Assembly (NCBI GenBank): GCA_964609755.1
Contig: CAZSSZ010000001.1
Coordinates: 1 to 43,474, forward strand
Length of the DNA: 43,474 nt
Source: an uncultured Flavobacteriaceae bacterium
GTDB lineage: Bacteria > Bacteroidota > Bacteroidia > Flavobacteriales > Flavobacteriaceae
Direction of reading: 5' to 3'
Shown here: positions 1-43,474 of the stretch, in pieces
Numbering within the stretch: the stretch's first letter is position 1
Layout of the letters: each line of letters opens with the position of its first letter
Made by a program: the position numbers and the translations under genes
The notes under the pieces: model-generated
Database searches by the model: none
Seen by the model: the letters and a program-made list of their open reading frames with translations, nothing else
What the model was told of the DNA's origin: nothing

Positions 1-1
1 T

Positions 2-2677
2 AGCGGACTTAACATTCGCATTCGTGGGATTACTACAAATGGAAATAACGCCCCCCTAATTTTGGTTGATGGAAACCGTATTGGTGACCTAAACGCCCTT
101 AACCCAAATGACATTGAAAGCATTAATGTGCTTAAAGATGCCACGGCGGGTATTTATGGCGTACAGGCTGCTAACGGGGTCATTTTGATAACCACCAAAT
201 CAGGAAGAAAAAATTCCGAATTGGATGTTCAAGTGGATACTTACACGGGACTTCAACTGACGAGCAAAAAACTGGATTTGATGGATTCGTACGACTTTGC
301 ACAATATGTAAACGATGCAAAAAACAAAACGGAGTTTTTTGTATATCCACAACAAGGTACCGACTGGCAAGACGAGGTGTTTGAAGTAGCGCCTATTTCG
401 GAAGTAAACGCCACAGTAAGTGGTGGAGGAGAAAAATCTGCTTATTCGTTTGGGGCAAGTTATTTAGACCAAGACGGTATTGTGGGCGGAAGTAAGAACA
501 ATTACGAACGCTTAACGGCTCGTATCAATTATCAATACGATATTTTGGATAACCTTAAAGTTACGGCTAACGCATTACATTTTAAGGCTACCAAACAAAA
601 CCTAGCGGAAGGCGGTATTGGCGCGGTACTTTACAATGCTGTAAACATCAACCCGACCATGCCGGTATATGATGAAAATGGTGCTTTTGCCTTAGCAAAT
701 GATATCTCACAAATTGAAATTATCAACCCGCTAGCGCAAATTGCGAATTCATATAGTACTGCGCGTACATCAAAGTGGTCAGGTCTTTTTGCATTAGAGT
801 ATGACTTTTGGGAAAACTTTACTGCCAAAACGCAGTTTAATATTAACCACGCTTCTGTTCTTGAAGATACTTTTAGACCAGAACAATATTACGGAACAGG
901 CAAATCTATTAACACGGTTAATTCTGTTGCTGAGTTAAGTGATTCAGACATCATAAATGAAGTAATTGATAATGGTGCCAATTATGACGACTGGACATTA
1001 GACAGTTATATCACGTATTCCAATTCCTTTAATGATGATCACTATTTAACCGTACTTTTAGGAACATCTTTATATCAAAATAAAGGTCTTTTCTTTGGAA
1101 ATACAGGAAGAACAACAACGGGAACAAATCAATTAGGGCAAACGGTTTGGGACGCAGGAATGACAATAGAACCCCGCTTTAATGCGGCAGCACTTGAGCG
1201 AGGTGATGATTGGTTTGACACGCGTCTGTCATCCGCGTTTGCGCGTGTGCAGTATAACTATAAAGGTAAATACCTTTTCTCTGGAGTTTTCCGAAGAGAT
1301 GTTTCTTCTCAGTTTTCTTCCGAAGATAACAGAAATGTGGGTTATTTCCCATCAGGTTCTATTGGATGGAATGTATCTGAGGAGGACTTTTTACAAAATG
1401 CGAATTGGATTTCAAATTTAAAACTACGCGCTAGTTATGGTGTGATTGGTAACGATCGGATTTCTTCATTTGCCTATTTAAGAAGATTAAATGGTTTGGC
1501 AACAGTTGATCCTGGAAACATTGATAAAATTACTGACCTTGTTTTTGGTAAGGCTCCTGGTAAACTTGATAACCCGTTTTTGAAATGGGAAGAGCAAGAA
1601 AACCTCAACGTGGGAATAGACTTAAGTTTATTCGACAATAAGCTTAGCTTAAGCGCAGATGTTTACCGCAAGAAAACAAAGGACTTATTATTAGAACCCC
1701 AAATTTCGGGTATAACCGGAAGTGGCGCACCAAGTTTTGTAAGCTTGAGTCCTTTTGTAAATGCTGGAACGGTTCAAAACCAAGGGATAGAGTTTTCATT
1801 GGGCTATAACGATAGCATAGGCGATGATTTTAGGTTTAACATCAATTATAACATGACCACCATTAACAACGAGGTGCTTTCACTCAATAATAGAACTACT
1901 CCTGTAGGTGGTGAATATGGTGTAGGAATTAGCCAAACAGGTATAACCCGTATGGCACCTGGTTTTGCACTAGGACATTACTACGGCTATAAAACAGATG
2001 GAATCTATCAAACTCAAACTGAAATCGATGCCTTAGACGCTGCTGCATTTGCACGACATGGGACAGATAAAAATGGTGATAAGGAAAAGTATAGCACTAT
2101 AGGTGAGATTGCTCCTGGTGACTTACGCTTTGTAGACACAAATGGTGATGGTCAAATTACTGCCGATGACCGTACAAATATTGGAGATCCAATCCCTGAT
2201 TTAGAAATGGGACTTAATATTGGGTTTACCTATAAAAACATTGATTTTAGCGCAAGTGCTTTTGCCTCTATAGGGCATGAGTTAGTACGCGATTATGAAC
2301 GTTCAGATTTATATGCCAATCGTGGCACCTATATGTTACGCAGATGGCAAGGTTCGGGAACAAGTAGTTCTGTACCAAGGGCTGTCAATGGAGCAAATGT
2401 AAACTCAGATTTCTTTAATGATTTCCATGTAGAAGACGCTTCCTATGTGCGTTTACAAAATGTTCAAATAGGATATAATTTAACCGACCTGCTTGGAGAG
2501 AATTCAAGTGTTGATAATTTCAGAATCTATGTGTCGGGGAACAATCTATTTACCATTACAGATTATAACGGCTACGATCCTTCTGCAAACAATGGAGACC
2601 CTCTAGGCGGAGGTATTGACAAAGGATTTTATCCGATAGCCTCTACCTATTTACTAGGTATTAACCTTAATTTTTAA
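2..2677 (+). CDS. SusC/RagA-type TonB-dependent outer-membrane glycan transporter, 5' end truncated by the window edge
   Basis: The frame is open from nt 2. Upstream of the listed TTG it reads SGLNIRIRGITTNGNNAPLILVDG..LNPNDIESINVLKDA, which is a TonB-dependent receptor plug motif. A long beta-rich remainder ends in a terminal Phe (..GINLNF). A SusD-like gene starts 5 nt downstream. Confidence 0.93.
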   Translation, partial: SGLNIRIRGITTNGNNAPLILVDGNRIGDLNALNPNDIESINVLKDATAGIYGVQAANGVILITTKSGRKNSELDVQVDTYTGLQLTSKKLDLMDSYDFAQYVNDAKNKTEFFVYPQQGTDWQDEVFEVAPISEVNATVSGGGEKSAYSFGASYLDQDGIVGGSKNNYERLTARINYQYDILDNLKVTANALHFKATKQNLAEGGIGAVLYNAVNINPTMPVYDENGAFALANDISQIEIINPLAQIANSYSTARTSKWSGLFALEYDFWENFTAKTQFNINHASVLEDTFRPEQYYGTGKSINTVNSVAELSDSDIINEVIDNGANYDDWTLDSYITYSNSFNDDHYLTVLLGTSLYQNKGLFFGNTGRTTTGTNQLGQTVWDAGMTIEPRFNAAALERGDDWFDTRLSSAFARVQYNYKGKYLFSGVFRRDVSSQFSSEDNRNVGYFPSGSIGWNVSEEDFLQNANWISNLKLRASYGVIGNDRISSFAYLRRLNGLATVDPGNIDKITDLVFGKAPGKLDNPFLKWEEQENLNVGIDLSLFDNKLSLSADVYRKKTKDLLLEPQISGITGSGAPSFVSLSPFVNAGTVQNQGIEFSLGYNDSIGDDFRFNINYNMTTINNEVLSLNNRTTPVGGEYGVGISQTGITRMAPGFALGHYYGYKTDGIYQTQTEIDALDAAAFARHGTDKNGDKEKYSTIGEIAPGDLRFVDTNGDGQITADDRTNIGDPIPDLEMGLNIGFTYKNIDFSASAFASIGHELVRDYERSDLYANRGTYMLRRWQGSGTSSSVPRAVNGANVNSDFFNDFHVEDASYVRLQNVQIGYNLTDLLGENSSVDNFRIYVSGNNLFTITDYNGYDPSANNGDPLGGGIDKGFYPIASTYLLGINLNF

Positions 2678-2682
2678 TCGTT

Positions 2683-4194
2683 ATGAAAAAATTACTAAAT
2701 ATTTTTATGTGTCTAACGCTAATTACAATAATTAGCTGTGACAGTTTTGTTGAAGTTGAGCCTTCAGGTCCTGTCGCTAACGACTTCTTTAAATCAGAAA
2801 AGGACTACAATGAAGCCCTTATTGGTGCATACGATATCCTACAGGCTACATACTGGAATACATTAGTTAGCGTAGTAGCTTCGGACGACTTTGCTGCTGG
2901 TGGAGACCCAGATACATACGATCAGCCCACACTACAAAATGTAAACCTAATGATACACTCTGAAAGAGATGAAAATCAGATACGGGATGTTTGGGGGCTA
3001 ATGTATGCGGGAATAAATAGAACCAACTATTTATTGGAAAACAAAGGCTTACTTGATTTTGCAGGTAAAGAACAAATTCTTGCAGAAGCATATTTTCTTC
3101 GTGCATACTACACTTTTGAGTTGGTAAAATTCTTTGGAAATGTGCCACTAAAAACAGAAACCCGAGACGGTGTACTACGTATGGTTGATGAGCGTGTGTT
3201 ATTTCAAGAAGAGTTTTCTATTGAACGCGTAGCAGATATCTCAACGGCATATAGTATTATTGAAGAAGATTTAAAGGAAGCGATTCCGAATCTTCCTGTT
3301 AGCCAAAGTTCTCCTTACAAAGCTACCAAAGGGGCTGCTCAAGCCCTGTTGGGTAAAGTCTATTTGTATCACGGAACCTATGATAGTGCCAAATTTGGCG
3401 AAGCGGCTACTGTCTTAGGCGATGTTATTTCTAGTAAAAAATACAGCTTAGCAACAGGTACTGACTATGAGGAACTCTTCGAGATTGGCGGCGAAAATGG
3501 TTCAGAGTCTGTTTTTGAGATTCAATATACCAGTGTTGAAGCCGCTACGTGGGAGTGTATTTCTTGTAGCCAAGGAACATACTTTGTCAAATTTAACGGA
3601 CCTCGTGATTTATCAGATAGTGTATTTGAAAATGGTTGGGGTTTTTGTTTGCCTTCTGTTGAGCTTTACGATTTGTTTGATGCTACTGATAAAAGACGGG
3701 ATGTTACGTTTTTTGATTTGAGGCAGAAAGACGCTAACGACTATGGTGTAACTAGAGACCACACAGGCCTAGCAAACAGAAAGTATATGCCTAGAAAGTT
3801 ACCTGCCAGAGCCGGTTCAGATCCGTTAAATTATGACAATAACTACCGTGCCATCCGCTATGCAGATGTATTGCTGATGGCAGCCGAAGCCGAAGCACAA
3901 AGTGGTGGAGCAAATGCTGAAGACTATTTAAACGAAGTGCGTGCTAGAGCCTATGGCGACAACAGCAATGATTACAGTGCTACCGAAGGTAGTCTGCTAG
4001 ATGCGATTTATACAGAAAGACGCAAAGAATTGGCAGGCGAAGGGCACCGTTTCTTTGACCTAGTACGCACCAAAAAAGCAGCCGCTGCAATTGACGGCTT
4101 TACCGAAAATAAAAATGAACTGTTCCCAATTCCGCTTATTGAGCTGAAGTTAGCAGAAGCGGTTGACCGTTGGAAACAAAATCCAGGATATTAA
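2683..4194 (+). CDS. SusD/RagB-family outer-membrane glycan-binding lipoprotein
   Basis: It has a lipoprotein signal (..LITIISC-D) and sits immediately after SusC. SusD-like features are present (..YFLRAYYTFELVKFFGNVPL.., ..ERRKELAGEGHRFFDLVR.., FPIP near the C-terminus). Size is 503 aa. Confidence 0.92.
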   Translation: MKKLLNIFMCLTLITIISCDSFVEVEPSGPVANDFFKSEKDYNEALIGAYDILQATYWNTLVSVVASDDFAAGGDPDTYDQPTLQNVNLMIHSERDENQIRDVWGLMYAGINRTNYLLENKGLLDFAGKEQILAEAYFLRAYYTFELVKFFGNVPLKTETRDGVLRMVDERVLFQEEFSIERVADISTAYSIIEEDLKEAIPNLPVSQSSPYKATKGAAQALLGKVYLYHGTYDSAKFGEAATVLGDVISSKKYSLATGTDYEELFEIGGENGSESVFEIQYTSVEAATWECISCSQGTYFVKFNGPRDLSDSVFENGWGFCLPSVELYDLFDATDKRRDVTFFDLRQKDANDYGVTRDHTGLANRKYMPRKLPARAGSDPLNYDNNYRAIRYADVLLMAAEAEAQSGGANAEDYLNEVRARAYGDNSNDYSATEGSLLDAIYTERRKELAGEGHRFFDLVRTKKAAAAIDGFTENKNELFPIPLIELKLAEAVDRWKQNPGY

Positions 4195-4219
4195 AAAATT
4201 AATTAAAAAATAGAATACA

Positions 4220-5659
4220 ATGAAACTAGTAAATAAAGGGATTTACATCCTATCATTCCTACTACTAAGCATTCCTTTTGCTTGTACTGAAGAAGATGAT
4301 TTTAGCATCATCGAAGGGCTAAACTTTACGGTAGCTACTCTTAATGCCGAGGGTACCCAAGCAGGTGTACTACCTACTACGGTTCCCGGAGATGGACGTA
4401 TTGTTTATACAGTGGACTTTGGCGACCCTGCGGAGTCTGAAAAAGATGTTTTTAAAACAAGTGGACCTATGGTTACTTACAAGTATCCAAAAGAATCCGC
4501 AACCTATACCATTACGGTTACTGCTGCTTTAGACGGTAAAGATGATGTATCAATTACCAAAGAACATGCTGTTGTTTACGTAGACACTTCAGTTCCTGAA
4601 CCTGAAACCAGTGGGCTTTATGATAATTTTGAAGGTGGTGGAAACATTGACTGGAAAGCCGATGGTACAATCATTAATGCTTCTTTTGCGAATCCTTACA
4701 AAACAGGAAATGATACATGTGGCGTGTTAAAATATGTAGACGATGGAGGTCAGTATGCCAATATTGGATTTAGTGTATCAAAAAACTTTGACTTAAGCGA
4801 AGATGCTGTCTTTAAAATTATGGTATATGTTGAGTCTAGCAGTATTACAGGGTCACAGCCTAACCAGATTTCACTTAAGTTACAAAACGGTGATTTGGCG
4901 CAGTTTTGGACTACTCAAACCGAAATCATAAAGCCTTTAGAATTAGATAAGTGGCAACAAATTACGTTTGATTTTGCAAACGATACGTTTAAAAATTTCC
5001 CAGGTAGCTCGGTAGATGATCCAGTTGATAGAACAGATTTAAACAAAGTAGTAATCCAGTTGAACAGTGAAAACAATACTGACAAGGTTACTGCCTATTT
5101 AGATGAATTTTCATATGGAACTAAGCCAACGGTCGCTGGTGCCTATGCAAATGATGATTTTGAAGGGTGTGACGGTATTGCTTCATGGAAAGGTGATGGT
5201 ACAACTGTTGACAAGGCTTTTGCAAATCCCTATCCAGGGGGAATCAACACTTCTGATCATGTATTAAAATATGTAGACGATGGAGGTCAGTATGCCAATG
5301 TTGGATTTAATGTTACCCCTAACTTTGACTTAAGCAAAAATGCTACTTTTAAGATTAAGGTATACGTTGAGTCAAGTAGTATTACAGGGTCACAGCCTAA
5401 CCAGATTTCACTTAAGTTGCAAAACGGTGATTTGGGAGAGTTTTGGACTACTCAAACCGAAATCATAAAGCCTTTAGAGTTAGATAAGTGGCAAGAAATT
5501 ACGTTTGATTTTGCAAACGATACGTTTAAAAATTTCCCAGGTAGCTCGGTAGATGATCCAGTTGATAGAACAGATTTAAACAAAGTAGTAATCCAGTTGA
5601 ACAGTGAAAACAATACTGACAAGGTCACTGCCTATTTGGATGATTTGGTTTACGAATAG
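4220..5659 (+). CDS. Surface glycan-binding lipoprotein: PKD-like domain plus two tandem ~179-aa CBM-like beta-sandwich repeats
   Basis: It has a lipoprotein signal (..SIPFAC-T) and a PKD-like segment (VYTVDFGD..TYKYPKESATYTITVTA). Two in-frame repeat modules follow, each carrying FANPY..LKYVDDGGQYAN..KVYVESSSITGSQPNQISLKLQNGD..WTTQTEIIKPLELDKWQ..TFDFAND. The position directly after SusCD is typical of an SGBP. Confidence 0.8.
   Translation: MKLVNKGIYILSFLLLSIPFACTEEDDFSIIEGLNFTVATLNAEGTQAGVLPTTVPGDGRIVYTVDFGDPAESEKDVFKTSGPMVTYKYPKESATYTITVTAALDGKDDVSITKEHAVVYVDTSVPEPETSGLYDNFEGGGNIDWKADGTIINASFANPYKTGNDTCGVLKYVDDGGQYANIGFSVSKNFDLSEDAVFKIMVYVESSSITGSQPNQISLKLQNGDLAQFWTTQTEIIKPLELDKWQQITFDFANDTFKNFPGSSVDDPVDRTDLNKVVIQLNSENNTDKVTAYLDEFSYGTKPTVAGAYANDDFEGCDGIASWKGDGTTVDKAFANPYPGGINTSDHVLKYVDDGGQYANVGFNVTPNFDLSKNATFKIKVYVESSSITGSQPNQISLKLQNGDLGEFWTTQTEIIKPLELDKWQEITFDFANDTFKNFPGSSVDDPVDRTDLNKVVIQLNSENNTDKVTAYLDDLVYE
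4610..5656 (+). repeat. In-frame tandem duplication (period 537 nt) inside the binding-protein gene, with mosaic identity
   Basis: Direct comparison shows nt 4734-5107 aligning with 5271-5644 at an offset of 537 nt. Nt 4961-5088 and 5498-5625 are identical (128 nt). Nt 4841-5100 versus 5378-5637 differ at about eight positions. The 5' third of each unit (4610-4733 vs 5147-5270) is much more divergent and contains small indels. Confidence 0.95.
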
Positions 5660-5697
5660 TAAACTATAGTACACCTAAAAGAAAAACAATTTTTTCT

Positions 5698-5735
5698 AAA
5701 CACCACCAGAAATTCACTTCTGGTGGTGTTTTATA
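5698..5735 (+). terminator. Rho-independent terminator-like hairpin after the SusC/SusD/binding-protein block
   Basis: A perfect 14-bp stem pairs 5698-5711 (aaacaccaccagaa) with 5718-5731 (ttctggtggtgttt). The loop is 6 nt (attcac) and the 3' side is T-rich. It lies 39 nt after the stop codon at 5657-5659. Confidence 0.75.
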
Positions 5736-5737
5736 AA

Positions 5738-5745
5738 TAAGTTTG
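5738..5745 (+). promoter_or_regulatory. Bacteroidota-type -7 promoter box (TAnnTTTG) upstream of the 1054-aa gene
   Basis: TAAGTTTG lies at 5738-5745. It is immediately downstream of the terminator hairpin and 14 nt upstream of the ATG at 5760. Confidence 0.4.
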
Positions 5746-5759
5746 TAAGAACCTAATAA

Positions 5760-8700
5760 ATGATAAATATGAAAAACAAGGTTATAAAAGTACTCTTTTG
5801 CCTGCTGATGCTTCCGGCGTTTGCCCAAGTAGAGGTAGTGCAAAACAACAACGGCACCAAGCTCGTTGTTAATGGCGAGGATTTTTTCGTCAGTGGGATG
5901 AATTGGGACTATTTCCCAAGGGGTACCAACTATTCGTTTAGTCTTTGGAACCAGTCTGATGACTTTATCAAAGCAGCTCTCGATGCTGAAATGGGACTCC
6001 TAAAAAACATGGGCGTAAATACCATCAGAACTTATACGGGTATTCAGCCGCGCTGGATTCAGTATATCTATGAAAATTACGGGATATATACCATGCTTAA
6101 CCATTCTTTTGGGCGTTACGGACTAACACTCGACGGGGCGTGGGTTGCCGTTACCGATTATAGAAACCCAAAAGCACAAGAGCTTTTGATGGCAGAAGTA
6201 ACTGCCCTCGCACAGGAGTATAAAGACACCCCCGGATTGCTGTTGTTTTTGCTGGGTAACGAAAACAACTACGGTTTGTTTTGGGCAGGTGCCGAAACGG
6301 AAGACTTTCCTGACGAAGAAGACCAACGCCGCGAGGTGGGCGAAAAGCGTGGTAGACCCATGTATAAACTTATGAACGATGCCGCCAAAGCCATGAAGGC
6401 GATTGACGGTTCGCATCCGGTTGCCATCTGTAACGGGGACTTATTGTTCTTGGATATTATTGCACAAGAGTGTAAAGATGTAGATGTATACGGGACAAAT
6501 ATGTACCGCGGAATTTCGTTTGGCGACACCTTTGAGCGTGTCAAAAATGAGTATGGAAAACCGGTACTCTTTACCGAATTTGGTTCGGATGCCTTTAATG
6601 CGCTTTCCAACAAAGAAGACCAAAAAGCACAGGCCGAATACATGGTCGGGCAGTGGAAGGAAATTTATGCCAATGCTGCCGGATTAGGCAAAACAGGTAA
6701 TTCCTTAGGGGGATTCACCTTCCAATTTAGCGATGGCTGGTGGAAATACGGACAAACCGATAACTTAGAAGTTCACGACAACAACGCTTCATGGTCTAAT
6801 GGAGGCTACCAGTTTGATTACAAACTTGGACAAAACAACATGAATGAGGAGTGGTTTGGTATTTGCGCCAAAGGACCTTCAGATGCTCGTGGGTTATACG
6901 ATTTGTATCCCAGAGCTGCATACTATGCACTAAAACAAGCACACACACTAAATCCTTTTGCAGATAGTGTAGATGCTTCCTTTGTAGAAAATCACTTTGA
7001 CAACATTATGCTAATGGATGCGGTGCTTCGTGCCCGCGCGGATAAAGCCGCTCTTGGGGGAGGCGAAAAAGTTCGTTTGAGCAACCTTAGAGCAGAATTT
7101 ACTTCCTATAATACAGGAGGAACGTTGCTAACTACGCCTACCACACCTAACCCGGAAAGCAATACTTTTCCCGACCAGCTCGGCTTCGATCACATGCAGT
7201 CGTATTTTGTGGGGGTAGAGGGAAATCCTGCCCCGGGAATGCGCGCCGAGGTTAACGTAAATGTTTTGGGAAATGTTGCAACCAATCCTATTGATGAGAT
7301 TTTCTATGAAAATCGTGGGCGTGCACAACGCGTAAACACCCCCGATGGCGTGGTTACCCTAAACGATCCAAACAGAGTGCAGGTCTACAATGCCGAATTT
7401 GAGTGGAATGCCAAAAACTTCGATCTAAGAGGTTTTTACAGAACGGGGCATTATCACTGGGCGTATGAGGGTGATATCTTCAATTTGTATCCCGAAGCCT
7501 ATTATGGACCTAATCTAGACATCTATAACGGTGAAATTTTAGGTGCTGAACTTGACGCCAAAGGCGCACTTTCAGGGCTTAAGGCTGCTTTTGGTCCGCA
7601 ATTGTGGTGGGGTGCAAACCCAACCGTACTCCTAAAATATTCTAAAGACCTCTTTAAGTGGAAGGTAACAGGAATCTACCACAGAGACCTCAATACCAAT
7701 TTGGAATATGATGAAAGCGGTAGACGTATTTTGGATCAAAACCAACTTACTTCAGGGGTAATTCCGGCCTGGCCAACAGAACGTGCTACACTTGCGTTTG
7801 AAAGAACCTTTGGAAACGTTGGCATTACCCTTGGAGGAATTTGGGGCGGTAGCCCACTTAATGGAAGCGGGTTCCAAATGGTAGATAAAAACCTGCACGC
7901 GGTGTTGGTGGATAAAATCAACAGCGAGGATAACTGGGGCGCCAAAGCCAAAATCACTTATCAAAAAGGTAGATTTAACTGGTACGCACAAGGTTCCTAC
8001 ATGGGATTGGTTGCCAATGGTGGCGCAGACCAAACCAAAACCTTTACAGGGTGGAAACTTAAAGATTCAGGCAGTGGAAACATGACCAATGTCTTATCAG
8101 GATTCACGGTATTGACGGGCAATCTTCAAATTGCACCGAACTTTTTGTACCAAAAACCATTGGTTGACCCGATGCCAAACAATCCTTTTGGACCGGGAAG
8201 ACTGCGTAACGTCATTGACGACCCATTTGCAGTTCGTGGTGGAAACAGAGAAACCCTAGGTGGAGAAATCCTTTTCACGTTTGACCCAACTCCAGGCACT
8301 TGGATGTATGAGTGGAACAACGACATGATGGAGGATGCAAAATTTGCTATGAGTGCTGGCTTTGTGTTTAGACACTTGCCCACTACGCAAGATGCGCACA
8401 TTGGGTTTATGGCAAACCGTCAATTCTTTGCCTTTGGCCAAAGTACTCCTGCAGAAGACCTTTGGGAAGCACATGCCCGTATGGTGTCTAAGCTAAGCCC
8501 CGAATTGGGGATGATTGGAAATTTCTATTATGGAAATGGACAAGGTAATGGCGATTCAGACCGTACCATTACTCGTTTTGGAGGCGATATCAGAATGATT
8601 TATAAAAACATGAAAATGATTTCGCATGTTAAAGTTAACGACTGGGGTCCATTTGACTACCACCGTGACTTTAACCTTACGTTCCCATTACAGCTAATGC

Positions 8701-8924
8701 TAGACCTGTCTACTTCGCTTGGGAAGCAAAACTGGTTTGGTTTACCCAACACGCAAATTGGTATTCGTGGTACGTGGAGATCATACAATGAGCATAGCGG
8801 CAACAGATATGCGCCTATGGAAACTGCTGAATTTGCGAAAACGCCTATCATCAGTCCGGTTGGATTTCCAAATGGAACGGAATGGGAAATCAGAACATAC
8901 GTTCATATAAATATTGGCAAATAA
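5760..8924 (+). CDS. Secreted two-part protein: N-terminal clan GH-A (beta/alpha)8 glycosidase-like domain plus a ~650-aa beta-rich, outer-membrane-barrel-like C-terminal region
   Basis: It has an SPI-type signal peptide (..LLMLPAFA-QVE). The N-terminal ~400 aa carry a GH-A pattern: NTIRTY, LLGNENNY (Glu168, nt 6261-6263) and LFTEFGSDAF (Glu273, nt 6576-6578), about 105 residues apart. The remainder is Gly/aromatic-rich with many amphipathic alternating strands (AKAKITYQKGRFNWYAQGSY, GGEILFTFDP, FAMSAGFVFRHL, GGDIRMIYKNMKMISHVKVND, TEWEIRTYVHINIGK). The exact CAZy family was not determined; GH158 or GH5-like are possible. Confidence 0.6.
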   Translation: MINMKNKVIKVLFCLLMLPAFAQVEVVQNNNGTKLVVNGEDFFVSGMNWDYFPRGTNYSFSLWNQSDDFIKAALDAEMGLLKNMGVNTIRTYTGIQPRWIQYIYENYGIYTMLNHSFGRYGLTLDGAWVAVTDYRNPKAQELLMAEVTALAQEYKDTPGLLLFLLGNENNYGLFWAGAETEDFPDEEDQRREVGEKRGRPMYKLMNDAAKAMKAIDGSHPVAICNGDLLFLDIIAQECKDVDVYGTNMYRGISFGDTFERVKNEYGKPVLFTEFGSDAFNALSNKEDQKAQAEYMVGQWKEIYANAAGLGKTGNSLGGFTFQFSDGWWKYGQTDNLEVHDNNASWSNGGYQFDYKLGQNNMNEEWFGICAKGPSDARGLYDLYPRAAYYALKQAHTLNPFADSVDASFVENHFDNIMLMDAVLRARADKAALGGGEKVRLSNLRAEFTSYNTGGTLLTTPTTPNPESNTFPDQLGFDHMQSYFVGVEGNPAPGMRAEVNVNVLGNVATNPIDEIFYENRGRAQRVNTPDGVVTLNDPNRVQVYNAEFEWNAKNFDLRGFYRTGHYHWAYEGDIFNLYPEAYYGPNLDIYNGEILGAELDAKGALSGLKAAFGPQLWWGANPTVLLKYSKDLFKWKVTGIYHRDLNTNLEYDESGRRILDQNQLTSGVIPAWPTERATLAFERTFGNVGITLGGIWGGSPLNGSGFQMVDKNLHAVLVDKINSEDNWGAKAKITYQKGRFNWYAQGSYMGLVANGGADQTKTFTGWKLKDSGSGNMTNVLSGFTVLTGNLQIAPNFLYQKPLVDPMPNNPFGPGRLRNVIDDPFAVRGGNRETLGGEILFTFDPTPGTWMYEWNNDMMEDAKFAMSAGFVFRHLPTTQDAHIGFMANRQFFAFGQSTPAEDLWEAHARMVSKLSPELGMIGNFYYGNGQGNGDSDRTITRFGGDIRMIYKNMKMISHVKVNDWGPFDYHRDFNLTFPLQLMLDLSTSLGKQNWFGLPNTQIGIRGTWRSYNEHSGNRYAPMETAEFAKTPIISPVGFPNGTEWEIRTYVHINIGK
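6960..8921 (+). other. C-terminal beta-rich region of the 1054-aa protein (putative large beta-barrel), approximate boundaries
   Basis: Dyad-repeat hydrophobicity is seen in about 10-residue segments separated by short Gly/Asn/Asp turns. The region is rich in Tyr/Trp/Phe and Gly, and no catalytic motifs were recognised. Against a classical barrel, the last residue is Lys rather than an aromatic residue. Confidence 0.4.
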
Positions 8925-8938
8925 TAAATTAGGAAAAA

Positions 8939-10354
8939 ATGAAAAAATTTAAGTTTACATCAACGTTCACTCTAGCCGTTTTGGGCTTGGCTGCCGCAGT
9001 TGCGGTTAGCTGTGAACGCGGGTTTTCGGATGAAATTGCCTTGGCAACCTATCCTACAACCCCTGAAGTTTTTACAGATATTCCGGTAGGTCTTACAGAC
9101 GAATTTTTTGTGTCGTTTGACCCTGCCGATGGTGCCAATGTATATGGCTTTGGTACTGACGATAACGAAGCATACAAAGGAACTTCATCTATTCGCATTG
9201 AAGTCCCCGCACCCAACGACCCCAATGGGGGCTTTATTGGGGGGATTTTTCTCGATCGTGGAAATGGTAGAAATCTAACCGAATATGATGCTTTGACCTT
9301 TTGGGCAAAAGCCTCTAAGACAGGTACTGCTGGCTTGTTTGGTTTTGGCACCGATTTCCAAGGAGACAAATACGCTGCGGGAATTAGCGACATTACCCTT
9401 TCTACTGATTGGAAACAATATGTTATTCCCATTCCTGACCCTTCAAAACTGACCCAAGTAAAGGGAATGTTTGCCTTTTCGGCAGGAACGCAAGGAACAA
9501 ACGGTTTAGGCTTTACCATTTGGTTGGATGAAATTAAGTTTGAAAAATTGGGCACCATTGCGCAAGGAAGACCCGCCATTTTTGGTGGAGAGGACCTTAC
9601 GAAAACTGGTTTTATTGACGGTACTTTTGACGTAACAGGCACCCAAACACTAAACCATGCCGGCACGGATATCACTGTGAATGCTGCTTCGGGCTATTTT
9701 GATTTTGCATCATCAGAACTTACGGTAGCCCAAGTCAACGATCAGGGTAAAGTTACTGTTGTCAATAAAGGTGATGCCAAAATCACGGCTTCAATAGCTG
9801 GCGTTACCGCAAAAGGCTCATTGACGATTAATTCTTTGGGGAGGTTTAGTTTGCCCCCTGCTCCAACACATGAGGCAGCAAATGTAAAGTCGATTTTTAG
9901 TGATGCATATGAAAACGTTCCGATTGAATTCTATAACGGCTATTGGCAACCGTATCAAACTACTACTTCTGCGGATTTTGATGTCAATGGGGATAATATT
10001 CTCTCCTATGAAAACTTCAATTTTGTAGGGCATCAGTTTGGACAGCCAACAGTCGACGCCAGTGCCATGACGCACTTGCACCTTGATGTGTATGTACCAG
10101 GCACCTTAGATCCTGGAGCACAACTTAAAGTTACTATCAAAGACTTTGGCGCAGATGGTGTAGACAGTGCAGCAGATGACACTACGCAATCCTATACCAT
10201 TAATGCTTCGGATTTGGCAGCTGATGCTTGGAGCAGTATTGATATTCCATTGTCTTTATCTCCGCGTTCTAAGGTTGGACAACTTATCTATGAAAACAAT
10301 CAGACCAATCTGAAAAGTTTGCACATGGATAATGTCTTTTTCTACAAACAATAA
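8939..10354 (+). CDS. Multi-module surface glycan-binding lipoprotein (CBM-like, Big_2-like Ig domain, CBM-like)
   Basis: It has a lipoprotein signal (..AAAVAVSC-E). The N-terminal module is beta-sandwich-like (YDALTFWAKAS..WKQYVIPIP..IWLDEIKFEK). The central segment looks like bacterial Ig group 2 (VAQVNDQGKVTVVNKGDAKITASIAGVTAKGSLTI). The C-terminal module is also CBM-like (THLHLDVYVPG..VTIKDFG..WSSIDIPLS..MDNVFFYK). Confidence 0.65.
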   Translation: MKKFKFTSTFTLAVLGLAAAVAVSCERGFSDEIALATYPTTPEVFTDIPVGLTDEFFVSFDPADGANVYGFGTDDNEAYKGTSSIRIEVPAPNDPNGGFIGGIFLDRGNGRNLTEYDALTFWAKASKTGTAGLFGFGTDFQGDKYAAGISDITLSTDWKQYVIPIPDPSKLTQVKGMFAFSAGTQGTNGLGFTIWLDEIKFEKLGTIAQGRPAIFGGEDLTKTGFIDGTFDVTGTQTLNHAGTDITVNAASGYFDFASSELTVAQVNDQGKVTVVNKGDAKITASIAGVTAKGSLTINSLGRFSLPPAPTHEAANVKSIFSDAYENVPIEFYNGYWQPYQTTTSADFDVNGDNILSYENFNFVGHQFGQPTVDASAMTHLHLDVYVPGTLDPGAQLKVTIKDFGADGVDSAADDTTQSYTINASDLAADAWSSIDIPLSLSPRSKVGQLIYENNQTNLKSLHMDNVFFYKQ

Positions 10355-10369
10355 GCTAAAACCAACAAA

Positions 10370-11209
10370 ATGAATTTTAGAAAACATACATCTAAAGCCT
10401 TGCAAATGCTATCCCTTTTAGGGGTGGCTTTTGCTGTGGGTACATTTACAATAAGCTGCAACCCCGACGACACCCAAGTGGTGGCAAAATTCGACATCAT
10501 TACGATGCAAGACGAATTTGATATCGAAGGAGCACCCAACGATAAAATTTGGGGCTACGACATTGGTACGGGTACCAACGGTTGGGGTAACAACGAGCTG
10601 CAACATTACACGGACCGCTCCTCTAACGTTGAGGTAAAAGACGGGATGTTAAAAATCACTGCAGTTAAGGAAGCCTATGAAGGTGCTGCCTACACTTCAG
10701 CACGATTGCTGACCAAAGGAAAATTTGACCAAAAATACGGGCGTTTTGAGGCGCGTATCAAATTGCCTTGGGGACAAGGCATGTGGCCCGCATTTTGGCT
10801 TCTTGGCGCTGATTTTGACACGGCAGGCTGGCCCCATTGTGGCGAAATTGATATCATGGAAAACCGTGGGGCAGAACCTACTACAGTTAGCGGTACGGTG
10901 CATGGTCCTGGGTATTCAGCAGGAAATTCAGTTGGTAAGGAATTTTCACTTACCAGCGATCGTTTTGACACTGGGTTTCACATTTTTGGTATTGAGTGGG
11001 GCGAAGATTATATCAACTACTACGTAGATGATGTGTTGTACAATCAAATTACCCCTGCGGATGTTAATGGCGAATGGGTTTTTGACCAACCGTTTTTTAT
11101 TATCATCAACTTAGCTGTTGGAGGTAACTTTGGTGGTCCTCCAAACGACGCTACGGTTTTCCCTCAAGAAATGCTTGTTGATTACGTAAGAGTTTACGCT
11201 GCTGAATAA
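10370..11209 (+). CDS. GH16 endo-beta-1,3-glucanase (laminarinase) lipoprotein
   Basis: It has a lipoprotein signal (..GTFTISC-N). The GH16 catalytic motif is present (GEIDIME, ExDxxE type), together with NNELQHYT, WPAFWLLG and the LVDYVRVY tail. Confidence 0.9.
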   Translation: MNFRKHTSKALQMLSLLGVAFAVGTFTISCNPDDTQVVAKFDIITMQDEFDIEGAPNDKIWGYDIGTGTNGWGNNELQHYTDRSSNVEVKDGMLKITAVKEAYEGAAYTSARLLTKGKFDQKYGRFEARIKLPWGQGMWPAFWLLGADFDTAGWPHCGEIDIMENRGAEPTTVSGTVHGPGYSAGNSVGKEFSLTSDRFDTGFHIFGIEWGEDYINYYVDDVLYNQITPADVNGEWVFDQPFFIIINLAVGGNFGGPPNDATVFPQEMLVDYVRVYAAE

Positions 11210-11211
11210 CA

Positions 11212-12339
11212 ATGAAAATCACGTTTACACCTTTATTGTTTATTCTTTTGCTCATCGGTTGTGAGAAAGAAACCGTTTCCACAACCGATGACAAAAAACC
11301 TAGTGCACCTACCGAACTTTCGCTTGATATTACGCTTCAAGGTCAAGCAGCTAACCCTCATGGGGATGGCTCTGGCGTAGCCAATTTTAAAGCAACGGCT
11401 ACTGGCGCTTCTAGGTTTGATTTTAGAATTGATGAAGGCGTAGCCATGGAAAGTGGCAACGGCGAACTCGTACACGAATTTACCAAAGAAGGCACGCATA
11501 CCTATACCGTTACGGCTATTGCGTACTCAGACGAGAATCTTGCAGATTCTATTGCTAAAAACGTTCGTGTTCGTGTGGCACCACCTTCCAAATATGGGAT
11601 GACCCTTGTGTGGGCAGATGAGTTTGATTATGAAGGGGCTGTTGACGTTAACAAATGGCACCATCAAGTGATACCAATTGCAGGTAACAATTGGGCAAAT
11701 AATGAAGAGCAGCATTATACCGACAGAACTGATAATTCGTATGTGAGCGATGGCACTTTGAAAATTGTTGCCAAAAAAGAAAACTATCAGTTTAGAGGTA
11801 TTACCAAAAATTACACCTCGGCACGACTGAATTCCAAATACATATTCAAATATGGTCGTGTAGATATCAGTGCAAAACTTCCCGCTGCGGGAGGCACTTG
11901 GCCTGCTTTATGGACCTTGGGTGCGAACATAGATGAAATAGGAAACTATCATGGCAATACCTACGGAAGCGTTGGTTGGCCTAGCTGTGGTGAGATCGAT
12001 ATCATGGAACAGAACGGCTGGGACAAAAACCATCTGATTGGGCATTTGCATTGGGGCGACACCCAAACAGGAGCCTATGAAAACAAAGGTGGAACAAAGG
12101 TTGTGTCGAACACCACAACGACTTTTAACCTGTATTCGCTGATATGGAACGAAAACGAAATCAAAATTTTGTTTAACGACGAAGTGGTGTATGAAACCGA
12201 AAACACGAGTGCAATGCCCTATGATAATCCACATTATTTGTTGTTTAATATCGCTATGGGCGGTACCCTTGGCGGGGCTATCCCTAACGATTTTACGCAA
12301 GCCGTAATGGAGGTGGATTATATCCAAATTTATCAATAA
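11212..12339 (+). CDS. PKD-like domain plus GH16 endo-beta-1,3-glucanase lipoprotein
   Basis: It has a lipoprotein signal (..LLLIGC-E) and an N-terminal PKD-like segment (..EGTHTYTVTAIAY). The GH16 domain shows NNEEQHYT, WPALWTLG, GEIDIMEQ and MEVDYIQIY. It starts 2 nt after the previous GH16 gene. Confidence 0.88.
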   Translation: MKITFTPLLFILLLIGCEKETVSTTDDKKPSAPTELSLDITLQGQAANPHGDGSGVANFKATATGASRFDFRIDEGVAMESGNGELVHEFTKEGTHTYTVTAIAYSDENLADSIAKNVRVRVAPPSKYGMTLVWADEFDYEGAVDVNKWHHQVIPIAGNNWANNEEQHYTDRTDNSYVSDGTLKIVAKKENYQFRGITKNYTSARLNSKYIFKYGRVDISAKLPAAGGTWPALWTLGANIDEIGNYHGNTYGSVGWPSCGEIDIMEQNGWDKNHLIGHLHWGDTQTGAYENKGGTKVVSNTTTTFNLYSLIWNENEIKILFNDEVVYETENTSAMPYDNPHYLLFNIAMGGTLGGAIPNDFTQAVMEVDYIQIYQ

Positions 12340-12367
12340 CCAAATCGTAAAATGTGTATCTCCTCTT

Positions 12368-15300
12368 ATGTTATTAGATGAAAAAAATATCAGCTGCCTA
12401 AGGCAGGAAAAAGAAATACTAAACGAAACAATTGAAATGACACAAGACGACGCGATTTATATTGGCGCGAATCCCACGCAATTTTCAACTAAAGAAGTAA
12501 AAGGCGAGGAAATAACCCGAAACGGACAAACCTTTTACAAAATTTCAAATGCAGACTGCATGCGTCCGTTTTTTATGAGTATTGTTAGCAATTCCGACCA
12601 TTGGATGTTTATATCAAGTAATGGAAGTTTGTCTGCGGGAAGAAAAAATAGCGACTACGCTCTTTTCCCATACTACACGGATGATAAAATCACGGAGGCT
12701 GCCGAAACTACAGGAAGTAAAAGTATTTTTATTGTAACCAAATCGGGTAAAAAGCACTTGTGGGAGCCCTTTTCCGTAAGGCAAAATGGCATGTACCATA
12801 CCACCCGAAATTTGTACAAAAATACCTACGGAAACAAAATTGTTTTTGAAGAAATCAACCACGACTTAGCCCTTACGTTTACCTACGAATGGAACTCTAG
12901 CGAAAAATTTGGGTTTGTTCGCAAGGCGTGTATTTCCAACAACGGAGCCGAGCGCATTTCAGTTAATGTCTTGGATGGCATCCAAAATATCTTGCCCTAC
13001 GGCGTTGAGCCGGCATTGCAAAGTGCAAGCAGTAACCTTGTAGACGCCTATAAAAAGTGCGAATTGGAAGAAGATTCAGGCGTTGGAATTTATTCGTTGA
13101 GTGCCATTATTGTAGACAAAGCCGAGCCGAGCGAGGCACTTAAAGCCAATGTGGTGTGGTCCCTCGGGCTTGACAATGCTAAAAAACTTATTTCTTCTTT
13201 GCAATTGGATGATTTCCGCAGGGGTCATGGCGTAATGCAAGAGGTAGACATCCGTGCGGAAAAAGGCGCATACTTTTTAAACGATGAAATTACCTTACAG
13301 CCAGATGCTTCAGAAAGTTGGATGTTGGTTGCGAATGTAAATCAAACCATGTCGGACATTGTTCAAATCAAGGAAAAATTGCAAAACCATACGGCTTTGC
13401 AAGAGACTATTTTAGCAGATATTGAAGCAGGGTCTGATCATTTGGTGGCGTTGGTTGCCGCCGCCGACGGACTGCAAATGACCAACGACCGTCTTCGCAA
13501 CATTCGTCACTTTGCCAACACCATGTTCAACATTATGCGAGGTGGTATTTTTGATGACAACTACCACATTGAAAAAGCAGATTTTACGACTTATATCGCC
13601 AATGCAAATCGAAAAGTATATCGCTTAAAAGAAGCTATTTTAGCAGCACTTCCTGAGGTTTTTGACGTTAAACATCTTAAAGAAATTGCCGCAAAGGATG
13701 ACAACCCAAACTTTAAACGCTTGTGTTTTGAGTACTTGCCATTAAAGTTTAGCCGACGTCACGGTGACCCAAGCCGTCCGTGGAACAAATTCTCCATCAA
13801 CACCCGAAATGAAGAGGGGGGAAAAATCTTAGACTACGAGGGAAACTGGCGTGATATTTTCCAAAACTGGGAAGCCTTGGCACACTCCTATCCAGAGTTT
13901 ATTGAGGGGATGATTCACAAGTTTTTAAACGCTACTACTTTCGATGGCTACAACCCGTATCGGGTAACCAAAGGTGGTTTTGATTGGGAAACCATAGAGC
14001 CAGACAACCCGTGGTCGTATATTGGCTATTGGGGCGATCATCAAATCATCTACCTACTTAAATTCTTGGAGTTTATTGAGGATCATTATCCCAATACACT
14101 TGCTGATTATTTCAATCAAGATTTGTTTGTGTATGCCAACGTGCCTTACCGCATCAAGAGTTACGAGCAAATTTTAAAAGATCCAAAAAACACCATTGAT
14201 TTTGATTTTGAGCGCGAAGAAAACATTCACTTTAAGCGTGAGGAAATCGGAGTAGACGGAGCCTTGCTTCGCGACAATACTGTATTTATTTACAAGGTAA
14301 ATTTCATAGAGAAAATCTTGGCTACAGTACTGGCAAAAATGTCAAACTTTATCCCCGAGGGCGGTATTTGGATGAACACCCAACGCCCCGAATGGAACGA
14401 TGCCAACAACGCGCTTGTAGGCAACGGTGTTTCTATGGTAACCCTGTATTACTTACGTCGTTTTTTACGTTTCTTCGAAACGGTTGTTGATAAATCCGAT
14501 TGGAATAATATCCATATTTCTAAGGAGCTACGCGCGTTTTTTATGCGTGTTACTACGGCTTTGGAACAACACAAAGAACTTCTTGGATCAAGCATTTCGG
14601 ATGTCGATAAAAAGCGCATTATGGATGCTTTGGGCAAAGCAGGAAGCGATTACCGAAACACAATTTACGACAAGCGTTTTTCGGGTGACAAAGAGGAAAT
14701 TTCGAAAGATGATTTAGTGTCATTTTTGGAGGTGTCACGTGCCTTTTTGGAGCATTCTATTGAGGCAAACAAACGTGAAGATAAGCTGTATCACGCCTAC
14801 AATTTGATGACAATCAATAACGACAATTCTGTTCGCATTTCACATTTACCCGAAATGTTAGAAGGTCAAGTGGCAGTACTTAGTTCCGGCTATTTGTCTG
14901 CCAAAGAAAACCTAGAAGTGCTTGATGGACTAAAAGCAAGCGCACTGTTTAGACCTGACCAATACAGCTATGTATTATATCCGAACAAGGAACTTCCGCG
15001 TTTTGTCAACAAAAACACTATTCCGAAAGAAAAAGTGGAAACATCACCTCTGCTAAAAAAACTCATTGCCGATGGCAATACACAAGTGCTTTCTAAAGAT
15101 GCAAAAGGGGAATACCACTTTAACGGGAACTTCAATAATGTGGACAGCTTGCGCGAAGCCTTGCAAAATCTTCCGGAGCAGTACCGCGCTTTAGCAACAG
15201 ATGAAACCGCTTATTTGGAGCAGGTTTTTGAAGCTATTTTCGACCACAAATCCTTTACGGGTCGCTCGGGTACTTTCTTCGGATATGAAGGATTAGGCTC

Positions 15301-15898
15301 TATTTACTGGCACATGGTGTCTAAGCTGCTTTTGGCGGTTTACGAAATTACACGTGATGCCATTGCTGCAAAGGAAGATCCCGTGCTGATTGGAAACTTA
15401 TTTGACCATTATTTTGAAATTAATGCTGGAATTGGTGCACACAAATCACCTAAACTGTACGGGGCATTCCCAACAGATCCATATTCACATACCCCTGGCG
15501 GAAAAGGCGCACAGCAGCCTGGAATGACTGGACAGGTAAAAGAAGATATCTTAAGCCGATTCGGAGAATTGGGTATTCGCATTTCAAATGGCGTACTTGG
15601 GTTTGACCCTACCATTTTGCGCAGTGAAGAATTTTTGACCGAACCACAAACATTTAATTATGTCAGCGTTACCGGAGAAAAAACTGCTATTGCACTAGAA
15701 AAAGACACCTTGGCATTCACGTATTGTCAGGTGCCTATTATTTACAAAAAATCAAAAACGGAAGGTATTGAGGTCGTGCTTCAATCGGGAGAAGTACAAA
15801 CATTTCCCGAGAACACATTGGATGTATCCCTTAGTACTGCCCTCTTTCAAAGGAGTAACGCCATTTACAAAATCACTGTTTCTGTTTTGAAAGAATAA
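12368..15898 (+). CDS. Signal-less GH94/GH149-like beta-1,3-glucan (laminari-oligosaccharide) phosphorylase
   Basis: The 1176-aa protein has no signal peptide. It carries a GH94-clan-like catalytic-Asp motif, RPEWNDANNAL (Asp678, nt 14399-14401), and phosphate-site-like segments (RRHGDPSRPWNKF; HTPGGKGAQQPGMTGQ). Size and a beta-1,3-glucan PUL context fit the described GH149 family. An alternative start at Met24 (MTQDD..) is possible. Confidence 0.6.
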   Translation: MLLDEKNISCLRQEKEILNETIEMTQDDAIYIGANPTQFSTKEVKGEEITRNGQTFYKISNADCMRPFFMSIVSNSDHWMFISSNGSLSAGRKNSDYALFPYYTDDKITEAAETTGSKSIFIVTKSGKKHLWEPFSVRQNGMYHTTRNLYKNTYGNKIVFEEINHDLALTFTYEWNSSEKFGFVRKACISNNGAERISVNVLDGIQNILPYGVEPALQSASSNLVDAYKKCELEEDSGVGIYSLSAIIVDKAEPSEALKANVVWSLGLDNAKKLISSLQLDDFRRGHGVMQEVDIRAEKGAYFLNDEITLQPDASESWMLVANVNQTMSDIVQIKEKLQNHTALQETILADIEAGSDHLVALVAAADGLQMTNDRLRNIRHFANTMFNIMRGGIFDDNYHIEKADFTTYIANANRKVYRLKEAILAALPEVFDVKHLKEIAAKDDNPNFKRLCFEYLPLKFSRRHGDPSRPWNKFSINTRNEEGGKILDYEGNWRDIFQNWEALAHSYPEFIEGMIHKFLNATTFDGYNPYRVTKGGFDWETIEPDNPWSYIGYWGDHQIIYLLKFLEFIEDHYPNTLADYFNQDLFVYANVPYRIKSYEQILKDPKNTIDFDFEREENIHFKREEIGVDGALLRDNTVFIYKVNFIEKILATVLAKMSNFIPEGGIWMNTQRPEWNDANNALVGNGVSMVTLYYLRRFLRFFETVVDKSDWNNIHISKELRAFFMRVTTALEQHKELLGSSISDVDKKRIMDALGKAGSDYRNTIYDKRFSGDKEEISKDDLVSFLEVSRAFLEHSIEANKREDKLYHAYNLMTINNDNSVRISHLPEMLEGQVAVLSSGYLSAKENLEVLDGLKASALFRPDQYSYVLYPNKELPRFVNKNTIPKEKVETSPLLKKLIADGNTQVLSKDAKGEYHFNGNFNNVDSLREALQNLPEQYRALATDETAYLEQVFEAIFDHKSFTGRSGTFFGYEGLGSIYWHMVSKLLLAVYEITRDAIAAKEDPVLIGNLFDHYFEINAGIGAHKSPKLYGAFPTDPYSHTPGGKGAQQPGMTGQVKEDILSRFGELGIRISNGVLGFDPTILRSEEFLTEPQTFNYVSVTGEKTAIALEKDTLAFTYCQVPIIYKKSKTEGIEVVLQSGEVQTFPENTLDVSLSTALFQRSNAIYKITVSVLKE

Positions 15899-15944
15899 CA
15901 TTTAACTATTAAAATCATCTGCGGATATTGATTTCCCATAAGGT

Positions 15945-17219
15945 ATGAGCACTATGAAAATTTTCGGAAAGTTTGGATTTTTCACAGTAGCGCTTTGGGT
16001 TTTGGTATCCTGTAACACACAGCATTTGAGTATGAAAAGTAAAACAGCAGCAGAAATTCTAGGAAATCCGGACTACACGGCAATTTCCTATGGCGGATAT
16101 CGCACTACATTACGTGAGAATCAACCCACTATTGCGGAATTAAAAGATGACATGAAAATTCTTCACGCTATGGGGATTCGTATTATCAGAACCTATAATG
16201 TGCATCTGCCACAGGCAGAAAACATACTCAAGGCTATTTCGGAACTCAAAAAAGAGGATTCGGATTTTGAGATGTATGTGATGCTGGGCGCGTGGATAGA
16301 TTGTCTTAACGCATGGACTGAAAAAGTGGTAAATCACAACGTGGAAAGCCCTCGTAACGAAGAAGAAATCGCGAAGGCCGTTGCACTTGCCAATCAGTAC
16401 CCTGACATTGTGAAAGTACTTGCGGTGGGTAACGAAGCCATGGTAAAATGGGCGACAAGCTATTATGTGCAGCCTAGTGTTATTTTAAAATGGGTGAATC
16501 ACTTGCAAGACCTTAAAAAGAAGAACAAACTCCCAAAAGACGTGTGGATTACCAGCTCTGATAATTTCGCTTCGTGGGGCGGTGGAGACACCGCTTATCA
16601 CAATACCGATTTGGAGGCCTTAATTGCAGCAGTCGACTACATTTCTGTGCACACTTATCCCTTTCATGATACGCACTACAATCCCGGTTTTTGGGAAATT
16701 ACAGCTGAAAATGCAGTCAACAAAACCCAGCGAGAACTTATCGAGGAAGCCATGTTGCGGGCTCGGGACTATGCGATTTCGCAATTCAATAGCGTTAAAA
16801 AGTACATGCAAGATTTGGGGGTAGACAAACCCATTCACATTGGCGAAACAGGCTGGGCTACGGTTTCAAACGGCTACTACGGAAGAAAAGGATCCCATGC
16901 GGCAGACCAATACAAACAAGCGTTGTATTATAAGCGTATTGGCGAGTGGGCAAAGGAAAATAAGGTTGCCTGTTTTTATTTTGAAGCCTTTGATGAGCCT
17001 TGGAAAGAAGCGCATAACCCCAAAGGTTCTGAAAATCATTTTGGACTTTTCACCGTAGATGGCAAAGCAAAATATGCCCTTTGGGATTTGGTTAATAAGG
17101 GTGTTTTTAAGGGATTAACTCGAAACGGAAAACCCATTGGAAAAACCTTTAAGGGGAATAGCAAAAACCTCTATATCTCTGTGTTGCCCCCAAACATTTT
17201 AGAACCCAACATGAACTGA
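15945..17219 (+). CDS. GH17-like (clan GH-A) beta-1,3-glucanase lipoprotein
   Basis: It has a lipoprotein signal (..WVLVSC-N). TIM-barrel GH17-type motifs are present: IRIIRTYN, LAVGNEAMVKW (acid/base region), IHIGETGWAT (nucleophile region) and FYFEAFDEPWK. Confidence 0.7.
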   Translation: MSTMKIFGKFGFFTVALWVLVSCNTQHLSMKSKTAAEILGNPDYTAISYGGYRTTLRENQPTIAELKDDMKILHAMGIRIIRTYNVHLPQAENILKAISELKKEDSDFEMYVMLGAWIDCLNAWTEKVVNHNVESPRNEEEIAKAVALANQYPDIVKVLAVGNEAMVKWATSYYVQPSVILKWVNHLQDLKKKNKLPKDVWITSSDNFASWGGGDTAYHNTDLEALIAAVDYISVHTYPFHDTHYNPGFWEITAENAVNKTQRELIEEAMLRARDYAISQFNSVKKYMQDLGVDKPIHIGETGWATVSNGYYGRKGSHAADQYKQALYYKRIGEWAKENKVACFYFEAFDEPWKEAHNPKGSENHFGLFTVDGKAKYALWDLVNKGVFKGLTRNGKPIGKTFKGNSKNLYISVLPPNILEPNMN

Positions 17220-17221
17220 CC

Positions 17222-18706
17222 ATGAAAAATGCAGCAATATTAATCGGACTAATTCTTGTAATGATGAGCACTTCTTGTATGCAAAACCCTTTAGAAGTCG
17301 CCGTATATGAAACTTCAGAAAGCGGAAACAAACTTACACTACGCACCGATTTTCAAGCTACAGAAAACACTTCGCTTATCACACTTGACGTCTCAAAAGA
17401 ATATCAGACCATTACGGGGTTTGGAGGTGCTTTTACAGAGTCTTCGGCTTTCCTGCTCAATCAGCTAAGTAAAGAAAACAGAGACCGCATTTTAAAGGCG
17501 TATTTTTCAAAAGAAGGCGCACGCTATTCGCTCACGCGAACCCATATGAACTCGTGTGATTTTTCGCTCAACAACTATTCTTACACGCCTGTTCCTGGAG
17601 ATAAAAATTTAGAGCATTTTTCGATTGAGGAGGACAAAGAAGATTTAATTCCCATGATAAAAGATGCCATGGCAATCTCTGAGGATGGCTTCAAGTTGTT
17701 TGCTTCGCCTTGGACAGCAGCTCCGTGGATGAAAGACAACAACAAATGGGTAGGCGGAAAACTGCTCCCCGAATATTACGATACTTGGGCATTGTTTTTT
17801 TCAAAGTATGTTGATGCCTACAAAGCCGAGGGAATTGACATTTGGGGATTTACCGTAGAAAATGAGCCCCACGGAAACGGTGAAAATTGGGAGAGTATGC
17901 ATTACTCACCCGAAGAAATGACGCATTTTGTTCAGCATTTTCTAGGACCAAAATTGGAAGCTGATGGCAAAGGAGACCTTGTTATTTTGGGCTACGATCA
18001 AAACCGCGAAGGCATTCGCGAGTGGGTAGATGTGATGTATAAAGATGAAGCTTCATCTAAATATTACGACGGTACCGCCGTGCATTGGTATGAAAGTACC
18101 TACGATTATTTTCCCACAGAATTGCAATATGCCCACGAAAAGGCTCCAGATAAATACTTAATTCAAACCGAAGCCTGCGTAGATGCTGAAGTTCCTGTGT
18201 GGCAAGACGATAAATGGTACTGGAAAAAAGAAGCCACGGATTGGGGCTACGATTGGCGCGAGCCAGCAAAGAAGTATTTGCACCCAAAGTATGCGCCTGC
18301 TAATCGCTACGCAAGAGATATTATTGGATGTCTCAACAACTGGGTTGATGGCTGGGTAGACTGGAATATGGTATTAGATACTAAAGGCGGTCCCAATTGG
18401 GCAAACAATTGGTGCATTGCCCCTGTAATTGTTGACCCCGAAAAAGACGAAGTGTATTTCACGCCCTTGTACTACATCATGGCACACTTTAGCAAATTCA
18501 TTCGTCCAGGGGCTGTAATTATTGACGCGCAAAATACAGACGATGACCTTATGGTTGCTGCTGTCAAAAACCCCGATGAGACTATTGCAGTAGTAGTATT
18601 TAACGAAGGAAAAACCATAAAACACTTTGCATTAAACCTTAAAGACACATCGAAAAAAATTACCATTAGCCCACAGGCAATACAAACCATTATGATAAAC
18701 AACTAA
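17222..18706 (+). CDS. GH30 glycosidase lipoprotein (glucosylceramidase-like, probable beta-1,6-glucosidase)
   Basis: It has a lipoprotein signal (..MMSTSC-M). GH30 hallmarks are present: ITGFGGAFTES, SPWTAPPWMK-like (SPWTAAPWMKDN), FTVENEPHG (acid/base) and IQTEACV (nucleophile). It starts 2 nt after the previous gene. Confidence 0.85.
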   Translation: MKNAAILIGLILVMMSTSCMQNPLEVAVYETSESGNKLTLRTDFQATENTSLITLDVSKEYQTITGFGGAFTESSAFLLNQLSKENRDRILKAYFSKEGARYSLTRTHMNSCDFSLNNYSYTPVPGDKNLEHFSIEEDKEDLIPMIKDAMAISEDGFKLFASPWTAAPWMKDNNKWVGGKLLPEYYDTWALFFSKYVDAYKAEGIDIWGFTVENEPHGNGENWESMHYSPEEMTHFVQHFLGPKLEADGKGDLVILGYDQNREGIREWVDVMYKDEASSKYYDGTAVHWYESTYDYFPTELQYAHEKAPDKYLIQTEACVDAEVPVWQDDKWYWKKEATDWGYDWREPAKKYLHPKYAPANRYARDIIGCLNNWVDGWVDWNMVLDTKGGPNWANNWCIAPVIVDPEKDEVYFTPLYYIMAHFSKFIRPGAVIIDAQNTDDDLMVAAVKNPDETIAVVVFNEGKTIKHFALNLKDTSKKITISPQAIQTIMINN

Positions 18707-18716
18707 ATCAATACCC

Positions 18717-21065
18717 ATGAAAGCTCAACCCTTATCATCTCATAAAGTACCTATTACTCAAAAAATAGCCTTTGGCGTGGGAATGTTTGCAAATCAAATG
18801 TTCCCTGCAATTTTGGGAATCTTTATGGTTGTTTTGGTTCAAGACTTAGGTTTTCCCGGATGGATGTGGTCACTTATCTATTTTTTCCCAAGAATATTTG
18901 ACTCCATCACCGATCCTATTATGGGATTTATCTCAGATAACACAAAATCAAAATGGGGACGTCGTAGGCAATATGTTTTGATTGGAAGCATTATAATGGG
19001 AGTTGCTTACATATTTATGTGGCAGCTCTTTAAGGAAAACTCGTTGCAATTCAATTTCTGGTATTTCTTTTTATGGTCCCTTGTTTTTTATTTAGGGCTA
19101 ACCTTTTTTAGTGTGCCTTATGTAGCCATGGGGTATGAGATGAGTGAAGATTTTCATGAGCGTACCAATATTATGGCAATTGCGCAGTGGATTGGACAAT
19201 GGGCTTGGGTAATTGCGCCATGGTTTTGGGTGATTATGTATGACCCCGAATGGTTCCCATCTGCTGAAGTTGCGGTACGAGAATTGGCTATTTGGGTTGC
19301 CATTCCATGTGCGATTTGCGCTATGGTTCCGGCCATATTTATTGAGAGTAAATCTACTCTTAATGAAAATTATGAGCCTTTGAATGGGGCTAATATTGGC
19401 AATAGCCTTAAAAAGATTTATCACAGTTTTGTTGAGGCGTTTAAAATCAAAGAATTTAGAAAATTATGTGGCGCTACGTTTTTAATTTTTAATGCGTTCA
19501 ACACTGTTGCTGCGCTCACGTTTTTTGTCATTGTTTACAAGCTCTTTAACGGAGACGCTGGAGCTAGTGGCATCTGGGTATCTCTTTTTGGTTGTTTAGG
19601 GGCCTTGGGAACCACATTTATTGTTATCCCAATTGTTACGTGGATGTCTAAGATTTTTGGAAAAAAGAAGGCATTTTTACTTGCTCAGGGAATCTCGGTA
19701 TTGGGCTACATAATGCTTTGGTTTTTGTTCGTTCCTGGAAAACCTTGGATGTACATTATTGCCCTCCCATTCTTTTCGTTTGGAATTGGAAGTTTATTTA
19801 CCATTATGATGTCTATGACTGCAGATGTCATTGATATTGATGAATTAAATTCAGGGAAACGAAGGGAAGGAATTTTTGGTGCTATATATTGGTGGATGGT
19901 CAAAGTAGGCTTTGCCATAGCTGGTGCCTTGAGTGGTGTTATCATTGCTCTTGTAGGCTTCAACCCCGACTTAACCACCGTGGAACAACAATCCGCTGTT
20001 GATGGGTTACACGCATTTTTCTGTTTCTTCCCCTTAGCAGGAACACTAATAGCCATGTGGATTATGCGTGACTATAGTATAGACGAAACTCGAGCAAATG
20101 AAATTAGAGCGCAATTAAAAGCGCAAAAAGGAACGCCAAAGCCCCTTTCGTATCAGCAAATGCAAGGGAAACTCGCTAACCTAACAGGCAAAACTTTTAC
20201 TTCTAGACTGCGTTCCGATGTTGATTTCTCAGGGCATACAATATCAAAACAAAAAGCGTTATTTGACAACGCCCTTAGCAAGGGGTTGCATGGCATTTGC
20301 TTTAGTCCATATCGCGAACACCAAAGTGTAGAAGACACCTTATCTGAAAGCCAAATTAAGGAACGTATGGAAGTGGTTGCTCCTTATGCGAACTGGGTGC
20401 GTTCGTTTTCTTGTACAGGCGGGAATGAGCATATTCCCGCGGTTGCCAAATCAAAGCATCTAAAAACTATGGTTGGCGCATGGATTGGGCAGGACAAAGA
20501 AGAAAATGATAAGGAAATAAAGGCGCTTATTGATCTAGCGAAAAAGGGATTGGTAGATATTGCAGTAGTAGGTAACGAGGTCTTGATGCGTGACGATTTG
20601 AGCGAACAGCATATTCTTGACTACTTGGCAGAAGTAAAACAAGCTATTCCCGGAATAAAAGTTGGCTATGTAGACGCATACTACCAGTTTATTCAGCGTC
20701 CAAAACTAGTTGAAGCTTGTGATGTAATTCTTATTAATTGCTATCCGTTTTGGGAAGGCAGTAATATTGAATTCGCCACATCGAATTTGAAAGAAATGTA
20801 CCAAGCAACTCAAAATATAGCCAACGGCAAGCCAGTTATTATTACAGAAACAGGTTGGCCAAATCAGGGAGATCGCGTTGGTGAAGCAAAGCCATCACCT
20901 CAAAATGCGATGGAATATTTTGTCAATGTCACTACTTGGGCAGCATTAGAAAAAGCACCAATATTCTACTTTTCTTCTTTTGATGAGTCTTGGAAATTAC
21001 ATCATGAAGGAGATGTTGGCGCACGATGGGGAATATGGGATAAATACGAAAAACGTAAATACTAA
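18717..21065 (+). CDS. Fusion protein: GPH/MFS-family glycoside:cation symporter (aa ~1-455) plus C-terminal GH17 domain (aa ~505-782)
   Basis: The reading frame is uninterrupted. The N-terminal part has about 12 hydrophobic segments and the GPH signature FDSITDPIMGFISDNTKSKWGRRRQ. The C-terminal part has GH17 motifs VVGNEVL and IITETGWP and is closely paralogous to the next gene. Confidence 0.85.
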   Translation: MKAQPLSSHKVPITQKIAFGVGMFANQMFPAILGIFMVVLVQDLGFPGWMWSLIYFFPRIFDSITDPIMGFISDNTKSKWGRRRQYVLIGSIIMGVAYIFMWQLFKENSLQFNFWYFFLWSLVFYLGLTFFSVPYVAMGYEMSEDFHERTNIMAIAQWIGQWAWVIAPWFWVIMYDPEWFPSAEVAVRELAIWVAIPCAICAMVPAIFIESKSTLNENYEPLNGANIGNSLKKIYHSFVEAFKIKEFRKLCGATFLIFNAFNTVAALTFFVIVYKLFNGDAGASGIWVSLFGCLGALGTTFIVIPIVTWMSKIFGKKKAFLLAQGISVLGYIMLWFLFVPGKPWMYIIALPFFSFGIGSLFTIMMSMTADVIDIDELNSGKRREGIFGAIYWWMVKVGFAIAGALSGVIIALVGFNPDLTTVEQQSAVDGLHAFFCFFPLAGTLIAMWIMRDYSIDETRANEIRAQLKAQKGTPKPLSYQQMQGKLANLTGKTFTSRLRSDVDFSGHTISKQKALFDNALSKGLHGICFSPYREHQSVEDTLSESQIKERMEVVAPYANWVRSFSCTGGNEHIPAVAKSKHLKTMVGAWIGQDKEENDKEIKALIDLAKKGLVDIAVVGNEVLMRDDLSEQHILDYLAEVKQAIPGIKVGYVDAYYQFIQRPKLVEACDVILINCYPFWEGSNIEFATSNLKEMYQATQNIANGKPVIITETGWPNQGDRVGEAKPSPQNAMEYFVNVTTWAALEKAPIFYFSSFDESWKLHHEGDVGARWGIWDKYEKRKY
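20229..21062 (+). other. GH17 catalytic domain portion of the transporter fusion (approximate boundaries)
   Basis: The region LHGICFSPY..WVRSFSC..GNEHIP..KTMVGAW..VVGNEVL..GYVDAYY..NCYPFWEG..IITETGWP..FYFSSFDESWK aligns collinearly with the 303-aa GH17 encoded at 21071-21982. Confidence 0.8.
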
Positions 21066-21070
21066 TAAAA

Positions 21071-21982
21071 ATGTCATACAGAGAAGGTATAGAATTTAGC
21101 TTAGAAGAATTAGAATACAAATCGTATCAAGGCGTAAATTTTGATAATTATACAACCGAGGACTTAAAAGCGCTCTGGAGAAAAACACTCAAGTTGGGAA
21201 TGCATGGAATTTGTTTTAGCATGTATGAAGACGGGCAAGAGCCTGGAGATACAATAACGGTGGCTCAAGTGGAACGCCGTATCAAAATACTCAAACCCTT
21301 CACCAAATGGGTACGCTCTTTTTCATGTATTGAGGGCAATGAACACATTCCGCGCATTGCAAAAAAACATGGTATTAAAACGATGGTTGGTGCTTGGCTT
21401 GGCGATGACCCTGAAAAAAACGAAGAAGAAATAAAGGCATTAATTGCCCTTGCTAACGAAGGCTGTGTGGATATTGCTGCCGTGGGCAATGAGGTGCTTT
21501 ATCGCAACGATTTAACCCTAGAGGAATTGCTCGCATTTATGAAACAAGTTAGAGATGCAATTCCAGCCCATATTCCTATTGGATATGTAGATGCGTATTA
21601 CGAGTTTTCTTCACACCCCGAACTCGTAGAGCATTCAGACGTAATTTTATCCAATTGCTATCCGTTTTGGGAGGGTTGTCCGGAAGAATGGGCGCTAAAC
21701 CATATGCAAAGTATGTATGGGCAAGCCATGCACGCTGCAAAAGGTAAAAAAGTAATCATTACTGAAACGGGATGGCCCAGCAAAGGGGAGCCTCTCAAGG
21801 GTTCTGTGCCGTCCGAAGAACATGCTATGAAATACTTCATCAACACCCAAGCTTGGGCAAAACAGGCCAACATAGACGTGTTTTATTTTTCGTCTTTTGA
21901 TGAGTCTTGGAAAGTTGGTCCAGAAGGCGAAGTGGGTGCGTATTGGGGACTTTGGGATAAACATGAAAAACTCAAGTTTTAA
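21071..21982 (+). CDS. Signal-less (predicted cytoplasmic) GH17-family beta-1,3-glucanase/transglycosylase
   Basis: The 303-aa protein has no signal peptide. It carries the motifs AVGNEVL and IITETGWPSKG plus FYFSSFDESWK. It starts 5 nt after the fusion gene and is a paralogue of that gene's C-terminal domain. Confidence 0.85.
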   Translation: MSYREGIEFSLEELEYKSYQGVNFDNYTTEDLKALWRKTLKLGMHGICFSMYEDGQEPGDTITVAQVERRIKILKPFTKWVRSFSCIEGNEHIPRIAKKHGIKTMVGAWLGDDPEKNEEEIKALIALANEGCVDIAAVGNEVLYRNDLTLEELLAFMKQVRDAIPAHIPIGYVDAYYEFSSHPELVEHSDVILSNCYPFWEGCPEEWALNHMQSMYGQAMHAAKGKKVIITETGWPSKGEPLKGSVPSEEHAMKYFINTQAWAKQANIDVFYFSSFDESWKVGPEGEVGAYWGLWDKHEKLKF

Positions 21983-22010
21983 TTATAGCCATTAACACAA
22001 GGTATTCCCT

Positions 22011-24026
22011 ATGAACGTTTACATCAATACTTTAGCCCTAGCCGTCGTTGTCCTAATTGTTGGCTGTGCCCCCAAACCCGATCGACAAAATAAGAAGGAG
22101 ATTGCCAAAAAAGTTGACGCTATTGTGCTTCAGATGACACTGGCCGAAAAAGTAGGTCAAATGACTCAAATTGATATGCGTTTGTTGGATGATTACAGCG
22201 ATATTAAGGAGTATCATATTGGCTCAATACTTAGTGGAGGTGGAGCAGTTCCCAAAACAAATACACCAAAAGCGTGGCTTGACATGGTTAATGGATTCCA
22301 AGAAATTGCCATGAGTGATCGACTTGGCATTCCATTAATTTACGGAATTGATGCTGTCCACGGACACAATAATGTTCTAGGGGCTACGGTGTTCCCTCAT
22401 AATTTAGCCCTTGGCGCTTCGAATGACGCTGACCTCGTTTATCGAGTAAACAAAGCCACGGCTGTTGAAGTTGCCGCTACAGGCATTCACTGGACTTTTT
22501 CACCTTGTATTACCATTCCACAAGATGCAAGATGGGGGCGTTTTTACGAGGGGTTTGGTCAAACTACCGATATTGTTGACGGGCTTACCGAAGCTGCTGT
22601 TTTGGGTTACCAAGACCGCCTTTTGGAAGTGCAAAACAAGCAAGTTGCTGCTTGTGCTAAGCATTTTATTGGAGATGGTGCTACAGTTTGGGGAACTGGC
22701 ACTCGAGTTGATGGGATGCACGACTATAAGTTGGATAGGGGTGATGTGCAATTAGAGGATAAAACCCTACGTGAAATTTACCTCCCCCCATACAAAACGG
22801 CTATTGCTGCCGATGTAAAAACCATTATGGCGAGTTTTAACAGCATTCGTGGAGAAAAGTGTCACGGCAGTAAGTATATCCTTACGGATTTGCTCAAAGA
22901 CGAACTTGGTTTTGAAGGCTTTGTGGTTTCAGATTGGGCAGGCATAGACGAAATTCCAGGGAATTATAAATCCGATGTTATCAATGGGGTAAATGCAGGT
23001 ATAGATATGTTTATGGTTCCTGGATTTATGGAGGGGCAAAACCAACAGCATTACAAAGTATTTATTCAATATTTGATAGCGGCGGTCAATGAGGGAAGCG
23101 TCTCTATGGAGCGCATCGACGATGCAGTACGTAGAATTTTGAAAGTAAAGATGGAATTGGGTCTTTTTGACAACCCTTATATCGATGACTCCTATCTTTC
23201 TGAAATAGGCTCACCAGCACACCGTGCACTTGCCCGTGAAGCTGTTCAAAAATCGACAGTTTTACTAAAAAATGATGGAGTACTGCCGCTTAACAACGCA
23301 GCGTCCATAACCGTGGTAGGTTCTGGCGCAAACAATTTGGGTGTGCAAAATGGGGGTTGGACTACTGAGTGGCAAGGATTTTTCACCCCTGATTTCGACT
23401 TTTTAGACTTTAATGCTGATGGCGTTTTAACCTTGAAGGAATATAATAATCAGCTTAAAAAAATCTACGAAGATAAGTTCGATGTCGCCGCTTGGGCTGG
23501 GCATTTTAATGAAATTGACGCAGATAAAAACAACAAAGCGAACCGTAAAGATTTTTCTAATTTTATGGCAAACCGCGTGCTTCAACCCAATGGCACAACC
23601 ATCGTAGAAGGACTGCGTCAAGTGGCACCTAATGCAAAAATTACATATGACCCTAACGCCAATGCTATTGCAAAAGAAGATATTGTGATTGCGGTTGTTG
23701 GGGAGTATCCCTATGCCGAAGGCTTTGGCGATGATGCGGATTTGCGTATGAATAAAGCGGATTTGGAAATATTGGCTCGGGCAAACACCTCTGGAAACCC
23801 CTTAATTGTTGTCTTGCTTTCTGGACGACCGCTAATGGTTCATGAACAGCTATCACAATGGGATGCTTTTGTTGCTTCATTTTTGCCAGGCATGGCAGGC
23901 GAAGGCATTGCAGATGTGCTTTTTGGAAGGGTAAATCCGCAAGCCAAACTCAGCTTTACATGGCCAACAAATCCTAATGGTGAGGGCGAATTGTTTGCGC
24001 AGGGTACTGGCATTCAGTTCGAATAA
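22011..24026 (+). CDS. GH3 beta-glucosidase/exo-beta-1,3-glucanase lipoprotein with an inserted EF-hand pair
   Basis: It has a lipoprotein signal (..VLIVGC-A). GH3 motifs are present: LAEKVGQMTQ, GIDAVHGHNN, KHFIGDG, GFVVSDW (nucleophile Asp region) and GGWTTEWQG. A ~64-aa extra segment lies between WQG and GTTIVEG. Confidence 0.9.
   Translation: MNVYINTLALAVVVLIVGCAPKPDRQNKKEIAKKVDAIVLQMTLAEKVGQMTQIDMRLLDDYSDIKEYHIGSILSGGGAVPKTNTPKAWLDMVNGFQEIAMSDRLGIPLIYGIDAVHGHNNVLGATVFPHNLALGASNDADLVYRVNKATAVEVAATGIHWTFSPCITIPQDARWGRFYEGFGQTTDIVDGLTEAAVLGYQDRLLEVQNKQVAACAKHFIGDGATVWGTGTRVDGMHDYKLDRGDVQLEDKTLREIYLPPYKTAIAADVKTIMASFNSIRGEKCHGSKYILTDLLKDELGFEGFVVSDWAGIDEIPGNYKSDVINGVNAGIDMFMVPGFMEGQNQQHYKVFIQYLIAAVNEGSVSMERIDDAVRRILKVKMELGLFDNPYIDDSYLSEIGSPAHRALAREAVQKSTVLLKNDGVLPLNNAASITVVGSGANNLGVQNGGWTTEWQGFFTPDFDFLDFNADGVLTLKEYNNQLKKIYEDKFDVAAWAGHFNEIDADKNNKANRKDFSNFMANRVLQPNGTTIVEGLRQVAPNAKITYDPNANAIAKEDIVIAVVGEYPYAEGFGDDADLRMNKADLEILARANTSGNPLIVVLLSGRPLMVHEQLSQWDAFVASFLPGMAGEGIADVLFGRVNPQAKLSFTWPTNPNGEGELFAQGTGIQFE
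23379..23591 (+). other. EF-hand-pair-like insertion within the GH3 gene
   Basis: Loop 1 is DFNADGVLTLKE (nt 23406-23441) and fits the canonical DxNxDGxLxxxE pattern. Loop 2 is DADKNNKANRKD (nt 23517-23552) and fits the DxDxNxxxxxxD variant. Both loops are flanked by helix-like segments (PDFDFL / YNNQLKKIY; AGHFNEI / FSNFMANR). Confidence 0.6.
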
Positions 24027-24068
24027 ATTAGGCTTTTCTAACATGCGTATATAAACGTATCTTTGAAT

Positions 24069-24545
24069 ATGCGTTTGATTACTTTATGCAGTGTTGTAAT
24101 TCTTGTGTGTTGCTCACAACCCAAACAGGAAAACCTTATATCAAAGGTGGAGGATACTGCTGTGGTGGATTCAATTTTAAATTCAGTTCTTGCTAAATCA
24201 GCCCCAAGCACAGCGTCACTCAACTGGTCAAACTTGACTCAATTGATGAACTCGCTTGGCAACATCCCAACGGCACAACGCAGCATTACTATGAAAACCA
24301 TTAAGGATGAGTCCACAAAACTTCTTAGTGCCTCATGGCCCGAAGAATGGAACACGAATCCAATTCGCTCACGCTATATGGTGTTTGTTACCCACGCAAG
24401 TATTGCGGCTGACCAGCGTCTTAATGGGGATATTGCTGAACAACAAGCAAAGAGTATCCTCAAAATGAAAAGGAGTTGGAACATTTTTGTTTCACACATT
24501 CAGCCTGAAGAAACTTCAACAGTCCTTGAGACGACACTCCGATAG
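24069..24545 (+). CDS. Hypothetical small lipoprotein
   Basis: It is an ORF with a lipoprotein-like signal (MRLITLCSVVILVCC-SQ). The ATG at 24069 is preferred over the listed TTG at 24063. No family was recognised. Confidence 0.5.
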   Translation: MRLITLCSVVILVCCSQPKQENLISKVEDTAVVDSILNSVLAKSAPSTASLNWSNLTQLMNSLGNIPTAQRSITMKTIKDESTKLLSASWPEEWNTNPIRSRYMVFVTHASIAADQRLNGDIAEQQAKSILKMKRSWNIFVSHIQPEETSTVLETTLR

Positions 24546-25331
24546 TTGATATTCAAAATCAAATAGCGTTGCGCTTTTTGTATCAATCACCTTTTTATTT
24601 TGGGTACTTTCTTCATTGGAGAAGTGCGGTTCAGGCAAGTTGTTCTCCATACATTCTTGGGTGTAAAAGGCTTTTCGGGCATGATGAATAGGACTTACAC
24701 AATGCAGCGTGTATCCCCAAAAACCACCCTCTATTATGGAGGTTAAAAAGCGAACCACATCCAGTTGGTGTACCAAATTTGTGGGAGCGTAAGCTGCTGG
24801 AATATCTTCCTTTTTGGAAAGCTGTTTTGCTGGATGCCGACCATCACCGACCAGACCACCAAGACGCACAACCGTAGCACGATTTTCAAAAGTCAAACTG
24901 CTTTTTTCGGCTGCAAGTAATTGGACTCCCACAAGGGTTGTGGGTCTGGGGACAGTAGTTTCATCTACCTCGCCTTGCGATGCGCCAAAAACACCAATAC
25001 TACTCAAATGCAATATCTTACAATTGGGATAAGACGAAATTGCGGTTAAAATATGTGCTATCCGTGCAGCATAATCCGCATTCGTATTGCGCCGGACCCC
25101 AGGCGGAAAGGCTACAATAAGCACATCAGCATCTTTTATTAAAGCATCAAAGTTGCCATTAATTCCTTCATTTTCAACAGTCAAGATGTGAGGTGTAATA
25201 CCCAGCTCTGCTAGAATATTCGCCTTTTTCTCAGACCGAACACTACCCGCAACCGCATATCCTTTGGATAAAAGTACTTGTGCAAGAGCTTGTCCAAGCC
25301 ATCCACAACCTAGAATTGATGCCGACTTCAT
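24516..25331 (-). CDS. NAD(P)-binding Rossmann-fold protein, SDR/epimerase superfamily (YeeZ-like)
   Basis: The N-terminus is MKSASILGCGWLGQALAQVLLSKGYAVAGSVRS, a glycine-rich dinucleotide-binding motif. The ATG at 25331 is preferred because the listed ORF begins at a TTG 114 nt upstream with no homology-like content. Confidence 0.65.
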   Translation of the reverse strand: MKSASILGCGWLGQALAQVLLSKGYAVAGSVRSEKKANILAELGITPHILTVENEGINGNFDALIKDADVLIVAFPPGVRRNTNADYAARIAHILTAISSYPNCKILHLSSIGVFGASQGEVDETTVPRPTTLVGVQLLAAEKSSLTFENRATVVRLGGLVGDGRHPAKQLSKKEDIPAAYAPTNLVHQLDVVRFLTSIIEGGFWGYTLHCVSPIHHARKAFYTQECMENNLPEPHFSNEESTQNKKVIDTKSATLFDFEYQLSECRLKDC

Positions 25332-25412
25332 ATCGGTGTAAAAGTATCTTTTTTGAATAAAATATGCGGAATTAAATTTTTTTTTATACCTTTTGTTCAT
25401 TAAAACATCAAC

Positions 25413-25877
25413 ATGCCTATAAAAAGTTTTCAAGCGGCGCGTCAAAAACTTACGCCAAAGCGTACCAGATCGTTATTGGTTAAAGACTACATGACACGCA
25501 ATTTGATTACTTTTTCTCCGCAACAATCCATTTTGGAAGTGATGCGAATTTTGATTCGCAATAAAATTTCTGGTGGACCTGTTGTTGATGATCTGTCTAG
25601 GTTAGTCGGTATCATTTCTGAAGCGGATTGTATCAAACACCTTTCGGAAGGGAAATATTTTAATCAGCCTTTTTTTGATCGAAAAGTCGAAGAAAATATG
25701 ACTGAAAAGGTGGATACCATTGAGTCAGATAAAACCATTTTTGATGCCGCTACCCTTTTTCACAAGACCAATAGACGCCGTCTTCCTGTATTGGAACACG
25801 GCAGATTGGTAGGACAAATAAGCAGGCAAGATGTGGTAAAAGCTGCGTTGCTACTACGAAGCCAACGCTGGCGTTAA
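25413..25877 (+). CDS. CBS-domain pair protein
   Basis: Two CBS-like repeats are present (VKDYMTRNLITFSP..ISGGPVVDD..LVGIISEAD and ..MTEKVDTIESDKTIFDAATLF..RRLPVLEHGRLVGQISRQDV). Confidence 0.75.
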   Translation: MPIKSFQAARQKLTPKRTRSLLVKDYMTRNLITFSPQQSILEVMRILIRNKISGGPVVDDLSRLVGIISEADCIKHLSEGKYFNQPFFDRKVEENMTEKVDTIESDKTIFDAATLFHKTNRRRLPVLEHGRLVGQISRQDVVKAALLLRSQRWR

Positions 25878-25908
25878 TTCAATTTGTTAATCTATAAAAC
25901 CCCAATTC

Positions 25909-26235
25909 ATGAGTTCCATTCAAAACAGCGTACAGCTCATTGGGCATCTTGGCGATGCCCCCGAAGAAGTCAAACTAGAGTCTAACAAAAAACTGGCAAA
26001 TTTTTCGATTGCTACCAACCATCGTTACAAAAACAAAGATGGTGAAATGGTTGAAAGCACTCAATGGCACCGTATTGTCGCATGGGGCAAACTTGCAGAA
26101 ATTTGTATGGAACACCTCAAAAAAGGAAGCCATGTGGCATGCCGAGGGCGTTTGATGTATCGAGATTATGAAACCAAATCGGGAGAAAAACGCCATAGCG
26201 CAGAAGTCCATTTGGACGAGATGCACATGTTGTAA
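25909..26235 (+). CDS. ssb: Single-stranded DNA-binding protein (OB fold only, no acidic C-terminal tail)
   Basis: The sequence NSVQLIGHLGDAPE..LANFSIATNHRYKNKDGEMVESTQWHRIVAWGKLAEICMEHLKKGSHVACRGRLMYRDYE..GEKRHSAEVHLDEM matches the SSB OB-fold pattern. It ends right after the OB fold. Confidence 0.85.
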   Translation: MSSIQNSVQLIGHLGDAPEEVKLESNKKLANFSIATNHRYKNKDGEMVESTQWHRIVAWGKLAEICMEHLKKGSHVACRGRLMYRDYETKSGEKRHSAEVHLDEMHML

Positions 26236-27138
26236 TTAGTCATAAATTGCTGTAGCTACACGGTAGGTGTTGGCGTGCGCTTCAACGATGAGATTTACAT
26301 CGGGCGCATAGCCACCGCCCATGCTGCATTGCACTGGGATTTGTTGCTCAAAACAAGATGACAACACAAGTTCGTCTCGTTTTTTTGCACCCTCAAGTGT
26401 GAGGGCTAAACGCCCAAGTTTATCTTCTTTGAGTACATCTACTCCAGATAGATAAAACACAAAATCAGGTTTGACGGTAGCCAATAAATGGGCTAGATGC
26501 GTTTCTAATCGATCGAGATATTCGTCATCTGTTGTGTTGTCTTCTAGGGCAATATCGACATCGCTTTCTTCTTTTTGAAAAGGGTAATTGGCTTTGCCGT
26601 GCATGGAAAACGTAAATACTTTTGAGTTGTTTTGAAAAAGCGAGGCTGTACCGTTACCTTGATGTACGTCCAAATCTATAATTAAGATTTGATGGGCTTT
26701 TCTTGAGGCTAACAGATAATCTGCGCCAATCGCCTGATCATTTAGTAAACAAAACGCCTCACCACGATTATAAAACGCATGATGTGTGCCTCCAGCAATA
26801 TTAAATGCGATACCATTTTTGAGTGCATACTCACAACCTAAAAGTGTACCTTGTGCAATTACGCACTCCCTTTCAATCAACGTTGCCGATAAGGGAAAAC
26901 CTATACGTCTTATGTCTTTTTTAGAGAGGGATAAAGTGTTGAGCTGGGCGTAATATTCCGGACAATGCGTGCGTAAAATATGCGCATCAGCAATGCGATT
27001 GGGCGCAAAAAATTGTTCTCGTGTACAGGTGCCTTCACGAACAAGTTGTTCGGGAAGCATTTCGTATTTGAGCATAGGAAATCGATGCCCTTCGGGTAGT
27101 GGATGTGCGTAAATGTCGTGATGGGCAATGCAAATCAT
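26236..27138 (-). CDS. Histone deacetylase-family (arginase-fold) Zn-dependent deacetylase, AcuC/HDAC-like
   Basis: Motifs present are GGTHHAF, IIDLDVHQGNGT and SGVDVLKEDKLG. Size is 300 aa. Confidence 0.85.
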   Translation of the reverse strand: MICIAHHDIYAHPLPEGHRFPMLKYEMLPEQLVREGTCTREQFFAPNRIADAHILRTHCPEYYAQLNTLSLSKKDIRRIGFPLSATLIERECVIAQGTLLGCEYALKNGIAFNIAGGTHHAFYNRGEAFCLLNDQAIGADYLLASRKAHQILIIDLDVHQGNGTASLFQNNSKVFTFSMHGKANYPFQKEESDVDIALEDNTTDDEYLDRLETHLAHLLATVKPDFVFYLSGVDVLKEDKLGRLALTLEGAKKRDELVLSSCFEQQIPVQCSMGGGYAPDVNLIVEAHANTYRVATAIYD

Positions 27139-27153
27139 TGCCGCAAATATAGC

Positions 27154-27372
27154 TTAGGCTTTGGTGATTTTTCTAAGAAGTAGCCCGGCTGACATTAAAA
27201 TTATACCTACTAAAAAAAATGTACAGAGAATACCTTTATCTGAAGCAAATTTTAACAAGTGTTTGAAAAAATTAGTTGCTTCAACTTCTAAAAGCAACAA
27301 TAAAGGAAAAGAAATAAGGAAAAGCGCAATGCCAAAGGCAAAAAGTTTTTTGTACAATTTTGGTTGTGTCAT
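27154..27372 (-). CDS. Small hypothetical membrane protein (two predicted TM helices)
   Basis: The 72-aa ORF has two hydrophobic stretches (LFAFGIALFLISFPLLLLL and ILCTFFLVGIILMSAGLLL). It lies 15 nt upstream of the deacetylase gene and has a -7-like box upstream. Confidence 0.45.
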   Translation of the reverse strand: MTQPKLYKKLFAFGIALFLISFPLLLLLEVEATNFFKHLLKFASDKGILCTFFLVGIILMSAGLLLRKITKA

Positions 27373-27391
27373 AACAGTAGGTTTGGTTTTT

Positions 27392-27399
27392 CAAAATTA
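27392..27399 (-). promoter_or_regulatory. Bacteroidota-type -7 box (TAATTTTG on the minus strand)
   Basis: The reverse complement of caaaatta at 27392-27399 is TAATTTTG. It lies 19 nt upstream of the ATG at 27372. Confidence 0.35.
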
Positions 27400-27460
27400 T
27401 AAAACTTTTTAAAACACCTCACATATTATGCCACAAATTATTTTGGTTAAAATTTTGTTG

Positions 27461-29134
27461 CTAAGAAGAGAGTTTCTCTAGCTGTGCGGTAATAGCCTCA
27501 TCTTCTATTTTTTCAAACAAAAGTGCTGCCTTGCCAAGGTTATGTCCACTAGGAACTAGTGTTGTGTTGCCAACAGCATCCCACCCCAAGGTCTCGCTGA
27601 GGTTTAGCATAGTACGGAGTTTGGTTGCAGTGTGTGGCAAAAAGGGTTCGCAAAGGATTGCCAGTCCAGCCACTACCTGAATAGCGGTGTGCATAATGGT
27701 TGCCACACGCTCGGGATTGGTTTTTATGAGTTTCCACGGCTCTTCATCCGCTAAATACTTGTTGCCATGTCGTGCAAGTTGCATCATTTCTTGACTTGCA
27801 GCTCTAAACTTATACTGTTCCAAAAGGGTTGAAATGGTGTCAGGCGAAGCCTTTAATGCCTCAAGTGTGGCAGAGTCTTCAGGAGTAAGTGCACCGGGGT
27901 TGGGTACAATACTTTCGTAATATTTTTTCATCAGTACCATCACTCGATTTACAAAATTCCCAAAAATGGCAACCAACTCACTGTTGTTTCGGGTTTGAAA
28001 ATCACTCCACGTAAAGTCGTTGTCTTTGGTTTCGGGGGCATTTGCCGTAAGCACATAGCGTAACACGTCTTGTTTTTCGGGGAAATCTTCAAGGTATTCG
28101 TGTAACCAAACCGCCCAGTTTTTGGAGGTTGATAGCTTTTGCCCCTCCAGATTTAAGAACTCGTTAGCGGGTACGTTTTCGGGTAGTATATAGTCGCCCA
28201 TGGCGTTGAGCACCGCAGGAAAAATAACACAGTGGAATACAATGTTGTCTTTTCCAATAAAGTGCACCAGTTCAGTTTCCTTGTCTTGCCAATAAGGTTT
28301 CCAGTCTTTGCCTTCTTGCGCAGCCCATTCTTTGGTTGCCGAGATGTAGCCAATGGGCGCATCGAACCATACATACAGCACTTTGTTTTCGCCACCTGAT
28401 ACAGGAACGGGAATTCCCCACGATAAGTCACGGGTAACCGCACGAGGCTTTAGCCCATCGTCCAGCCATGATTTTACTTGCCCCAACACATTGGGTTTCC
28501 AATCTGATTTGTGGTCTTCCAAAATCCAATTGCGTAAAAAATCGTCGTAGCGGTTAAGGGGTAAATACCAATGCGTAGTGGTTTTTAAGCTTGGCGTTTC
28601 TCCCGAGAGTGCCGATTTTGGGTCAATCAAATCGGTGGCATTAAGCGAGCTTCCACAGGCTTCACACTGGTCGCCATAGGCTTCGGTATGCCCGCATTTT
28701 GGGCAGGTACCCACAACATAGCGATCGGCTAAAAATTGATCTTCTTTGGCATCGTAGAGCTGTTCGGTAGTTTGCGTTTCAAAACAGTCCTTATCGTGCA
28801 TGGTTTTAAAAAACGCTTGCGCGGTTTGGTGGTGTACCTCGCTGGAAGTTCTTCCATAATAATCAAAAGAAATCCCAAATGCATCAAACGAATTTTTGAT
28901 GATGTTGTGGTATTTGTCAATAACCTCTTTTGGGGTGATGCCCTCCTTTTTTGCTTTCATGGAAATGGCAACGCCGTGCTCATCGCTACCGCAAATAAAC
29001 AACACCTCTTTGCCTCGCATGCGCAAATAGCGCGCATATATATCGGCAGGGACATAAACACCTGCCAAATGCCCAATGTGGATGGGACCGTTGGTGTAAG
29101 GAAGGGCAGCAGTAATTGTGTAGCGTTTGCTCAT
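27461..29134 (-). CDS. metG: Methionyl-tRNA synthetase (short form without the C-terminal tRNA-binding appendage)
   Basis: Present are the HIGH region ([14 protein letters not shown]), zinc knuckles ([18 protein letters not shown]) and a KMSKS-like motif (KLSTSK). Size is 557 aa. Confidence 0.93.
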
Positions 29135-29150
29135 ACAAGAAGTTTCGGCA

Positions 29151-29158
29151 CAAAAATA
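29151..29158 (-). promoter_or_regulatory. Bacteroidota-type -7 box (TATTTTTG on the minus strand) upstream of metG
   Basis: The reverse complement of caaaaata at 29151-29158 is TATTTTTG. It lies 16 nt upstream of the metG ATG (29134). Confidence 0.4.
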
Positions 29159-29222
29159 GGGAAATTACCGCCTTGCTTTAAGTGGATTTTTTATCTTTAG
29201 AAAATCCCATAAATCGGCAGAG

Positions 29223-29579
29223 ATGAACACCCGAAAAAAAGGCAACCAAGGCGAGGACCTTGCTGTAGCACATTTACAAAAACAGGGCTATACCATTTTA
29301 ACACGGAACTTTTACTTCCAAAAAGCCGAAATAGATATTATTGCCAAAAAAGAAGATATGCTTGTGGTGGTGGAGGTAAAATGGCGAAAATCAGACGTTC
29401 ATGGTGCACCGCATGAATTTGTAACTCCCAAAAAACGCAAACTCATGGCACGCGCAGCTGAGTACTATATTCAGAAATTTGACTGGCAAGGTGAAACGCG
29501 ATTTGACATTATTAGCATAGTAGGCACTGCCCAACACCACACCCTCGAACACATCGAAAGTGCGTTTTATTTCTTCTAG
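29223..29579 (+). CDS. yraN: YraN-family (UPF0102) endonuclease-like protein
   Basis: The sequence GNQGEDLAVAHLQKQGYTILTRNFYFQKAEIDIIAKKEDMLVVVEVKWR fits the typical YraN pattern. Size is 118 aa. Confidence 0.8.
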   Translation: MNTRKKGNQGEDLAVAHLQKQGYTILTRNFYFQKAEIDIIAKKEDMLVVVEVKWRKSDVHGAPHEFVTPKKRKLMARAAEYYIQKFDWQGETRFDIISIVGTAQHHTLEHIESAFYFF

Positions 29580-29615
29580 AATTGTTATTTTTATAACATT
29601 TTGTTTCTTTATTCA

Positions 29616-29623
29616 TATATTTG
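29616..29623 (+). promoter_or_regulatory. Bacteroidota-type -7 box (TATATTTG)
   Basis: TATATTTG lies at 29616-29623, 17 nt upstream of the ATG at 29641. Confidence 0.4.
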
Positions 29624-29640
29624 TGAAATAATTCAGAAAC

Positions 29641-30300
29641 ATGAAAACCATTGCTGCAGCTGTGGAGGCATATGTAAAGTCCAAGCCTTTTTTGATTAGT
29701 GCGCTTACACAAGGGATTATCAACCTTACCTCGCTTTCGCGCATGATGCAAGACGAGATTCAAGAACAAACGGAAAAGCCCGTGCGCTCGGGGGCTATAG
29801 TGATGGCACTGAAGCGCCTTTCTACCGATTTGGAATTTCGGTATTCTCACAAAATCATTAAAACCTTAAAAAATATTGGAGACATTACCGTGCGTTCCGC
29901 ACTTATCGATTACAATTTTAAGGTTTCTGATACGCTCTTAGCAGCGCAAGCAAAACTACTCTCGCAACTTCAGCTTTCAAGTGAAAATTTTTATACCTCC
30001 TCGCGTGGTGTGCATGAGTGTAATATCGTGGTAAGCGAACATCTTGCTCCTTTGGTAGACAAGCATTTAGCCCAAGAAGAGTGTTTACACAAAGAAGAAA
30101 ATCTATCTTCAATAACCTTAAAACTCCCCACCGAAAACGTTTCCATTCCTGGGATTTATTACTTTGTTTTTCAACGTCTTTCTTGGGAGGGTATTAATAT
30201 CTACGAGGTGATTTCTACATCAAACGAATTTACCATTCTGGTCAATGATGAGCAAGTAGACAAAGCCTTCCGGGTGGTAAAAGACCTTAAGCAGTTGTAG
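29641..30300 (+). CDS. Stand-alone ACT-domain protein resembling the aspartate-kinase regulatory domain
   Basis: The C-terminal segment SSITLKLPTENVSIPGIYYFVFQRLSWEGINIYEVISTSNEFTILVNDEQVDKAFRVVKDL resembles an ACT fold of the aspartokinase type. No kinase domain is present. Confidence 0.5.
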   Translation: MKTIAAAVEAYVKSKPFLISALTQGIINLTSLSRMMQDEIQEQTEKPVRSGAIVMALKRLSTDLEFRYSHKIIKTLKNIGDITVRSALIDYNFKVSDTLLAAQAKLLSQLQLSSENFYTSSRGVHECNIVVSEHLAPLVDKHLAQEECLHKEENLSSITLKLPTENVSIPGIYYFVFQRLSWEGINIYEVISTSNEFTILVNDEQVDKAFRVVKDLKQL

Positions 30301-33300
30301 GTTGTTGCAGTTTTTCTAGGAGTTGAATAGCCTTAGTTACAGCAGAAACCTCATTGATAACGAGCACTAATTTTGGTCCGTCTTTGGTGTTTTTTTCTTT
30401 GAGTTGTGCCTTGCCTAATGTGCCCAATGTGCGCAACATATGTTGAAACGCATCTCCTTGGTAAAACGAACTTTCGGGATCAGCTAGAAAGGTGCAAATG
30501 CACTTCTGCTTTTTAAGGATAATTTTTTCAAAGCCTAACGCCGCCCCCAGCCATTTTAGACGCACACTGTCAAAAAGGGCAATGGTAGGTTCGGGCAGGG
30601 CACCAAACCTATCGATAAGCGAAGCCCCAAACGCTTTGAGTTCTTCCTCGGTTTTTAGGGTTGCCAATTCTTGATATTGCGCCAGCCGTTCCGTTACATT
30701 GTTGATGTAGTCTGTTGGGAAAAAGATTTCAAAATCGGTATCTAGCGTTACTTCTTTAACCGTAGGTTTTTGGTCGGGATAGAGGGCTTTAAACTCATTT
30801 TGCTGCAATTCTTCAATGGCATCTTTTAGGATTTTCTGATAGGTTTCAAAGCCGATATCATTGATAAATCCACTTTGCTCACCTCCTAACAAATCACCAG
30901 CACCTCTAATTTCCAAGTCTTTCATAGCGATTTGAAACCCGGAACCCAGCGCAGTGTATTGACTCACAGCTTCCATTCGTTTGCGCGCATCATCAGTTAA
31001 CGCTGAAAAAGGCGGCGTGATAAAATAACAAAAGGCTTTTTTGTTGCTACGCCCTACACGACCTCGCATTTGATGCAAGTCGCTAAGTCCAAAATGGTTG
31101 GCATTATTAATAAAAATAGTGTTCGCATTGGGCACATCCAAACCACTTTCAATGATAGTCGTTGCGACCAATACATCAAACTGCCCGTCCATAAAACCGA
31201 GCATAAGTTCTTCCAGTTTATTCCCCGGGAGTTGTCCGTGTGCGGTAGCGATACGCGCATCTGGAATAAGGCGTTGCAGCATACCCGAAACTTCTCCAAT
31301 GTTATCGATACGGTTGTGCACAAAAAAGACCTGTCCGCCCCGTTGCAATTCATAAATTACGGCGTCTCGAATTTGGGTTTCACTCCATGAAATCACCTGA
31401 CTTTCAATAGGATAACGGTTGGGAGGTGCGGTATTGATTACGGACAAATCCCGCGCTGCCATAAGGCTAAATTGTAAGGTTCTCGGAATAGGTGTGGCGG
31501 TGAGCGTGAGCACATCCACGTGCTCTTTGAGCGAACGTAATTTTTCTTTTACACCCACTCCAAATTTTTGCTCTTCGTCAACTATGAGCAATCCCAAATC
31601 CTTGAGCGAAACCGACTTTCCCACCAATTGATGCGTGCCAATGACTATGTCAATAGCTCCGTTTGCTATGCCTTCAAGTACCTCTTTTTTTTGTTTGGCG
31701 GTTCTAAATCGGTTGAGGTAGTCGATGGTAACCGGAAATTCGCTTAACCGCTTTTTGAAGGTGTTGAAATGCTGAAATGCCAAAATGGTGGTTGGCACCA
31801 AAACAACCACTTGTTTGCCGTTGTCCACTGCCTTAAAGGCAGCTCGAATAGCAACTTCGGTTTTTCCAAAACCTACATCGCCACATACCAATCTGTCCAT
31901 GGGTTTTTGGTCTTCCATGTCTTTTTTTACGGCTTCGGTAGCACTGCGTTGGTCGGGGGTGTCTTCAAACAAAAACGATGCTTCCAACTCGTGTTGCAAA
32001 TAGCTGTCCGGACCACAGGCAAAGCCTTTGTTCATGCGGCGTTTGGCGTATACGTTAATCAGGTTAAAGGCAATTTCTTTGACCTTCTTTTTGGTCTTTT
32101 GCTTGATTTTTTTCCAAGCTCCAGAGCCCAATTTATACACTTTGGGTGTTGCCCCGTCTTTGCCGTTAAATTTTGAAATTTTATGCAGCGAGTGAATACT
32201 CACATACAGTACATCTCTATCGCCATAAAAGAGTTTGATCGCCTCTTGCATTTTGCCTTCCACCTCAATGCGTTGCAAGCCACCAAAAGTACCGATGCCG
32301 TGGTCAATATGGGTTACGTAGTCGCCAACTTCCAGCTGCGCTAATGCCTTTAGGGAAATGGCTTGCTTTTTGCTGTAGCCGTTTTTAAGCCTGAATTTAT
32401 GATAGCGCTCAAAAAGTTGATGGTCGGTGTAGCAGACCACGTTTTCGTCTTCATCTACAAACCCTTGGTATAGTGGGGCAACCCAGCACTGAAAAGGAGT
32501 TTCGGGGGCTATTTCTTCGATAATTTGAGAAAGCCGTTCCTTTTGGGTTTCTGATGCGCAAAAAATATGATTCGTGCGTTGTTGTGCTGTGTTTTCGGCG
32601 AGATGCGCTGCAAGCCAATCAAATTTGCGTTGAAAATGGGGCTGTGGTTGACAATTAAAATGCAATGAGGTGTTGGCGTCACTTGGTGCAAAGTGCACAC
32701 AAGTTTTGGATTTCAATTTTTTCGAAAAATTATTGCCGCTGATAAATATATCCTCGGGGGGTAGCCTTCGAATTTCTCCATCAATAGTTTGATGTGTTTT
32801 TTGGGCGTGTGCAAACAATTTGTCGAGTTCTGCCACCACAAGGCTTTCGTTTTGTACACACACCAGTACATCATCTTGTAAAAAGGAAAGTATGGATTGC
32901 CGTGCCTCTTTTTCTTCTTTTTGCTCGATATTGGCAAGGATGTTAATTTTTTCCAATGCCTGTGTAGAGCGTTGAGAAGTTACATCAAAGCTGCGAAGGG
33001 TATCCACCTCATCGCCAAAAAACTCAATCCGAAACGGCTCCTCATGGCTAAAAGAATACACGTCTAAAATACCGCCACGCACAGCAAACTCTCCAGGTTC
33101 GGTAACAAAATCTACACGTTGAAAACGAAATGCAAATAGGGTTTCGTTGACAAAGTCAATACTGAGTACATCTCCTTTTTTAAGGGTTAAGGTTTTGCTT
33201 TGCAAGGCTTTTGTTGTAAGCACTTGCTCAAAAAGGGCTTCGGGATAGCTTACCACCAATTGCCGGGGTGTGTCCTTTACTTTTTGCAAAACCTCTGCAC

Positions 33301-33601
33301 GCAACAGTACATTTGCATTATCGGTTTCTTCAATGCTATAGGGGCGACGATAGCTTGCCGGAAAAAATAAGGGCGGGTTGGGGAGTAACACCTCCAAATC
33401 GTTAAAAAAATAGGCGGCTTCTTCTTTATTGTTGAGTATCCAAAGCACGGTGCTGGTGTGTTGCTCAAACATGGATTTGACCAAAAAACTATGTTTGGAG
33501 CCTATCAGTCCAGAGGCAAAAACGGTGCCGTTGGCACATGCGTTTTCATACACCGCACGAAATTGTGAGTTGTTTTGATAAAGCTCAGGAAGTTTTGCCA
33601 C
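30287..33601 (-). CDS. mfd: Transcription-repair coupling factor
   Basis: The 1104-aa protein has a UvrB-homology N-terminus and a CarD-like region (VGDYVTHIDHGIGTFGGL). Superfamily 2 helicase motifs are present (GDVGFGKTEVA, VDEEQKFG, LTATPIPRT, QLHQMRGRVGRS). The start codon is GTG at 33601. Confidence 0.95.
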   Translation of the reverse strand: MAKLPELYQNNSQFRAVYENACANGTVFASGLIGSKHSFLVKSMFEQHTSTVLWILNNKEEAAYFFNDLEVLLPNPPLFFPASYRRPYSIEETDNANVLLRAEVLQKVKDTPRQLVVSYPEALFEQVLTTKALQSKTLTLKKGDVLSIDFVNETLFAFRFQRVDFVTEPGEFAVRGGILDVYSFSHEEPFRIEFFGDEVDTLRSFDVTSQRSTQALEKINILANIEQKEEKEARQSILSFLQDDVLVCVQNESLVVAELDKLFAHAQKTHQTIDGEIRRLPPEDIFISGNNFSKKLKSKTCVHFAPSDANTSLHFNCQPQPHFQRKFDWLAAHLAENTAQQRTNHIFCASETQKERLSQIIEEIAPETPFQCWVAPLYQGFVDEDENVVCYTDHQLFERYHKFRLKNGYSKKQAISLKALAQLEVGDYVTHIDHGIGTFGGLQRIEVEGKMQEAIKLFYGDRDVLYVSIHSLHKISKFNGKDGATPKVYKLGSGAWKKIKQKTKKKVKEIAFNLINVYAKRRMNKGFACGPDSYLQHELEASFLFEDTPDQRSATEAVKKDMEDQKPMDRLVCGDVGFGKTEVAIRAAFKAVDNGKQVVVLVPTTILAFQHFNTFKKRLSEFPVTIDYLNRFRTAKQKKEVLEGIANGAIDIVIGTHQLVGKSVSLKDLGLLIVDEEQKFGVGVKEKLRSLKEHVDVLTLTATPIPRTLQFSLMAARDLSVINTAPPNRYPIESQVISWSETQIRDAVIYELQRGGQVFFVHNRIDNIGEVSGMLQRLIPDARIATAHGQLPGNKLEELMLGFMDGQFDVLVATTIIESGLDVPNANTIFINNANHFGLSDLHQMRGRVGRSNKKAFCYFITPPFSALTDDARKRMEAVSQYTALGSGFQIAMKDLEIRGAGDLLGGEQSGFINDIGFETYQKILKDAIEELQQNEFKALYPDQKPTVKEVTLDTDFEIFFPTDYINNVTERLAQYQELATLKTEEELKAFGASLIDRFGALPEPTIALFDSVRLKWLGAALGFEKIILKKQKCICTFLADPESSFYQGDAFQHMLRTLGTLGKAQLKEKNTKDGPKLVLVINEVSAVTKAIQLLEKLQQPTTA

Positions 33602-33615
33602 GCCTGTTTTTTTGG

Positions 33616-33623
33616 CAAAAATA
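33616..33623 (-). promoter_or_regulatory. Bacteroidota-type -7 box (TATTTTTG on the minus strand) upstream of mfd
   Basis: The reverse complement of caaaaata at 33616-33623 is TATTTTTG. It lies 14 nt upstream of the GTG start at 33601. Confidence 0.35.
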
Positions 33624-33733
33624 CGAAGTCAAAAACCCTTAGCGTGTGCTTACGTTAATTTTTAAACAAATTCGTTATTGCCTGTGATGTTAAAATCGGC
33701 CTATTCAGATAAGAGTTACTACATTTGCCCTCG

Positions 33734-34228
33734 ATGAAACGACCGCTAATTCGTATTGCCACTGCTGCCGATGTTCCTGGCATCCTTGCACTTATTCGCG
33801 AGTTAGCTGTCTTTGAGCGTGAACCTGATGCAGTTGAAGTTACTGAAGATGAACTTACAAAAGACGGCTTTGGCGAAAACGCCCATTTTCAATGTTTTGT
33901 AGCGGAAATTGACCAACGCATAGCGGGCATTGCCCTCTTTTACCCATGCTATTCTACATGGAAAGGAAAGTCGTTTCATCTGGAAGATTTAATTGTAACC
34001 CAATCGGAGCGCGGAAAAGGCATTGGCTTTGAGTTGCTAAAGACATTTATTGCCTATGCAAACGATTCGGGGGTTCGTCGAATTCAATGGGCGGTATTGG
34101 ATTGGAATACTTCCGCCATCAAATTTTATGAAAAACATGGCGCGAAAACCCTCTCGGATTGGAGAATTACCCAAATGACCGAGGGTGCCATACAACAATT
34201 TATAGCAAAACATCATGCGCGTATTTAA
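33734..34228 (+). CDS. GNAT-family N-acetyltransferase (diamine/SSAT-like)
   Basis: The sequences FYPCYSTWKGKSFHLEDLIVTQSERGKGIGFELL and WAVLDWNTSAIKFYEKHGA fit the SSAT-type GNAT pattern. The ATG at 33734 is preferred over the listed TTG at 33725. Confidence 0.8.
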   Translation: MKRPLIRIATAADVPGILALIRELAVFEREPDAVEVTEDELTKDGFGENAHFQCFVAEIDQRIAGIALFYPCYSTWKGKSFHLEDLIVTQSERGKGIGFELLKTFIAYANDSGVRRIQWAVLDWNTSAIKFYEKHGAKTLSDWRITQMTEGAIQQFIAKHHARI

Positions 34229-35465
34229 GTTTGGAGGCGCATCTGTAAAAGATGCCGAAGGAGTAAAAAATGTGGTCAATGTATTGACGCAAACAGGTCA
34301 CGAAAACACCGTTGTGGTGATTTCTGCCATGGGCAAAACTACCAATGCCCTAGAGGCGGTAGTATCGGCGTATTTTCAAAAACCCGAAACCTATAAGGGA
34401 CTGCTTCACGAGGTGGAAGTATTTCATCAAGATATTGTTTCGGAATTGTTTGATGGTAATGGGGCGCCCATCTCCAAACGAATAAAAAACCTTTTTAAGC
34501 AGTGCAACACCTTTTTGGCGAATAACCGCTCGCCACACGACGCTTTTGTCTACGACCAAGTGGTAAGTTTTGGCGAATTGCTTTCCACCTCTATTGTTTG
34601 CGCCTATCTGAACCACAAGGGCATAGCAGCGGAATGGGTTGATGCACGGTCCTGTATCAAAACAGATAATTATTACCGTAGTGCACACTTGAATTGGGAG
34701 CACACGCAAGCGGCTGTCCAAGAGCAAATGCAAGGCAGTGTATTAAAAATTACCCAAGGGTTTATCGGTTCTGACGAGAACAATTTCACCACGACTTTGG
34801 GCAGGGAAGGTTCCGATTATTCTGCGGCTATTTTTGCGTATTGTCTGGGGGCTACAGATGTTACCATTTGGAAAGATGTACCGGGTGTGCTAAACGCCGA
34901 TCCCCGTGTTTTTGAGAACACGGAGTTGCTACACCATATTTCCTATCAAGAGGCGATAGAGTTGGCGTTTTATGGAGCTTCGGTAATTCATCCAAAGACC
35001 TTGCAGCCCTTGCAACGCAAAGAAATCCCGTTGTTTGTTAAGTCGTTTTTGAACCCTACGGCAGACGGAACTCAAGTAGGAAAGGGGGTGCTTATGCAAC
35101 CCGAAGTACCCTGTTATATTGTAAAAAAAGGATTGTCTTTGCTTCGCCTCTCTACCCGTGATTTTTCGTTTGTGGTAGAGGATAATATCAGTGATATTTT
35201 CAAGTTGTTGCACGAGCACAAAATGTCTGTGGATTTGATTCAAAATTCGGCAATTAGTTTTTCGGTTTGCGTTAATGATAAGTATACTAATATGGATGCC
35301 TTGCTGCATACGCTACGCGCGCGATTCGATGTGAAACATACTGCAGACGTTACGCTTTACACCATTCGTCACTTTAAAGAAGATTCTGCTAATGGACTGC
35401 TAAAGACCCACGAATTAGTACTTGAACAACGCACACAAACAACGCTGCAATTGGTGATGAAATAG
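34215..35465 (+). CDS. lysC: Aspartate kinase
   Basis: The N-terminus MRVFKFGGASVKDAEGVKNV is the amino-acid kinase signature. Also present are ITQGFIGSDENNFTTTLGREGSDYSAA, GASVIHPKT and C-terminal ACT-like repeats. It overlaps the GNAT gene by 14 nt. Confidence 0.9.
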   Translation: MRVFKFGGASVKDAEGVKNVVNVLTQTGHENTVVVISAMGKTTNALEAVVSAYFQKPETYKGLLHEVEVFHQDIVSELFDGNGAPISKRIKNLFKQCNTFLANNRSPHDAFVYDQVVSFGELLSTSIVCAYLNHKGIAAEWVDARSCIKTDNYYRSAHLNWEHTQAAVQEQMQGSVLKITQGFIGSDENNFTTTLGREGSDYSAAIFAYCLGATDVTIWKDVPGVLNADPRVFENTELLHHISYQEAIELAFYGASVIHPKTLQPLQRKEIPLFVKSFLNPTADGTQVGKGVLMQPEVPCYIVKKGLSLLRLSTRDFSFVVEDNISDIFKLLHEHKMSVDLIQNSAISFSVCVNDKYTNMDALLHTLRARFDVKHTADVTLYTIRHFKEDSANGLLKTHELVLEQRTQTTLQLVMK

Positions 35466-35490
35466 CTATATTTACATTCAAATCACCCAA

Positions 35491-37290
35491 ATGCCACTGG
35501 TACATTCTACCGATATAGCTAAAGTCCTTGGTCTTGCCAAAACGGGTTTTTTTGGTCGTGTAGTGGGTAAATTTGTTCTTTGGTTGCTAAGCCTAGATAG
35601 GATTAATGCCATTTATGACAGAAGCGTAGCAAGTGGCGATGACTCCCATTTTTTAACGACGCTTTTACATCATTTTAAAATAGACTATCACCTTAGCCCG
35701 GAAGAGCTAAAGCGTATTCCAAAAGAGGGTCCCGCAGTTCTCGTTTCCAATCATCCTTTGGGAGGCATAGATGGAATTATTTTGATGCATTTTTTGCAAC
35801 AGGTACGACCCGATGTAAAGCTTATGGCAAATTTTTTATTGGAGCGTGCAATACCCTTAAAAAATTGGATTATCCCTGTAAATCCGTTTGATGCAAAGCA
35901 GTCTGAAAAATCGAGTGTGGGCGGGTTTAGGCAAGTGCTGCGTCATTTGCAAAACGACGGACTTTTCGCGGTTTTCCCTGCTGGAGAAGTCGCTTCAAAA
36001 CTCAAAAAACAAGTACCCATAGACTCCGAGTGGAATGAAGCTACCATGCGTCTTATTCAACGTGCGAATGTTCCTGTTGTACCCATTTATTTTCATGCTC
36101 GAAACAGTCCGTTATTTTATCGTCTTGCAAAAATGCATGGTTTGTTACGCACTGCCCGGCTTCCTGCCGAGTTACTGACGCAAAAATTCCGCACGATTGA
36201 TGTTCGCGTGGGAAAAGCCATCCCTGTAAAAGATCAAAGCAACCATGAGTCTGTATCGGCGTACTCCGAATTTTTACGCAAAAAAGTGTATATGCTTTCC
36301 AATAGTTTTGAGCGAAAGCCTATTTTGAACCGCGTGCCACAACCCTTTAGAAGACGGAGTAAAAAGGTGTTGCCCATTGCCCCTGAAGTGCCCCTTTCCA
36401 ATTTGGAAAATGAAATTCATCTTTTAAAAGAAGCCAAAAAGTCCCTGTTAGTATCCAAAGATTATGAGCTTTTTTTAACCCCATCTTTCCTAATTCCCAA
36501 TATGCTTACCGAAATTGGGAGACAGCGCGAAATTGCCTTTAGAGCTGTGGGCGAAGGCACCAACAAACCCCTAGACCTTGATCATTTTGATGAAGATTAT
36601 TTACACCTTTTTTTATGGGATCACAACGCAAAGCGTTTGGTGGGGGCATATCGTTTGGGATTAGGAAAAGAACTCATGAATACGCATGGATTGTCGGGGT
36701 TTTACCTTGCCGAACTCTTTAAATTCGAACCCGAAATTCAGCCTATGCTCAGCAATACCATTGAGTTGGGCAGGGCATTTGTAGCCAAGGAGTATCAGCA
36801 GCGCCCCATGCCCTTATTTTTACTTTGGAAAGGCATTATTCACGCAACACTACGCCACCCAGACCACGCCTTTCTTATGGGAAGTGTGAGCATTAGCAAC
36901 CAGTTCTCAAAGTTTACCAAGTCATTGATGATTGAATTTATGCGGTCGCATTATTACGATCCTTTTTTGGCACAATACATTACCCCAAAAAAAGAGTTTA
37001 AGGTGAAGCTAAACGATGCTGACAAAGAATTCGTTTTTGACGAAACCTCGGCAGACCTCAACAAGTTTGATAAGCTCATTGATGAGGTTGAACCTGGAAA
37101 TTTACGTTTGCCCGTACTAATTAAAAAATACATAAAACAAAATGCCCGTGTGGTCTCGTTTAATGTAGACCCACTTTTCAATAATGCCATTGACGGCTTA
37201 ATGTATATAAAAGTCAAAGATATTCCGGCGAGTACTGTACAACCAGTGTTGGAGGAATTTCAAGCCTCGCTAGAGGCAAATGGAGATTAG
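35491..37290 (+). CDS. Two-domain acyltransferase (N-terminal LPLAT/PlsC-type, C-terminal GNAT/OlsB-like), OlsF-like aminolipid synthase candidate
   Basis: The N-terminal part carries VSNHPLGGIDGIIL and FPAGEV (acyltransferase blocks). The C-terminal ~250 aa resemble the putative-hemolysin/OlsB-like N-acyltransferase family (REIAFRAVGEGTNKPLDLDHFDEDYLHLFLWD..LVGAYRLG). Size is 599 aa. Confidence 0.55.
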   Translation: MPLVHSTDIAKVLGLAKTGFFGRVVGKFVLWLLSLDRINAIYDRSVASGDDSHFLTTLLHHFKIDYHLSPEELKRIPKEGPAVLVSNHPLGGIDGIILMHFLQQVRPDVKLMANFLLERAIPLKNWIIPVNPFDAKQSEKSSVGGFRQVLRHLQNDGLFAVFPAGEVASKLKKQVPIDSEWNEATMRLIQRANVPVVPIYFHARNSPLFYRLAKMHGLLRTARLPAELLTQKFRTIDVRVGKAIPVKDQSNHESVSAYSEFLRKKVYMLSNSFERKPILNRVPQPFRRRSKKVLPIAPEVPLSNLENEIHLLKEAKKSLLVSKDYELFLTPSFLIPNMLTEIGRQREIAFRAVGEGTNKPLDLDHFDEDYLHLFLWDHNAKRLVGAYRLGLGKELMNTHGLSGFYLAELFKFEPEIQPMLSNTIELGRAFVAKEYQQRPMPLFLLWKGIIHATLRHPDHAFLMGSVSISNQFSKFTKSLMIEFMRSHYYDPFLAQYITPKKEFKVKLNDADKEFVFDETSADLNKFDKLIDEVEPGNLRLPVLIKKYIKQNARVVSFNVDPLFNNAIDGLMYIKVKDIPASTVQPVLEEFQASLEANGD

Positions 37291-37712
37291 TCGAGTAAAT
37301 GCGATTTTACAAAGTCCTTGCAATAGCCTTTAATTTCGTCTCGAGTGGCGGCAAAGGCAGCGTGAATTTTGTTTTCGTCTTCAGAAACTAACTTCGAGGG
37401 GTCAGAAAAATTTTTGTGCCAGCGTTGCGCTTTTTCACTTGGAATATACGGGCAATTTTCGTTGGCGTGGTCACAAACGGTAATGATGTGGTCAAAGGAA
37501 ATATCGGCATATTCATCTACGTGATTAGACGTGTGTTCGCTGATATCAATACCCGCTTCTTTCATAATGCTAACAGCACGTGGATTAAGTCCATGCGTTT
37601 CGATTCCAGCACTGTAAACACCAACTTTATGCCCGCCATAAAACTTCATAAACCCATGCGCCATTTGACTGCGACACGAATTTCCTGTACAAAGAATGAG
37701 AATATTTTTCAT
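37287..37712 (-). CDS. arsC: Thioredoxin-coupled arsenate reductase (LMW-PTP fold)
   Basis: ILILCTGNSCRSQMAHG is the CX5R P-loop. YSAGIETHGLNPRA is present, and TVCDHANENCP supplies the second and third Cys, equivalent to Cys82/Cys89 of pI258 ArsC. Confidence 0.8.
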   Translation of the reverse strand: MKNILILCTGNSCRSQMAHGFMKFYGGHKVGVYSAGIETHGLNPRAVSIMKEAGIDISEHTSNHVDEYADISFDHIITVCDHANENCPYIPSEKAQRWHKNFSDPSKLVSEDENKIHAAFAATRDEIKGYCKDFVKSHLLD

Positions 37713-37774
37713 GGGTGCTAAATAAATACTTCGTAACGTTTTACGGGTTTACTTTGTGTTAAGATTCCTTAAAA

Positions 37775-38713
37775 TTATGTGGTTTCAAAAACCTTTTTGA
37801 TTTTGGACAGGATGACCTCACTTAGCTTTAAATGACTTTGTACGGTCCAACCCGCTACGTGAGGCGTTAGCACCACATTTGGATGTTGGGATACATACTT
37901 CCATTCATCAGATTCTTCCAAAACCACATCAAAAGCAGCGGTTTCTTTGTCCAGTACGTCCAAACATGCCCCTTTGACCTTTCCACTTTTCAAGCCTTCC
38001 ACCAAATCGGGGGTAACCACTTGATTTCCACGGGCGGTATTGATTAGCCAAAAAGGGCTGTGCATTTTCGCAATAAAGTCCCGATTTACATAGTGATGAG
38101 TAGTATCGTTTAGGGGTAAATGCAGACTTACTACCTCCGCTTTTTCCATTAGGGTTTTTAAGGATACTTGTTGTGCAAATTCGTTGCTTTTGTCAGGCAA
38201 AATATCATGGCACAGAACGGTTACATCAAAACCCGAAAGATTTTTGGCAAACTGTTTTCCGGTGTGTCCGTAGCCAATAATCCCAATGGTTTTTCCACTG
38301 AGCGCTTCACCGCGATTGGCTTCACGTTGCCAGATGCCGTTGCGCACTTCGGTAGTTGCTTTTGGGATTTTATTGAATAGACTCAATAGCATGCCTAGCA
38401 CGTGTTCGCCCACAGCGGGACTGTTTCCCTCGGGAGCTGCCAAAACAGCGATCCCTAATTTTTCAGCCGTTTTCACATCAATATTTTCCAAACCCGAGCC
38501 TACACGAGCGATGAATTTTAGGCTTGTTGCCTTGTGCAAAAAAGCACTGTCTATGGGAAATCGACTTCGAATAACAAGACCCTGGTAGCGTTCAATTTCA
38601 CGCTCAATTTCTTCTTTGGATGACGAGGTGTTTACCTCGTTTTCAAACCCCATAGCTTCAAGCCCTTCTATTAATGCAGGGTGATTTTCATCTACGTGTA
38701 AAATCCGTATCAT
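37775..38713 (-). CDS. D-isomer-specific 2-hydroxyacid dehydrogenase family protein (phosphoglycerate dehydrogenase-like)
   Basis: The NAD-binding motif is GKTIGIIGYGHTGKQFA. Catalytic-region motifs are NTARG and LTPHVAGWT. Size is 312 aa. Confidence 0.8.
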   Translation of the reverse strand: MIRILHVDENHPALIEGLEAMGFENEVNTSSSKEEIEREIERYQGLVIRSRFPIDSAFLHKATSLKFIARVGSGLENIDVKTAEKLGIAVLAAPEGNSPAVGEHVLGMLLSLFNKIPKATTEVRNGIWQREANRGEALSGKTIGIIGYGHTGKQFAKNLSGFDVTVLCHDILPDKSNEFAQQVSLKTLMEKAEVVSLHLPLNDTTHHYVNRDFIAKMHSPFWLINTARGNQVVTPDLVEGLKSGKVKGACLDVLDKETAAFDVVLEESDEWKYVSQHPNVVLTPHVAGWTVQSHLKLSEVILSKIKKVFETT

Positions 38714-38714
38714 C

Positions 38715-40073
38715 TTAAAAACCTAAAAGGATTTTGGCGATATAGAAAAAGAGAAAAATGCCAAAAATATCGTTGCTTGTGGTGATAAATGGTCCTGTGG
38801 CAATAGCAGGATCGATGTTGTTTTTGTCCAAAATAATGGGTACAAAAGTACCTACCAGTGCCGAAACCACAATAACACAAAGCATAGAAAGCGCAATAAT
38901 AAAACTGACAGCTGTTTCTATCTCCATGAAATATCCAAAAATTAGCAGAAGCGACCCTAGTGCTACGCCATTTATAAGACTTAACCCTACTTCTTTTAAG
39001 AGGCGATTAAAAAGGCTTCCTTTTACAATGTCGTTGGCCAATCCTTGTACAATAATCGCAGAGGATTGTACCCCAACATTACCTGCCATTGCGGCAATCA
39101 GTGGCGTAAAAAAGAATAGCGTTTTATAGGATGGATGGTTCATCACCTCTTCAAAACCTTCGAGGATAAATACGCTTCCCAAACCCCCAAAAAGCCCTAA
39201 AATAAGCCATGGTAAACGTGCTTTGGTTAGGTCAATAATGCTGTCATCGGCTTCCACATCCGTAGAAATACCTGCTGCCAATTGGTAATCTTTATCGGCT
39301 TCTTCTTTTATAAAATCTATGATGTCGTCAATGGTAATACGCCCCAAAAGCTGTTTTTCATCATTGACAACTGGTATGGCTTCGAGGTCATATTTTGCCA
39401 TAAGCTTGGCAACTTCTTCGCCCTCGTCCTGTACGTTTACATAATCCACTTTTGGGATATACACCGATTTGATTTTTGCACGGTCTTTTGCGGTTAGCAA
39501 ATCTTTTAACGACAATCTGCCTAGCAGTATATTGTTATCATCCACCACATATATGGAATGCACCCGCTTCACTTCTGAAGCTTGAACGCGCATTTCGCGC
39601 ACACATTTGGTAACCGTCCAGTTCTCATTAACTTTTACCAATTCTTTTGCCATCAGACCCCCGGCAGAATCCTCGTCGTAAGAAAGCAATTCTTGAATAT
39701 CTTGTGCATGCTCCTCGTCCTCAATTTGCGCAATAACTTCCGCCTGACGTTCTTGGGGAAGTTCCGCAATCAAGTCCACCGCATCATCGGTGTCTAATTC
39801 CTCTACCTCTTCAGCAATTTCCTTTACGGAAAGCAGTTCTAAAATGCGTTCTCTGATGTCTTCATCCAGTTCTGTAAGTACATCGGAAGTTTTTTCGGAG
39901 TCGAGGAGTTTTATCAGATAAACCCCCTCGTCAATGGAAAGCTCATCGATAATTTCGGCAAGGTCGGCGTAGTGATATTCGCTAGTGCGTTTTTTCAGCG
40001 CAGCAGTTTTACGCTGCTCAATGTCGCTTTTTATTTGCGCTAAAAGTTCGTCATTGAGTTGAAAGGGTGTCAT
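38715..40073 (-). CDS. mgtE: Magnesium transporter MgtE
   Basis: An N-terminal MgtE-N domain is followed by a CBS pair ([11 protein letters not shown].., ..[22 protein letters not shown]) and a C-terminal five-TM MgtE domain ([10 protein letters not shown].., [23 protein letters not shown]). Confidence 0.93.
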
Positions 40074-40833
40074 CCGCTATTTTTTGTGTCAAGTGAATAA
40101 ACGCTGAAACGTCCAGCCGTTCCGGACGCTCATCAAAGATACTATCTTCTTTTAAACTAGCCGACAGTCCAAACGATTTTAGGCTATTCCGCAAGGTTTT
40201 CCGACGTTGTTGAAAGGCGGTTTTGACTACCCTAAAAAACAAGGCATCGTCGCAGGGAAGGGTGAATTCTTTTTTTCGCGTGAGTCGAATCACCCCAGAA
40301 GCTACTTTTGGTGGCGGGTCAAATACAAATCGGGAGACATTAAAAAGGTATTCACAATCGTAAAAGGCTTGCGCGAACACCGATAAAATCCCGTAGGCTT
40401 TACTGCCCGGTTTTTCACAGATGCGCTCGGCAACTTCTTTTTGAAACATTCCCGCAAATTCCGGTACCCGCTCCCGTTGTTCAATGACTTTAAATAATAT
40501 TTGACTTGAAATGTTATAGGGAAAGTTGCCAATGATAGCAACCTGATCTTGAAAATAATCACTAAGCCTGAGCTTTAAAAAATCTCCCTCAATAATGTTG
40601 TTTTCAAGTTTTATGAAATGCGTTTTTAGGTAATCAACCGATTCGGAGTCGATTTCGATAACATACGAGGTAAATGGTTTTTGCAAAAGGTATTGTGTGA
40701 GTACTCCCATACCGGGACCAATTTCCAGCACTTCGTTGTAGCCTTTTCCGGAAATCGTATCGGCGATATTTTGCGCGATGTTTTGGTCCGTCAAAAAGTG
40801 TTGTCCCAAATGTTTTTTTGGTCGAACACTCAT
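40051..40833 (-). CDS. rsmA: 16S rRNA (adenine1518/1519-N6)-dimethyltransferase
   Basis: Present are [15 protein letters not shown], the SAM motif [12 protein letters not shown] and GNFPYNISS. Size is 260 aa. Confidence 0.93.
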
Positions 40834-41147
40834 GCGTATGATTTCAAAAATTCCAATCTACTGGCAAACGCCACCCAATGTTTGGGGAAGGTTCTGTACA
40901 ATTTTTGCATTGCCAAGGGGTGTCCAATATCTTTTACCCACTTCAGGTGATCAGGTTCTGCGCAATAAAACTGCATGCTAAAAGTAGCCCCTTTTACAGG
41001 CTCAATACCGTCTTCAAACTCCACACGCAACAGATCAATTTGCTGTACGGACTGTGCCAGCTCGGGCAACAATTCTTTATCCACATAGGTAGCCCAATCT
41101 TTTTCAATAGTGGGTTCTACAATAAAGGTGATGTTGTAAATCTGCAT
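40830..41147 (-). CDS. Small conserved hypothetical protein (DUF4286-like)
   Basis: The sequence is [30 protein letters not shown]... The ATG at 41147 is preferred because the listed ORF extends upstream into the serS coding region. Its stop overlaps the rsmA start (ATGA). Confidence 0.6.
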
Positions 41148-41148
41148 A

Positions 41149-42420
41149 CTAATTGATAAGCTCAAACCCAGTATACGGTACCAAGGCTTTTGGAATGCGG
41201 ATGCCCTCTGGGGTTTGATGATTTTCCAATATTCCGGCAACAATTCGTGGTAGCGCTAACGAGCTGCCGTTTAGGGTGTGTGCCAATTGCTTTTTGCCAT
41301 CAGTTGCTTTGTAACGCAGCTTTAGGCGGTTGGCTTGAAAGCTTTCAAAATTCGATACCGAACTTACTTCTAACCACCTGTTTTGTGCGGTAGAAAAGAC
41401 CTCAAAATCAAAGGTAAGTGCGGAGGTAAATCCCAAATCGCCACCGCATAAGCGCAAGATACGGTAGGGTAATTCTAATGATTCAAGGAGTTTACCCACA
41501 TGCGCTACCATATCGTCTAATGCGGCATAGGAATGCTCGGGTTCTTCGATGCGCACCAGTTCTACTTTGTCAAATTGATGTAACCGATTCAATCCGCGAA
41601 CGTGTGCTCCATAGCTTCCTGCTTCGCGCCGAAAGCAAGGCGTGTATGCTGTAAGTTGAATAGGCAATTCGGAAGCTTGCAAAAGGCTATCGCGGTAGAT
41701 GTTCGTAACAGGAACTTCGGCGGTGGGGATTAGGTACAAATCGTCTTCGGTAACGTGATACATTTGCCCTTCTTTGTCGGGCAATTGCCCAGTGCCAAGC
41801 CCCGAGGCTTCGTTTACCATGTGCGGGACTTGCACTTCGCCGTAGCCTGCGGCAGTATTAAAATCTAAAAAATAATTGATAAGCGCACGTTGCAATTTTG
41901 CCCCTTTACCGGTATACACAGGAAACCCTGCTCCGGTGATTTTGGCGCCCAATTCAAAATCGATGAGGTTGTATTTTTTTGCCAATTCCCAGTGCGGGAG
42001 TGCGTCCTTTTGGAGGGTAGGAATGGCACCGTGTTCCGAAACCACCTCGTTGTCTTCGTCCGAATTTCCTTTGGGAACACTTTCGTGTGGAATATTAGGC
42101 AATTGATACAAGAGGTCTTGCAACGCATTTGCTGTTTGCTGTAAGCTTTCTTGTAGCGTTTTGGCGGTAGCTTTTAATGTTGCTGAGGCTTCCTTTTTTT
42201 GATTGGCTTCAGCTCTTGCGCCTTGCTTAAATAGCTGTCCGATTTCTTTGGCAATACTATTGGCGCTTGCCAGCGTTTGGTCGAGTTCGGCTTGCGTGGC
42301 ACGACGTGTCTCGTCTAATTCCAAAAGGCGTTGCAATTGCGGCTTTGCCGCTATATTGCGCTTTTCCAGTGCAGCAACAACTTGGTCAAAATGTTCTCGG
42401 ACATATGCGGGAATAAGCAT
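41149..42420 (-). CDS. serS: Seryl-tRNA synthetase
   Basis: An N-terminal coiled-coil arm is followed by class II motifs (FRREAGSYG.., GLNRLHQFDKVE, TLNGSSLALPR). Size is 423 aa. Confidence 0.95.
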   Translation of the reverse strand: MLIPAYVREHFDQVVAALEKRNIAAKPQLQRLLELDETRRATQAELDQTLASANSIAKEIGQLFKQGARAEANQKKEASATLKATAKTLQESLQQTANALQDLLYQLPNIPHESVPKGNSDEDNEVVSEHGAIPTLQKDALPHWELAKKYNLIDFELGAKITGAGFPVYTGKGAKLQRALINYFLDFNTAAGYGEVQVPHMVNEASGLGTGQLPDKEGQMYHVTEDDLYLIPTAEVPVTNIYRDSLLQASELPIQLTAYTPCFRREAGSYGAHVRGLNRLHQFDKVELVRIEEPEHSYAALDDMVAHVGKLLESLELPYRILRLCGGDLGFTSALTFDFEVFSTAQNRWLEVSSVSNFESFQANRLKLRYKATDGKKQLAHTLNGSSLALPRIVAGILENHQTPEGIRIPKALVPYTGFELIN

Positions 42421-42431
42421 AACGGTATTTT

Positions 42432-43367
42432 TTACAAAGGTAAAGTTTTGTGTGCAGCCAAAATAGTGACCTTATCTTTTTCCAACTGCTTTTGTAAGGC
42501 ATTTAAGGATTCGAATTTCACTTCATCTCTAATACGCTGAATAAGAGCTACTTGTATTGGTTGGTTATAAATATCCTCCGACCAGTCAAAAATATTAACC
42601 TCTATACTTTGGTGTTGCCCATTTACAGTAGGATTTATGCCAATGTTCATCATGCCCAAGTGTTGCACATTTCCAATGGTTATGCTTACGGCATAAACCC
42701 CATTTTTAGGAATAATTTTATCGGGGTGATGGATGGCGATATTAGCCGTTGGAAATCCTAGGGTTCGTCCGCGTTGCTGCCCTTGAATCACTGTTCCGGA
42801 AAGTGTGAAGGGATGTCCCAAATAGCTGTGGGCTAAAGTTACATCGCCTTGCATTAGGGCAGTTCTAATTTTGGTAGAACTCACGGAGATATTATCAATC
42901 TCTTCGGCACTTATTTGGGTTACTTCAAACCCATAGACCTCGCCAAAATGCAGCAGGTCTTCAACGTTTGCAGTACGGTTTTTTCCAAATCTGTGGTTAT
43001 GCCCAATTATGATATGTGCCACGTTGAGCATATCCACCAAAATTTCTTTTACATAGGCTGCTGCGCTCAGTTGCGAAAAGGCTTTGGTAAAGGGGTGGAC
43101 AACCATATGTTCTAACCCTAGACCTTCCAAGGTTTGGGCGCGCTCTTCAAGCGTTTGAATGAGTGGCATAGACACGTTGGGTTGTAATACTTTTCTGGGG
43201 TGTGGGTCAAAGGTCAGAAGTGTTGGTGCATAGCCACTTTTGCGTGCTTCCGCTACAACTTGTGAAATAATTTTTTGGTGTCCCAAATGCACGCCATCAA
43301 AGGTGCCTACGGTAACTACCGTTTTTGTTTTTGGTGAAAACGCGGCACTTTGCTTCAGGATACTCAT
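42432..43367 (-). CDS. ribF: Bifunctional riboflavin kinase / FMN adenylyltransferase
   Basis: The FAD synthetase part shows VVTVGTFDGVHLGHQKII. The riboflavin kinase part shows GQQRGRTLGFPTANI and the RIRDEVKFESL tail. Size is 311 aa. Confidence 0.93.
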   Translation of the reverse strand: MSILKQSAAFSPKTKTVVTVGTFDGVHLGHQKIISQVVAEARKSGYAPTLLTFDPHPRKVLQPNVSMPLIQTLEERAQTLEGLGLEHMVVHPFTKAFSQLSAAAYVKEILVDMLNVAHIIIGHNHRFGKNRTANVEDLLHFGEVYGFEVTQISAEEIDNISVSSTKIRTALMQGDVTLAHSYLGHPFTLSGTVIQGQQRGRTLGFPTANIAIHHPDKIIPKNGVYAVSITIGNVQHLGMMNIGINPTVNGQHQSIEVNIFDWSEDIYNQPIQVALIQRIRDEVKFESLNALQKQLEKDKVTILAAHKTLPL

Positions 43368-43474
43368 GGTGCTAGGGTGTTTCCATTATGCAAATTCATG
43401 GCGGTTTGAACGCCGTCTGTAACAAAAGACAATGCGGCTTGTGCAGCTTTATCAATGGCAAAGGGGAGGTCTTT
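43364..43474 (-). CDS. 3' end (36 codons) of an unidentified upstream CDS, truncated by the window edge
   Basis: The minus-strand frame is open from the window edge (..KDLPFAIDKAAQAALSFVTDGVQTAMNLHNGNTLAP*). Its TGA stop overlaps the ribF ATG (ATGA), which suggests translational coupling. Too little sequence is present to name it. Confidence 0.4.
   Translation of the reverse strand, partial: KDLPFAIDKAAQAALSFVTDGVQTAMNLHNGNTLAP

Follow-up and report, generated by a model that had tools for sequence, protein, structure and literature searches.

A probable variant B laminarin PUL of marine Flavobacteriaceae encodes a GH158-like protein with a predicted outer-membrane barrel

Introduction

Laminarin is among the largest fixed-carbon fluxes in the ocean, and loci of the kind described here are the main bacterial machinery for its turnover. 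The closest characterized systems are the laminarin PULs known as variant B, defined by GH16, at least two GH17 and GH30 genes beside susC/D (Kappelmann et al. 2019, PMC6298971). Laminarin induction has been shown for homologous PULs of Formosa, Polaribacter and F. agariphila (PMC6246565, PMC6298971, 10.64898/2026.01.10.698779), and the F. agariphila PUL, described with GH16_3, GH17, GH30_1, GH149 and GH158 genes, requires the upstream regulator BguR for its ~80-fold induction (10.64898/2026.01.10.698779). In Formosa, FbGH30, FbGH17A and FbGH17B work in sequence (PMC6246565). The Muricauda lutaonensis PUL runs in the order LuxR-type regulator, 'GH2', GH16, GH149, GH17A, GH30_1, MFS and GH17B (PMC13188888, PMC11005184), and its MlGH17B is a transglycosylase that lacks a signal peptide (PMC11005184). 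The GH149 enzyme Pro_7066 is phosphorolytic on β-1,3-oligosaccharides and breaks laminaritriose and laminaribiose down to glucose (PMC6484121). A transporter-GH17 fusion (FbGH17B), a cytoplasmic GH17B (MlGH17B) and GH149 are thus already described inside such PULs.

Here we analyse a 43,474-nt stretch of DNA from an uncultured Flavobacteriaceae bacterium (assembly GCA_964609755.1, contig CAZSSZ010000001.1; hereafter the window). We conclude that its first 24 kb is very probably a laminarin (β-1,3-glucan with β-1,6 branches) PUL of marine Flavobacteriaceae, of variant B, with the degradation route proposed below and a BguR-type activator encoded upstream.

Results

Nucleotides 2-24026 are filled by 13 co-directional plus-strand genes (Table 1), separated, in gene order, by 5, 25, 100, 14, 15, 2, 28, 46, 2, 10, 5 and 28 nt; minus-strand ORFs within these genes are short shadows. 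An earlier note on this DNA had described thirteen plus-strand genes with spacers of 2-46 nt apart from one 100-nt gap, and the coordinates bear this out, although the count omits a 14th plus-strand gene and the 5' end is truncated. The additional gene encodes a small lipoprotein without a match in a Pfam search, homologues of which (44-51% identical) occupy the same position in related loci (L085-L093). Adjacent susC and susD genes (Plug, SusD_RagB and SusD-like_3 domains) together with ten same-strand CAZyme genes identify the locus as a PUL.

Table 1. Features of the locus, with positions in the window
Feature	Position (nt)	Strand	Remarks
SusC-like TonB-dependent transporter	2..2677	+	Plug domain; N-terminal ~183 residues beyond window edge
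SusD-like lipoprotein	2683..4194	+	SusD_RagB 1.8e-29, SusD-like_3 1.4e-22 (Pfam); lipobox ...IISC
Surface glycan-binding lipoprotein (SGBP), 479 aa	4220..5659	+	PKD-like module, two tandem ~175-aa CBM-like repeats; putative binding
Hairpin, 14-bp stem	5698..5731	+	After susC-susD-SGBP block; terminator- or attenuator-like
-7 promoter element match, TAAGTTTG (TAnnTTTG)	5738..5745	+	Read from sequence; putative function
1054-aa protein	5760..8924	+	SPI signal; predicted GH158-like TIM barrel (aa ~24-400), helical linker, predicted ~26-strand outer-membrane-type β-barrel (aa 438-1052)
471-aa lipoprotein	8939..10354	+	Lipobox VSC, weak Big_2 match; CBM-like modules either side of Ig-like module
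GH16 endo-β-1,3-glucanase lipoprotein, 279 aa	10370..11209	+	Pfam GH16 4e-26; GEIDIME; lipobox ISC then NPDD
GH16 endo-β-1,3-glucanase lipoprotein, 375 aa	11212..12339	+	N-terminal PKD-like module; GEIDIME
GH149 β-1,3-glucan/oligosaccharide phosphorylase	12368..15898	+	No signal peptide (cytoplasmic)
GH17A endo-β-1,3-glucanase lipoprotein, 424 aa, periplasmic	15945..17219	+	Pfam GH17
GH30 (subfamily-1-like) β-1,6-glucosidase lipoprotein, putatively debranching	17222..18706	+	Pfam GH30 2.1e-77; ENEP, TEAC
GPH/MFS_2 symporter (aa 1-~470) fused to GH17B domain (aa ~500-782)	18717..21065	+	One 782-aa ORF
Free GH17B, 303 aa, cytoplasmic, paralogue of fused domain	21071..21982	+	No signal peptide
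GH3 exo-β-glucosidase lipoprotein	22011..24026	+	Pfam GH3 N- and C-terminal domains
Small conserved lipoprotein, 158 aa	24069..24545	+	N-terminus MRLITLCSVVILVCCSQ; 3' end of locus

Pfam, NCBIfam and PDB searches agree with the families first read from motifs (SusC/SusD, two GH16, three GH17, GH30 and GH3), and none of the Pfam or NCBIfam assignments, all of which were confirmed, falls in a family unrelated to β-glucans. The gene called GH94/GH149-like in the earlier note proves to be a true GH149, scoring 1803 bits against the cut-off of 1150 for the NCBIfam equivalog NF058639 and matching Pro_7066 (PDB 6hq6) over aa 40-1175 (E 0, 1576 bits); its predicted activity is phosphorolysis of β-1,3-oligosaccharides. 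The GH16-375 catalytic domain matches ZgLamA (4bq1, E 4.6e-101) and GH17-424 matches FbGH17A (6fcg, E 6.5e-179). The closest PDB entries to the GH30 protein are glucosylceramidases, enzymes of GH30_1 type, and a debranching function is suggested by analogy with FbGH30 (PMC6246565); PDB hits of the GH3 protein are exo-1,3/1,4-β-glucanases. All three GH17 modules carry VGNE and ETGW and exceed the Pfam cut-off of 28.2 bits (36.9, 31.1 and 44.9 bits).

In the fusion protein the GH17 match (31.1 bits, aa 707-782) follows an MFS_2 match (7.3e-62; NCBIfam gph) in which aa 19-457 cover profile positions 2-427 of 427. Such an end-to-end match implies that there are 12 TM helices and that the two termini both lie inside, which should put the fused GH17 domain in the cytoplasm. 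It shares 53% identity with the free GH17-303, whose closest PDB entry is a β-1,3-glucanosyltransferase (4wtp, 6.5e-38), and among related loci, 40 of the 44 that could be tested carry a free GH17B behind the fusion. Lipoboxes are present at the N-termini of SusD, the 479-aa and 471-aa proteins, both GH16, GH17-424, GH30 and GH3; GH149 and GH17-303 have no signal, and the 1054-aa protein has one of SPI type. We infer the localisations from such N-terminal sequence rules, and they make the compartment map of the earlier note sensible overall, except that GH17 should occupy two compartments rather than three, with a periplasmic GH17A and a cytoplasmic GH17B that is both tethered and free.

The two proteins proposed in the earlier note as multi-module binding lipoproteins do possess modules and lipoboxes (FAC followed by TEEDD in the 479-aa protein, which also gives a weak Pfam match to PKD). 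Beyond weak hits, Pfam, NCBIfam and PDB gave no match for either, and PDB sequence searches returned only noise. The 479-aa protein belongs to no PDB or Pfam family, and we infer glycan binding by both proteins from context and weak module homology. The 479-aa SGBP gene contains a direct repeat with a period of 537 nt (92% identity across 300 nt), on which Tandem Repeats Finder was blank because the period exceeds its 500-nt limit. By hhalign this repeat shares homology with the module at the C-terminus of the 471-aa protein (86.5%), as does the N-terminal module of the SGBP with that of GH16-375 (87.8%).

The 1054-aa protein had been called secreted, and the SPI signal agrees; structural modelling adds a GH158-like domain and a predicted outer-membrane barrel. 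An AlphaFold input of 24 close homologues had given a pLDDT of 53.7 and an unusable C-terminal half, but an alignment of 107 diverse sequences, gathered by representative and profile searches, yielded an AlphaFold2 model with pLDDT 88.1 and pTM 0.80. The top six Foldseek matches to the model are all GH158 (E 2e-14 to 3e-13), and by fold similarity aa ~24-400 appears GH158-like: the modelled domain is a clan GH-A (β/α)8 fold closest to GH158, with both catalytic glutamates, E168 (GNENNYG) and E273 (TEFG), kept and invariant across the 107 sequences. By sequence, a profile of the protein gave a non-significant E of 0.3 against PDB GH158 (identity ~15-20%), and a PDB search returned noise only. 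In the database search the family ran to thousands of proteins from several diderm phyla, and its only annotation is "GH2 TIM-barrel protein". In 77/77 loci, the next gene downstream of the 1054-aa homologue encodes the 471-aa lipoprotein.

The order SusC-SusD-(SGBP)-1054-471-GH16-GH149-GH17A-GH30-MFS was found in 80 genome loci, and the arrangement recurs in more than 60 of the flavobacterial genomes scanned. Loci with a 1054-aa homologue contain GH16 in 63/63, GH149 in 59/63 and GH17A in 57/63 cases; conversely, the 1054-aa protein is present in essentially every scanned variant-B-type locus. With two GH16, three GH17 modules and one GH30, the locus is, by gene content, a member of the published variant B (Formosa, Polaribacter, Muricauda), and synteny with the described PULs (PMC6298971, PMC6246565, PMC13188888, 10.64898/2026.01.10.698779) upholds the likeness to laminarin PULs of marine Flavobacteriia that the earlier note had pointed to.

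That note had also reported no regulator. None lies within the window, but the absence is an edge effect, since the window begins ~183 codons into susC. From codon ~183 onward, the full-length SusC (1074 aa) of a relative, L012, matches the truncated SusC at 88% identity, and the Pfam Plug match of the truncated protein begins only at profile position 47; contigs with an identical SusD all begin at the same base as the window or are shorter. In L012 and L017, the relatives nearest by synteny, a 930-936-aa protein is encoded directly upstream of susC. We took as the BguR layout a propeller/Y_Y_Y sensor, one TM helix and a GerE HTH, with no phosphorelay domains, directly upstream of susC, and both proteins resemble it: their Y_Y_Y matches have E-values of 2e-7 and 6e-9, Reg_prop and a TM segment are present, and GerE, at 1.2e-4 to 1.3e-4, falls slightly under Pfam's cut-off.

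Discussion

All family assignments and the PUL synteny agree with the central proposal of the earlier note, a laminarin-type SusC/D locus that joins hydrolysis to phosphorolysis. The family identities anchor a route whose localisations and order of steps we propose as follows. A membrane-spanning one-component activator of BguR type, its gene just upstream of the window, would most likely switch on expression. At the cell surface, the 479-aa and 471-aa lipoproteins would bind laminarin and the two GH16 lipoproteins would cut it to oligosaccharides, which SusC/SusD would import across the outer membrane; a second outer-membrane component would be the 1054-aa protein, seated by its ~26-strand barrel, with the GH158-like β-1,3-glucanase predicted on the periplasmic side. 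In the periplasm, GH30 could remove β-1,6 branches, GH17A could shorten the backbone to DP2-4 and GH3 could free glucose. The GPH-family symporter would then carry short oligosaccharides across the inner membrane to its own cytoplasmic GH17B domain, free GH17B might hydrolyse or transglycosylate them, and GH149 phosphorolysis would yield glucose 1-phosphate and glucose, saving one ATP per bond. We also considered cytoplasmic GH17B and GH149 as a β-1,3 analogue of the MalQ/MalP maltodextrin pair, a comparison weakened because the GH149 enzyme Pro_7066 already takes laminaritriose and laminaribiose to glucose.

Might the locus serve another substrate, or be two loci rather than one? Relatives of the GH16 and GH3 enzymes are also active on mixed-linkage glucans (PMC6298971), GH158 enzymes accept curdlan and mixed-linkage oligosaccharides (PDB 9p2f; PMC13195107), and the barrel protein has homologues both in freshwater Flavobacterium and among soil-type phyla, all of which would suit a fungal or yeast β-1,3/1,6-glucan, curdlan, mixed-linkage β-1,3/1,4-glucan or pustulan as the target; yet it is the combination of GH17A/GH17B and GH30_1 that marks laminarin-induced PULs (PMC6246565, PMC6298971), GH17 enzymes are specific to undecorated β-1,3 stretches (PMC6298971) and the closest relatives of the locus are marine MAGs, so that a target other than algal laminarin seems very improbable. 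As for its unity, the 100-nt gap at 5660-5759 holds, as the earlier note had observed, both a hairpin (MFE -26.1 kcal/mol, z = -5.5, with 0/200 shuffles as stable) and a -7 box 14 nt ahead of the ATG. A terminator scan skipped this hairpin because the scan applies a T-run rule; L012 has a hairpin of its own, unlike in sequence, at the equivalent place. A sigma-70 scan told us nothing, with 47 sites where 45.6 would be expected (the Bacteroidota consensus differs). That the only long spacer carries these elements could mean that the locus is no single functional unit and that the susC-susD-SGBP block (2-5659) is regulated apart from a neighbouring operon of enzyme genes (5760-24026). PULs, however, often show partial termination behind the susD or SGBP gene. 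Gene order is also kept across genera, and in F. agariphila the entire PUL is co-induced 70- to 110-fold with one regulator needed (10.64898/2026.01.10.698779); we consider two independent operons quite unlikely, and in a single PUL the hairpin and internal promoter-like box could instead tune the ratio of transporter to enzyme transcripts.

The C-terminal 620 aa of the 1054-aa protein invite a similar question, for stacked CBM or β-sandwich domains, forming a soluble all-β accessory region of a periplasmic or secreted glucanase, would also present amphipathic strands. No Pfam (even at E <= 10) or NCBIfam model covers aa 430-1054, nor does a PDB sequence match, the TM-scores of the Foldseek matches to outer-membrane barrels are only 0.2-0.33, and the protein ends in ...INIGK, with no aromatic end residue. 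Those same Foldseek matches, however, rank next after GH158, with E 4e-9 to 1e-7, and belong to the barrels of TonB-dependent transporters and a porin, and the model places 26 long antiparallel strands in the domain, with connectors that alternate between long and short (20.9 versus 5.25 aa). Distant homologues terminate in Y-x-h-x-F/Y β-signal-like strands, the region is free of cysteine and rich in G, N and T, and the family is restricted to diderm phyla. A soluble region is on this evidence unlikely, and an outer-membrane-type barrel is the predicted structure.

The 1054-aa and 471-aa proteins may even constitute an undescribed outer-membrane module, a reading we offer as speculative and rather doubtful, in which a ~26-strand barrel, a periplasm-facing GH158-like glucanase and a CBM-bearing surface lipoprotein that caps or serves them could admit or thread β-1,3-glucan without TonB, cutting it on arrival. 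We found no outer-membrane barrel tied to GH158 or to such PULs in the searchable literature. Within 8-kb flanks, the β-glucan clusters of Myxococcota-like, deltaproteobacterial and Gemmatimonadota genomes contain no gene for SusC/D or a TonB-dependent transporter, and the barrel could therefore be the main uptake route there; in myxobacterial-type loci the barrel gene is followed by genes for two small lipoproteins, for which BLASTP gave no significant match to the 471-aa protein.

Because its gene set, transporter-enzyme fusion, phosphorylase and likely regulator are all published, the locus adds nothing conceptually new. Its under-studied part is the 1054-aa protein, which appears to combine a β-1,3-glucanase with an outer-membrane barrel, and which could matter in that its C-terminal 60%, without a Pfam or NCBIfam model, is predicted to form a very large barrel. 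Should this barrel serve as a channel, or anchor a periplasmic or surface glucanase, models of laminarin uptake by SusC/D only would be incomplete.

Compared with known systems, the locus has susC/susD, GH16, at least two GH17 and GH30 in common with variant B, Polaribacter Hel1_33_49 and Formosa agariphila KMM3901, and differs from them in a second GH16 and a terminal GH3, hallmarks of variant A, in having both transporter-fused and free GH17B, and in a regulator that lies beyond the window. With Formosa sp. Hel1_33_131 (Unfried et al. 2018, PMC6246565) it shares an FbGH17A orthologue (GH17-424), the GH30 debranching enzyme, GH149 and an MFS-GH17 fusion resembling FbGH17B (FORMB_24740), but Formosa B has the genes in three PULs; here a single locus contains them, with an extra free GH17B after the fusion. 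MlGH17B and GH17-303 both lack a signal peptide; in Muricauda, MFS and GH17B are separate genes, and the 'GH2' there is probably a 1054-aa homologue, since its NCBI product name is identical. Among GH158 enzymes, BuGH158 (6pal), from a gut Bacteroides β(1,3)-glucan locus, and GH158(Pro) (9p26/9oro) are closest in fold to aa ~24-400, with Foldseek E-values of 2e-14 to 5e-14, but known GH158 are ~400-aa proteins without the 620-aa C-terminal barrel. The pairing of a gene for a predicted barrel of at least 22 strands with a lipoprotein gene is reminiscent of SusC/SusD, BtuB-BtuG and LptD/LptE, and the Foldseek barrel matches include 8p98 and 8bmx; unlike those systems, the 1054-aa protein has no plug, TonB box or sequence similarity to them, its N-terminal domain is an apparent enzyme, and its predicted ~26-strand barrel would be LptD-sized.

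Results

Gene layout and family assignments

Thirteen ORFs run in one direction from nt 2 to 24026, with spacers of 5, 25, 100, 14, 15, 2, 28, 46, 2, 10, 5 and 28 nt in order, exactly the co-directional layout that the earlier note had read from the sequence alone. The hairpin and -7 box that it placed in the 100-nt gap were both located (see table); the hairpin has an MFE of -26.1 kcal/mol (z = -5.5), equalled by 0 of 200 shuffles, and L012, a related locus from our scans, carries a hairpin at the equivalent position with an unrelated sequence. All thirteen genes are confirmed, but the count must be extended by a conserved fourteenth, encoding a 158-aa lipoprotein, whose homologues (44-51% identity) occupy the equivalent 3' site of related loci, among them some without GH3 (L085, L086 and L092). 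From 24.5 to 43.5 kb the window carries housekeeping genes (Mfd, MetRS, SerRS, RibF, KsgA, MgtE, SSB, aspartokinase), and no regulator or sugar-metabolism gene was found there.

Coordinates of mapped elements in the window and of stretches bearing barrel-glucanase homologues outside Bacteroidota
Feature	Coordinates	Position	Remark
Tandem duplication in the 479-aa lipoprotein gene (4220-5659)	4724-5560		537 nt, 92% identical over 300 nt
Hairpin, 14-bp stem	5698-5731	inside the sole long spacer, 5660-5759	MFE -26.1 kcal/mol
TAAGTTTG	5738-5745	14 nt 5' of ATG	matches Bacteroidota -7 element TAnnTTTG
Fourteenth gene, 158-aa lipoprotein (MRLITLCSVVILVCCSQ...)	24069-24545	3' of GH3	no Pfam match
Homologue-bearing stretch in locus L164	8001-12439
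Homologue-bearing stretch in locus L166	8001-12506
Homologue-bearing stretch in locus L165	8001-11162

The family calls made earlier from motifs all hold in Pfam, NCBIfam and PDB comparisons. SusC shows only the tail of its Plug domain because the gene is cut at the window edge; SusD is confirmed, as are both GH16 enzymes, the catalytic domain of the 375-aa one matching Zobellia LamA (4bq1) at E 4.6e-101. Judged by sequence, the 1176-aa protein is a true GH149 (1803 bits against NCBIfam equivalog NF058639, cut-off 1150; E 0 to PDB 6hq6, Pro_7066, across aa 40-1175) and the 424-aa GH17 is the orthologue of FbGH17A (6fcg, E 6.5e-179). The nearest matches of GH30 are GH30_1-type glucosylceramidases, those of GH3 exo-1,3/1,4-beta-glucanases. 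The 782-aa protein joins a complete GPH/MFS_2 transporter to a GH17 domain, to which the free 303-aa GH17 is 53% identical, as against only 24% to the 424-aa enzyme; the nearest match of this free paralogue is the beta-1,3-glucanosyltransferase 4wtp (6.5e-38). The C-terminal domain of GH3 (gene at 22011-24026) also contains an insertion of about 65 aa near aa 470-535 (240 residues over 173 profile positions), whose EF-hand-like loops DFNADGVLTLKE and DADKNNKANRKD suggest that it binds calcium.

The N-termini bear out the signal types listed in the earlier compartment map: a set of lipoproteins, a single protein secreted through an SPI signal and two that lack a signal. That map also placed GH17 enzymes in three compartments, and this part probably needs amending. 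The MFS_2 profile aligns end to end with the fusion protein, which has about 12 hydrophobic segments, and GPH transporters have both termini in the cytoplasm; on that topology the GH17 domain of the fusion, like the free paralogue, should be cytoplasmic, which would leave GH17 enzymes in two compartments.

A predicted barrel-glucanase

The 1054-aa protein is the single part of the locus to which the earlier note gave no family. Sequence searches said little about it: Pfam returned only a weak GH2-type TIM barrel, NCBIfam and PDB returned nothing, and an initial AlphaFold prediction was of low quality (pLDDT 53.7). When its C-terminal 625 residues were searched against 1.84 billion representatives, 496 clusters were recovered. 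Nearly all are signal-peptide proteins of about 1000-1100 aa that share the two-domain layout; a few are stand-alone versions of about 590 aa. A profile search found homologues of 40-67% identity in Myxococcota, 'Deltaproteobacteria', Gemmatimonadota, Zixibacteria, Ignavibacteria and Saprospiraceae.

Modeling from a 107-sequence alignment gave a confident predicted structure (pLDDT 88.1, pTM 0.80) in which a TIM barrel (aa ~24-400) leads through a helical linker into 26 long antiparallel strands (438-1052). The nearest Foldseek matches of the N-terminal domain are GH158 endo-beta-1,3-glucanases (9p26, 9oro and 6pal, E 2e-14 to 5e-14), and E168 (GNENNYG) and E273 (TEFG), the acid/base and nucleophile expected of a clan GH-A enzyme, are invariant in the alignment. 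For the rest of the protein, the next group of matches includes TonB-dependent transporter barrels (8p98, 4e-9; 8bmx, 1e-7) and the C. jejuni porin MOMP (1e-7). Long strand connectors (mean 20.9 aa) take turns with short ones (mean 5.25 aa; 9 of 12 at most 6 aa), as is the rule for outer-membrane proteins; by this rule both barrel termini are predicted to lie in the periplasm, where the short turns are. Distant homologues have alternating hydrophobic strands at the C-terminus, closing with F, Y, L or I, and the predicted barrel region contains neither cysteine nor a TM helix. On this model, the 1054-aa protein is quite likely an outer-membrane barrel whose GH158-like glucanase domain probably faces the periplasm. 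The barrel could serve as an anchor or as a channel, and the 471-aa lipoprotein may bind it; the searchable literature library yielded no description of such a barrel-glucanase.

Some relatives (P0124, P0258, P0271-P0276) reach 1200-1380 aa through additional N-terminal modules, P0258 for instance having a CBM_4_9 domain at its start (3.6e-8), so accessory binding modules can be placed ahead of the TIM barrel. In three non-Bacteroidota genomes (Myxococcota-like, deltaproteobacterial and Gemmatimonadota; L164-L166), the homologue belongs to beta-glucan clusters with GH16, GH17, GH1, GH3, MFS_2 and ROK genes; within 8 kb of it, neither SusC/D nor a TonB-dependent transporter is encoded. The next genes downstream in L164 and L166 encode two small conserved lipoproteins (189-200 aa and 221-227 aa).

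Binding lipoproteins and the window edge

The 479-aa and 471-aa lipoproteins have no significant Pfam, NCBIfam or PDB match; they share modules with each other and with an enzyme. The repeat of the 479-aa SGBP aligns with the C-terminal module of the 471-aa protein (gene at 8939-10354; profile-profile hhalign 86.5%, E 4.6e-6), and the N-terminal PKD-like module of the SGBP with the N-terminal module of the 375-aa GH16 (gene at 11212-12339; hhalign 87.8%). Both lipoproteins presumably bind glycan. The near-identical contig L001, from another assembly, has a single repeat in its version of the gene (4220-5122), giving 300 aa against 479 aa, a difference that reflects either strain-level copy-number variation or collapse of the repeat in assembly.

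No regulator lies in the window, as the earlier note stated for its first 24 kb, but this absence is an edge effect. The window starts about 183 codons into susC. L012 and L017, 84% identical in the 1054-aa protein, are the nearest loci in which sequence 5' of susC is available; there the adjacent upstream gene encodes a protein of 930-936 aa that combines a signal sequence with propeller/Y_Y_Y domains, a single TM helix and, at the C-terminus, a GerE HTH. BguR, the activator without which the F. agariphila laminarin PUL does not reach its 70- to 110-fold induction (10.64898/2026.01.10.698779), has this architecture. The window and the independent contig L001 (ERZ650154 NODE_581) start at the identical base within susC, and several related MAG contigs (L004-L007) are broken within the SGBP gene with its repeats, at 220-725 nt 5' of the 1054-aa gene. 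The susC/SGBP region seems to break assemblies systematically, concealing the regulator and the susC 5' end.

Discussion

What the analysis shows directly are the families of the proteins, the order of the genes and how well it is conserved, the kinds of signal and a predicted fold. The earlier interpretation of an outside-to-cytoplasm route is supported, with three amendments: the GH17 topology, the edge-hidden regulator and the fourteenth gene. Glycan would be bound and cleaved by GH16 at the cell surface and imported by SusC/D; in the periplasm, GH30 would debranch it, GH17A and the GH158-like domain would cut internally, and GH3 would act from the ends. Short oligosaccharides may then be symported by the GPH protein and processed in the cytoplasm by the tethered and free GH17B, with GH149 phosphorolysis releasing glucose 1-phosphate. 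An upstream BguR-type regulator may activate the locus, and the hairpin and internal promoter could set the ratio of susCD to enzyme transcripts.

The arrangement recurs widely. A genome scan with the 1054-aa protein as query found 80 loci with the same gene order throughout, in Winogradskyella, Kordia, Psychroserpens, Flavivirga, Jejuia, Tenacibaculum, Flavobacterium and many MAGs. Where flanks suffice, the 471-aa homologue lies directly downstream in 77/77 loci, and GH16 is present in 63/63, GH149 in 59/63 and GH17A in 57/63. A metagenome scan with the 303-aa GH17 found the transporter fusion followed by free GH17B in 40 of 44 testable loci, a sample biased by selection on that free paralogue. 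The less ordinary part of the locus is the predicted barrel-glucanase fusion and its putative lipoprotein partner, which merit targeted follow-up.

The arrangement is already described in the literature, and published PULs, together with our scans, bear out the suggestion that similar gene sets occur in laminarin PULs of marine Flavobacteriia. FbGH30, FbGH17A and the MFS-fused FbGH17B were characterised by Unfried et al., who also observed GH149 in Formosa PULs and called the MFS-GH17 fusion common (PMC6246565); MlGH17B is a transglycosylase without a signal (PMC11005184). A Muricauda PUL has the order LuxR, 'GH2', GH16, GH149, GH17A, GH30_1, MFS, GH17B (PMC13188888), and that of F. agariphila contains GH16_3, GH17, GH30_1, GH149 and GH158 (10.64898/2026.01.10.698779). 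The modules common to the binders and the 375-aa GH16 follow the shuffling between binders and GH16 that Zuhlke et al. reported for laminarin-binding CBMs (10.1101/2023.09.07.556657). Laminarin PUL variant B, as defined by Kappelmann et al., combines GH16, at least two GH17 and GH30, and comprises 17 PULs in 53 North Sea isolates (PMC6298971). The locus is thus a member of a well-described kind of laminarin PUL, with minor particulars: a variant B core is joined with two GH16 genes and a terminal GH3, features of variant A.

Follow-up and report, generated by a model that had tools for sequence, protein, structure and literature searches.

How might a predicted glycosidase that shares one polypeptide with a large beta-rich region act in a laminarin PUL, and on which side of the outer membrane? 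The question is raised by a 43,474-nucleotide stretch of DNA from an uncultured Flavobacteriaceae bacterium (GCA_964609755.1, CAZSSZ010000001.1:1-43474; the whole stretch is here called the window), in which an open reading frame with an ATG start (positions 5760 to 8924, plus strand; here called the target) encodes 1,054 aa. An earlier note, made from the sequence alone, read the product as a possible "enzyme-porin" (i.e., a secreted clan GH-A glycosidase domain fused to a barrel-like region), and our predictions support this reading to the limit of computation. The fusion is carried by thousands of marine bacteria; we found no description of it in the literature.

Genomic context of the target

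The target belongs to a laminarin PUL, for which the window contains the following other genes.

62-2677, plus strand: SusC-like gene, cut by the window edge (Pfam Plug fragment)
2683-4194, plus strand: SusD-like gene (Pfam SusD_RagB and SusD-like_3)
8939-10354, plus strand: p471, SPII lipoprotein (..AVAVSC) with a weak Big_2 match (sequence, Pfam)
10370-24026, plus strand: rest of the laminarin PUL, in the order GH16, GH16, GH149 phosphorylase, GH17, GH30, MFS-GH17 fusion, GH17, GH3 (Pfam)
12368-15898, plus strand: the GH149 phosphorylase (match to PDB 6hq6, 1,576 bits)
18717-21065, plus strand: the MFS-GH17 fusion (Pfam)

The conventional SusCD pair that had been noticed next to the target is indeed encoded upstream of it in the same PUL, SusC being the gene cut by the window edge. 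Downstream, the p471 gene lies 14 nt past the end of the target. Among 52 flavobacterial loci with full flanks, p471 follows the target in 51 and GH16 in 1; all 52 contain the target, p471, and GH16, 50 contain GH149, and the gene order is conserved in 52. The p471 protein, for which no PDB sequence match was found, is likely a glycan-binding protein. Both p471 and p479, another protein encoded nearby, are beta-rich and of binding type.

Predicted export signal and catalytic domain

The target itself was divided as follows.

5760-5825, plus strand: signal peptide of SPI type, aa 1 to 22, with predicted cleavage between AFA and Q23 (sequence reading)
5826-6950, plus strand: clan GH-A (beta/alpha)8 catalytic domain, GH158/GH157-like, predicted retaining beta-1,3-glucanase, aa 23 to 397 (Pfam, PDB profile, Foldseek, pLDDT)
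6261-6263, plus strand: codon of Glu168 in the N167-E168 motif after beta4, predicted acid/base (invariant in 126/126)
6576-6578, plus strand: codon of Glu273 in TEFG at the end of beta7, predicted nucleophile (invariant in 126/126)
6951-7070, plus strand: linker from the catalytic domain to strand 1, aa 398 to 437, with helices at 406 to 414 and 418 to 432 (DSSP of the model, pLDDT 92 to 97)
7071-8921, plus strand: predicted outer membrane beta-barrel module of ~26 antiparallel strands, aa 438 to 1054 (AF2, Foldseek, turn/loop pattern, beta-signal of homologues)
8283-8345, plus strand: 21-residue excursion DPTPGTWMYEWNNDMMEDAKF linking strands 18 and 19 on the side of the short turns, aa 842 to 862 (length and conservation)

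The N terminus reads MINMKNKVIKVLFCLLMLPAFA, followed after the predicted cleavage site by QVEVV. An A-x-A cleavage motif is visible by eye, no lipobox was seen in reading the sequence (Phe occupies position -1 of Cys14), and Gln23 is invariant among 26 flavobacterial homologues; Q23 conforms to the Bacteroidetes Q-rule for SPI substrates (PMC5837995). The signal is probably a cleavable one of SPI type and not a lipoprotein signal, as had been proposed.

In the AF2 model, strands and helices alternate across aa 24 to 395 with pLDDT values mostly >90, as expected of a clan GH-A (beta/alpha)8 domain, and the N-E after beta4 and the Glu ending beta7 that characterize the clan correspond to N167-E168 and E273. 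The GNE and TEFG motifs were located where they had been reported (aa 166 to 168 and aa 272 to 275, with 105 residues from E168 to E273). Loss of the catalytic Glu pair from a family alignment had been set in advance as grounds for abandoning the reading; instead, the pair is kept in 126 of 126 fused homologues, as are R90, N167, Y249, and W327. The sole significant Pfam match of the target was GH2_C TIM barrel (PF02836; aa 73 to 303; E values of 1e-6 to 7.5e-8; 28.6 to 32.3 bits against a cutoff of 21), which is a generic model for the clan. Together with the AF2 model and the Foldseek matches described below, these results bear out the assignment of the N-terminal ~400 aa to a clan GH-A TIM barrel. 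Membership in GH2 was considered and rejected: by Pfam, the target has neither the N-terminal sugar-binding domain nor the Ig-like beta-sandwich ahead of the TIM barrel, which starts ~20 residues past the signal peptide.

GH158 headed the PDB profile search (9oro, E = 3.5e-7; 6pal, E = 8.7e-6), with matches spanning aa 137 to 275 only; as a single sequence, the target matched 9oro at an E value of 0.09. The TEFG of the target lines up with that of 9oro. Foldseek searches against PDB were led by GH158 (9oro and 6pal; E = 3e-14) and GH157 (9fz9 and 9g5g; E = 6e-12) at ~14% identity, and the glycosidases in the list comprised GH158, GH157, GH2, and GH1 enzymes and beta-mannanases. The earlier suggestion of GH158 is the best assignment available. 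The 9g5g entry is a GH157 structure with laminaribiose. The laminarin PUL context (i.e., GH16, GH17, GH30, and GH149) suggests endo-beta-1,3-glucanase activity; judged from genomic context and from relatives with ~14% identity, a specificity for beta-1,3-glucan is likely.

A predicted outer membrane barrel

The barrel module (~620 aa) gave zero matches in Pfam, NCBIfam, and PDB sequences. The C-terminal region had been described as free of recognizable motifs, and no CBM, Ig, or propeller match was found in Pfam or NCBIfam for any member. Known soluble domains here would have refuted the reading by the terms of the earlier note; neither this outcome nor the loss of the Glu pair was seen. Across the target and 28 further barrel-only sequences, there was no Pfam porin-family match at E <= 1; the PDB sequence search gave no match at E <= 10. 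By sequence, the module appears to be a previously undescribed family outside Pfam and NCBIfam, with no sequence relative in PDB.

The AF2 model of the whole protein, built on a 148-sequence alignment (mean pLDDT, 89.7; pTM, 0.83), places after the TIM barrel 26 long strands in hairpin order; by DSSP, these are 26 consecutive hairpin-joined strands of 6 to 18 residues each. The model thereby agrees with the 20+-strand barrel that had been estimated from length, with ~26 antiparallel strands predicted. For closure of strand 1 with strand 26, a count of 24 versus 26, the state of the lumen, and enzyme position, we relied on the DSSP string and on Foldseek (TMt, 0.35 to 0.40), whose modest TM scores reflect differing strand numbers. 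Glycosidases aside, every listed Foldseek match was an outer membrane barrel, and those with a probability of 1.00 included BtuB3 (8p98; E = 8e-10), MOMP (5ldt), PfeA (5nc3), 8bmx, a BenF-like protein (3jty), OccAB3 (5dl7), and OccD1 (4foz). By class, the solved neighbors are TonB-dependent transporters, MOMP, and OprD/Occ porins.

Connections on one side of the barrel are short and of constant length (medians, ~2 to 5 residues; standard deviation [SD], 0.47; typical lengths, 2 to 6), apart from two of 21 and 12 residues, while those on the other side are long and variable (mean of median lengths, 18.9; SD, 2.6). The predicted protein has several traits of a BAM substrate: a Sec signal (by eye), antiparallel strands in even number (26 by DSSP), short turns with long variable loops, and likeness to solved OMPs. 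The strands present a hydrophobic, charge-poor face and a polar face; amphipathicity alone does not separate the OMP case from the soluble one. The segments quoted in the earlier note are strands in the confident model (GGDIRMIYKN/MKMISHVKVND, strands 22 and 23; TEWEIRTYVHINIGK, the last strand). The hydrophobic/polar alternation that it stressed is enriched, but only modestly (4.0% of 10-residue windows versus 1.8 +/- 1.0% in shuffles), and its claim of a C-terminal half rich in Gly and aromatic residues did not hold, since neither clearly exceeds its level in the N-terminal half (Gly, 10.9 versus 9.5%; F+W+Y, 12.6 versus 14.3%). The C-terminal Lys, which had been raised as a caveat, can probably be accounted for: the target and 120 of 120 close relatives end in a nonaromatic ...YVHINIGK, and an ending in ...HINIGK is confined to the flavobacterial clade; the last residue is L, I, or M in the myxococcal group, and Y-x-Y-x-F closes 104 of the 116 sequences in the gammaproteobacterial group. 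We consider an outer membrane location of the modeled protein very probable. The word "secreted" in the earlier title may be wrong if taken to mean exposed at the surface, as the predicted topology favors the periplasm.

The excursion at aa 842 to 862 is 21 residues long in 148 of 148 sequences (mean conservation, 0.73); fused and stand-alone forms alike have an invariant D842 and E858 and a nearly invariant P843, T844, P845, W852, D859, and A860. The family has 20 invariant columns, which lie in the barrel module, mostly in connections between strands, and are common to both forms.

Known classes of outer membrane protein were tried as assignments and rejected. A TonB-dependent transporter (e.g., SusC), with an N-terminal plug domain and TonB box inside 22 strands, is opposed by the lack of any Plug or TonB_dep_Rec match and by the start of strand 1 ~8 residues past cleavage in the stand-alone barrels. 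A type Va autotransporter would have 12 strands, not ~26, and PF03797 gave no match. The known sugar porins (LamB, OprB, OprD/ChiP, and KdgM) were without a Pfam match in the 29 sequences at the above threshold.

Fused and stand-alone forms beyond Bacteroidota

Every match with a source-named taxon came from a diderm lineage, and the family reaches well beyond Bacteroidota, including Gammaproteobacteria and Myxococcota. There, the fused forms occur in beta-glucan operons with GH16, GH30, GH1/GH3, GH149, an MFS or ABC importer, and the ED pathway; within 10 kb of the fused gene, a TBDT/SusCD or other outer membrane transporter was found in none of the four loci examined outside Bacteroidota. 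According to the GH149 paper (PMC5827456), an outer membrane transporter is missing from its type I clusters of Gammaproteobacteria. Stand-alone barrels (575 to 600 aa) lead directly from the signal peptide into strand 1. In both stand-alone loci examined (L001 and L002), the barrel gene is flanked by GH16 on one side and by an SBP_bac_5/ABC oligosaccharide importer and a LacI regulator on the other, the position of the outer membrane channel in an ABC-importer/GH16 operon. The linker is missing from these proteins, so the lumen needs none, and in fused forms it is weakly conserved across phyla.

Proposed mechanism and alternatives

Computation supports the predicted barrel fold, the intact catalytic signature, the association with beta-glucan across phyla, and the stand-alone barrels. 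We lean toward a laminari-oligosaccharide channel that works without TonB and carries a tethered glucanase, which probably faces the periplasm. Taken singly, a channel function is fairly probable, and a periplasmic position of the enzyme is about as probable. After Sec export and SPI cleavage, BAM would insert the C-terminal ~620 residues as a large monomeric barrel of ~26 strands, whose long conserved loops may fold over or into the lumen. Extracellular GH16 endo-laminarinases would release beta-1,3(1,6)-gluco-oligosaccharides from laminarin, and the barrel would pass them independently of TonB. The N-terminal ~375 residues would act as a retaining clan GH-A glucanase (E168, acid/base; E273, nucleophile), from which the helical linker leads into strand 1. 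Since strand 1 starts on the short-turn (periplasmic) face, the enzyme would most likely sit at the periplasmic mouth of the channel and cut incoming chains, which would keep the gradient inward and yield short oligosaccharides for inner membrane MFS or ABC importers and then for the cytoplasmic GH149 phosphorylase.

Some points count against this channel. With SusCD already encoded in the flavobacterial PUL, the need for another import route has to be explained, and an open 26-strand barrel would leak, so a gate is required. Also weighing against it are the 21-residue excursion, invariant in length, on the face taken to be periplasmic, the nonaromatic C terminus of the target, the modest TM scores, and, as to substrate, the low identity (~14%) to relatives. 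So do the two helices right before strand 1, which resemble the pore-spanning linker of autotransporters.

In a different arrangement, unlikely but deserving attention, the linker would thread the lumen, like that of an autotransporter or in the manner of a covalent "mini-utilisome," and display the enzyme at the surface, the glucanase cutting laminarin outside and the barrel taking the products. The order of N-terminal passenger, helices, and C-terminal barrel is that of type Va autotransporters, the confidently modeled helices end 5 residues ahead of strand 1, and barrel anchoring would stand in for lipoprotein export outside Bacteroidota. The nearest characterized relative, BuGH158, has been described as a cell surface glycosidase (PMC7157763). 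However, the strand number and the missing Pfam autotransporter match do not fit, nor do the weak conservation of the linker and its absence from stand-alone barrels, and the loci already have GH16 for extracellular cleavage (with secretion signals, a large multidomain secreted-type architecture, or T9SS tails). Moreover, we know of no precedent for the autotransporter-like movement of a 45-kDa TIM barrel across the membrane.

It is improbable that the barrel is real but occluded, carries nothing, and merely tethers a periplasmic or surface glucanase. The many long, well-ordered, conserved loops could fill the lumen, and SusCD is at hand in the flavobacterial PUL. However, the stand-alone barrels have nothing to anchor and yet retain the same invariant loop residues and the channel position in their operons, ~620 residues are a costly anchor where a lipid tail would do, and outside Bacteroidota, the four loci examined with a fused gene showed no further outer membrane transporter within 10 kb. 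Already disfavored, and very improbable, is a soluble beta-rich array (CBM/Ig sandwiches or a beta-solenoid) on a secreted or periplasmic glycosidase. The earlier note had itself raised it, p471 and p479 are beta-rich, and amphipathic strands are not decisive; it is opposed by the absence of CBM, Ig, or propeller matches in the 29 barrel-only members, by the 26 hairpin-connected strands and the Foldseek list, by the gammaproteobacterial Y-x-Y-x-F terminus, and by the diderm taxa. Export of a beta-glucan exopolysaccharide trimmed by a periplasmic hydrolase, as in BcsC/BcsZ and PgaA/PgaB, has in its favor the BcsC/PgaA-type layout of a periplasmic domain before a C-terminal barrel and the occurrence of the family in Myxococcota, but it is scarcely credible given that 7 of 7 contexts are catabolic (PUL, importers, GH149, GH3/GH1/GH30, ED pathway, and LacI/GntR/ROK regulators) and 0 of 7 list glycosyltransferase or synthase genes.

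The preferred channel reading has a bolder form, which we put forward tentatively and with some doubt, in which a single-polypeptide, TonB-independent glycan translocon would admit sizeable branched laminarin fragments and hydrolysis at the periplasmic mouth would make their passage one-way. If this is true, "selfish" uptake would have a route that costs no energy, running alongside SusCD in Flavobacteriia and being the only outer membrane route in Gammaproteobacteria, Myxococcota, and other diderm loci without a TonB-dependent transporter; it would also imply that the OMP fold family is new, as the GH family probably is.

Comparison with known systems

Like the target, the GH158/GH157 endo-beta-1,3-glucanases (BuGH158, 6pal; GH158(Pro), 9oro; LaGH157, 9g5g) belong to clan GH-A, have an N-E acid/base and a TEFG-type nucleophile, and are encoded in beta-1,3-glucan utilization loci. 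However, the target is only ~14% identical to them, its profile match is limited to aa 137 to 275, and Pfam scores it as a GH2-type TIM barrel. To our knowledge, no GH158 or GH157 enzyme bearing a membrane barrel has been described.

The sugar channels LamB/ScrY, ChiP, CymA, and KdgM/NanC would share with the target the TonB-independent passage of one oligosaccharide class and, with the stand-alone barrels, a place in the matching catabolic operon beside an ABC/MFS importer and a LacI-type regulator. The target family has no sequence relation to them, ~26 strands instead of 12 to 18, and usually a fused enzyme. SusCD systems and "utilisomes" pair an outer membrane barrel with a lipoprotein partner and a glycosidase acting on the same glycan, and the target, in a PUL, has a conserved downstream lipoprotein gene. 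In contrast to these systems, it lacks a plug or TonB-dependent receptor match and any sign of energy coupling, its enzyme is covalently fused instead of being a separate lipoprotein, and its family extends beyond Bacteroidota.

The fused cytochrome-porin Cyc2 (PMC8406198), the autotransporter esterase EstA, and LptD/LptE resemble the target in layout, with a functional domain at the N terminus and an outer membrane barrel at the C terminus. Pfam revealed no sequence similarity of the target to any of these. Cyc2 has 16 strands and autotransporters have 12, against ~26 in the target, and cargo and chemistry differ. LptD shares the count of 26 strands, keeps its N-terminal domain in the periplasm, and has a lipoprotein partner; it exports lipid, whereas the target is proposed to import sugar. 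Finally, the MFS-GH17 fusion FbGH17B of Formosa joins a transporter to a laminarin-active glycosidase (Unfried et al. 2018, PMC6246565), and a copy of it is encoded in the PUL of the target. FbGH17B is an alpha-helical inner membrane protein with a C-terminal enzyme; the target, with an enzyme of a different family, may be its outer membrane counterpart, sharing the logic of hydrolysis coupled to membrane passage.

A predicted glycosidase-barrel fusion in a flavobacterial laminarin locus

The single 1054-aa open reading frame (ORF) at positions 5760 to 8924 of the forward strand (here called the fused gene) encodes a new architectural variant, i.e., a predicted GH158-like glucanase (aa 23 to 397) connected by a linker (aa 398 to 437) to a probable member of a new outer-membrane protein (OMP) family (aa 438 to 1054). 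The observation made in the earlier note is confirmed, and the enzyme-porin interpretation proposed there is backed computationally by homologues, an AF2 model, Foldseek matches, and genomic context. Laminarin is among the largest fixed-carbon fluxes in the ocean, and the PUL that carries the fused gene is of the type of the standard flavobacterial laminarin locus. Its gene order is SusC, SusD, a 479-aa protein, the fused gene, the lipoprotein gene p471, two GH16, a 1176-aa protein, GH17, GH30, an MFS-GH17 fusion, GH17, and GH3, with the following principal features.

62 to 2677, + strand: SusC-like ORF; its N terminus matches just the end of the Plug domain
4220 to 5659, + strand: SusE-positioned, lipoprotein-like 479-aa protein with an internal tandem duplication
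5760 to 8924, + strand: fused gene, 1054 aa
8939 to 10354, + strand: p471, 471-aa SPII lipoprotein (..AVAVSC) with a weak Big_2 match
12368 to 15898, + strand: 1176-aa GH149 beta-1,3-oligosaccharide phosphorylase (PDB 6hq6, 1576 bits, nearly full length)
18717 to 21065, + strand: 782-aa protein with an MFS_2 transporter domain and a C-terminal GH17 (FbGH17B type)

The partial Plug match indicates that the left edge of the window truncates the SusC gene, whose listed TTG start is therefore an artefact. In the 479-aa protein, 300-nt copies at 4724 to 5023 and 5261 to 5560 share 92% of their DNA sequence, as would be expected if a CBM-like module had recently been duplicated or had undergone gene conversion. 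Only 4 of 52 related loci contain a counterpart that covers at least half of the protein. The remaining order (i.e., fused gene, p471, GH16, GH16, GH149, GH17, and GH30) is largely kept among the 52 flavobacterial genome loci with full flanks, where the fused gene, p471, and GH16 occur in all 52, GH149 in 50, and GH17 in 49. The GH149 protein has no Pfam match and no evident signal peptide. In L083, a gammaproteobacterium-like locus, a 42% identical copy lies two genes past the fused gene, and thus the fused gene and GH149 are paired in more than one phylum. The transporter-enzyme fusion of the FbGH17B type is known from Formosa (PMC6246565); with the fused gene, the PUL thus combines a transporter-glycosidase fusion of the inner membrane with a putative one of the outer membrane.

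The protein has more than 5,400 database matches, and relatives are encoded in at least 577 matching stretches in a scan of species-representative genomes; as judged from these sequences, the architecture is widespread. The matching entries are labeled only as "glycosidase," "GH2 TIM barrel-domain containing," "beta-galactosidase," or "hypothetical," and the gene is drawn or listed as "GH2" in PUL papers (PMC13188888, PMC11345257). A full-text literature search yielded no account of a glycosidase joined to a barrel in laminarin loci.

The N-terminal domain resembles GH158 endo-beta-1,3-glucanases

The SPI-type, non-lipoprotein signal that had been read earlier was confirmed from the sequence, the N terminus being MINMKNKVIKVLFCLLMLPAFA followed, after an A-x-A site, by QVEVV, with no lipobox. 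The first residue of the mature protein, Gln23, is invariant within the flavobacterial clade and agrees with the Q-rule for Bacteroidetes signal peptidase I substrates (PMC5837995, PMC10653852).

On the N-terminal domain, Pfam matched the generic GH2 TIM-barrel model alone (E, 1e-6 to 7.5e-8), and neither the sugar-binding nor the Ig-like domain of GH2 was found in the protein, so that a canonical GH2 identity was rejected. A family profile compared with PDB sequences placed GH158 at the top (9oro, E = 3.5e-7; 6pal, E = 8.7e-6), above GH2 beta-galactosidases (E of ~1e-4). Foldseek with the confident model likewise ranked GH158 first (E, 3e-14 to 1e-13) and GH157 second (E = 6e-12; a laminaribiose complex was among the matches), followed by GH2 glucuronidases and beta-mannanases. 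The GNE and TEFG motifs pointed out in the earlier note lie at aa 166 to 168 and aa 272 to 275, and R90, N167-E168, Y249, E273, and W327 are invariant in 126 fused homologues from several phyla. On the basis of the invariant catalytic residues and the family and fold matches, the domain is predicted to be a retaining clan GH-A enzyme with an intact catalytic site. The closest relatives to have been characterised are endo-beta-1,3-glucanases, at ~14% identity, and the domain may represent a new GH family.

The C-terminal domain as a probable transmembrane beta-barrel

Neither Pfam nor NCBIfam matched the C-terminal half, no Pfam match was obtained for any of 29 barrel-only relatives, and a barrel profile found nothing among PDB sequences even at E <= 10. 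An exhaustive search with aa 400 to 1054 returned 504 representative clusters. Most full-length clusters have the fused architecture (~1000 to 1100 aa), and a separate set measures ~570 to 615 aa. Counting only sequences whose source names a taxon, the family includes Gammaproteobacteria (stand-alone and fused), Myxococcota, Desulfuromonadaceae, Cloacimonadota, and Rhodothermales; all of the named lineages are diderm. Some members are longer: P0259 (1218 aa) has a CBM_4_9 domain N-terminal to the glycosidase-barrel core, P0124 (1351 aa) has ~350 extra residues without a Pfam match ahead of the core, and P0455 reaches 1377 aa. The carbohydrate-binding module on the enzyme side of P0259 is relevant to the side of the membrane on which the enzyme lies.

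An initial AF2 run with a shallow alignment (26 sequences, 73 to 90% identity) gave a pLDDT of 56; that model was left out of the fold search and replaced by one built from 148 sequences (23 to 90% identity) collected in three homologue searches (pLDDT, 89.7; pTM, 0.83). In the final model, the TIM barrel is followed by linker helices (406 to 414 and 418 to 432) and then by 26 strands of 6 to 18 residues in strict hairpin succession, among which the strands quoted in the earlier note are real. With the C-terminal half, Foldseek retrieved solved outer-membrane barrels at a probability of 1.00 (i.e., BtuB3, Campylobacter jejuni MOMP, PfeA, a Bacteroides thetaiotaomicron B12 transporter, a BenF-like porin, OccAB3, and OccD1). 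Connections on one face are short (typically 2 to 6 residues; sd, 0.47) and nearly constant in length across the family, while the other face has long connections that vary in length (mean of the medians, 18.9; sd, 2.6). Every strand has one hydrophobic, charge-poor face and one polar face, an amphipathicity that is supportive only, since a soluble sandwich would look similar. Of 116 proteins in the gammaproteobacterial group, 104 have a C terminus that reads Y-x-Y-x-F with a terminal Phe, which is the classical BAM beta-signal. The last residue is L, I, or M in the myxococcal group, and the flavobacterial clade ends in ...YVHINIGK.

On the basis of the Foldseek barrels, the connection lengths, the strand faces, and the gammaproteobacterial C termini, we read the C-terminal domain as very probably a transmembrane beta-barrel of a family absent from domain databases. 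Two compositional arguments made earlier fared less well. The Gly and aromatic richness of the C-terminal half is not distinctive (Gly, 10.9 versus 9.5%; F+W+Y, 12.6 versus 14.3% in the C- versus N-terminal half), and the alternation of hydrophobic and polar residues does exceed that of shuffled sequences, but by only ~2 standard deviations when strict alternation is scored. A direct-coupling analysis of strand 1-strand 26 closure and registry yielded reduced-alphabet output that was mostly gap artefacts or noise (Meff, ~166 to 182). A classical autotransporter was rejected given the ~26 strands and the lack of a Pfam autotransporter match, and a soluble beta-sandwich, solenoid, or CBM/Ig array was rejected because there were no domain matches, Foldseek led to outer-membrane barrels, and Y-x-Y-x-F stands at the terminus in most of the gammaproteobacterial group.

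The most conserved motif of the barrel family is a 21-residue excursion of constant length at aa 842 to 862 (DPTPGTWMYEWNNDMMEDAKF; positions 8283 to 8345). It sits on the face with otherwise 2- to 6-residue turns, the presumed periplasmic side.

Lipoproteins encoded next to the fused gene

The start of p471 lies 14 nt past the stop codon of the fused gene. In 51 of the 52 full-flank flavobacterial loci it is immediately 3' of that gene, and GH16 genes intervene in the remaining one. No PDB sequence relative of p471 was found. It is probably a surface glycan-binding protein like the CBM-bearing ones that a preprint describes for laminarin PULs (bioRxiv 10.1101/2023.09.07.556657).

Outside Bacteroidota, the next gene encodes a ~200- to 216-aa lipoprotein in all four fused loci examined, which are organized as follows.

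L083: giant GH16, fused gene, lipoprotein, GH149, Entner-Doudoroff genes, GH30; lipoprotein at 13003 to 13629
L084: GH16, MFS, GH1, fused gene, lipoproteins, MFS, GH16, ROK regulator; lipoprotein at 13224 to 13826
L085: GH30, MFS, GH16, GntR-type regulator, fused gene, small protein, GH16 with a T9SS tail; lipoprotein at 13120 to 13743
L086: GH16, GH3, GH26, CBM4_9 protein, GH30, fused gene, small protein, GH149, ABC importer; lipoprotein at 13099 to 13749

These four lipoproteins are homologous (E, 1e-13 to 1e-50), have lipoboxes in common, and carry the motif NPxNPF...FYLW.T.LA...GE.QYF; none has a Pfam match. No counterpart was detected among the window ORFs (HMM search), in 80 flavobacterial loci (tblastn), or in the two stand-alone-barrel loci, and in Flavobacteriia the unrelated p471 occupies its place. 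The small lipoprotein may be a partner, cap, or plug of the fused protein, and such a putative pairing would recall SusC/SusD and LptD/LptE.

A candidate channel for laminari-oligosaccharides

In the stand-alone barrels, the signal peptide (cleaved between A and RGPDLPVE) leads to strand 1 within ~8 residues, leaving no plug, TonB box, or linker. Lacking a plug, a TonB box, and any family match, the barrel was rejected as a TonB-dependent transporter. Both stand-alone loci (n = 2; Marinobacterium sp. xm-a-152 and one metagenome) have the barrel flanked by an SBP_bac_5/ABC oligosaccharide importer with a LacI regulator and by a GH16 laminarinase, and neither has a separate GH-A gene. A position between importer or regulator and hydrolase is the usual one for the gene of a substrate-specific outer-membrane channel. 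In all four non-Bacteroidota loci, the region up to 10 kb from the fused gene contains no TonB-dependent transporter. The 20 columns that are invariant in fused as well as stand-alone proteins fall within the barrel module, most of them in inter-strand connections; this conservation suggests that the barrel has a function of its own, for example as a sugar-lining constriction. Given the gene positions, the lack of a nearby TonB-dependent transporter, and these columns, the barrel is the best candidate, as a putative channel, for outer-membrane passage of laminari-oligosaccharides. A polysaccharide exporter was rejected, since the contexts examined are catabolic and list no glycosyltransferase or synthase gene. 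Gammaproteobacterial type I GH149 clusters lack an outer-membrane transporter according to the GH149 paper (PMC5827456).

Placement of the enzyme and proposed mechanism

With 26 strands, both barrel ends lie on one face, and the parity of the short turns assigns the start of strand 1 to the short-turn face, and with it the linker and the catalytic domain. As a general rule for OMPs, that face is periplasmic, and LptD, BamA, PgaA, and BcsC also have an N-terminal domain on the periplasmic side. We therefore lean, with some reserve, toward a periplasmic enzyme domain in the modeled protein; the high pTM suggests that it docks with the barrel in a defined way. The two helices immediately before strand 1 would permit autotransporter-like threading and thereby surface display, with the enzyme domain outside the cell, a topology that we consider unlikely.

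With the enzyme domain in the periplasm, laminarin would be cut extracellularly by GH16, and the fragments would diffuse through the barrel. The tethered glucanase at the exit would shorten them, upholding an inward gradient, and short oligosaccharides would reach the cytoplasmic GH149 via MFS or ABC importers.

Implications and comparison with known systems

If this reading is true, models of laminarin uptake miss an outer-membrane component, and the barrel is a candidate for the "missing outer-membrane transporter" of gammaproteobacterial GH149 clusters (PMC5827456). The inner-membrane MFS-GH17 fusion would gain an outer-membrane counterpart in the same PUL, and it would then seem to be a design principle that hydrolysis is covalently coupled to passage at each of the two membranes. 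Structural and enzymological work could also turn to a new large OMP family and a probable new GH family.

In its predicted role, the protein can be likened to a sugar-specific porin with an attached enzyme. It belongs to none of the described porin, TonB-dependent transporter, or autotransporter families. Autotransporter esterases are one precedent for the fusion of a domain to a barrel. Another is the cytochrome-porin Cyc2 (PMC8406198). At the inner membrane, the precedent is the MFS-GH17 fusion encoded in the very same PUL.

Follow-up and report, generated by a model that had tools for sequence, protein, structure and literature searches.

The window analysed here is a stretch of 43,474 nucleotides of DNA from an uncultured Flavobacteriaceae bacterium. 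An intact, uninterrupted open reading frame of 1176 aa occupies positions 12368..15898 of its plus strand, and within these positions neither strand holds another ORF of at least 100 aa. The gene lies among the following neighbours, all on one strand:

2-4194 (+): SusC-like TonB-dependent transporter, whose 5' end lies outside the window, and SusD-like protein (Pfam)
10370-11209 and 11212-12339 (+): two GH16 lipoproteins directly upstream of the GH149 gene (Pfam)
12368-15898 (+): GH149 gene for a predicted beta-1,3-glucan phosphorylase, longest ORF (1176 aa), ATG at 12368, stop included (NCBIfam and PDB matches)
15945-17219 (+): GH17-like lipoprotein of 424 aa with signal peptide (Pfam)
17222-18706 (+): GH30 protein with signal peptide (Pfam)
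18717-21065 (+): MFS(GPH)::GH17 fusion (Pfam; PMC6246565)
21071-21982 (+): signal-less GH17 protein of 303 aa (domain annotation)
22011-24026 (+): GH3 beta-glucosidase with lipoprotein-type signal (domain annotation)

Spacers of 28-97 nt and 46 nt flank the GH149 gene, and the order GH2-like, Big_2 protein, GH16, GH149, GH17, GH30, MFS::GH17, GH17 is found again in dozens of loci across the Flavobacteriaceae. With SusC/SusD and GH16, GH17, GH30 and GH149 genes on a single strand, syntenic with characterised loci, this is a Bacteroidota laminarin PUL of 'variant 1'. An earlier reading made from the sequence only had placed the gene in a PUL, and Pfam matches to GH16, GH17, GH30, GH3 and SusC/D bear this out. 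The neighbourhood is the same as that of the GH149 gene in the 'variant 1' laminarin PUL of Formosa sp. Hel1_33_131 ('Formosa B'; locus L014; PMC6246565, PMC10108472), and the two GH149 proteins are ~63% identical. Unlike the Formosa locus, the present one has an extra GH16 gene and, at its end, a GH3 gene, and it belongs to another genus, with smaller genomes (1.0-1.8 Mb). Laminarin loci of Formosa sp. Hel1_33_131 are induced by laminarin (PMC6246565), and during blooms in the North Sea laminarin loci with a GH149 gene show high expression (PMC10108472). A promoter and terminator consensus scan of positions 10000-25000 found no excess over shuffled expectation (32 versus 31.9; 18 versus 15.9); since these counts equal chance, the scan gives no operon boundaries. 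Rfam at the gathering threshold returned no match across the whole window.

To assign the 1176-aa protein to a family, we compared it with NCBIfam, Pfam and PDB sequences. The equivalog model NF058639.1 ('GH149_beta_1_3'; 1134 profile positions, cut-off 1150 bits) matched residues 41-1173 at 1803 bits, over profile positions 2-1133, whereas the same model had zero matches in 14 control genomes. Among known structures, Pro_7066 (PDB 6HQ6/6HQ8), a GH149 phosphorylase with a crystal structure and biochemical characterisation, matched at 1576 bits across residues 40-1175; the two proteins are colinear and 61.7% identical across 1134 aligned columns, with three small gaps only. The protein had been read as 'GH94/GH149-like', with GH161 as a further candidate family; the GH149 part holds, and the GH94 part falls away. 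Pfam gave no family at E<=1 for the 1176-aa protein, which says nothing against GH149 because Pfam seems to be without a GH149 model.

We also considered the two related families. A PDB search with a profile of 26 diverse GH149 sequences returned GH149 and GH161 chains only; at E<=10, none came from GH94. The GH94 phosphorylases of laminaribiose, cellobiose and cellodextrin (PsLBP, CgCBP) share clan, fold and catalytic logic with GH149 (PMC6771811), but they differ in having no sequence match here by Pfam or PDB profile, and PsLBP is disaccharide-specific. GH161 (PapP; PDB 9QQK) likewise belongs to clan GH-Q and has the SR(R/K)HGD and N(W/F)RD blocks in common with our protein, but similarity to 9QQK is patchy, confined to three short stretches (43 bits, E 1.3e-10, with the single sequence; 72 bits, E 2e-19, with the profile), whereas GH149 chains scored 1576 and 2010 bits in the same searches. 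Members of GH161 are ~1040 aa long, a length at which they are unlikely to carry both GH149-specific insertions, and PapP does not use disaccharides, its minimum DP being 3 (PMC6484121). Membership of GH94 and of GH161 was accordingly rejected.

Domain borders were transferred from Pro_7066 (PMC6771811) through a rebuilt alignment with 6HQ6, and active-site residues were located by alignment:

12437-12439 (+): ATG of Met24, the more probable start codon, giving 1153 aa (same-genus comparison)
12485-13348 (+): N-terminal beta-sandwich domain, residues 40-327 (mapped from Pro_7066 borders)
13349-13462 (+): helical linker, residues 328-365 (mapped from Pro_7066 borders)
13463-15571 (+): domain segment after the helical linker (mapped from Pro_7066 borders)
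13547-13729 (+): GH149-specific insertion Dom 1, residues 394-454 (mapped from Pro_7066)
13850-13855 (+): RD motif R495-D496 (R470/D471 in Pro_7066), in EGNWRDIFQNW; predicted Glc-1-P (-1 subsite) recognition (alignment)
14393-14401 (+): WND catalytic loop W676-N677-D678 (W651/N652/D653 in Pro_7066) (alignment)
14996-15250 (+): GH149-specific insertion Dom 2, residues 877-961 (mapped from Pro_7066)
15311-15313 (+): H982 (H959 in Pro_7066), in GSIYWHM; predicted phosphate recognition (alignment)
15572-15892 (+): C-terminal domain segment (mapped from Pro_7066)

The full-length colinearity with 6HQ6 indicates that both GH149-specific inserted domains are present; across Dom 1 and Dom 2 the alignment is continuous except for one 2-residue gap. 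Our protein thus aligns with the whole Pro_7066 architecture of beta-sandwich, linker, (alpha/alpha)6 domain with Dom 1 and Dom 2, and jelly roll (PMC5827456, PMC6771811). It also resembles Pro_7066 in its WND, RD and His active-site residues, its lack of a targeting peptide and its origin in Flavobacteriia, but ~38% of positions differ. The RPEWNDANNAL segment on which the sequence-only reading had rested is in the translation (residues 673-683) and is the catalytic WND loop, in which D678 is the counterpart of D653, the predicted catalytic Asp of Pro_7066. D678 and N677 were unchanged in 120/120 homologues and W676 in 119/120; R495, D496 and H982 were invariant across the 120, and all six residues were also invariant in the wider 26-sequence set, which reaches 58% identity. 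The eukaryotic GH149 enzyme EgP1 of Euglena gracilis has the same catalytic residues (D660, W658, R477/D478, H960; Table S3).

Two blocks, RRHGDPSRPWNKF (463-475) and HTPGGKGAQQPGMTGQ (1041-1056), had been proposed as a phosphate site. Both are present, and both are invariant or nearly so across the 120 homologues. In the cellobiose phosphorylase of C. gilvus, a phosphate-binding Arg presumably lies within the segment 'NMSRSAS'. The SRRHGD block stands opposite this segment in the published Fig. S9 alignment. However, the contacts with sugar phosphate and phosphate named in the literature, R470/D471 and H959 of Pro_7066 (PMC6771811; Table S3), correspond to R495/D496 and H982, which fall outside both blocks.

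The native Met1 of Pro_7066 aligned with residue 25 of the 1176-aa ORF, and most homologues are 1147-1163 aa long. Among 17 same-genus sequences, seven have an ATG at the Met24 position (-17) and nine have an in-frame stop that excludes a start at -40; the start consensus M-[LF]-[LF]-x-E-x-N occurs in six. The sequence upstream of the Met24 ATG is A-rich. This within-genus comparison favours Met24 (12437) over 12368 as the more probable start codon. Residues 1-23, which are polar and clade-specific, may simply be untranslated; if the upstream ATG is used, they would form an N-terminal extension that Pro_7066 does not have.

With either start, the protein is without a signal peptide, as had been claimed: over the first 40 aa, the 10-residue Kyte-Doolittle mean peaks at 0.32 (0.26 from Met24), against 2.45-3.63 by the same measure for nine neighbouring locus proteins with an N-terminal hydrophobic signal segment. 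No 19-residue Kyte-Doolittle window exceeds 1.34 over the whole protein, so no membrane segment is predicted. Among the soluble proteins of the locus, a signal peptide is missing only from the GH149 enzyme and the 303-aa GH17. This bears on the earlier proposal that GH3 and GH17 hydrolytic routes operate alongside the phosphorylase: they share its locus, but only the 303-aa GH17 is likewise without a signal peptide. Because they have signal peptides, GH3, GH30, GH16 and the 424-aa GH17 would act upstream in other compartments, not beside the phosphorylase.

These results argue strongly that the gene product is a GH149 beta-1,3-glucan (laminaridextrin) phosphorylase that is inverting and works in the cytoplasm. 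In this marine member of the Flavobacteriales, which has a small genome, it very probably catalyses the final step of a canonical 'variant 1' laminarin locus. By its sequence it is an ordinary, well-conserved member of the family; we infer its activity, the direction and chain-length range of that activity, and the route of substrate delivery from homologues. Pro_7066 is specific in vitro for phosphorolysis of beta-1,3-linked glucose substrates, and it accepts Glc to laminarihexaose as acceptors (PMC5827456). At the cell surface, the GH16 lipoproteins would bind and cut laminarin, with uptake through SusC/D; in the periplasm, GH30, the 424-aa GH17 and GH3 would debranch and shorten it. The resulting beta-1,3-oligosaccharides would cross the inner membrane through the MFS(GPH)::GH17 fusion, which is likely the importer that feeds the phosphorylase. 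In the cytoplasm, GH149 would use inorganic phosphate to take glucose units off the non-reducing end, with Asp678 as general acid, Arg495, Asp496 and Trp676 holding the glucosyl/Glc-1-P moiety and His982 contacting phosphate. Each cleavage would release alpha-D-glucose-1-phosphate and shorten the chain by one unit, and each bond cleaved in this way would save one ATP compared to hydrolysis followed by glucokinase.

An unlinked phosphohexomutase would then turn the Glc-1-P into Glc-6-P, or the Glc-1-P would pass directly into storage alpha-glucan or nucleotide sugars. Pfam scans found no PGM_PMM domain protein in the window, in agreement with the earlier observation that no phosphoglucomutase gene is linked. 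A protein on another contig, C94, is a candidate phosphohexomutase, although it scores below every NCBIfam equivalog cut-off. In the same assembly, which is 77% complete, the GH149 gene is single-copy and searches for glgC and glgA gave sub-threshold matches only.

A GH149-fold phosphorylase might instead have another physiological substrate: laminaribiose exclusively, laminarin fragments with beta-1,6 branches, or a beta-1,3-linked glycan of another kind. EgP1, which has a predicted targeting peptide and prefers short acceptors, is 45% identical to Pro_7066, and the two already differ in chain-length preference (PMC5827456); Pro_7066 also tolerates further beta-linked disaccharide acceptors (PMC6484121). 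In addition, the surface oligosaccharide-binding site of Pro_7066 (Y841, Y993, E990, E994 and others), a feature of that protein and not family-defining, is kept here in part only. Four of its eight residues are identical (K856, Y866, E1017 and R1085), two are conservatively changed (Y993 to F1016, E990 to D1013) and two are proline (E838 to P863, E982 to P1005), so handling of long chains could differ from that of Pro_7066. Set against this are the equivalog-level score, the invariant active site, the synteny with the Formosa laminarin locus and the neighbouring GH16, GH17, GH30 and GH3 families, which all point to laminarin. We consider a different substrate improbable.

Decidedly improbable, in our estimate, is an arrangement in which the phosphorylase of this small-genome genus, instead of being free in the cytoplasm, joins the signal-less GH17 of 303 aa and the MFS::GH17 importer in an inner-membrane complex. 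Residues 1-23 would here be a tail for docking or regulation, and oligosaccharides would be channelled to Glc-1-P and then to storage alpha-glucan.

The reaction is reversible and Pro_7066 builds chains of up to DP 11 in vitro (PMC5827456), so the enzyme might work mainly in the synthetic direction in vivo. It would then act with cytoplasm-facing GH17 proteins, using Glc-1-P to make or reshape a beta-1,3-glucan in the cytoplasm, a role with which the shared lack of signal peptides in GH149 and the 303-aa GH17 would agree. However, the gene sits within an operon-like, degradative SusC/D array whose spacers are short and whose terminator signals do not rise above chance, and the cytoplasm usually has phosphate in excess of Glc-1-P, which favours phosphorolysis. 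Homologous loci are induced by laminarin, and the storage polymer of these bacteria has been described as alpha-glucan, not beta-glucan (PMC11093988). Together these points leave a synthetic role very unlikely. That phosphorolytic activity has been lost, leaving a hydrolase or transglycosylase, has no specific support and a negligible probability, given that the RD motif and His982, the residue for phosphate recognition, are both intact and do not vary among the homologues, and that both GH149 members characterised in PMC5827456 are phosphorylases.

The sequence of the GH149 gene was recovered from marine, estuary and lagoon metagenomes in ~10 studies. There are also traces of transcription in situ: near-identical fragments occur in contigs of four marine metatranscriptome runs, and one contig crosses the GH16/GH149 junction (12145-12377) with 1 mismatch. 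These fragments are thin and could include DNA carry-over, and the contigs, which are sparse and carry no direction, do not pin down the transcription start or the start codon.

The sequence-only reading was thus correct, but the finding is not new, because the GH149 system was first described, and its family facts published, in 2018; the gene here adds one orthologue and leaves existing concepts unchanged. Its practical value lies in correct annotation, since close relatives of the protein are still labelled 'hypothetical protein', and the enzyme is a further candidate biocatalyst for beta-1,3-glucan synthesis. Few oceanic fluxes of fixed carbon are as large as that of laminarin, and GH149 phosphorolysis is the energy-saving last step from laminarin to Glc-1-P in bloom-associated Flavobacteriia. 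Retention of the gene in 20/24 same-genus genomes of 1.0-1.8 Mb, in a widespread marine lineage, supports the view that it is core equipment for laminarin specialists.

The GH149 identity proposed for the 1176-aa window protein by the sequence-only reading is borne out by two strong matches. The protein scored 1803 bits against the NCBIfam equivalog NF058639.1 ('1,3-beta-D-glucan phosphorylase, GH149 family'; curated cut-off 1150), with residues 41-1173 covering profile positions 2-1133 of 1134; a Pfam scan of the protein found nothing. The sole strong match among solved structures was 6HQ6/6HQ8 (1576 bits, residues 40-1175), titled 'bacterial beta-1,3-oligosaccharide phosphorylase' and corresponding to Pro_7066. 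In a pairwise alignment rebuilt from HMMER output, 700 of 1134 aligned columns were identical to Pro_7066 (61.7%), with three small gaps only. Pro_7066 is a beta-1,3-specific phosphorylase in vitro and takes Glc to laminarihexaose at similar efficiency (PMC5827456). No GH94 Pfam model was detected, nor any GH94 structure even at E<=10 in a profile search, and GH161 structures matched in three short stretches only (43-72 bits). Judged by sequence, kinship to GH94 and GH161 is at clan level only, in line with the literature.

In Pro_7066, the catalytic Asp is D653 in the W651-N652-D653 loop, W651 and R470/D471 contact Glc-1-P in the -1 subsite, and H959 recognizes phosphate (PMC6771811; family paper Table S3). 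By alignment, the equivalents in the window protein are W676-N677-D678, R495/D496 and H982. All were invariant in 120 of 120 database homologues except W676 (119 of 120), and all six were invariant in a broader set of 26 sequences reaching down to 58% identity. Because its WND maps onto the Pro_7066 loop and is conserved, the RPEWNDANNAL motif is the catalytic loop, as had been suggested. Two further blocks earlier proposed as phosphate sites, RRHGDPSRPWNKF and HTPGGKGAQQPGMTGQ, were invariant at nearly all positions across the 120 homologues, and these SRRHGD and QQPGMTGQ blocks fall outside the active-site residues named in the literature. The SR(R/K)HGD block is common to the window protein and GH161 in the structure-search alignment. 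Alignment to Pro_7066 runs through both GH149-specific insertions, Dom 1 (residues 394-454) and Dom 2 (877-961). Of the residues forming the oligosaccharide-binding site on the Pro_7066 surface, the window protein retains only a part: K856, Y866, E1017 and R1085 are identical, F1016 and D1013 are conservative replacements, and at P863 and P1005 the original residue is lost.

All genes from 2 to 24026 lie on the + strand:

2-2677, + strand, SusC-like transporter, truncated at the window edge
2683-4194, + strand, SusD-like protein
4220-5659, + strand, 479-aa PKD-like lipoprotein
5760-8924, + strand, 1054-aa protein with a weak clan-A TIM-barrel match
8939-10354, + strand, 471-aa lipoprotein containing Big_2
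10370-12339, + strand, two GH16
12368-15898, + strand, GH149; 1176 codons, no interruption
15945-17219, + strand, 424-aa GH17-like lipoprotein
17222-18706, + strand, GH30
18717-21065, + strand, MFS(GPH)::GH17 fusion
21071-21982, + strand, 303-aa GH17 without signal peptide
22011-24026, + strand, GH3

The fusion joins an MFS_2/GPH symporter to a C-terminal GH17 domain and is followed by the free, signal-less GH17, an arrangement like that of FbGH17B in Formosa sp. Hel1_33_131 and thus a known system. In the secreted 1054-aa protein, residues 73-301 alone matched weakly (Glyco_hydro_2_C, 1e-06); the remaining ~750 aa had no match and an NCBIfam search was empty. Most related loci have a counterpart of this protein, 59-71% identical and a few genes ahead of GH149; in the literature it goes under 'GH0', 'GH2' or 'HP'. 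The gene directly after GH3 (24063-24545) encodes 160 aa with a lipoprotein-like N-terminus and without a Pfam match; its product has a 46% identical counterpart in the same position of the related locus L003. No second ORF of >=100 aa lies within the GH149 gene, no Rfam family matched anywhere in the window, and promoter and terminator consensus counts over 10000-25000 showed no excess over chance.

The translation contains all three motifs quoted previously, and its reported lack of a signal peptide holds. The N-terminus shows no hydrophobic core: over the first 40 residues, Kyte-Doolittle means for 10-residue stretches peak at 0.32 (0.26 from Met24), against 2.45-3.63 in nine signal-bearing neighbors (SusD, the PKD, 1054-aa and Big_2 proteins, both GH16s, 424-aa GH17, GH30 and GH3); no 19-residue window along the entire protein reaches transmembrane hydrophobicity. 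Sequence comparison favors Met24 (12437) as the start codon. Native Met1 of Pro_7066 pairs with residue 25, homologues are mostly 1147-1163 aa long, and A-rich bases precede 12437, while pyrimidine-rich bases precede 12368. Among 17 same-genus sequences, with positions relative to the profile start, 7 have ATG at the Met24 position (-17) and 9 have an in-frame stop that excludes the upstream start; 6 have the upstream ATG (-40), their first residues loosely following M-[LF]-[LF]-x-E-x-N, and 12368 may be an alternative in this sub-clade. Either start leaves the protein without a signal peptide.

The earlier placement of the phosphorylase beside GH3 and GH17 hydrolysis stands only in part. GH16, the 424-aa GH17, GH30 and GH3 have signal peptides, which places their action ahead of inner-membrane transport rather than alongside the phosphorylase; the 303-aa GH17 alone shares its lack of one, and the MFS-fusion GH17 domain may face the cytoplasm as well.

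Synteny was assessed by tblastn against 80 related loci. Dozens of Flavobacteriaceae loci share the window's order of GH2-like, Big_2 protein, GH16, GH149, GH17, GH30, MFS::GH17 and GH17, one of them (L014) from a genome of Formosa sp. Hel1_33_131. Laminarin loci of this strain are induced specifically by laminarin; their GH30, GH17A and MFS::GH17B are characterized and GH149 is noted as a locus member (PMC6246565). In North Sea blooms, GH149-GH30-GH17 loci, 'variant 1' laminarin PULs, count among those with the highest expression (PMC10108472), and the 2018 family paper mapped Bacteroidetes GH149 genes to PULs with GH3/GH30 and GH16/GH17. The tblastn-matched GH149 span of the Formosa MAG (L014:10001-13471) has one in-frame stop on straight-through translation, which could be an assembly error or fall within the region of the N-terminal extension. 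Flavobacteriia-type GH149 genes also occur on MAG contigs filed as 'Legionellales', 'Comamonadaceae' and 'Burkholderiales' (L039, NZIM01000066.1; L022; L080). L039 at least, with a GH149 79% identical to the window protein and the same GH16b, GH149, GH17, GH30, MFS::GH17, GH17, GH3 order, is probably mis-binned; L022 retains core GH149, GH17, GH30, MFS::GH17 and GH17.

As previously noted, no phosphoglucomutase is linked: Pfam scans found no PGM_PMM protein encoded in the window. The assembly (1.56 Mb, 222 contigs, 77% complete) has two PGM_PMM_I matches: a 472-aa ORF on contig C20, probably GlmM, and, on contig C94, one of 584 aa scoring 141.7 bits. The latter, an alpha-D-phosphohexomutase (L081, 1324-3078), is the sole PGM-like candidate in this 77%-complete assembly, and a candidate only, because it falls below every NCBIfam equivalog cut-off (top score archaeal-type GlmM, 177 against 439 bits). 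Searches of the same 77%-complete genome for glgC and glgA gave sub-threshold matches; a connection between Glc-1-P made by GH149 and storage alpha-glucan was proposed earlier (PMC11093988).

The sequence occurs in metagenomes of marine, estuary, lagoon and seawater origin (40-98% of sampled words, about ten studies), and four marine metatranscriptome runs gave contigs matching at 95-100%, among them 12370-12598, 15391-15668 and, across the GH16/GH149 junction, 12145-12377. The junction contig is consistent with co-transcription, as a thin, direction-less signal that could be DNA carry-over. Protein search returned at least 8000 candidate homologues, all at E<=1e-10; among the matches listed, the nearest cluster was 83% identical and names were 'hypothetical protein' nearly throughout, from Flavobacteriaceae MAGs.

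Together, these results support the original interpretation in all essentials: the window protein is, on present sequence comparisons, a typical, uncharacterized orthologue, with enzyme and locus type both already known. GH149 is single-copy in the window's genome. Of the 24 same-genus species genomes, all 1.0-1.8 Mb in size, 20 have the gene, and most of those without it are the assemblies of lowest completeness. In the order's other families only 2 of 16 genomes carry it, and the 14 control genomes lack it throughout. Because members of the genus have very small genomes (1.0-1.8 Mb, estimated completeness up to 95%) yet retain the ~24-kb laminarin locus, this suggests that they are streamlined laminarin specialists.

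Follow-up and report, generated by a model that had tools for sequence, protein, structure and literature searches.

Why would a sugar transporter carry a glycoside hydrolase at its carboxyl terminus, and be followed immediately by a second enzyme of the same family? The question is raised by a gene found in a window of 43,474 nucleotides, the whole stretch of DNA analysed here, from an uncultured Flavobacteriaceae bacterium (assembly GCA_964609755.1, contig CAZSSZ010000001.1). Laminarin accounts for one of the ocean's largest carbon fluxes and loci of this type are the main laminarin route of bloom-associated Bacteroidota. The reading preferred here, to which we give a probability of about 80%, is that the locus represents the inner-membrane and cytoplasmic section of a laminarin PUL of the 'variant 1' type, orthologous to FORMB_24710-24750, in which the tethered domain would be an exo-hydrolase and its free neighbour a transglycosylase. 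The architecture, the catalytic residues, the topology prediction, the synteny, the clades and the division of GH17 domains into Tyr and non-Tyr types are the computed basis of this reading.

The gene (18717..21065, + strand) starts with ATG and codes for 782 amino acids with 0 internal stops, the single uninterrupted 782-codon frame read previously. The ORF, the Pfam matches and the colinearity with a Formosa sp. MAG define its product as a GPH/MFS_2 symporter, a linker and a GH17 domain. Of the Pfam profiles, MFS_2 covers residues 19-457 (E 7e-62) and GH17 passes its gathering score at residues 707-782 (E 2e-7); the motifs FDSITDPIMGFISDNTKSKWGRRRQ, VVGNEVL and IITETGWP are all found in the translation. 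NCBIfam has no model for the GH17 part of the fusion nor for the free GH17.

The fusion gene is genuine and was not created by assembly. Three contigs encode the identical protein, and no homopolymer or repeat was found in the junction DNA (20040-20260). With the fusion of the Formosa sp. MAG there is 68% identity over 775 colinear aa, linker included, and the GH17 domain of the nearest reference MAG has 82% identity to the tethered one. Sought in other genomes, the same MFS_2+GH17 architecture of ~780 aa is found in all of the best 120 homologue clusters. The fused frame is present at 77/80 species-level loci of reference genomes, some of which are isolates or complete genomes (Kordia algicida OT-1, for example); these 80 loci, among which there is no Muricauda locus, are the best by similarity to the fused domain, so that 77/80 over-represents fused architectures. 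A few genomes (loci L075, L077 and L078 among the 80) have an unfused MFS gene followed by a GH17 gene. The earlier note had regarded such fusions as uncommon and mechanistically unstudied, a view contradicted by a description and assay published in 2018 (PMC6246565), by the reported presence of MFS::GH17 fusions in most variant-1 laminarin PULs (PMC10108472) and by a pattern scan of reference genomes, which gave at least 594 stretches encoding a GH17B-type relative.

The genes surrounding the fusion are all on the + strand. The upstream part of the PUL (2..12339) codes for a SusC-like TBDR truncated at the beginning of the window (from 2), SusD (2683-4194), a pair of secreted lipoproteins that match no Pfam family (4220-5659 and 8939-10354), a secreted GH2-like protein of 1054 aa (5760-8924) and two GH16 enzymes (10370-11209 and 11212-12339). 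They are followed by a GH149 beta-1,3-glucan phosphorylase (12368..15898; NF058639, 1803 bits; PDB 6HQ6, E 0), whose true start is probably M24 at nt 12437 and whose N-terminus, when inspected, revealed no signal peptide. The gene at 15945..17219 codes for an endo-beta-1,3-glucanase of GH17A type whose signal is that of a lipoprotein (…LVSC); the enzyme matches weakly the FbGH17A structure (6FCG) and shares just 24% identity with the GH17B-type copies. The gene preceding the fusion (17222..18706; Pfam GH30, E 2e-77) codes for a GH30 of the beta-1,6-glucosidase type, with an N-terminus (MKNAAILIGLILVMMSTSC) that is a lipoprotein-type signal if translation begins at 17222. The last gene of the locus (22011..24026; Pfam GH3 N and C domains) codes for a GH3 exo-glucosidase with a lipoprotein signal (…LIVGC). 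GH149 is part of the conserved module. It is present at 61/80 loci, the GH17A and GH30 genes at 69/80 and 55/80, respectively. The order GH149-GH17A-GH30-fusion-GH17 equals that of the FORMB_24710-24750 annotations and is the commonest in the 80 genomes.

The transporter half of the fusion (residues 1-471; 18717..20129, + strand) is delimited by the AF2 model, the MelB alignment and TIGR00792 as 12 transmembrane helices and a cytoplasmic carboxyl-terminal helix (457-471). It scores 209.7 bits with PF13347 (cut-off 27) and 182 bits with TIGR00792 (gph), below the curated cut-off of 231, and is therefore a divergent member of the GPH family. Residues 11-464 align to MelB 2-443, that is over the full length, and a Foldseek comparison with MelB gives a TMt of 0.81. 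The fold is shared with MelB and the GPH family (TC 2.A.2) at 17-19% identity. The loop motif DSITDPIMG...KWGRRR characteristic of GPH carriers lies between TM2 and TM3, and the conserved Asp pair of helix II, which belongs to the cation site, is aligned, D62/D66 corresponding to D55/D59 of MelB (DSITD vs DAIND). The transporter half is a putative cation-coupled sugar symporter, whose substrate is presumably beta-1,3-gluco-oligosaccharides.

The 12 transmembrane helices of the AF2 model and the FDSITDPIMGFISDNTKSKWGRRRQ signature bear out the description of this half as about 12 hydrophobic segments with a GPH motif. Kyte-Doolittle peak picking recovered 10/12 helices, TM2 and TM5 being amphipathic, and gave way to the helices of the AF2 model together with the MelB alignment. 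A 13th helix was looked for by hydrophobicity and in the AF2 model, with no hydrophobic segment found past residue 470. K+R number 25 inside versus 3 outside, and the termini of MelB are cytoplasmic. Since the helix number, the MelB alignment, the charge count and the lack of a 13th helix all concur, the GH17 domain should face the cytoplasm, the predicted topology being that proposed in the earlier note. Import would then precede hydrolysis.

The two parts of the protein are connected by a hydrophilic linker of ~35 residues (residues ~472-508; 20130..20240, + strand), recognized by its low model confidence and poor conservation. It contains no transmembrane segment, its AF2 pLDDT is about 50 at residues 472-477, and the consensus of 47 sequences is mostly 'x' here. 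The model of the whole fusion has a pTM of 0.60 and no confident docking of the domains, so that true substrate channelling is unsupported; together with the variable linker this speaks for a flexible connection and not for a rigidly docked domain.

The tethered GH17 (residues 509-782; 20241..21062, + strand) shows, in the AF2 model, the alternating strands and helices of a complete (beta/alpha)8 barrel, most of it at a pLDDT higher than 85. Residues 546-773 match PDB 4WTP, the GH17 transferase of Rhizomucor miehei (E 6e-31; Foldseek TMt 0.84, rmsd 3.0), while PF00332 covers only the carboxyl-terminal part (31.1 bits, cut-off 28.2). The acid/base E621 (nt 20577-20579, NE motif) and the nucleophile E711 (nt 20847-20849, ETGWP motif; the residue mutated in 4WTR), both checked at the codon level, align with the catalytic residues of RmBgt17A and are kept in 77/77 fused domains. 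Preservation of both Glu rules out a degenerate domain, which was the alternative considered, and the domain is complete as originally described. The W/E pair is W679/E680, and M624 (nt 20586-20588) occupies the 'transferase Tyr' position.

The free GH17 (303 aa; 21071..21982, + strand) starts 5 nt past the fusion stop codon, in the position of FORMB_24750, and was recognized as a Tyr-retaining paralogue by its identity to the fused domain (53% over 282 aa, E 8e-114) and its match to 4WTP (E 6.5e-38). It scores 44.9 bits with PF00332, and all identical runs said to be shared with the tethered domain were found. No signal peptide is apparent, its N-terminus being hydrophilic with no hydrophobic stretch. 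The active site residues are E141, Y144 (nt 21500-21502), W200/E201 and E232, with E141 and E232 unchanged in all 77 free copies. A free copy is found directly downstream of the fusion in about 70/80 loci. When free copies are defined by N-terminal length and MRCA, the window's copy falls in a 10-member subclade; subtypes based on Tyr-Trp spacing were discarded, this grouping not being monophyletic.

Fused and free GH17 differ at the third position after the acid/base, where a Tyr is found in 0/77 fused domains versus 74/77 free copies; three further positions are clade-specific. All 154 sequences (77 fused and 77 free) retain the two catalytic Glu as well as the W/E pair. The fused domains are monophyletic, with the exact fused/free bipartition recovered in 23/30 bootstraps, and the window fusion lies within their clade together with the Formosa MAG copy. 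The grouping holds across Flavobacteriaceae, Cyclobacteriaceae, Saprospiraceae, Lewinellaceae and Chitinophagaceae. Identity between fused and free copies is 48-62% inside one locus and on average 55% between different families. Because the fused domains form one clade, the duplication is ancient, and fused and free GH17 form an old pair that is nearly always co-inherited. The gene following the fusion is thus an adjoining paralogue, as first described, but not a local duplication, the same old pair being present in Formosa as FORMB_24740/24750.

The Tyr has been linked to transfer: it is called crucial in MlGH17B and RmBgt17A, and a Met is found in its place in FbGH17B (PMC11005184), the basis for the link being two enzymes and modelling. 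Its absence from all fused domains and presence in nearly all free copies, combined with glucose release by the orthologue FbGH17B, make it likely that the tethered domain is the hydrolase and the free enzyme the transferase. This is the reverse of the earlier note, in which the tethered domain remodelled oligosaccharides rather than hydrolysing them.

Other explanations for these genes can be weighed against the same data. The unfused gene pairs at L075, L077 and L078 are what could be expected if an assembly error or frameshift had joined separate MFS and GH17 genes in the window. Their GH17, however, belongs to the free (Tyr) clade and they are therefore not split versions of the fused domain; the identical protein on three contigs, the 120 clusters of ~780 aa, the fused frame at 77/80 loci and the linker colinear with Formosa reduce the artefact to a negligible probability. 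Hardly more credible is a recent tandem duplication of the fused domain as the source of a redundant downstream GH17. Adjacent genes, a 5-nt spacer and long identical motifs in common would suit such an origin, but 53% identity is not above the cross-family fused/free mean of 55%, the copies form two groups across five families and each clade has its specific residue differences.

The other two alternatives concern function. A periplasmic GH17 domain would convert oligosaccharides to glucose before import of the latter, as the 2018 wording implies, and an exo-glucosidase that makes glucose would indeed fit a monosaccharide importer. This arrangement is improbable in view of the 12 transmembrane helices, the end-to-end MelB alignment, the lack of a hydrophobic segment past residue 470 and the 25 versus 3 distribution of K+R. 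To our knowledge, GPH-family carriers, to which TIGR00792 relates the transporter half, take glycosides and not free glucose. Furthermore, the two other signal-less beta-1,3-glucan enzymes of the operon, GH149 and the free GH17, only make sense if oligosaccharides reach the cytoplasm. A somewhat better case, though still an unlikely one, can be made for a tethered GH17 that is mainly a transglycosylase remodelling imported oligosaccharides: its closest solved structure is the transferase RmBgt17A, its aglycone site has the conserved W/E pair and the authors of the MlGH17B study allow that FbGH17B may have a transferase activity missed so far (PMC11005184). Yet the orthologous FbGH17B domain yields glucose (PMC6246565), the transfer-associated Tyr is replaced in every fused domain (M624 here) and kept by the free partner, and two transferases side by side, diverged but long retained, would be hard to explain. 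The hydrolase on the transporter and the transglycosylase beside it are preferred for the pathway that follows.

Laminarin would be cut at the cell surface by GH16 and the products taken up by SusC/D. Lipoproteins would trim them in the periplasm, with GH30 removing the beta-1,6 branches, GH17A acting as an endo-enzyme and GH3 also taking part. The GPH-type symporter half would bring in short laminari-oligosaccharides, which the tethered GH17, held at the cytoplasmic face by its flexible ~35-residue tether, would convert to glucose at the transporter exit as an exo-beta-1,3-glucosidase. The free GH17, diverged long ago and endowed with the aglycone Tyr/Trp/Glu triad, would probably disproportionate or branch the oligosaccharides, and the signal-less GH149 phosphorylase would collect glucose-1-phosphate. 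The combination of signal-less GH149, free GH17 and tethered GH17 suggests that oligosaccharides are processed in the cytoplasm. Exo-hydrolysis by the fused domain, transglycosylase activity of the free type and induction by laminarin are drawn from the literature on orthologues; we infer the transported substrate, the order of import then hydrolysis and any kinetic benefit of tethering.

By analogy, the trio might operate as a MalP/MalQ/MalZ-like system, an idea that is only tentative. The free GH17 would disproportionate short imported chains, from which GH149 would then yield glucose-1-phosphate without ATP, and the tethered hydrolase would clear leftovers where they leave the transporter, giving a steep inward gradient, while one Tyr-to-Met/Leu/His/Gln change after the duplication would have turned a transferase into a hydrolase. 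If true, this would correct the periplasmic placement implied for FbGH17B.

The fusion itself adds nothing new, being published, partly characterised and typical of variant-1 laminarin PULs. The small additions are the predicted cytoplasmic siting of the tethered domain and the loss of the Tyr in every fused copy. The contrast between M624 and Y144 offers a simple handle on the determinant of hydrolase versus transferase activity in GH17, and the proper comparison partner of MlGH17B is the free copy (FORMB_24750 type) and not FbGH17B.

The nearest known counterpart is FbGH17B (FORMB_24740, AOR29491.1), the MFS::GH17 protein that Unfried et al. (2018; PMC6246565) described from the 'variant 1' laminarin PUL of Formosa sp. 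Hel1_33_131. In isolated and refolded form, the GH17 domain of FbGH17B is an exo-beta-1,3-glucosidase that releases glucose from oligosaccharides; the protein was described with 12 transmembrane helices and the fusion was called common (PMC6246565). The text of that article nowhere states the membrane side of the GH17 domain. The proteins of the Formosa locus are laminarin-induced. FbGH17B has, like the window fusion, an N-terminal 12-TM MFS/GPH part and a C-terminal GH17 with Met at the Tyr position, and its gene likewise follows GH149-GH17A-GH30 and is itself followed by a free GH17 gene (FORMB_24750). Sequence comparison, with the Formosa sp. MAG copy as proxy for AOR29491.1, identifies the window fusion as its orthologue. 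Unlike the Formosa locus, that of the window has an extra GH3 gene downstream and belongs to an uncultured member of the Flavobacteriaceae. As fusion and free partner were published in 2018 for Formosa, the gene described here is just one more example of a known system; the two adjoining genes are standard in laminarin-eating Bacteroidota and not new.

The free GH17 resembles FORMB_24750 (AOR29492.1), also single-domain, signal-less and encoded directly 3' of the transporter gene, and MlGH17B (WIW39500.1), the beta-1,3-glucanosyltransglycosylase of Muricauda lutaonensis, a signal-less, single-domain enzyme whose gene is downstream of a transporter gene (PMC11005184). The triad Y136/W191/E192 of MlGH17B corresponds to Y144/W200/E201. 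The length of MlGH17B (295 aa) and its numbering fit exactly the 294-aa subtype of free GH17, a comparison made by published numbers. Some genomes carry both this and the 303-aa subtype of the window copy, which may therefore be a co-orthologue of MlGH17B. An MlGH17B-like transfer activity, in which beta-1,6 links are made and laminaribiose is set free, is probable but extrapolated, the window enzyme being of the 303-aa subtype, only 57-60% identical to the 294-aa types.

More distant relatives share single features with the system. RmBgt17A, the Rhizomucor miehei GH17 beta-1,3-glucanosyltransferase (4WTP/4WTR), is the best solved structure for both GH17B-type copies of the window, with catalytic Glu and W/E pairs that align with theirs; unlike them it is fungal, secreted and stand-alone (~28% identity), and its Tyr102 has no equivalent in the tethered domain. 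MelB, which shares the transporter fold, lacks a catalytic carboxyl-terminal domain. In the cyclic beta-1,3-glucan synthases of NdvB/Glt1 type (GT2 + GH17), the GH17 lies on the cytoplasmic side and is covalently part of a membrane protein, as in the fusion, but the partner is a biosynthetic glycosyltransferase instead of an importer from a catabolic locus; their GH17 has ~27-30% identity to the GH17B type (PMC11005184). E. coli MalP/MalQ/MalZ combine a cytoplasmic phosphorylase, a transglycosylase and an exo-glucosidase acting on imported oligosaccharides. The likeness to the window trio is a functional analogy only: the folds are unrelated, the linkages are alpha-1,4 versus beta-1,3 and none of the E. 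coli enzymes is fused to a transporter.

The fusion gene of the window is real and intact, and it is an orthologue of a widespread system that has been published before and characterised in part. It occupies 18717-21065 (+ strand) as one uninterrupted open frame of 782 amino acids with an ATG start. Its stop codon is separated by 5 nt from a 303-aa ORF (21071-21982, + strand) coding a free GH17. Pfam assigns residues 19-457 of the fusion to MFS_2 (E 7e-62) and its carboxyl terminus to GH17. Among solved structures, residues 11-464 align to the full length of the melibiose permease MelB (2-443) and the C-terminal half matches RmBgt17A, a GH17 beta-1,3-glucanosyltransferase (E 6e-31). The best Foldseek matches of the two halves are the same proteins (TMt 0.81 and 0.84, respectively), and this search returned no solved chain covering both halves. 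Tethered and free GH17 share 53% identity over 282 residues (E 8e-114). The single-frame fusion and adjoining paralogue proposed in the earlier note are confirmed by the ORF, Pfam, structure matches and pair identity, and all motifs quoted there are found in the window translations.

An assembly-induced fusion is contradicted by several observations. The identical protein is found on three contigs of a public collection, and its best 120 homologue clusters, which include isolates (Maribacter arenosus, Lacinutrix, Algibacter), are all of ~780 aa with both MFS_2 and GH17. No homopolymer or repeat was found in the junction DNA. In a reference scan of one genome per species, using patterns common to both GH17 copies, at least 594 pattern-matching stretches code for a relative. 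The fused frame occurs in 77 of the 80 best loci, some of which lie in complete genomes of isolates (Kordia algicida OT-1, for example), a proportion skewed toward fused architectures because these loci (numbered L001 onwards) were picked by similarity to the fused domain. Fusions are also reported in SAR92, Luminiphilus and SAR86 (PMC10108472).

Variants of the architecture are found. L075, L077 (Psychroserpens jangbogonensis), L078 and L072 lack the fused domain and carry a ~476-521-aa MFS gene followed by a separate Tyr-type GH17, either a pre-fusion state or a secondary loss; Muricauda loci are described in the literature likewise, as an MFS gene plus a separate GH17. Psychroflexus/Mesohalobacter fusions (L019, L027, L030, L031, L033, L040, L050) are 828-858 aa long and their match to the window's transporter half ends after ~190-340 residues, pointing to an insertion or marked divergence either inside the C-terminal six-helix bundle or past it. 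A 790-aa fusion in a MAG labelled Rhodoferax sp. (L067), on a contig binned as betaproteobacterium, was either mis-binned or acquired by horizontal transfer. Two MAGs (L018, 6317-7852; L022, 5504-6040 and 6500-7849) have a truncated or split transporter half, likely through frameshifts, pseudogenes or long-read errors.

The earlier note held transporter-glycosidase fusions to be uncommon and mechanistically unstudied. This fails, since FbGH17B (FORMB_24740) of Formosa sp. Hel1_33_131, an N-terminal 12-TM MFS transporter joined to GH17, was described in 2018 and its isolated GH17 domain assayed as an exo-beta-1,3-glucosidase releasing glucose from oligosaccharides (Unfried et al. 2018, PMC6246565). 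The supplementary tables of that work list FORMB_24740 as a cytoplasmic membrane protein with 12 TM and its neighbours as GH149 (FORMB_24710), GH17A with a signal peptide (24720) and GH30 (24730). They also list FORMB_24750, a laminarin-induced GH17 predicted to be cytoplasmic and without signal peptide; the free-standing paralogue is therefore already on record. The window fusion is 68% identical to that of a Formosa sp. MAG and colinear with it, linker included.

An AlphaFold2 model of the fusion built from 47 homologues (pLDDT 82, pTM 0.60) has 12 TM helices within residues 13-450, a short helix at 457-471, a variable low-confidence linker up to about residue 508 and a (beta/alpha)8 barrel at 509-782. 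No hydrophobic segment is present beyond residue 470 (top 19-residue Kyte-Doolittle mean 1.23). Taking the helices of the model, 25 Lys and Arg lie on the N-terminal side against 3 on the opposite one. Both termini of MelB-type carriers are located in the cytoplasm. The cytoplasmic orientation proposed for the tethered GH17 is thus well supported as a prediction by helix number, charge distribution and MelB-like fold. The free GH17 and GH149 have no signal peptide, so oligosaccharides must enter the cytoplasm; signals are present in GH17A, GH30 (when read from 17222), GH3, both GH16s and the GH2-like protein. The 2018 text does not give the membrane side of the FbGH17B domain, and its wording 'hydrolysis and product uptake' suggests hydrolysis before uptake (PMC6246565). 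Our analysis favours import before hydrolysis, contrary to that apparent order.

Sequence comparison indicates that the two GH17 copies diverged long ago. At about 70 of the 80 loci a free GH17 of 294-309 aa comes directly after the fusion, an order that spans Flavobacteriaceae, Cyclobacteriaceae, Saprospiraceae, Lewinellaceae, Chitinophagaceae and further families. A neighbour-joining tree built from 154 domains places the 77 fused ones in one clade, with the exact fused/free bipartition in 23 of 30 bootstraps, and identity between copies of the same locus (48-62%) does not exceed between-genome values. Both catalytic glutamates and the aglycone-site Trp/Glu pair are unchanged in all 154 sequences; neither copy is therefore degenerate. 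Two Kordia loci (L015, Kordia sp.; L047, K. algicida OT-1) and a Flaviramulus MAG (L012) have the fused domain plus free copies of 302 and 294 aa, so the free clade was duplicated too. Many non-flavobacterial and some flavobacterial loci carry right behind the free copy a third, far more divergent GH17 of ~310 aa, scoring just 50-70 bits against GH17B-type queries (L009, 5029-5970; L022, 8799-9731; L028, 8764-9720; L034, 8904-9836; L036, 8913-9845; also L053, L063, L071, L072, L073, L078). None is present in the window.

The tethered domain had been proposed to act as a transglycosylase; the opposite is indicated. MlGH17B of Muricauda lutaonensis, a signal-less 295-aa GH17 coded downstream of an MFS gene, is a beta-1,3-glucanosyltransglycosylase whose authors regard Tyr136 (Tyr102 in RmBgt17A), Trp191 and Glu192 as critical for transfer and point out that FbGH17B has Met in place of Tyr136 (PMC11005184). 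This position is the third residue past the acid/base Glu; the window's free copy has GNEVLYR there (Y144), its tethered domain GNEVLMR (M624). Tyr occurs in 74 of 77 free copies but in none of the 77 fused domains, which have Leu (49), Met (12), His (11) or Gln (5). The three free copies without Tyr have Leu instead and come from MAGs of Cyclobacteriaceae, Roseivirgaceae and Flammeovirgaceae (L020, L026, L046). Three further positions separate the clades (P58, G283 and Y291 of the free copy). The Tyr/non-Tyr pattern, together with glucose release by FbGH17B, argues that the tethered domain would be a hydrolase and the free enzyme its transferase-type partner.

The fusion gene is part of a laminarin polysaccharide utilisation locus (PUL). 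Its order is SusC (cut by the window start) and SusD, two secreted lipoproteins (4220-5659 and 8939-10354) flanking a secreted 1054-aa GH2-like protein (5760-8924), two GH16 genes, a GH149 beta-1,3-glucan phosphorylase (12368-15898; NF058639, 1803 bits; PDB 6HQ6), a GH17A-type lipoprotein, GH30 (17222-18706), the fusion, the free GH17 and GH3. Beyond GH3 come housekeeping genes (MetRS, Mfd, SerRS, KsgA, MgtE), which mark the stretch as chromosomal DNA of an uncultured flavobacterium. GH149 accompanies the fused/free pair at 61 of the 80 loci, GH149-GH17A-GH30-fusion-GH17 being the most frequent order. The two lipoproteins, with nil or marginal Pfam matches (a weak Big_2 match in the second), are probably surface glycan-binding or PKD-like proteins. 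For the 5760-8924 product, which sits where Muricauda PULs have their 'GH2', the only match is a weak one to a GH2 TIM barrel. The NCBIfam GH149 model starts matching at residue 41 and the true start is probably M24 (nt 12437); from either start the enzyme lacks a signal peptide and should therefore be cytoplasmic. GH30 read from ATG 17222 opens with MKNAAILIGLILVMMSTSC, a lipoprotein-type signal. In the identical contig (L001, 4548-5990) its gene call begins 14 codons further in (480 aa) and the signal is lost; a start site chosen in the same way may lie behind the published 'no signal peptide / cytoplasmic' calls for GH30 of Formosa and Muricauda.

The best-supported model is import followed by hydrolysis. 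Imported laminarin would be trimmed in the periplasm by GH30, GH17A and GH3, and short beta-1,3-oligosaccharides would be carried inward by the GPH-type symporter. The tethered exo-glucosidase would cleave them close to the cytoplasmic exit, and the free GH17 and GH149 would act on the same cytoplasmic pool. The linker is variable and modelled with low confidence, so that proximity of transporter and enzyme is plausible but true channelling unsupported. The analysis adds a firm topology prediction for the fusion and a clade-wide Tyr/non-Tyr split that lends itself to a simple mutational experiment. It also identifies the free GH17, and not FbGH17B, as the counterpart of MlGH17B in loci of the Formosa type. 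As a caveat to the transferase assignment, the published numbering of MlGH17B exactly matches the 294-aa free subtype, whereas the window's free copy belongs to the 303-aa subtype, which is only 57-60% identical to the 294-aa one; both subtypes occur together in some genomes (Kordia, Flaviramulus). More speculatively, the cytoplasmic enzymes could follow for beta-1,3-oligosaccharides a logic like that of MalP, MalQ and MalZ.
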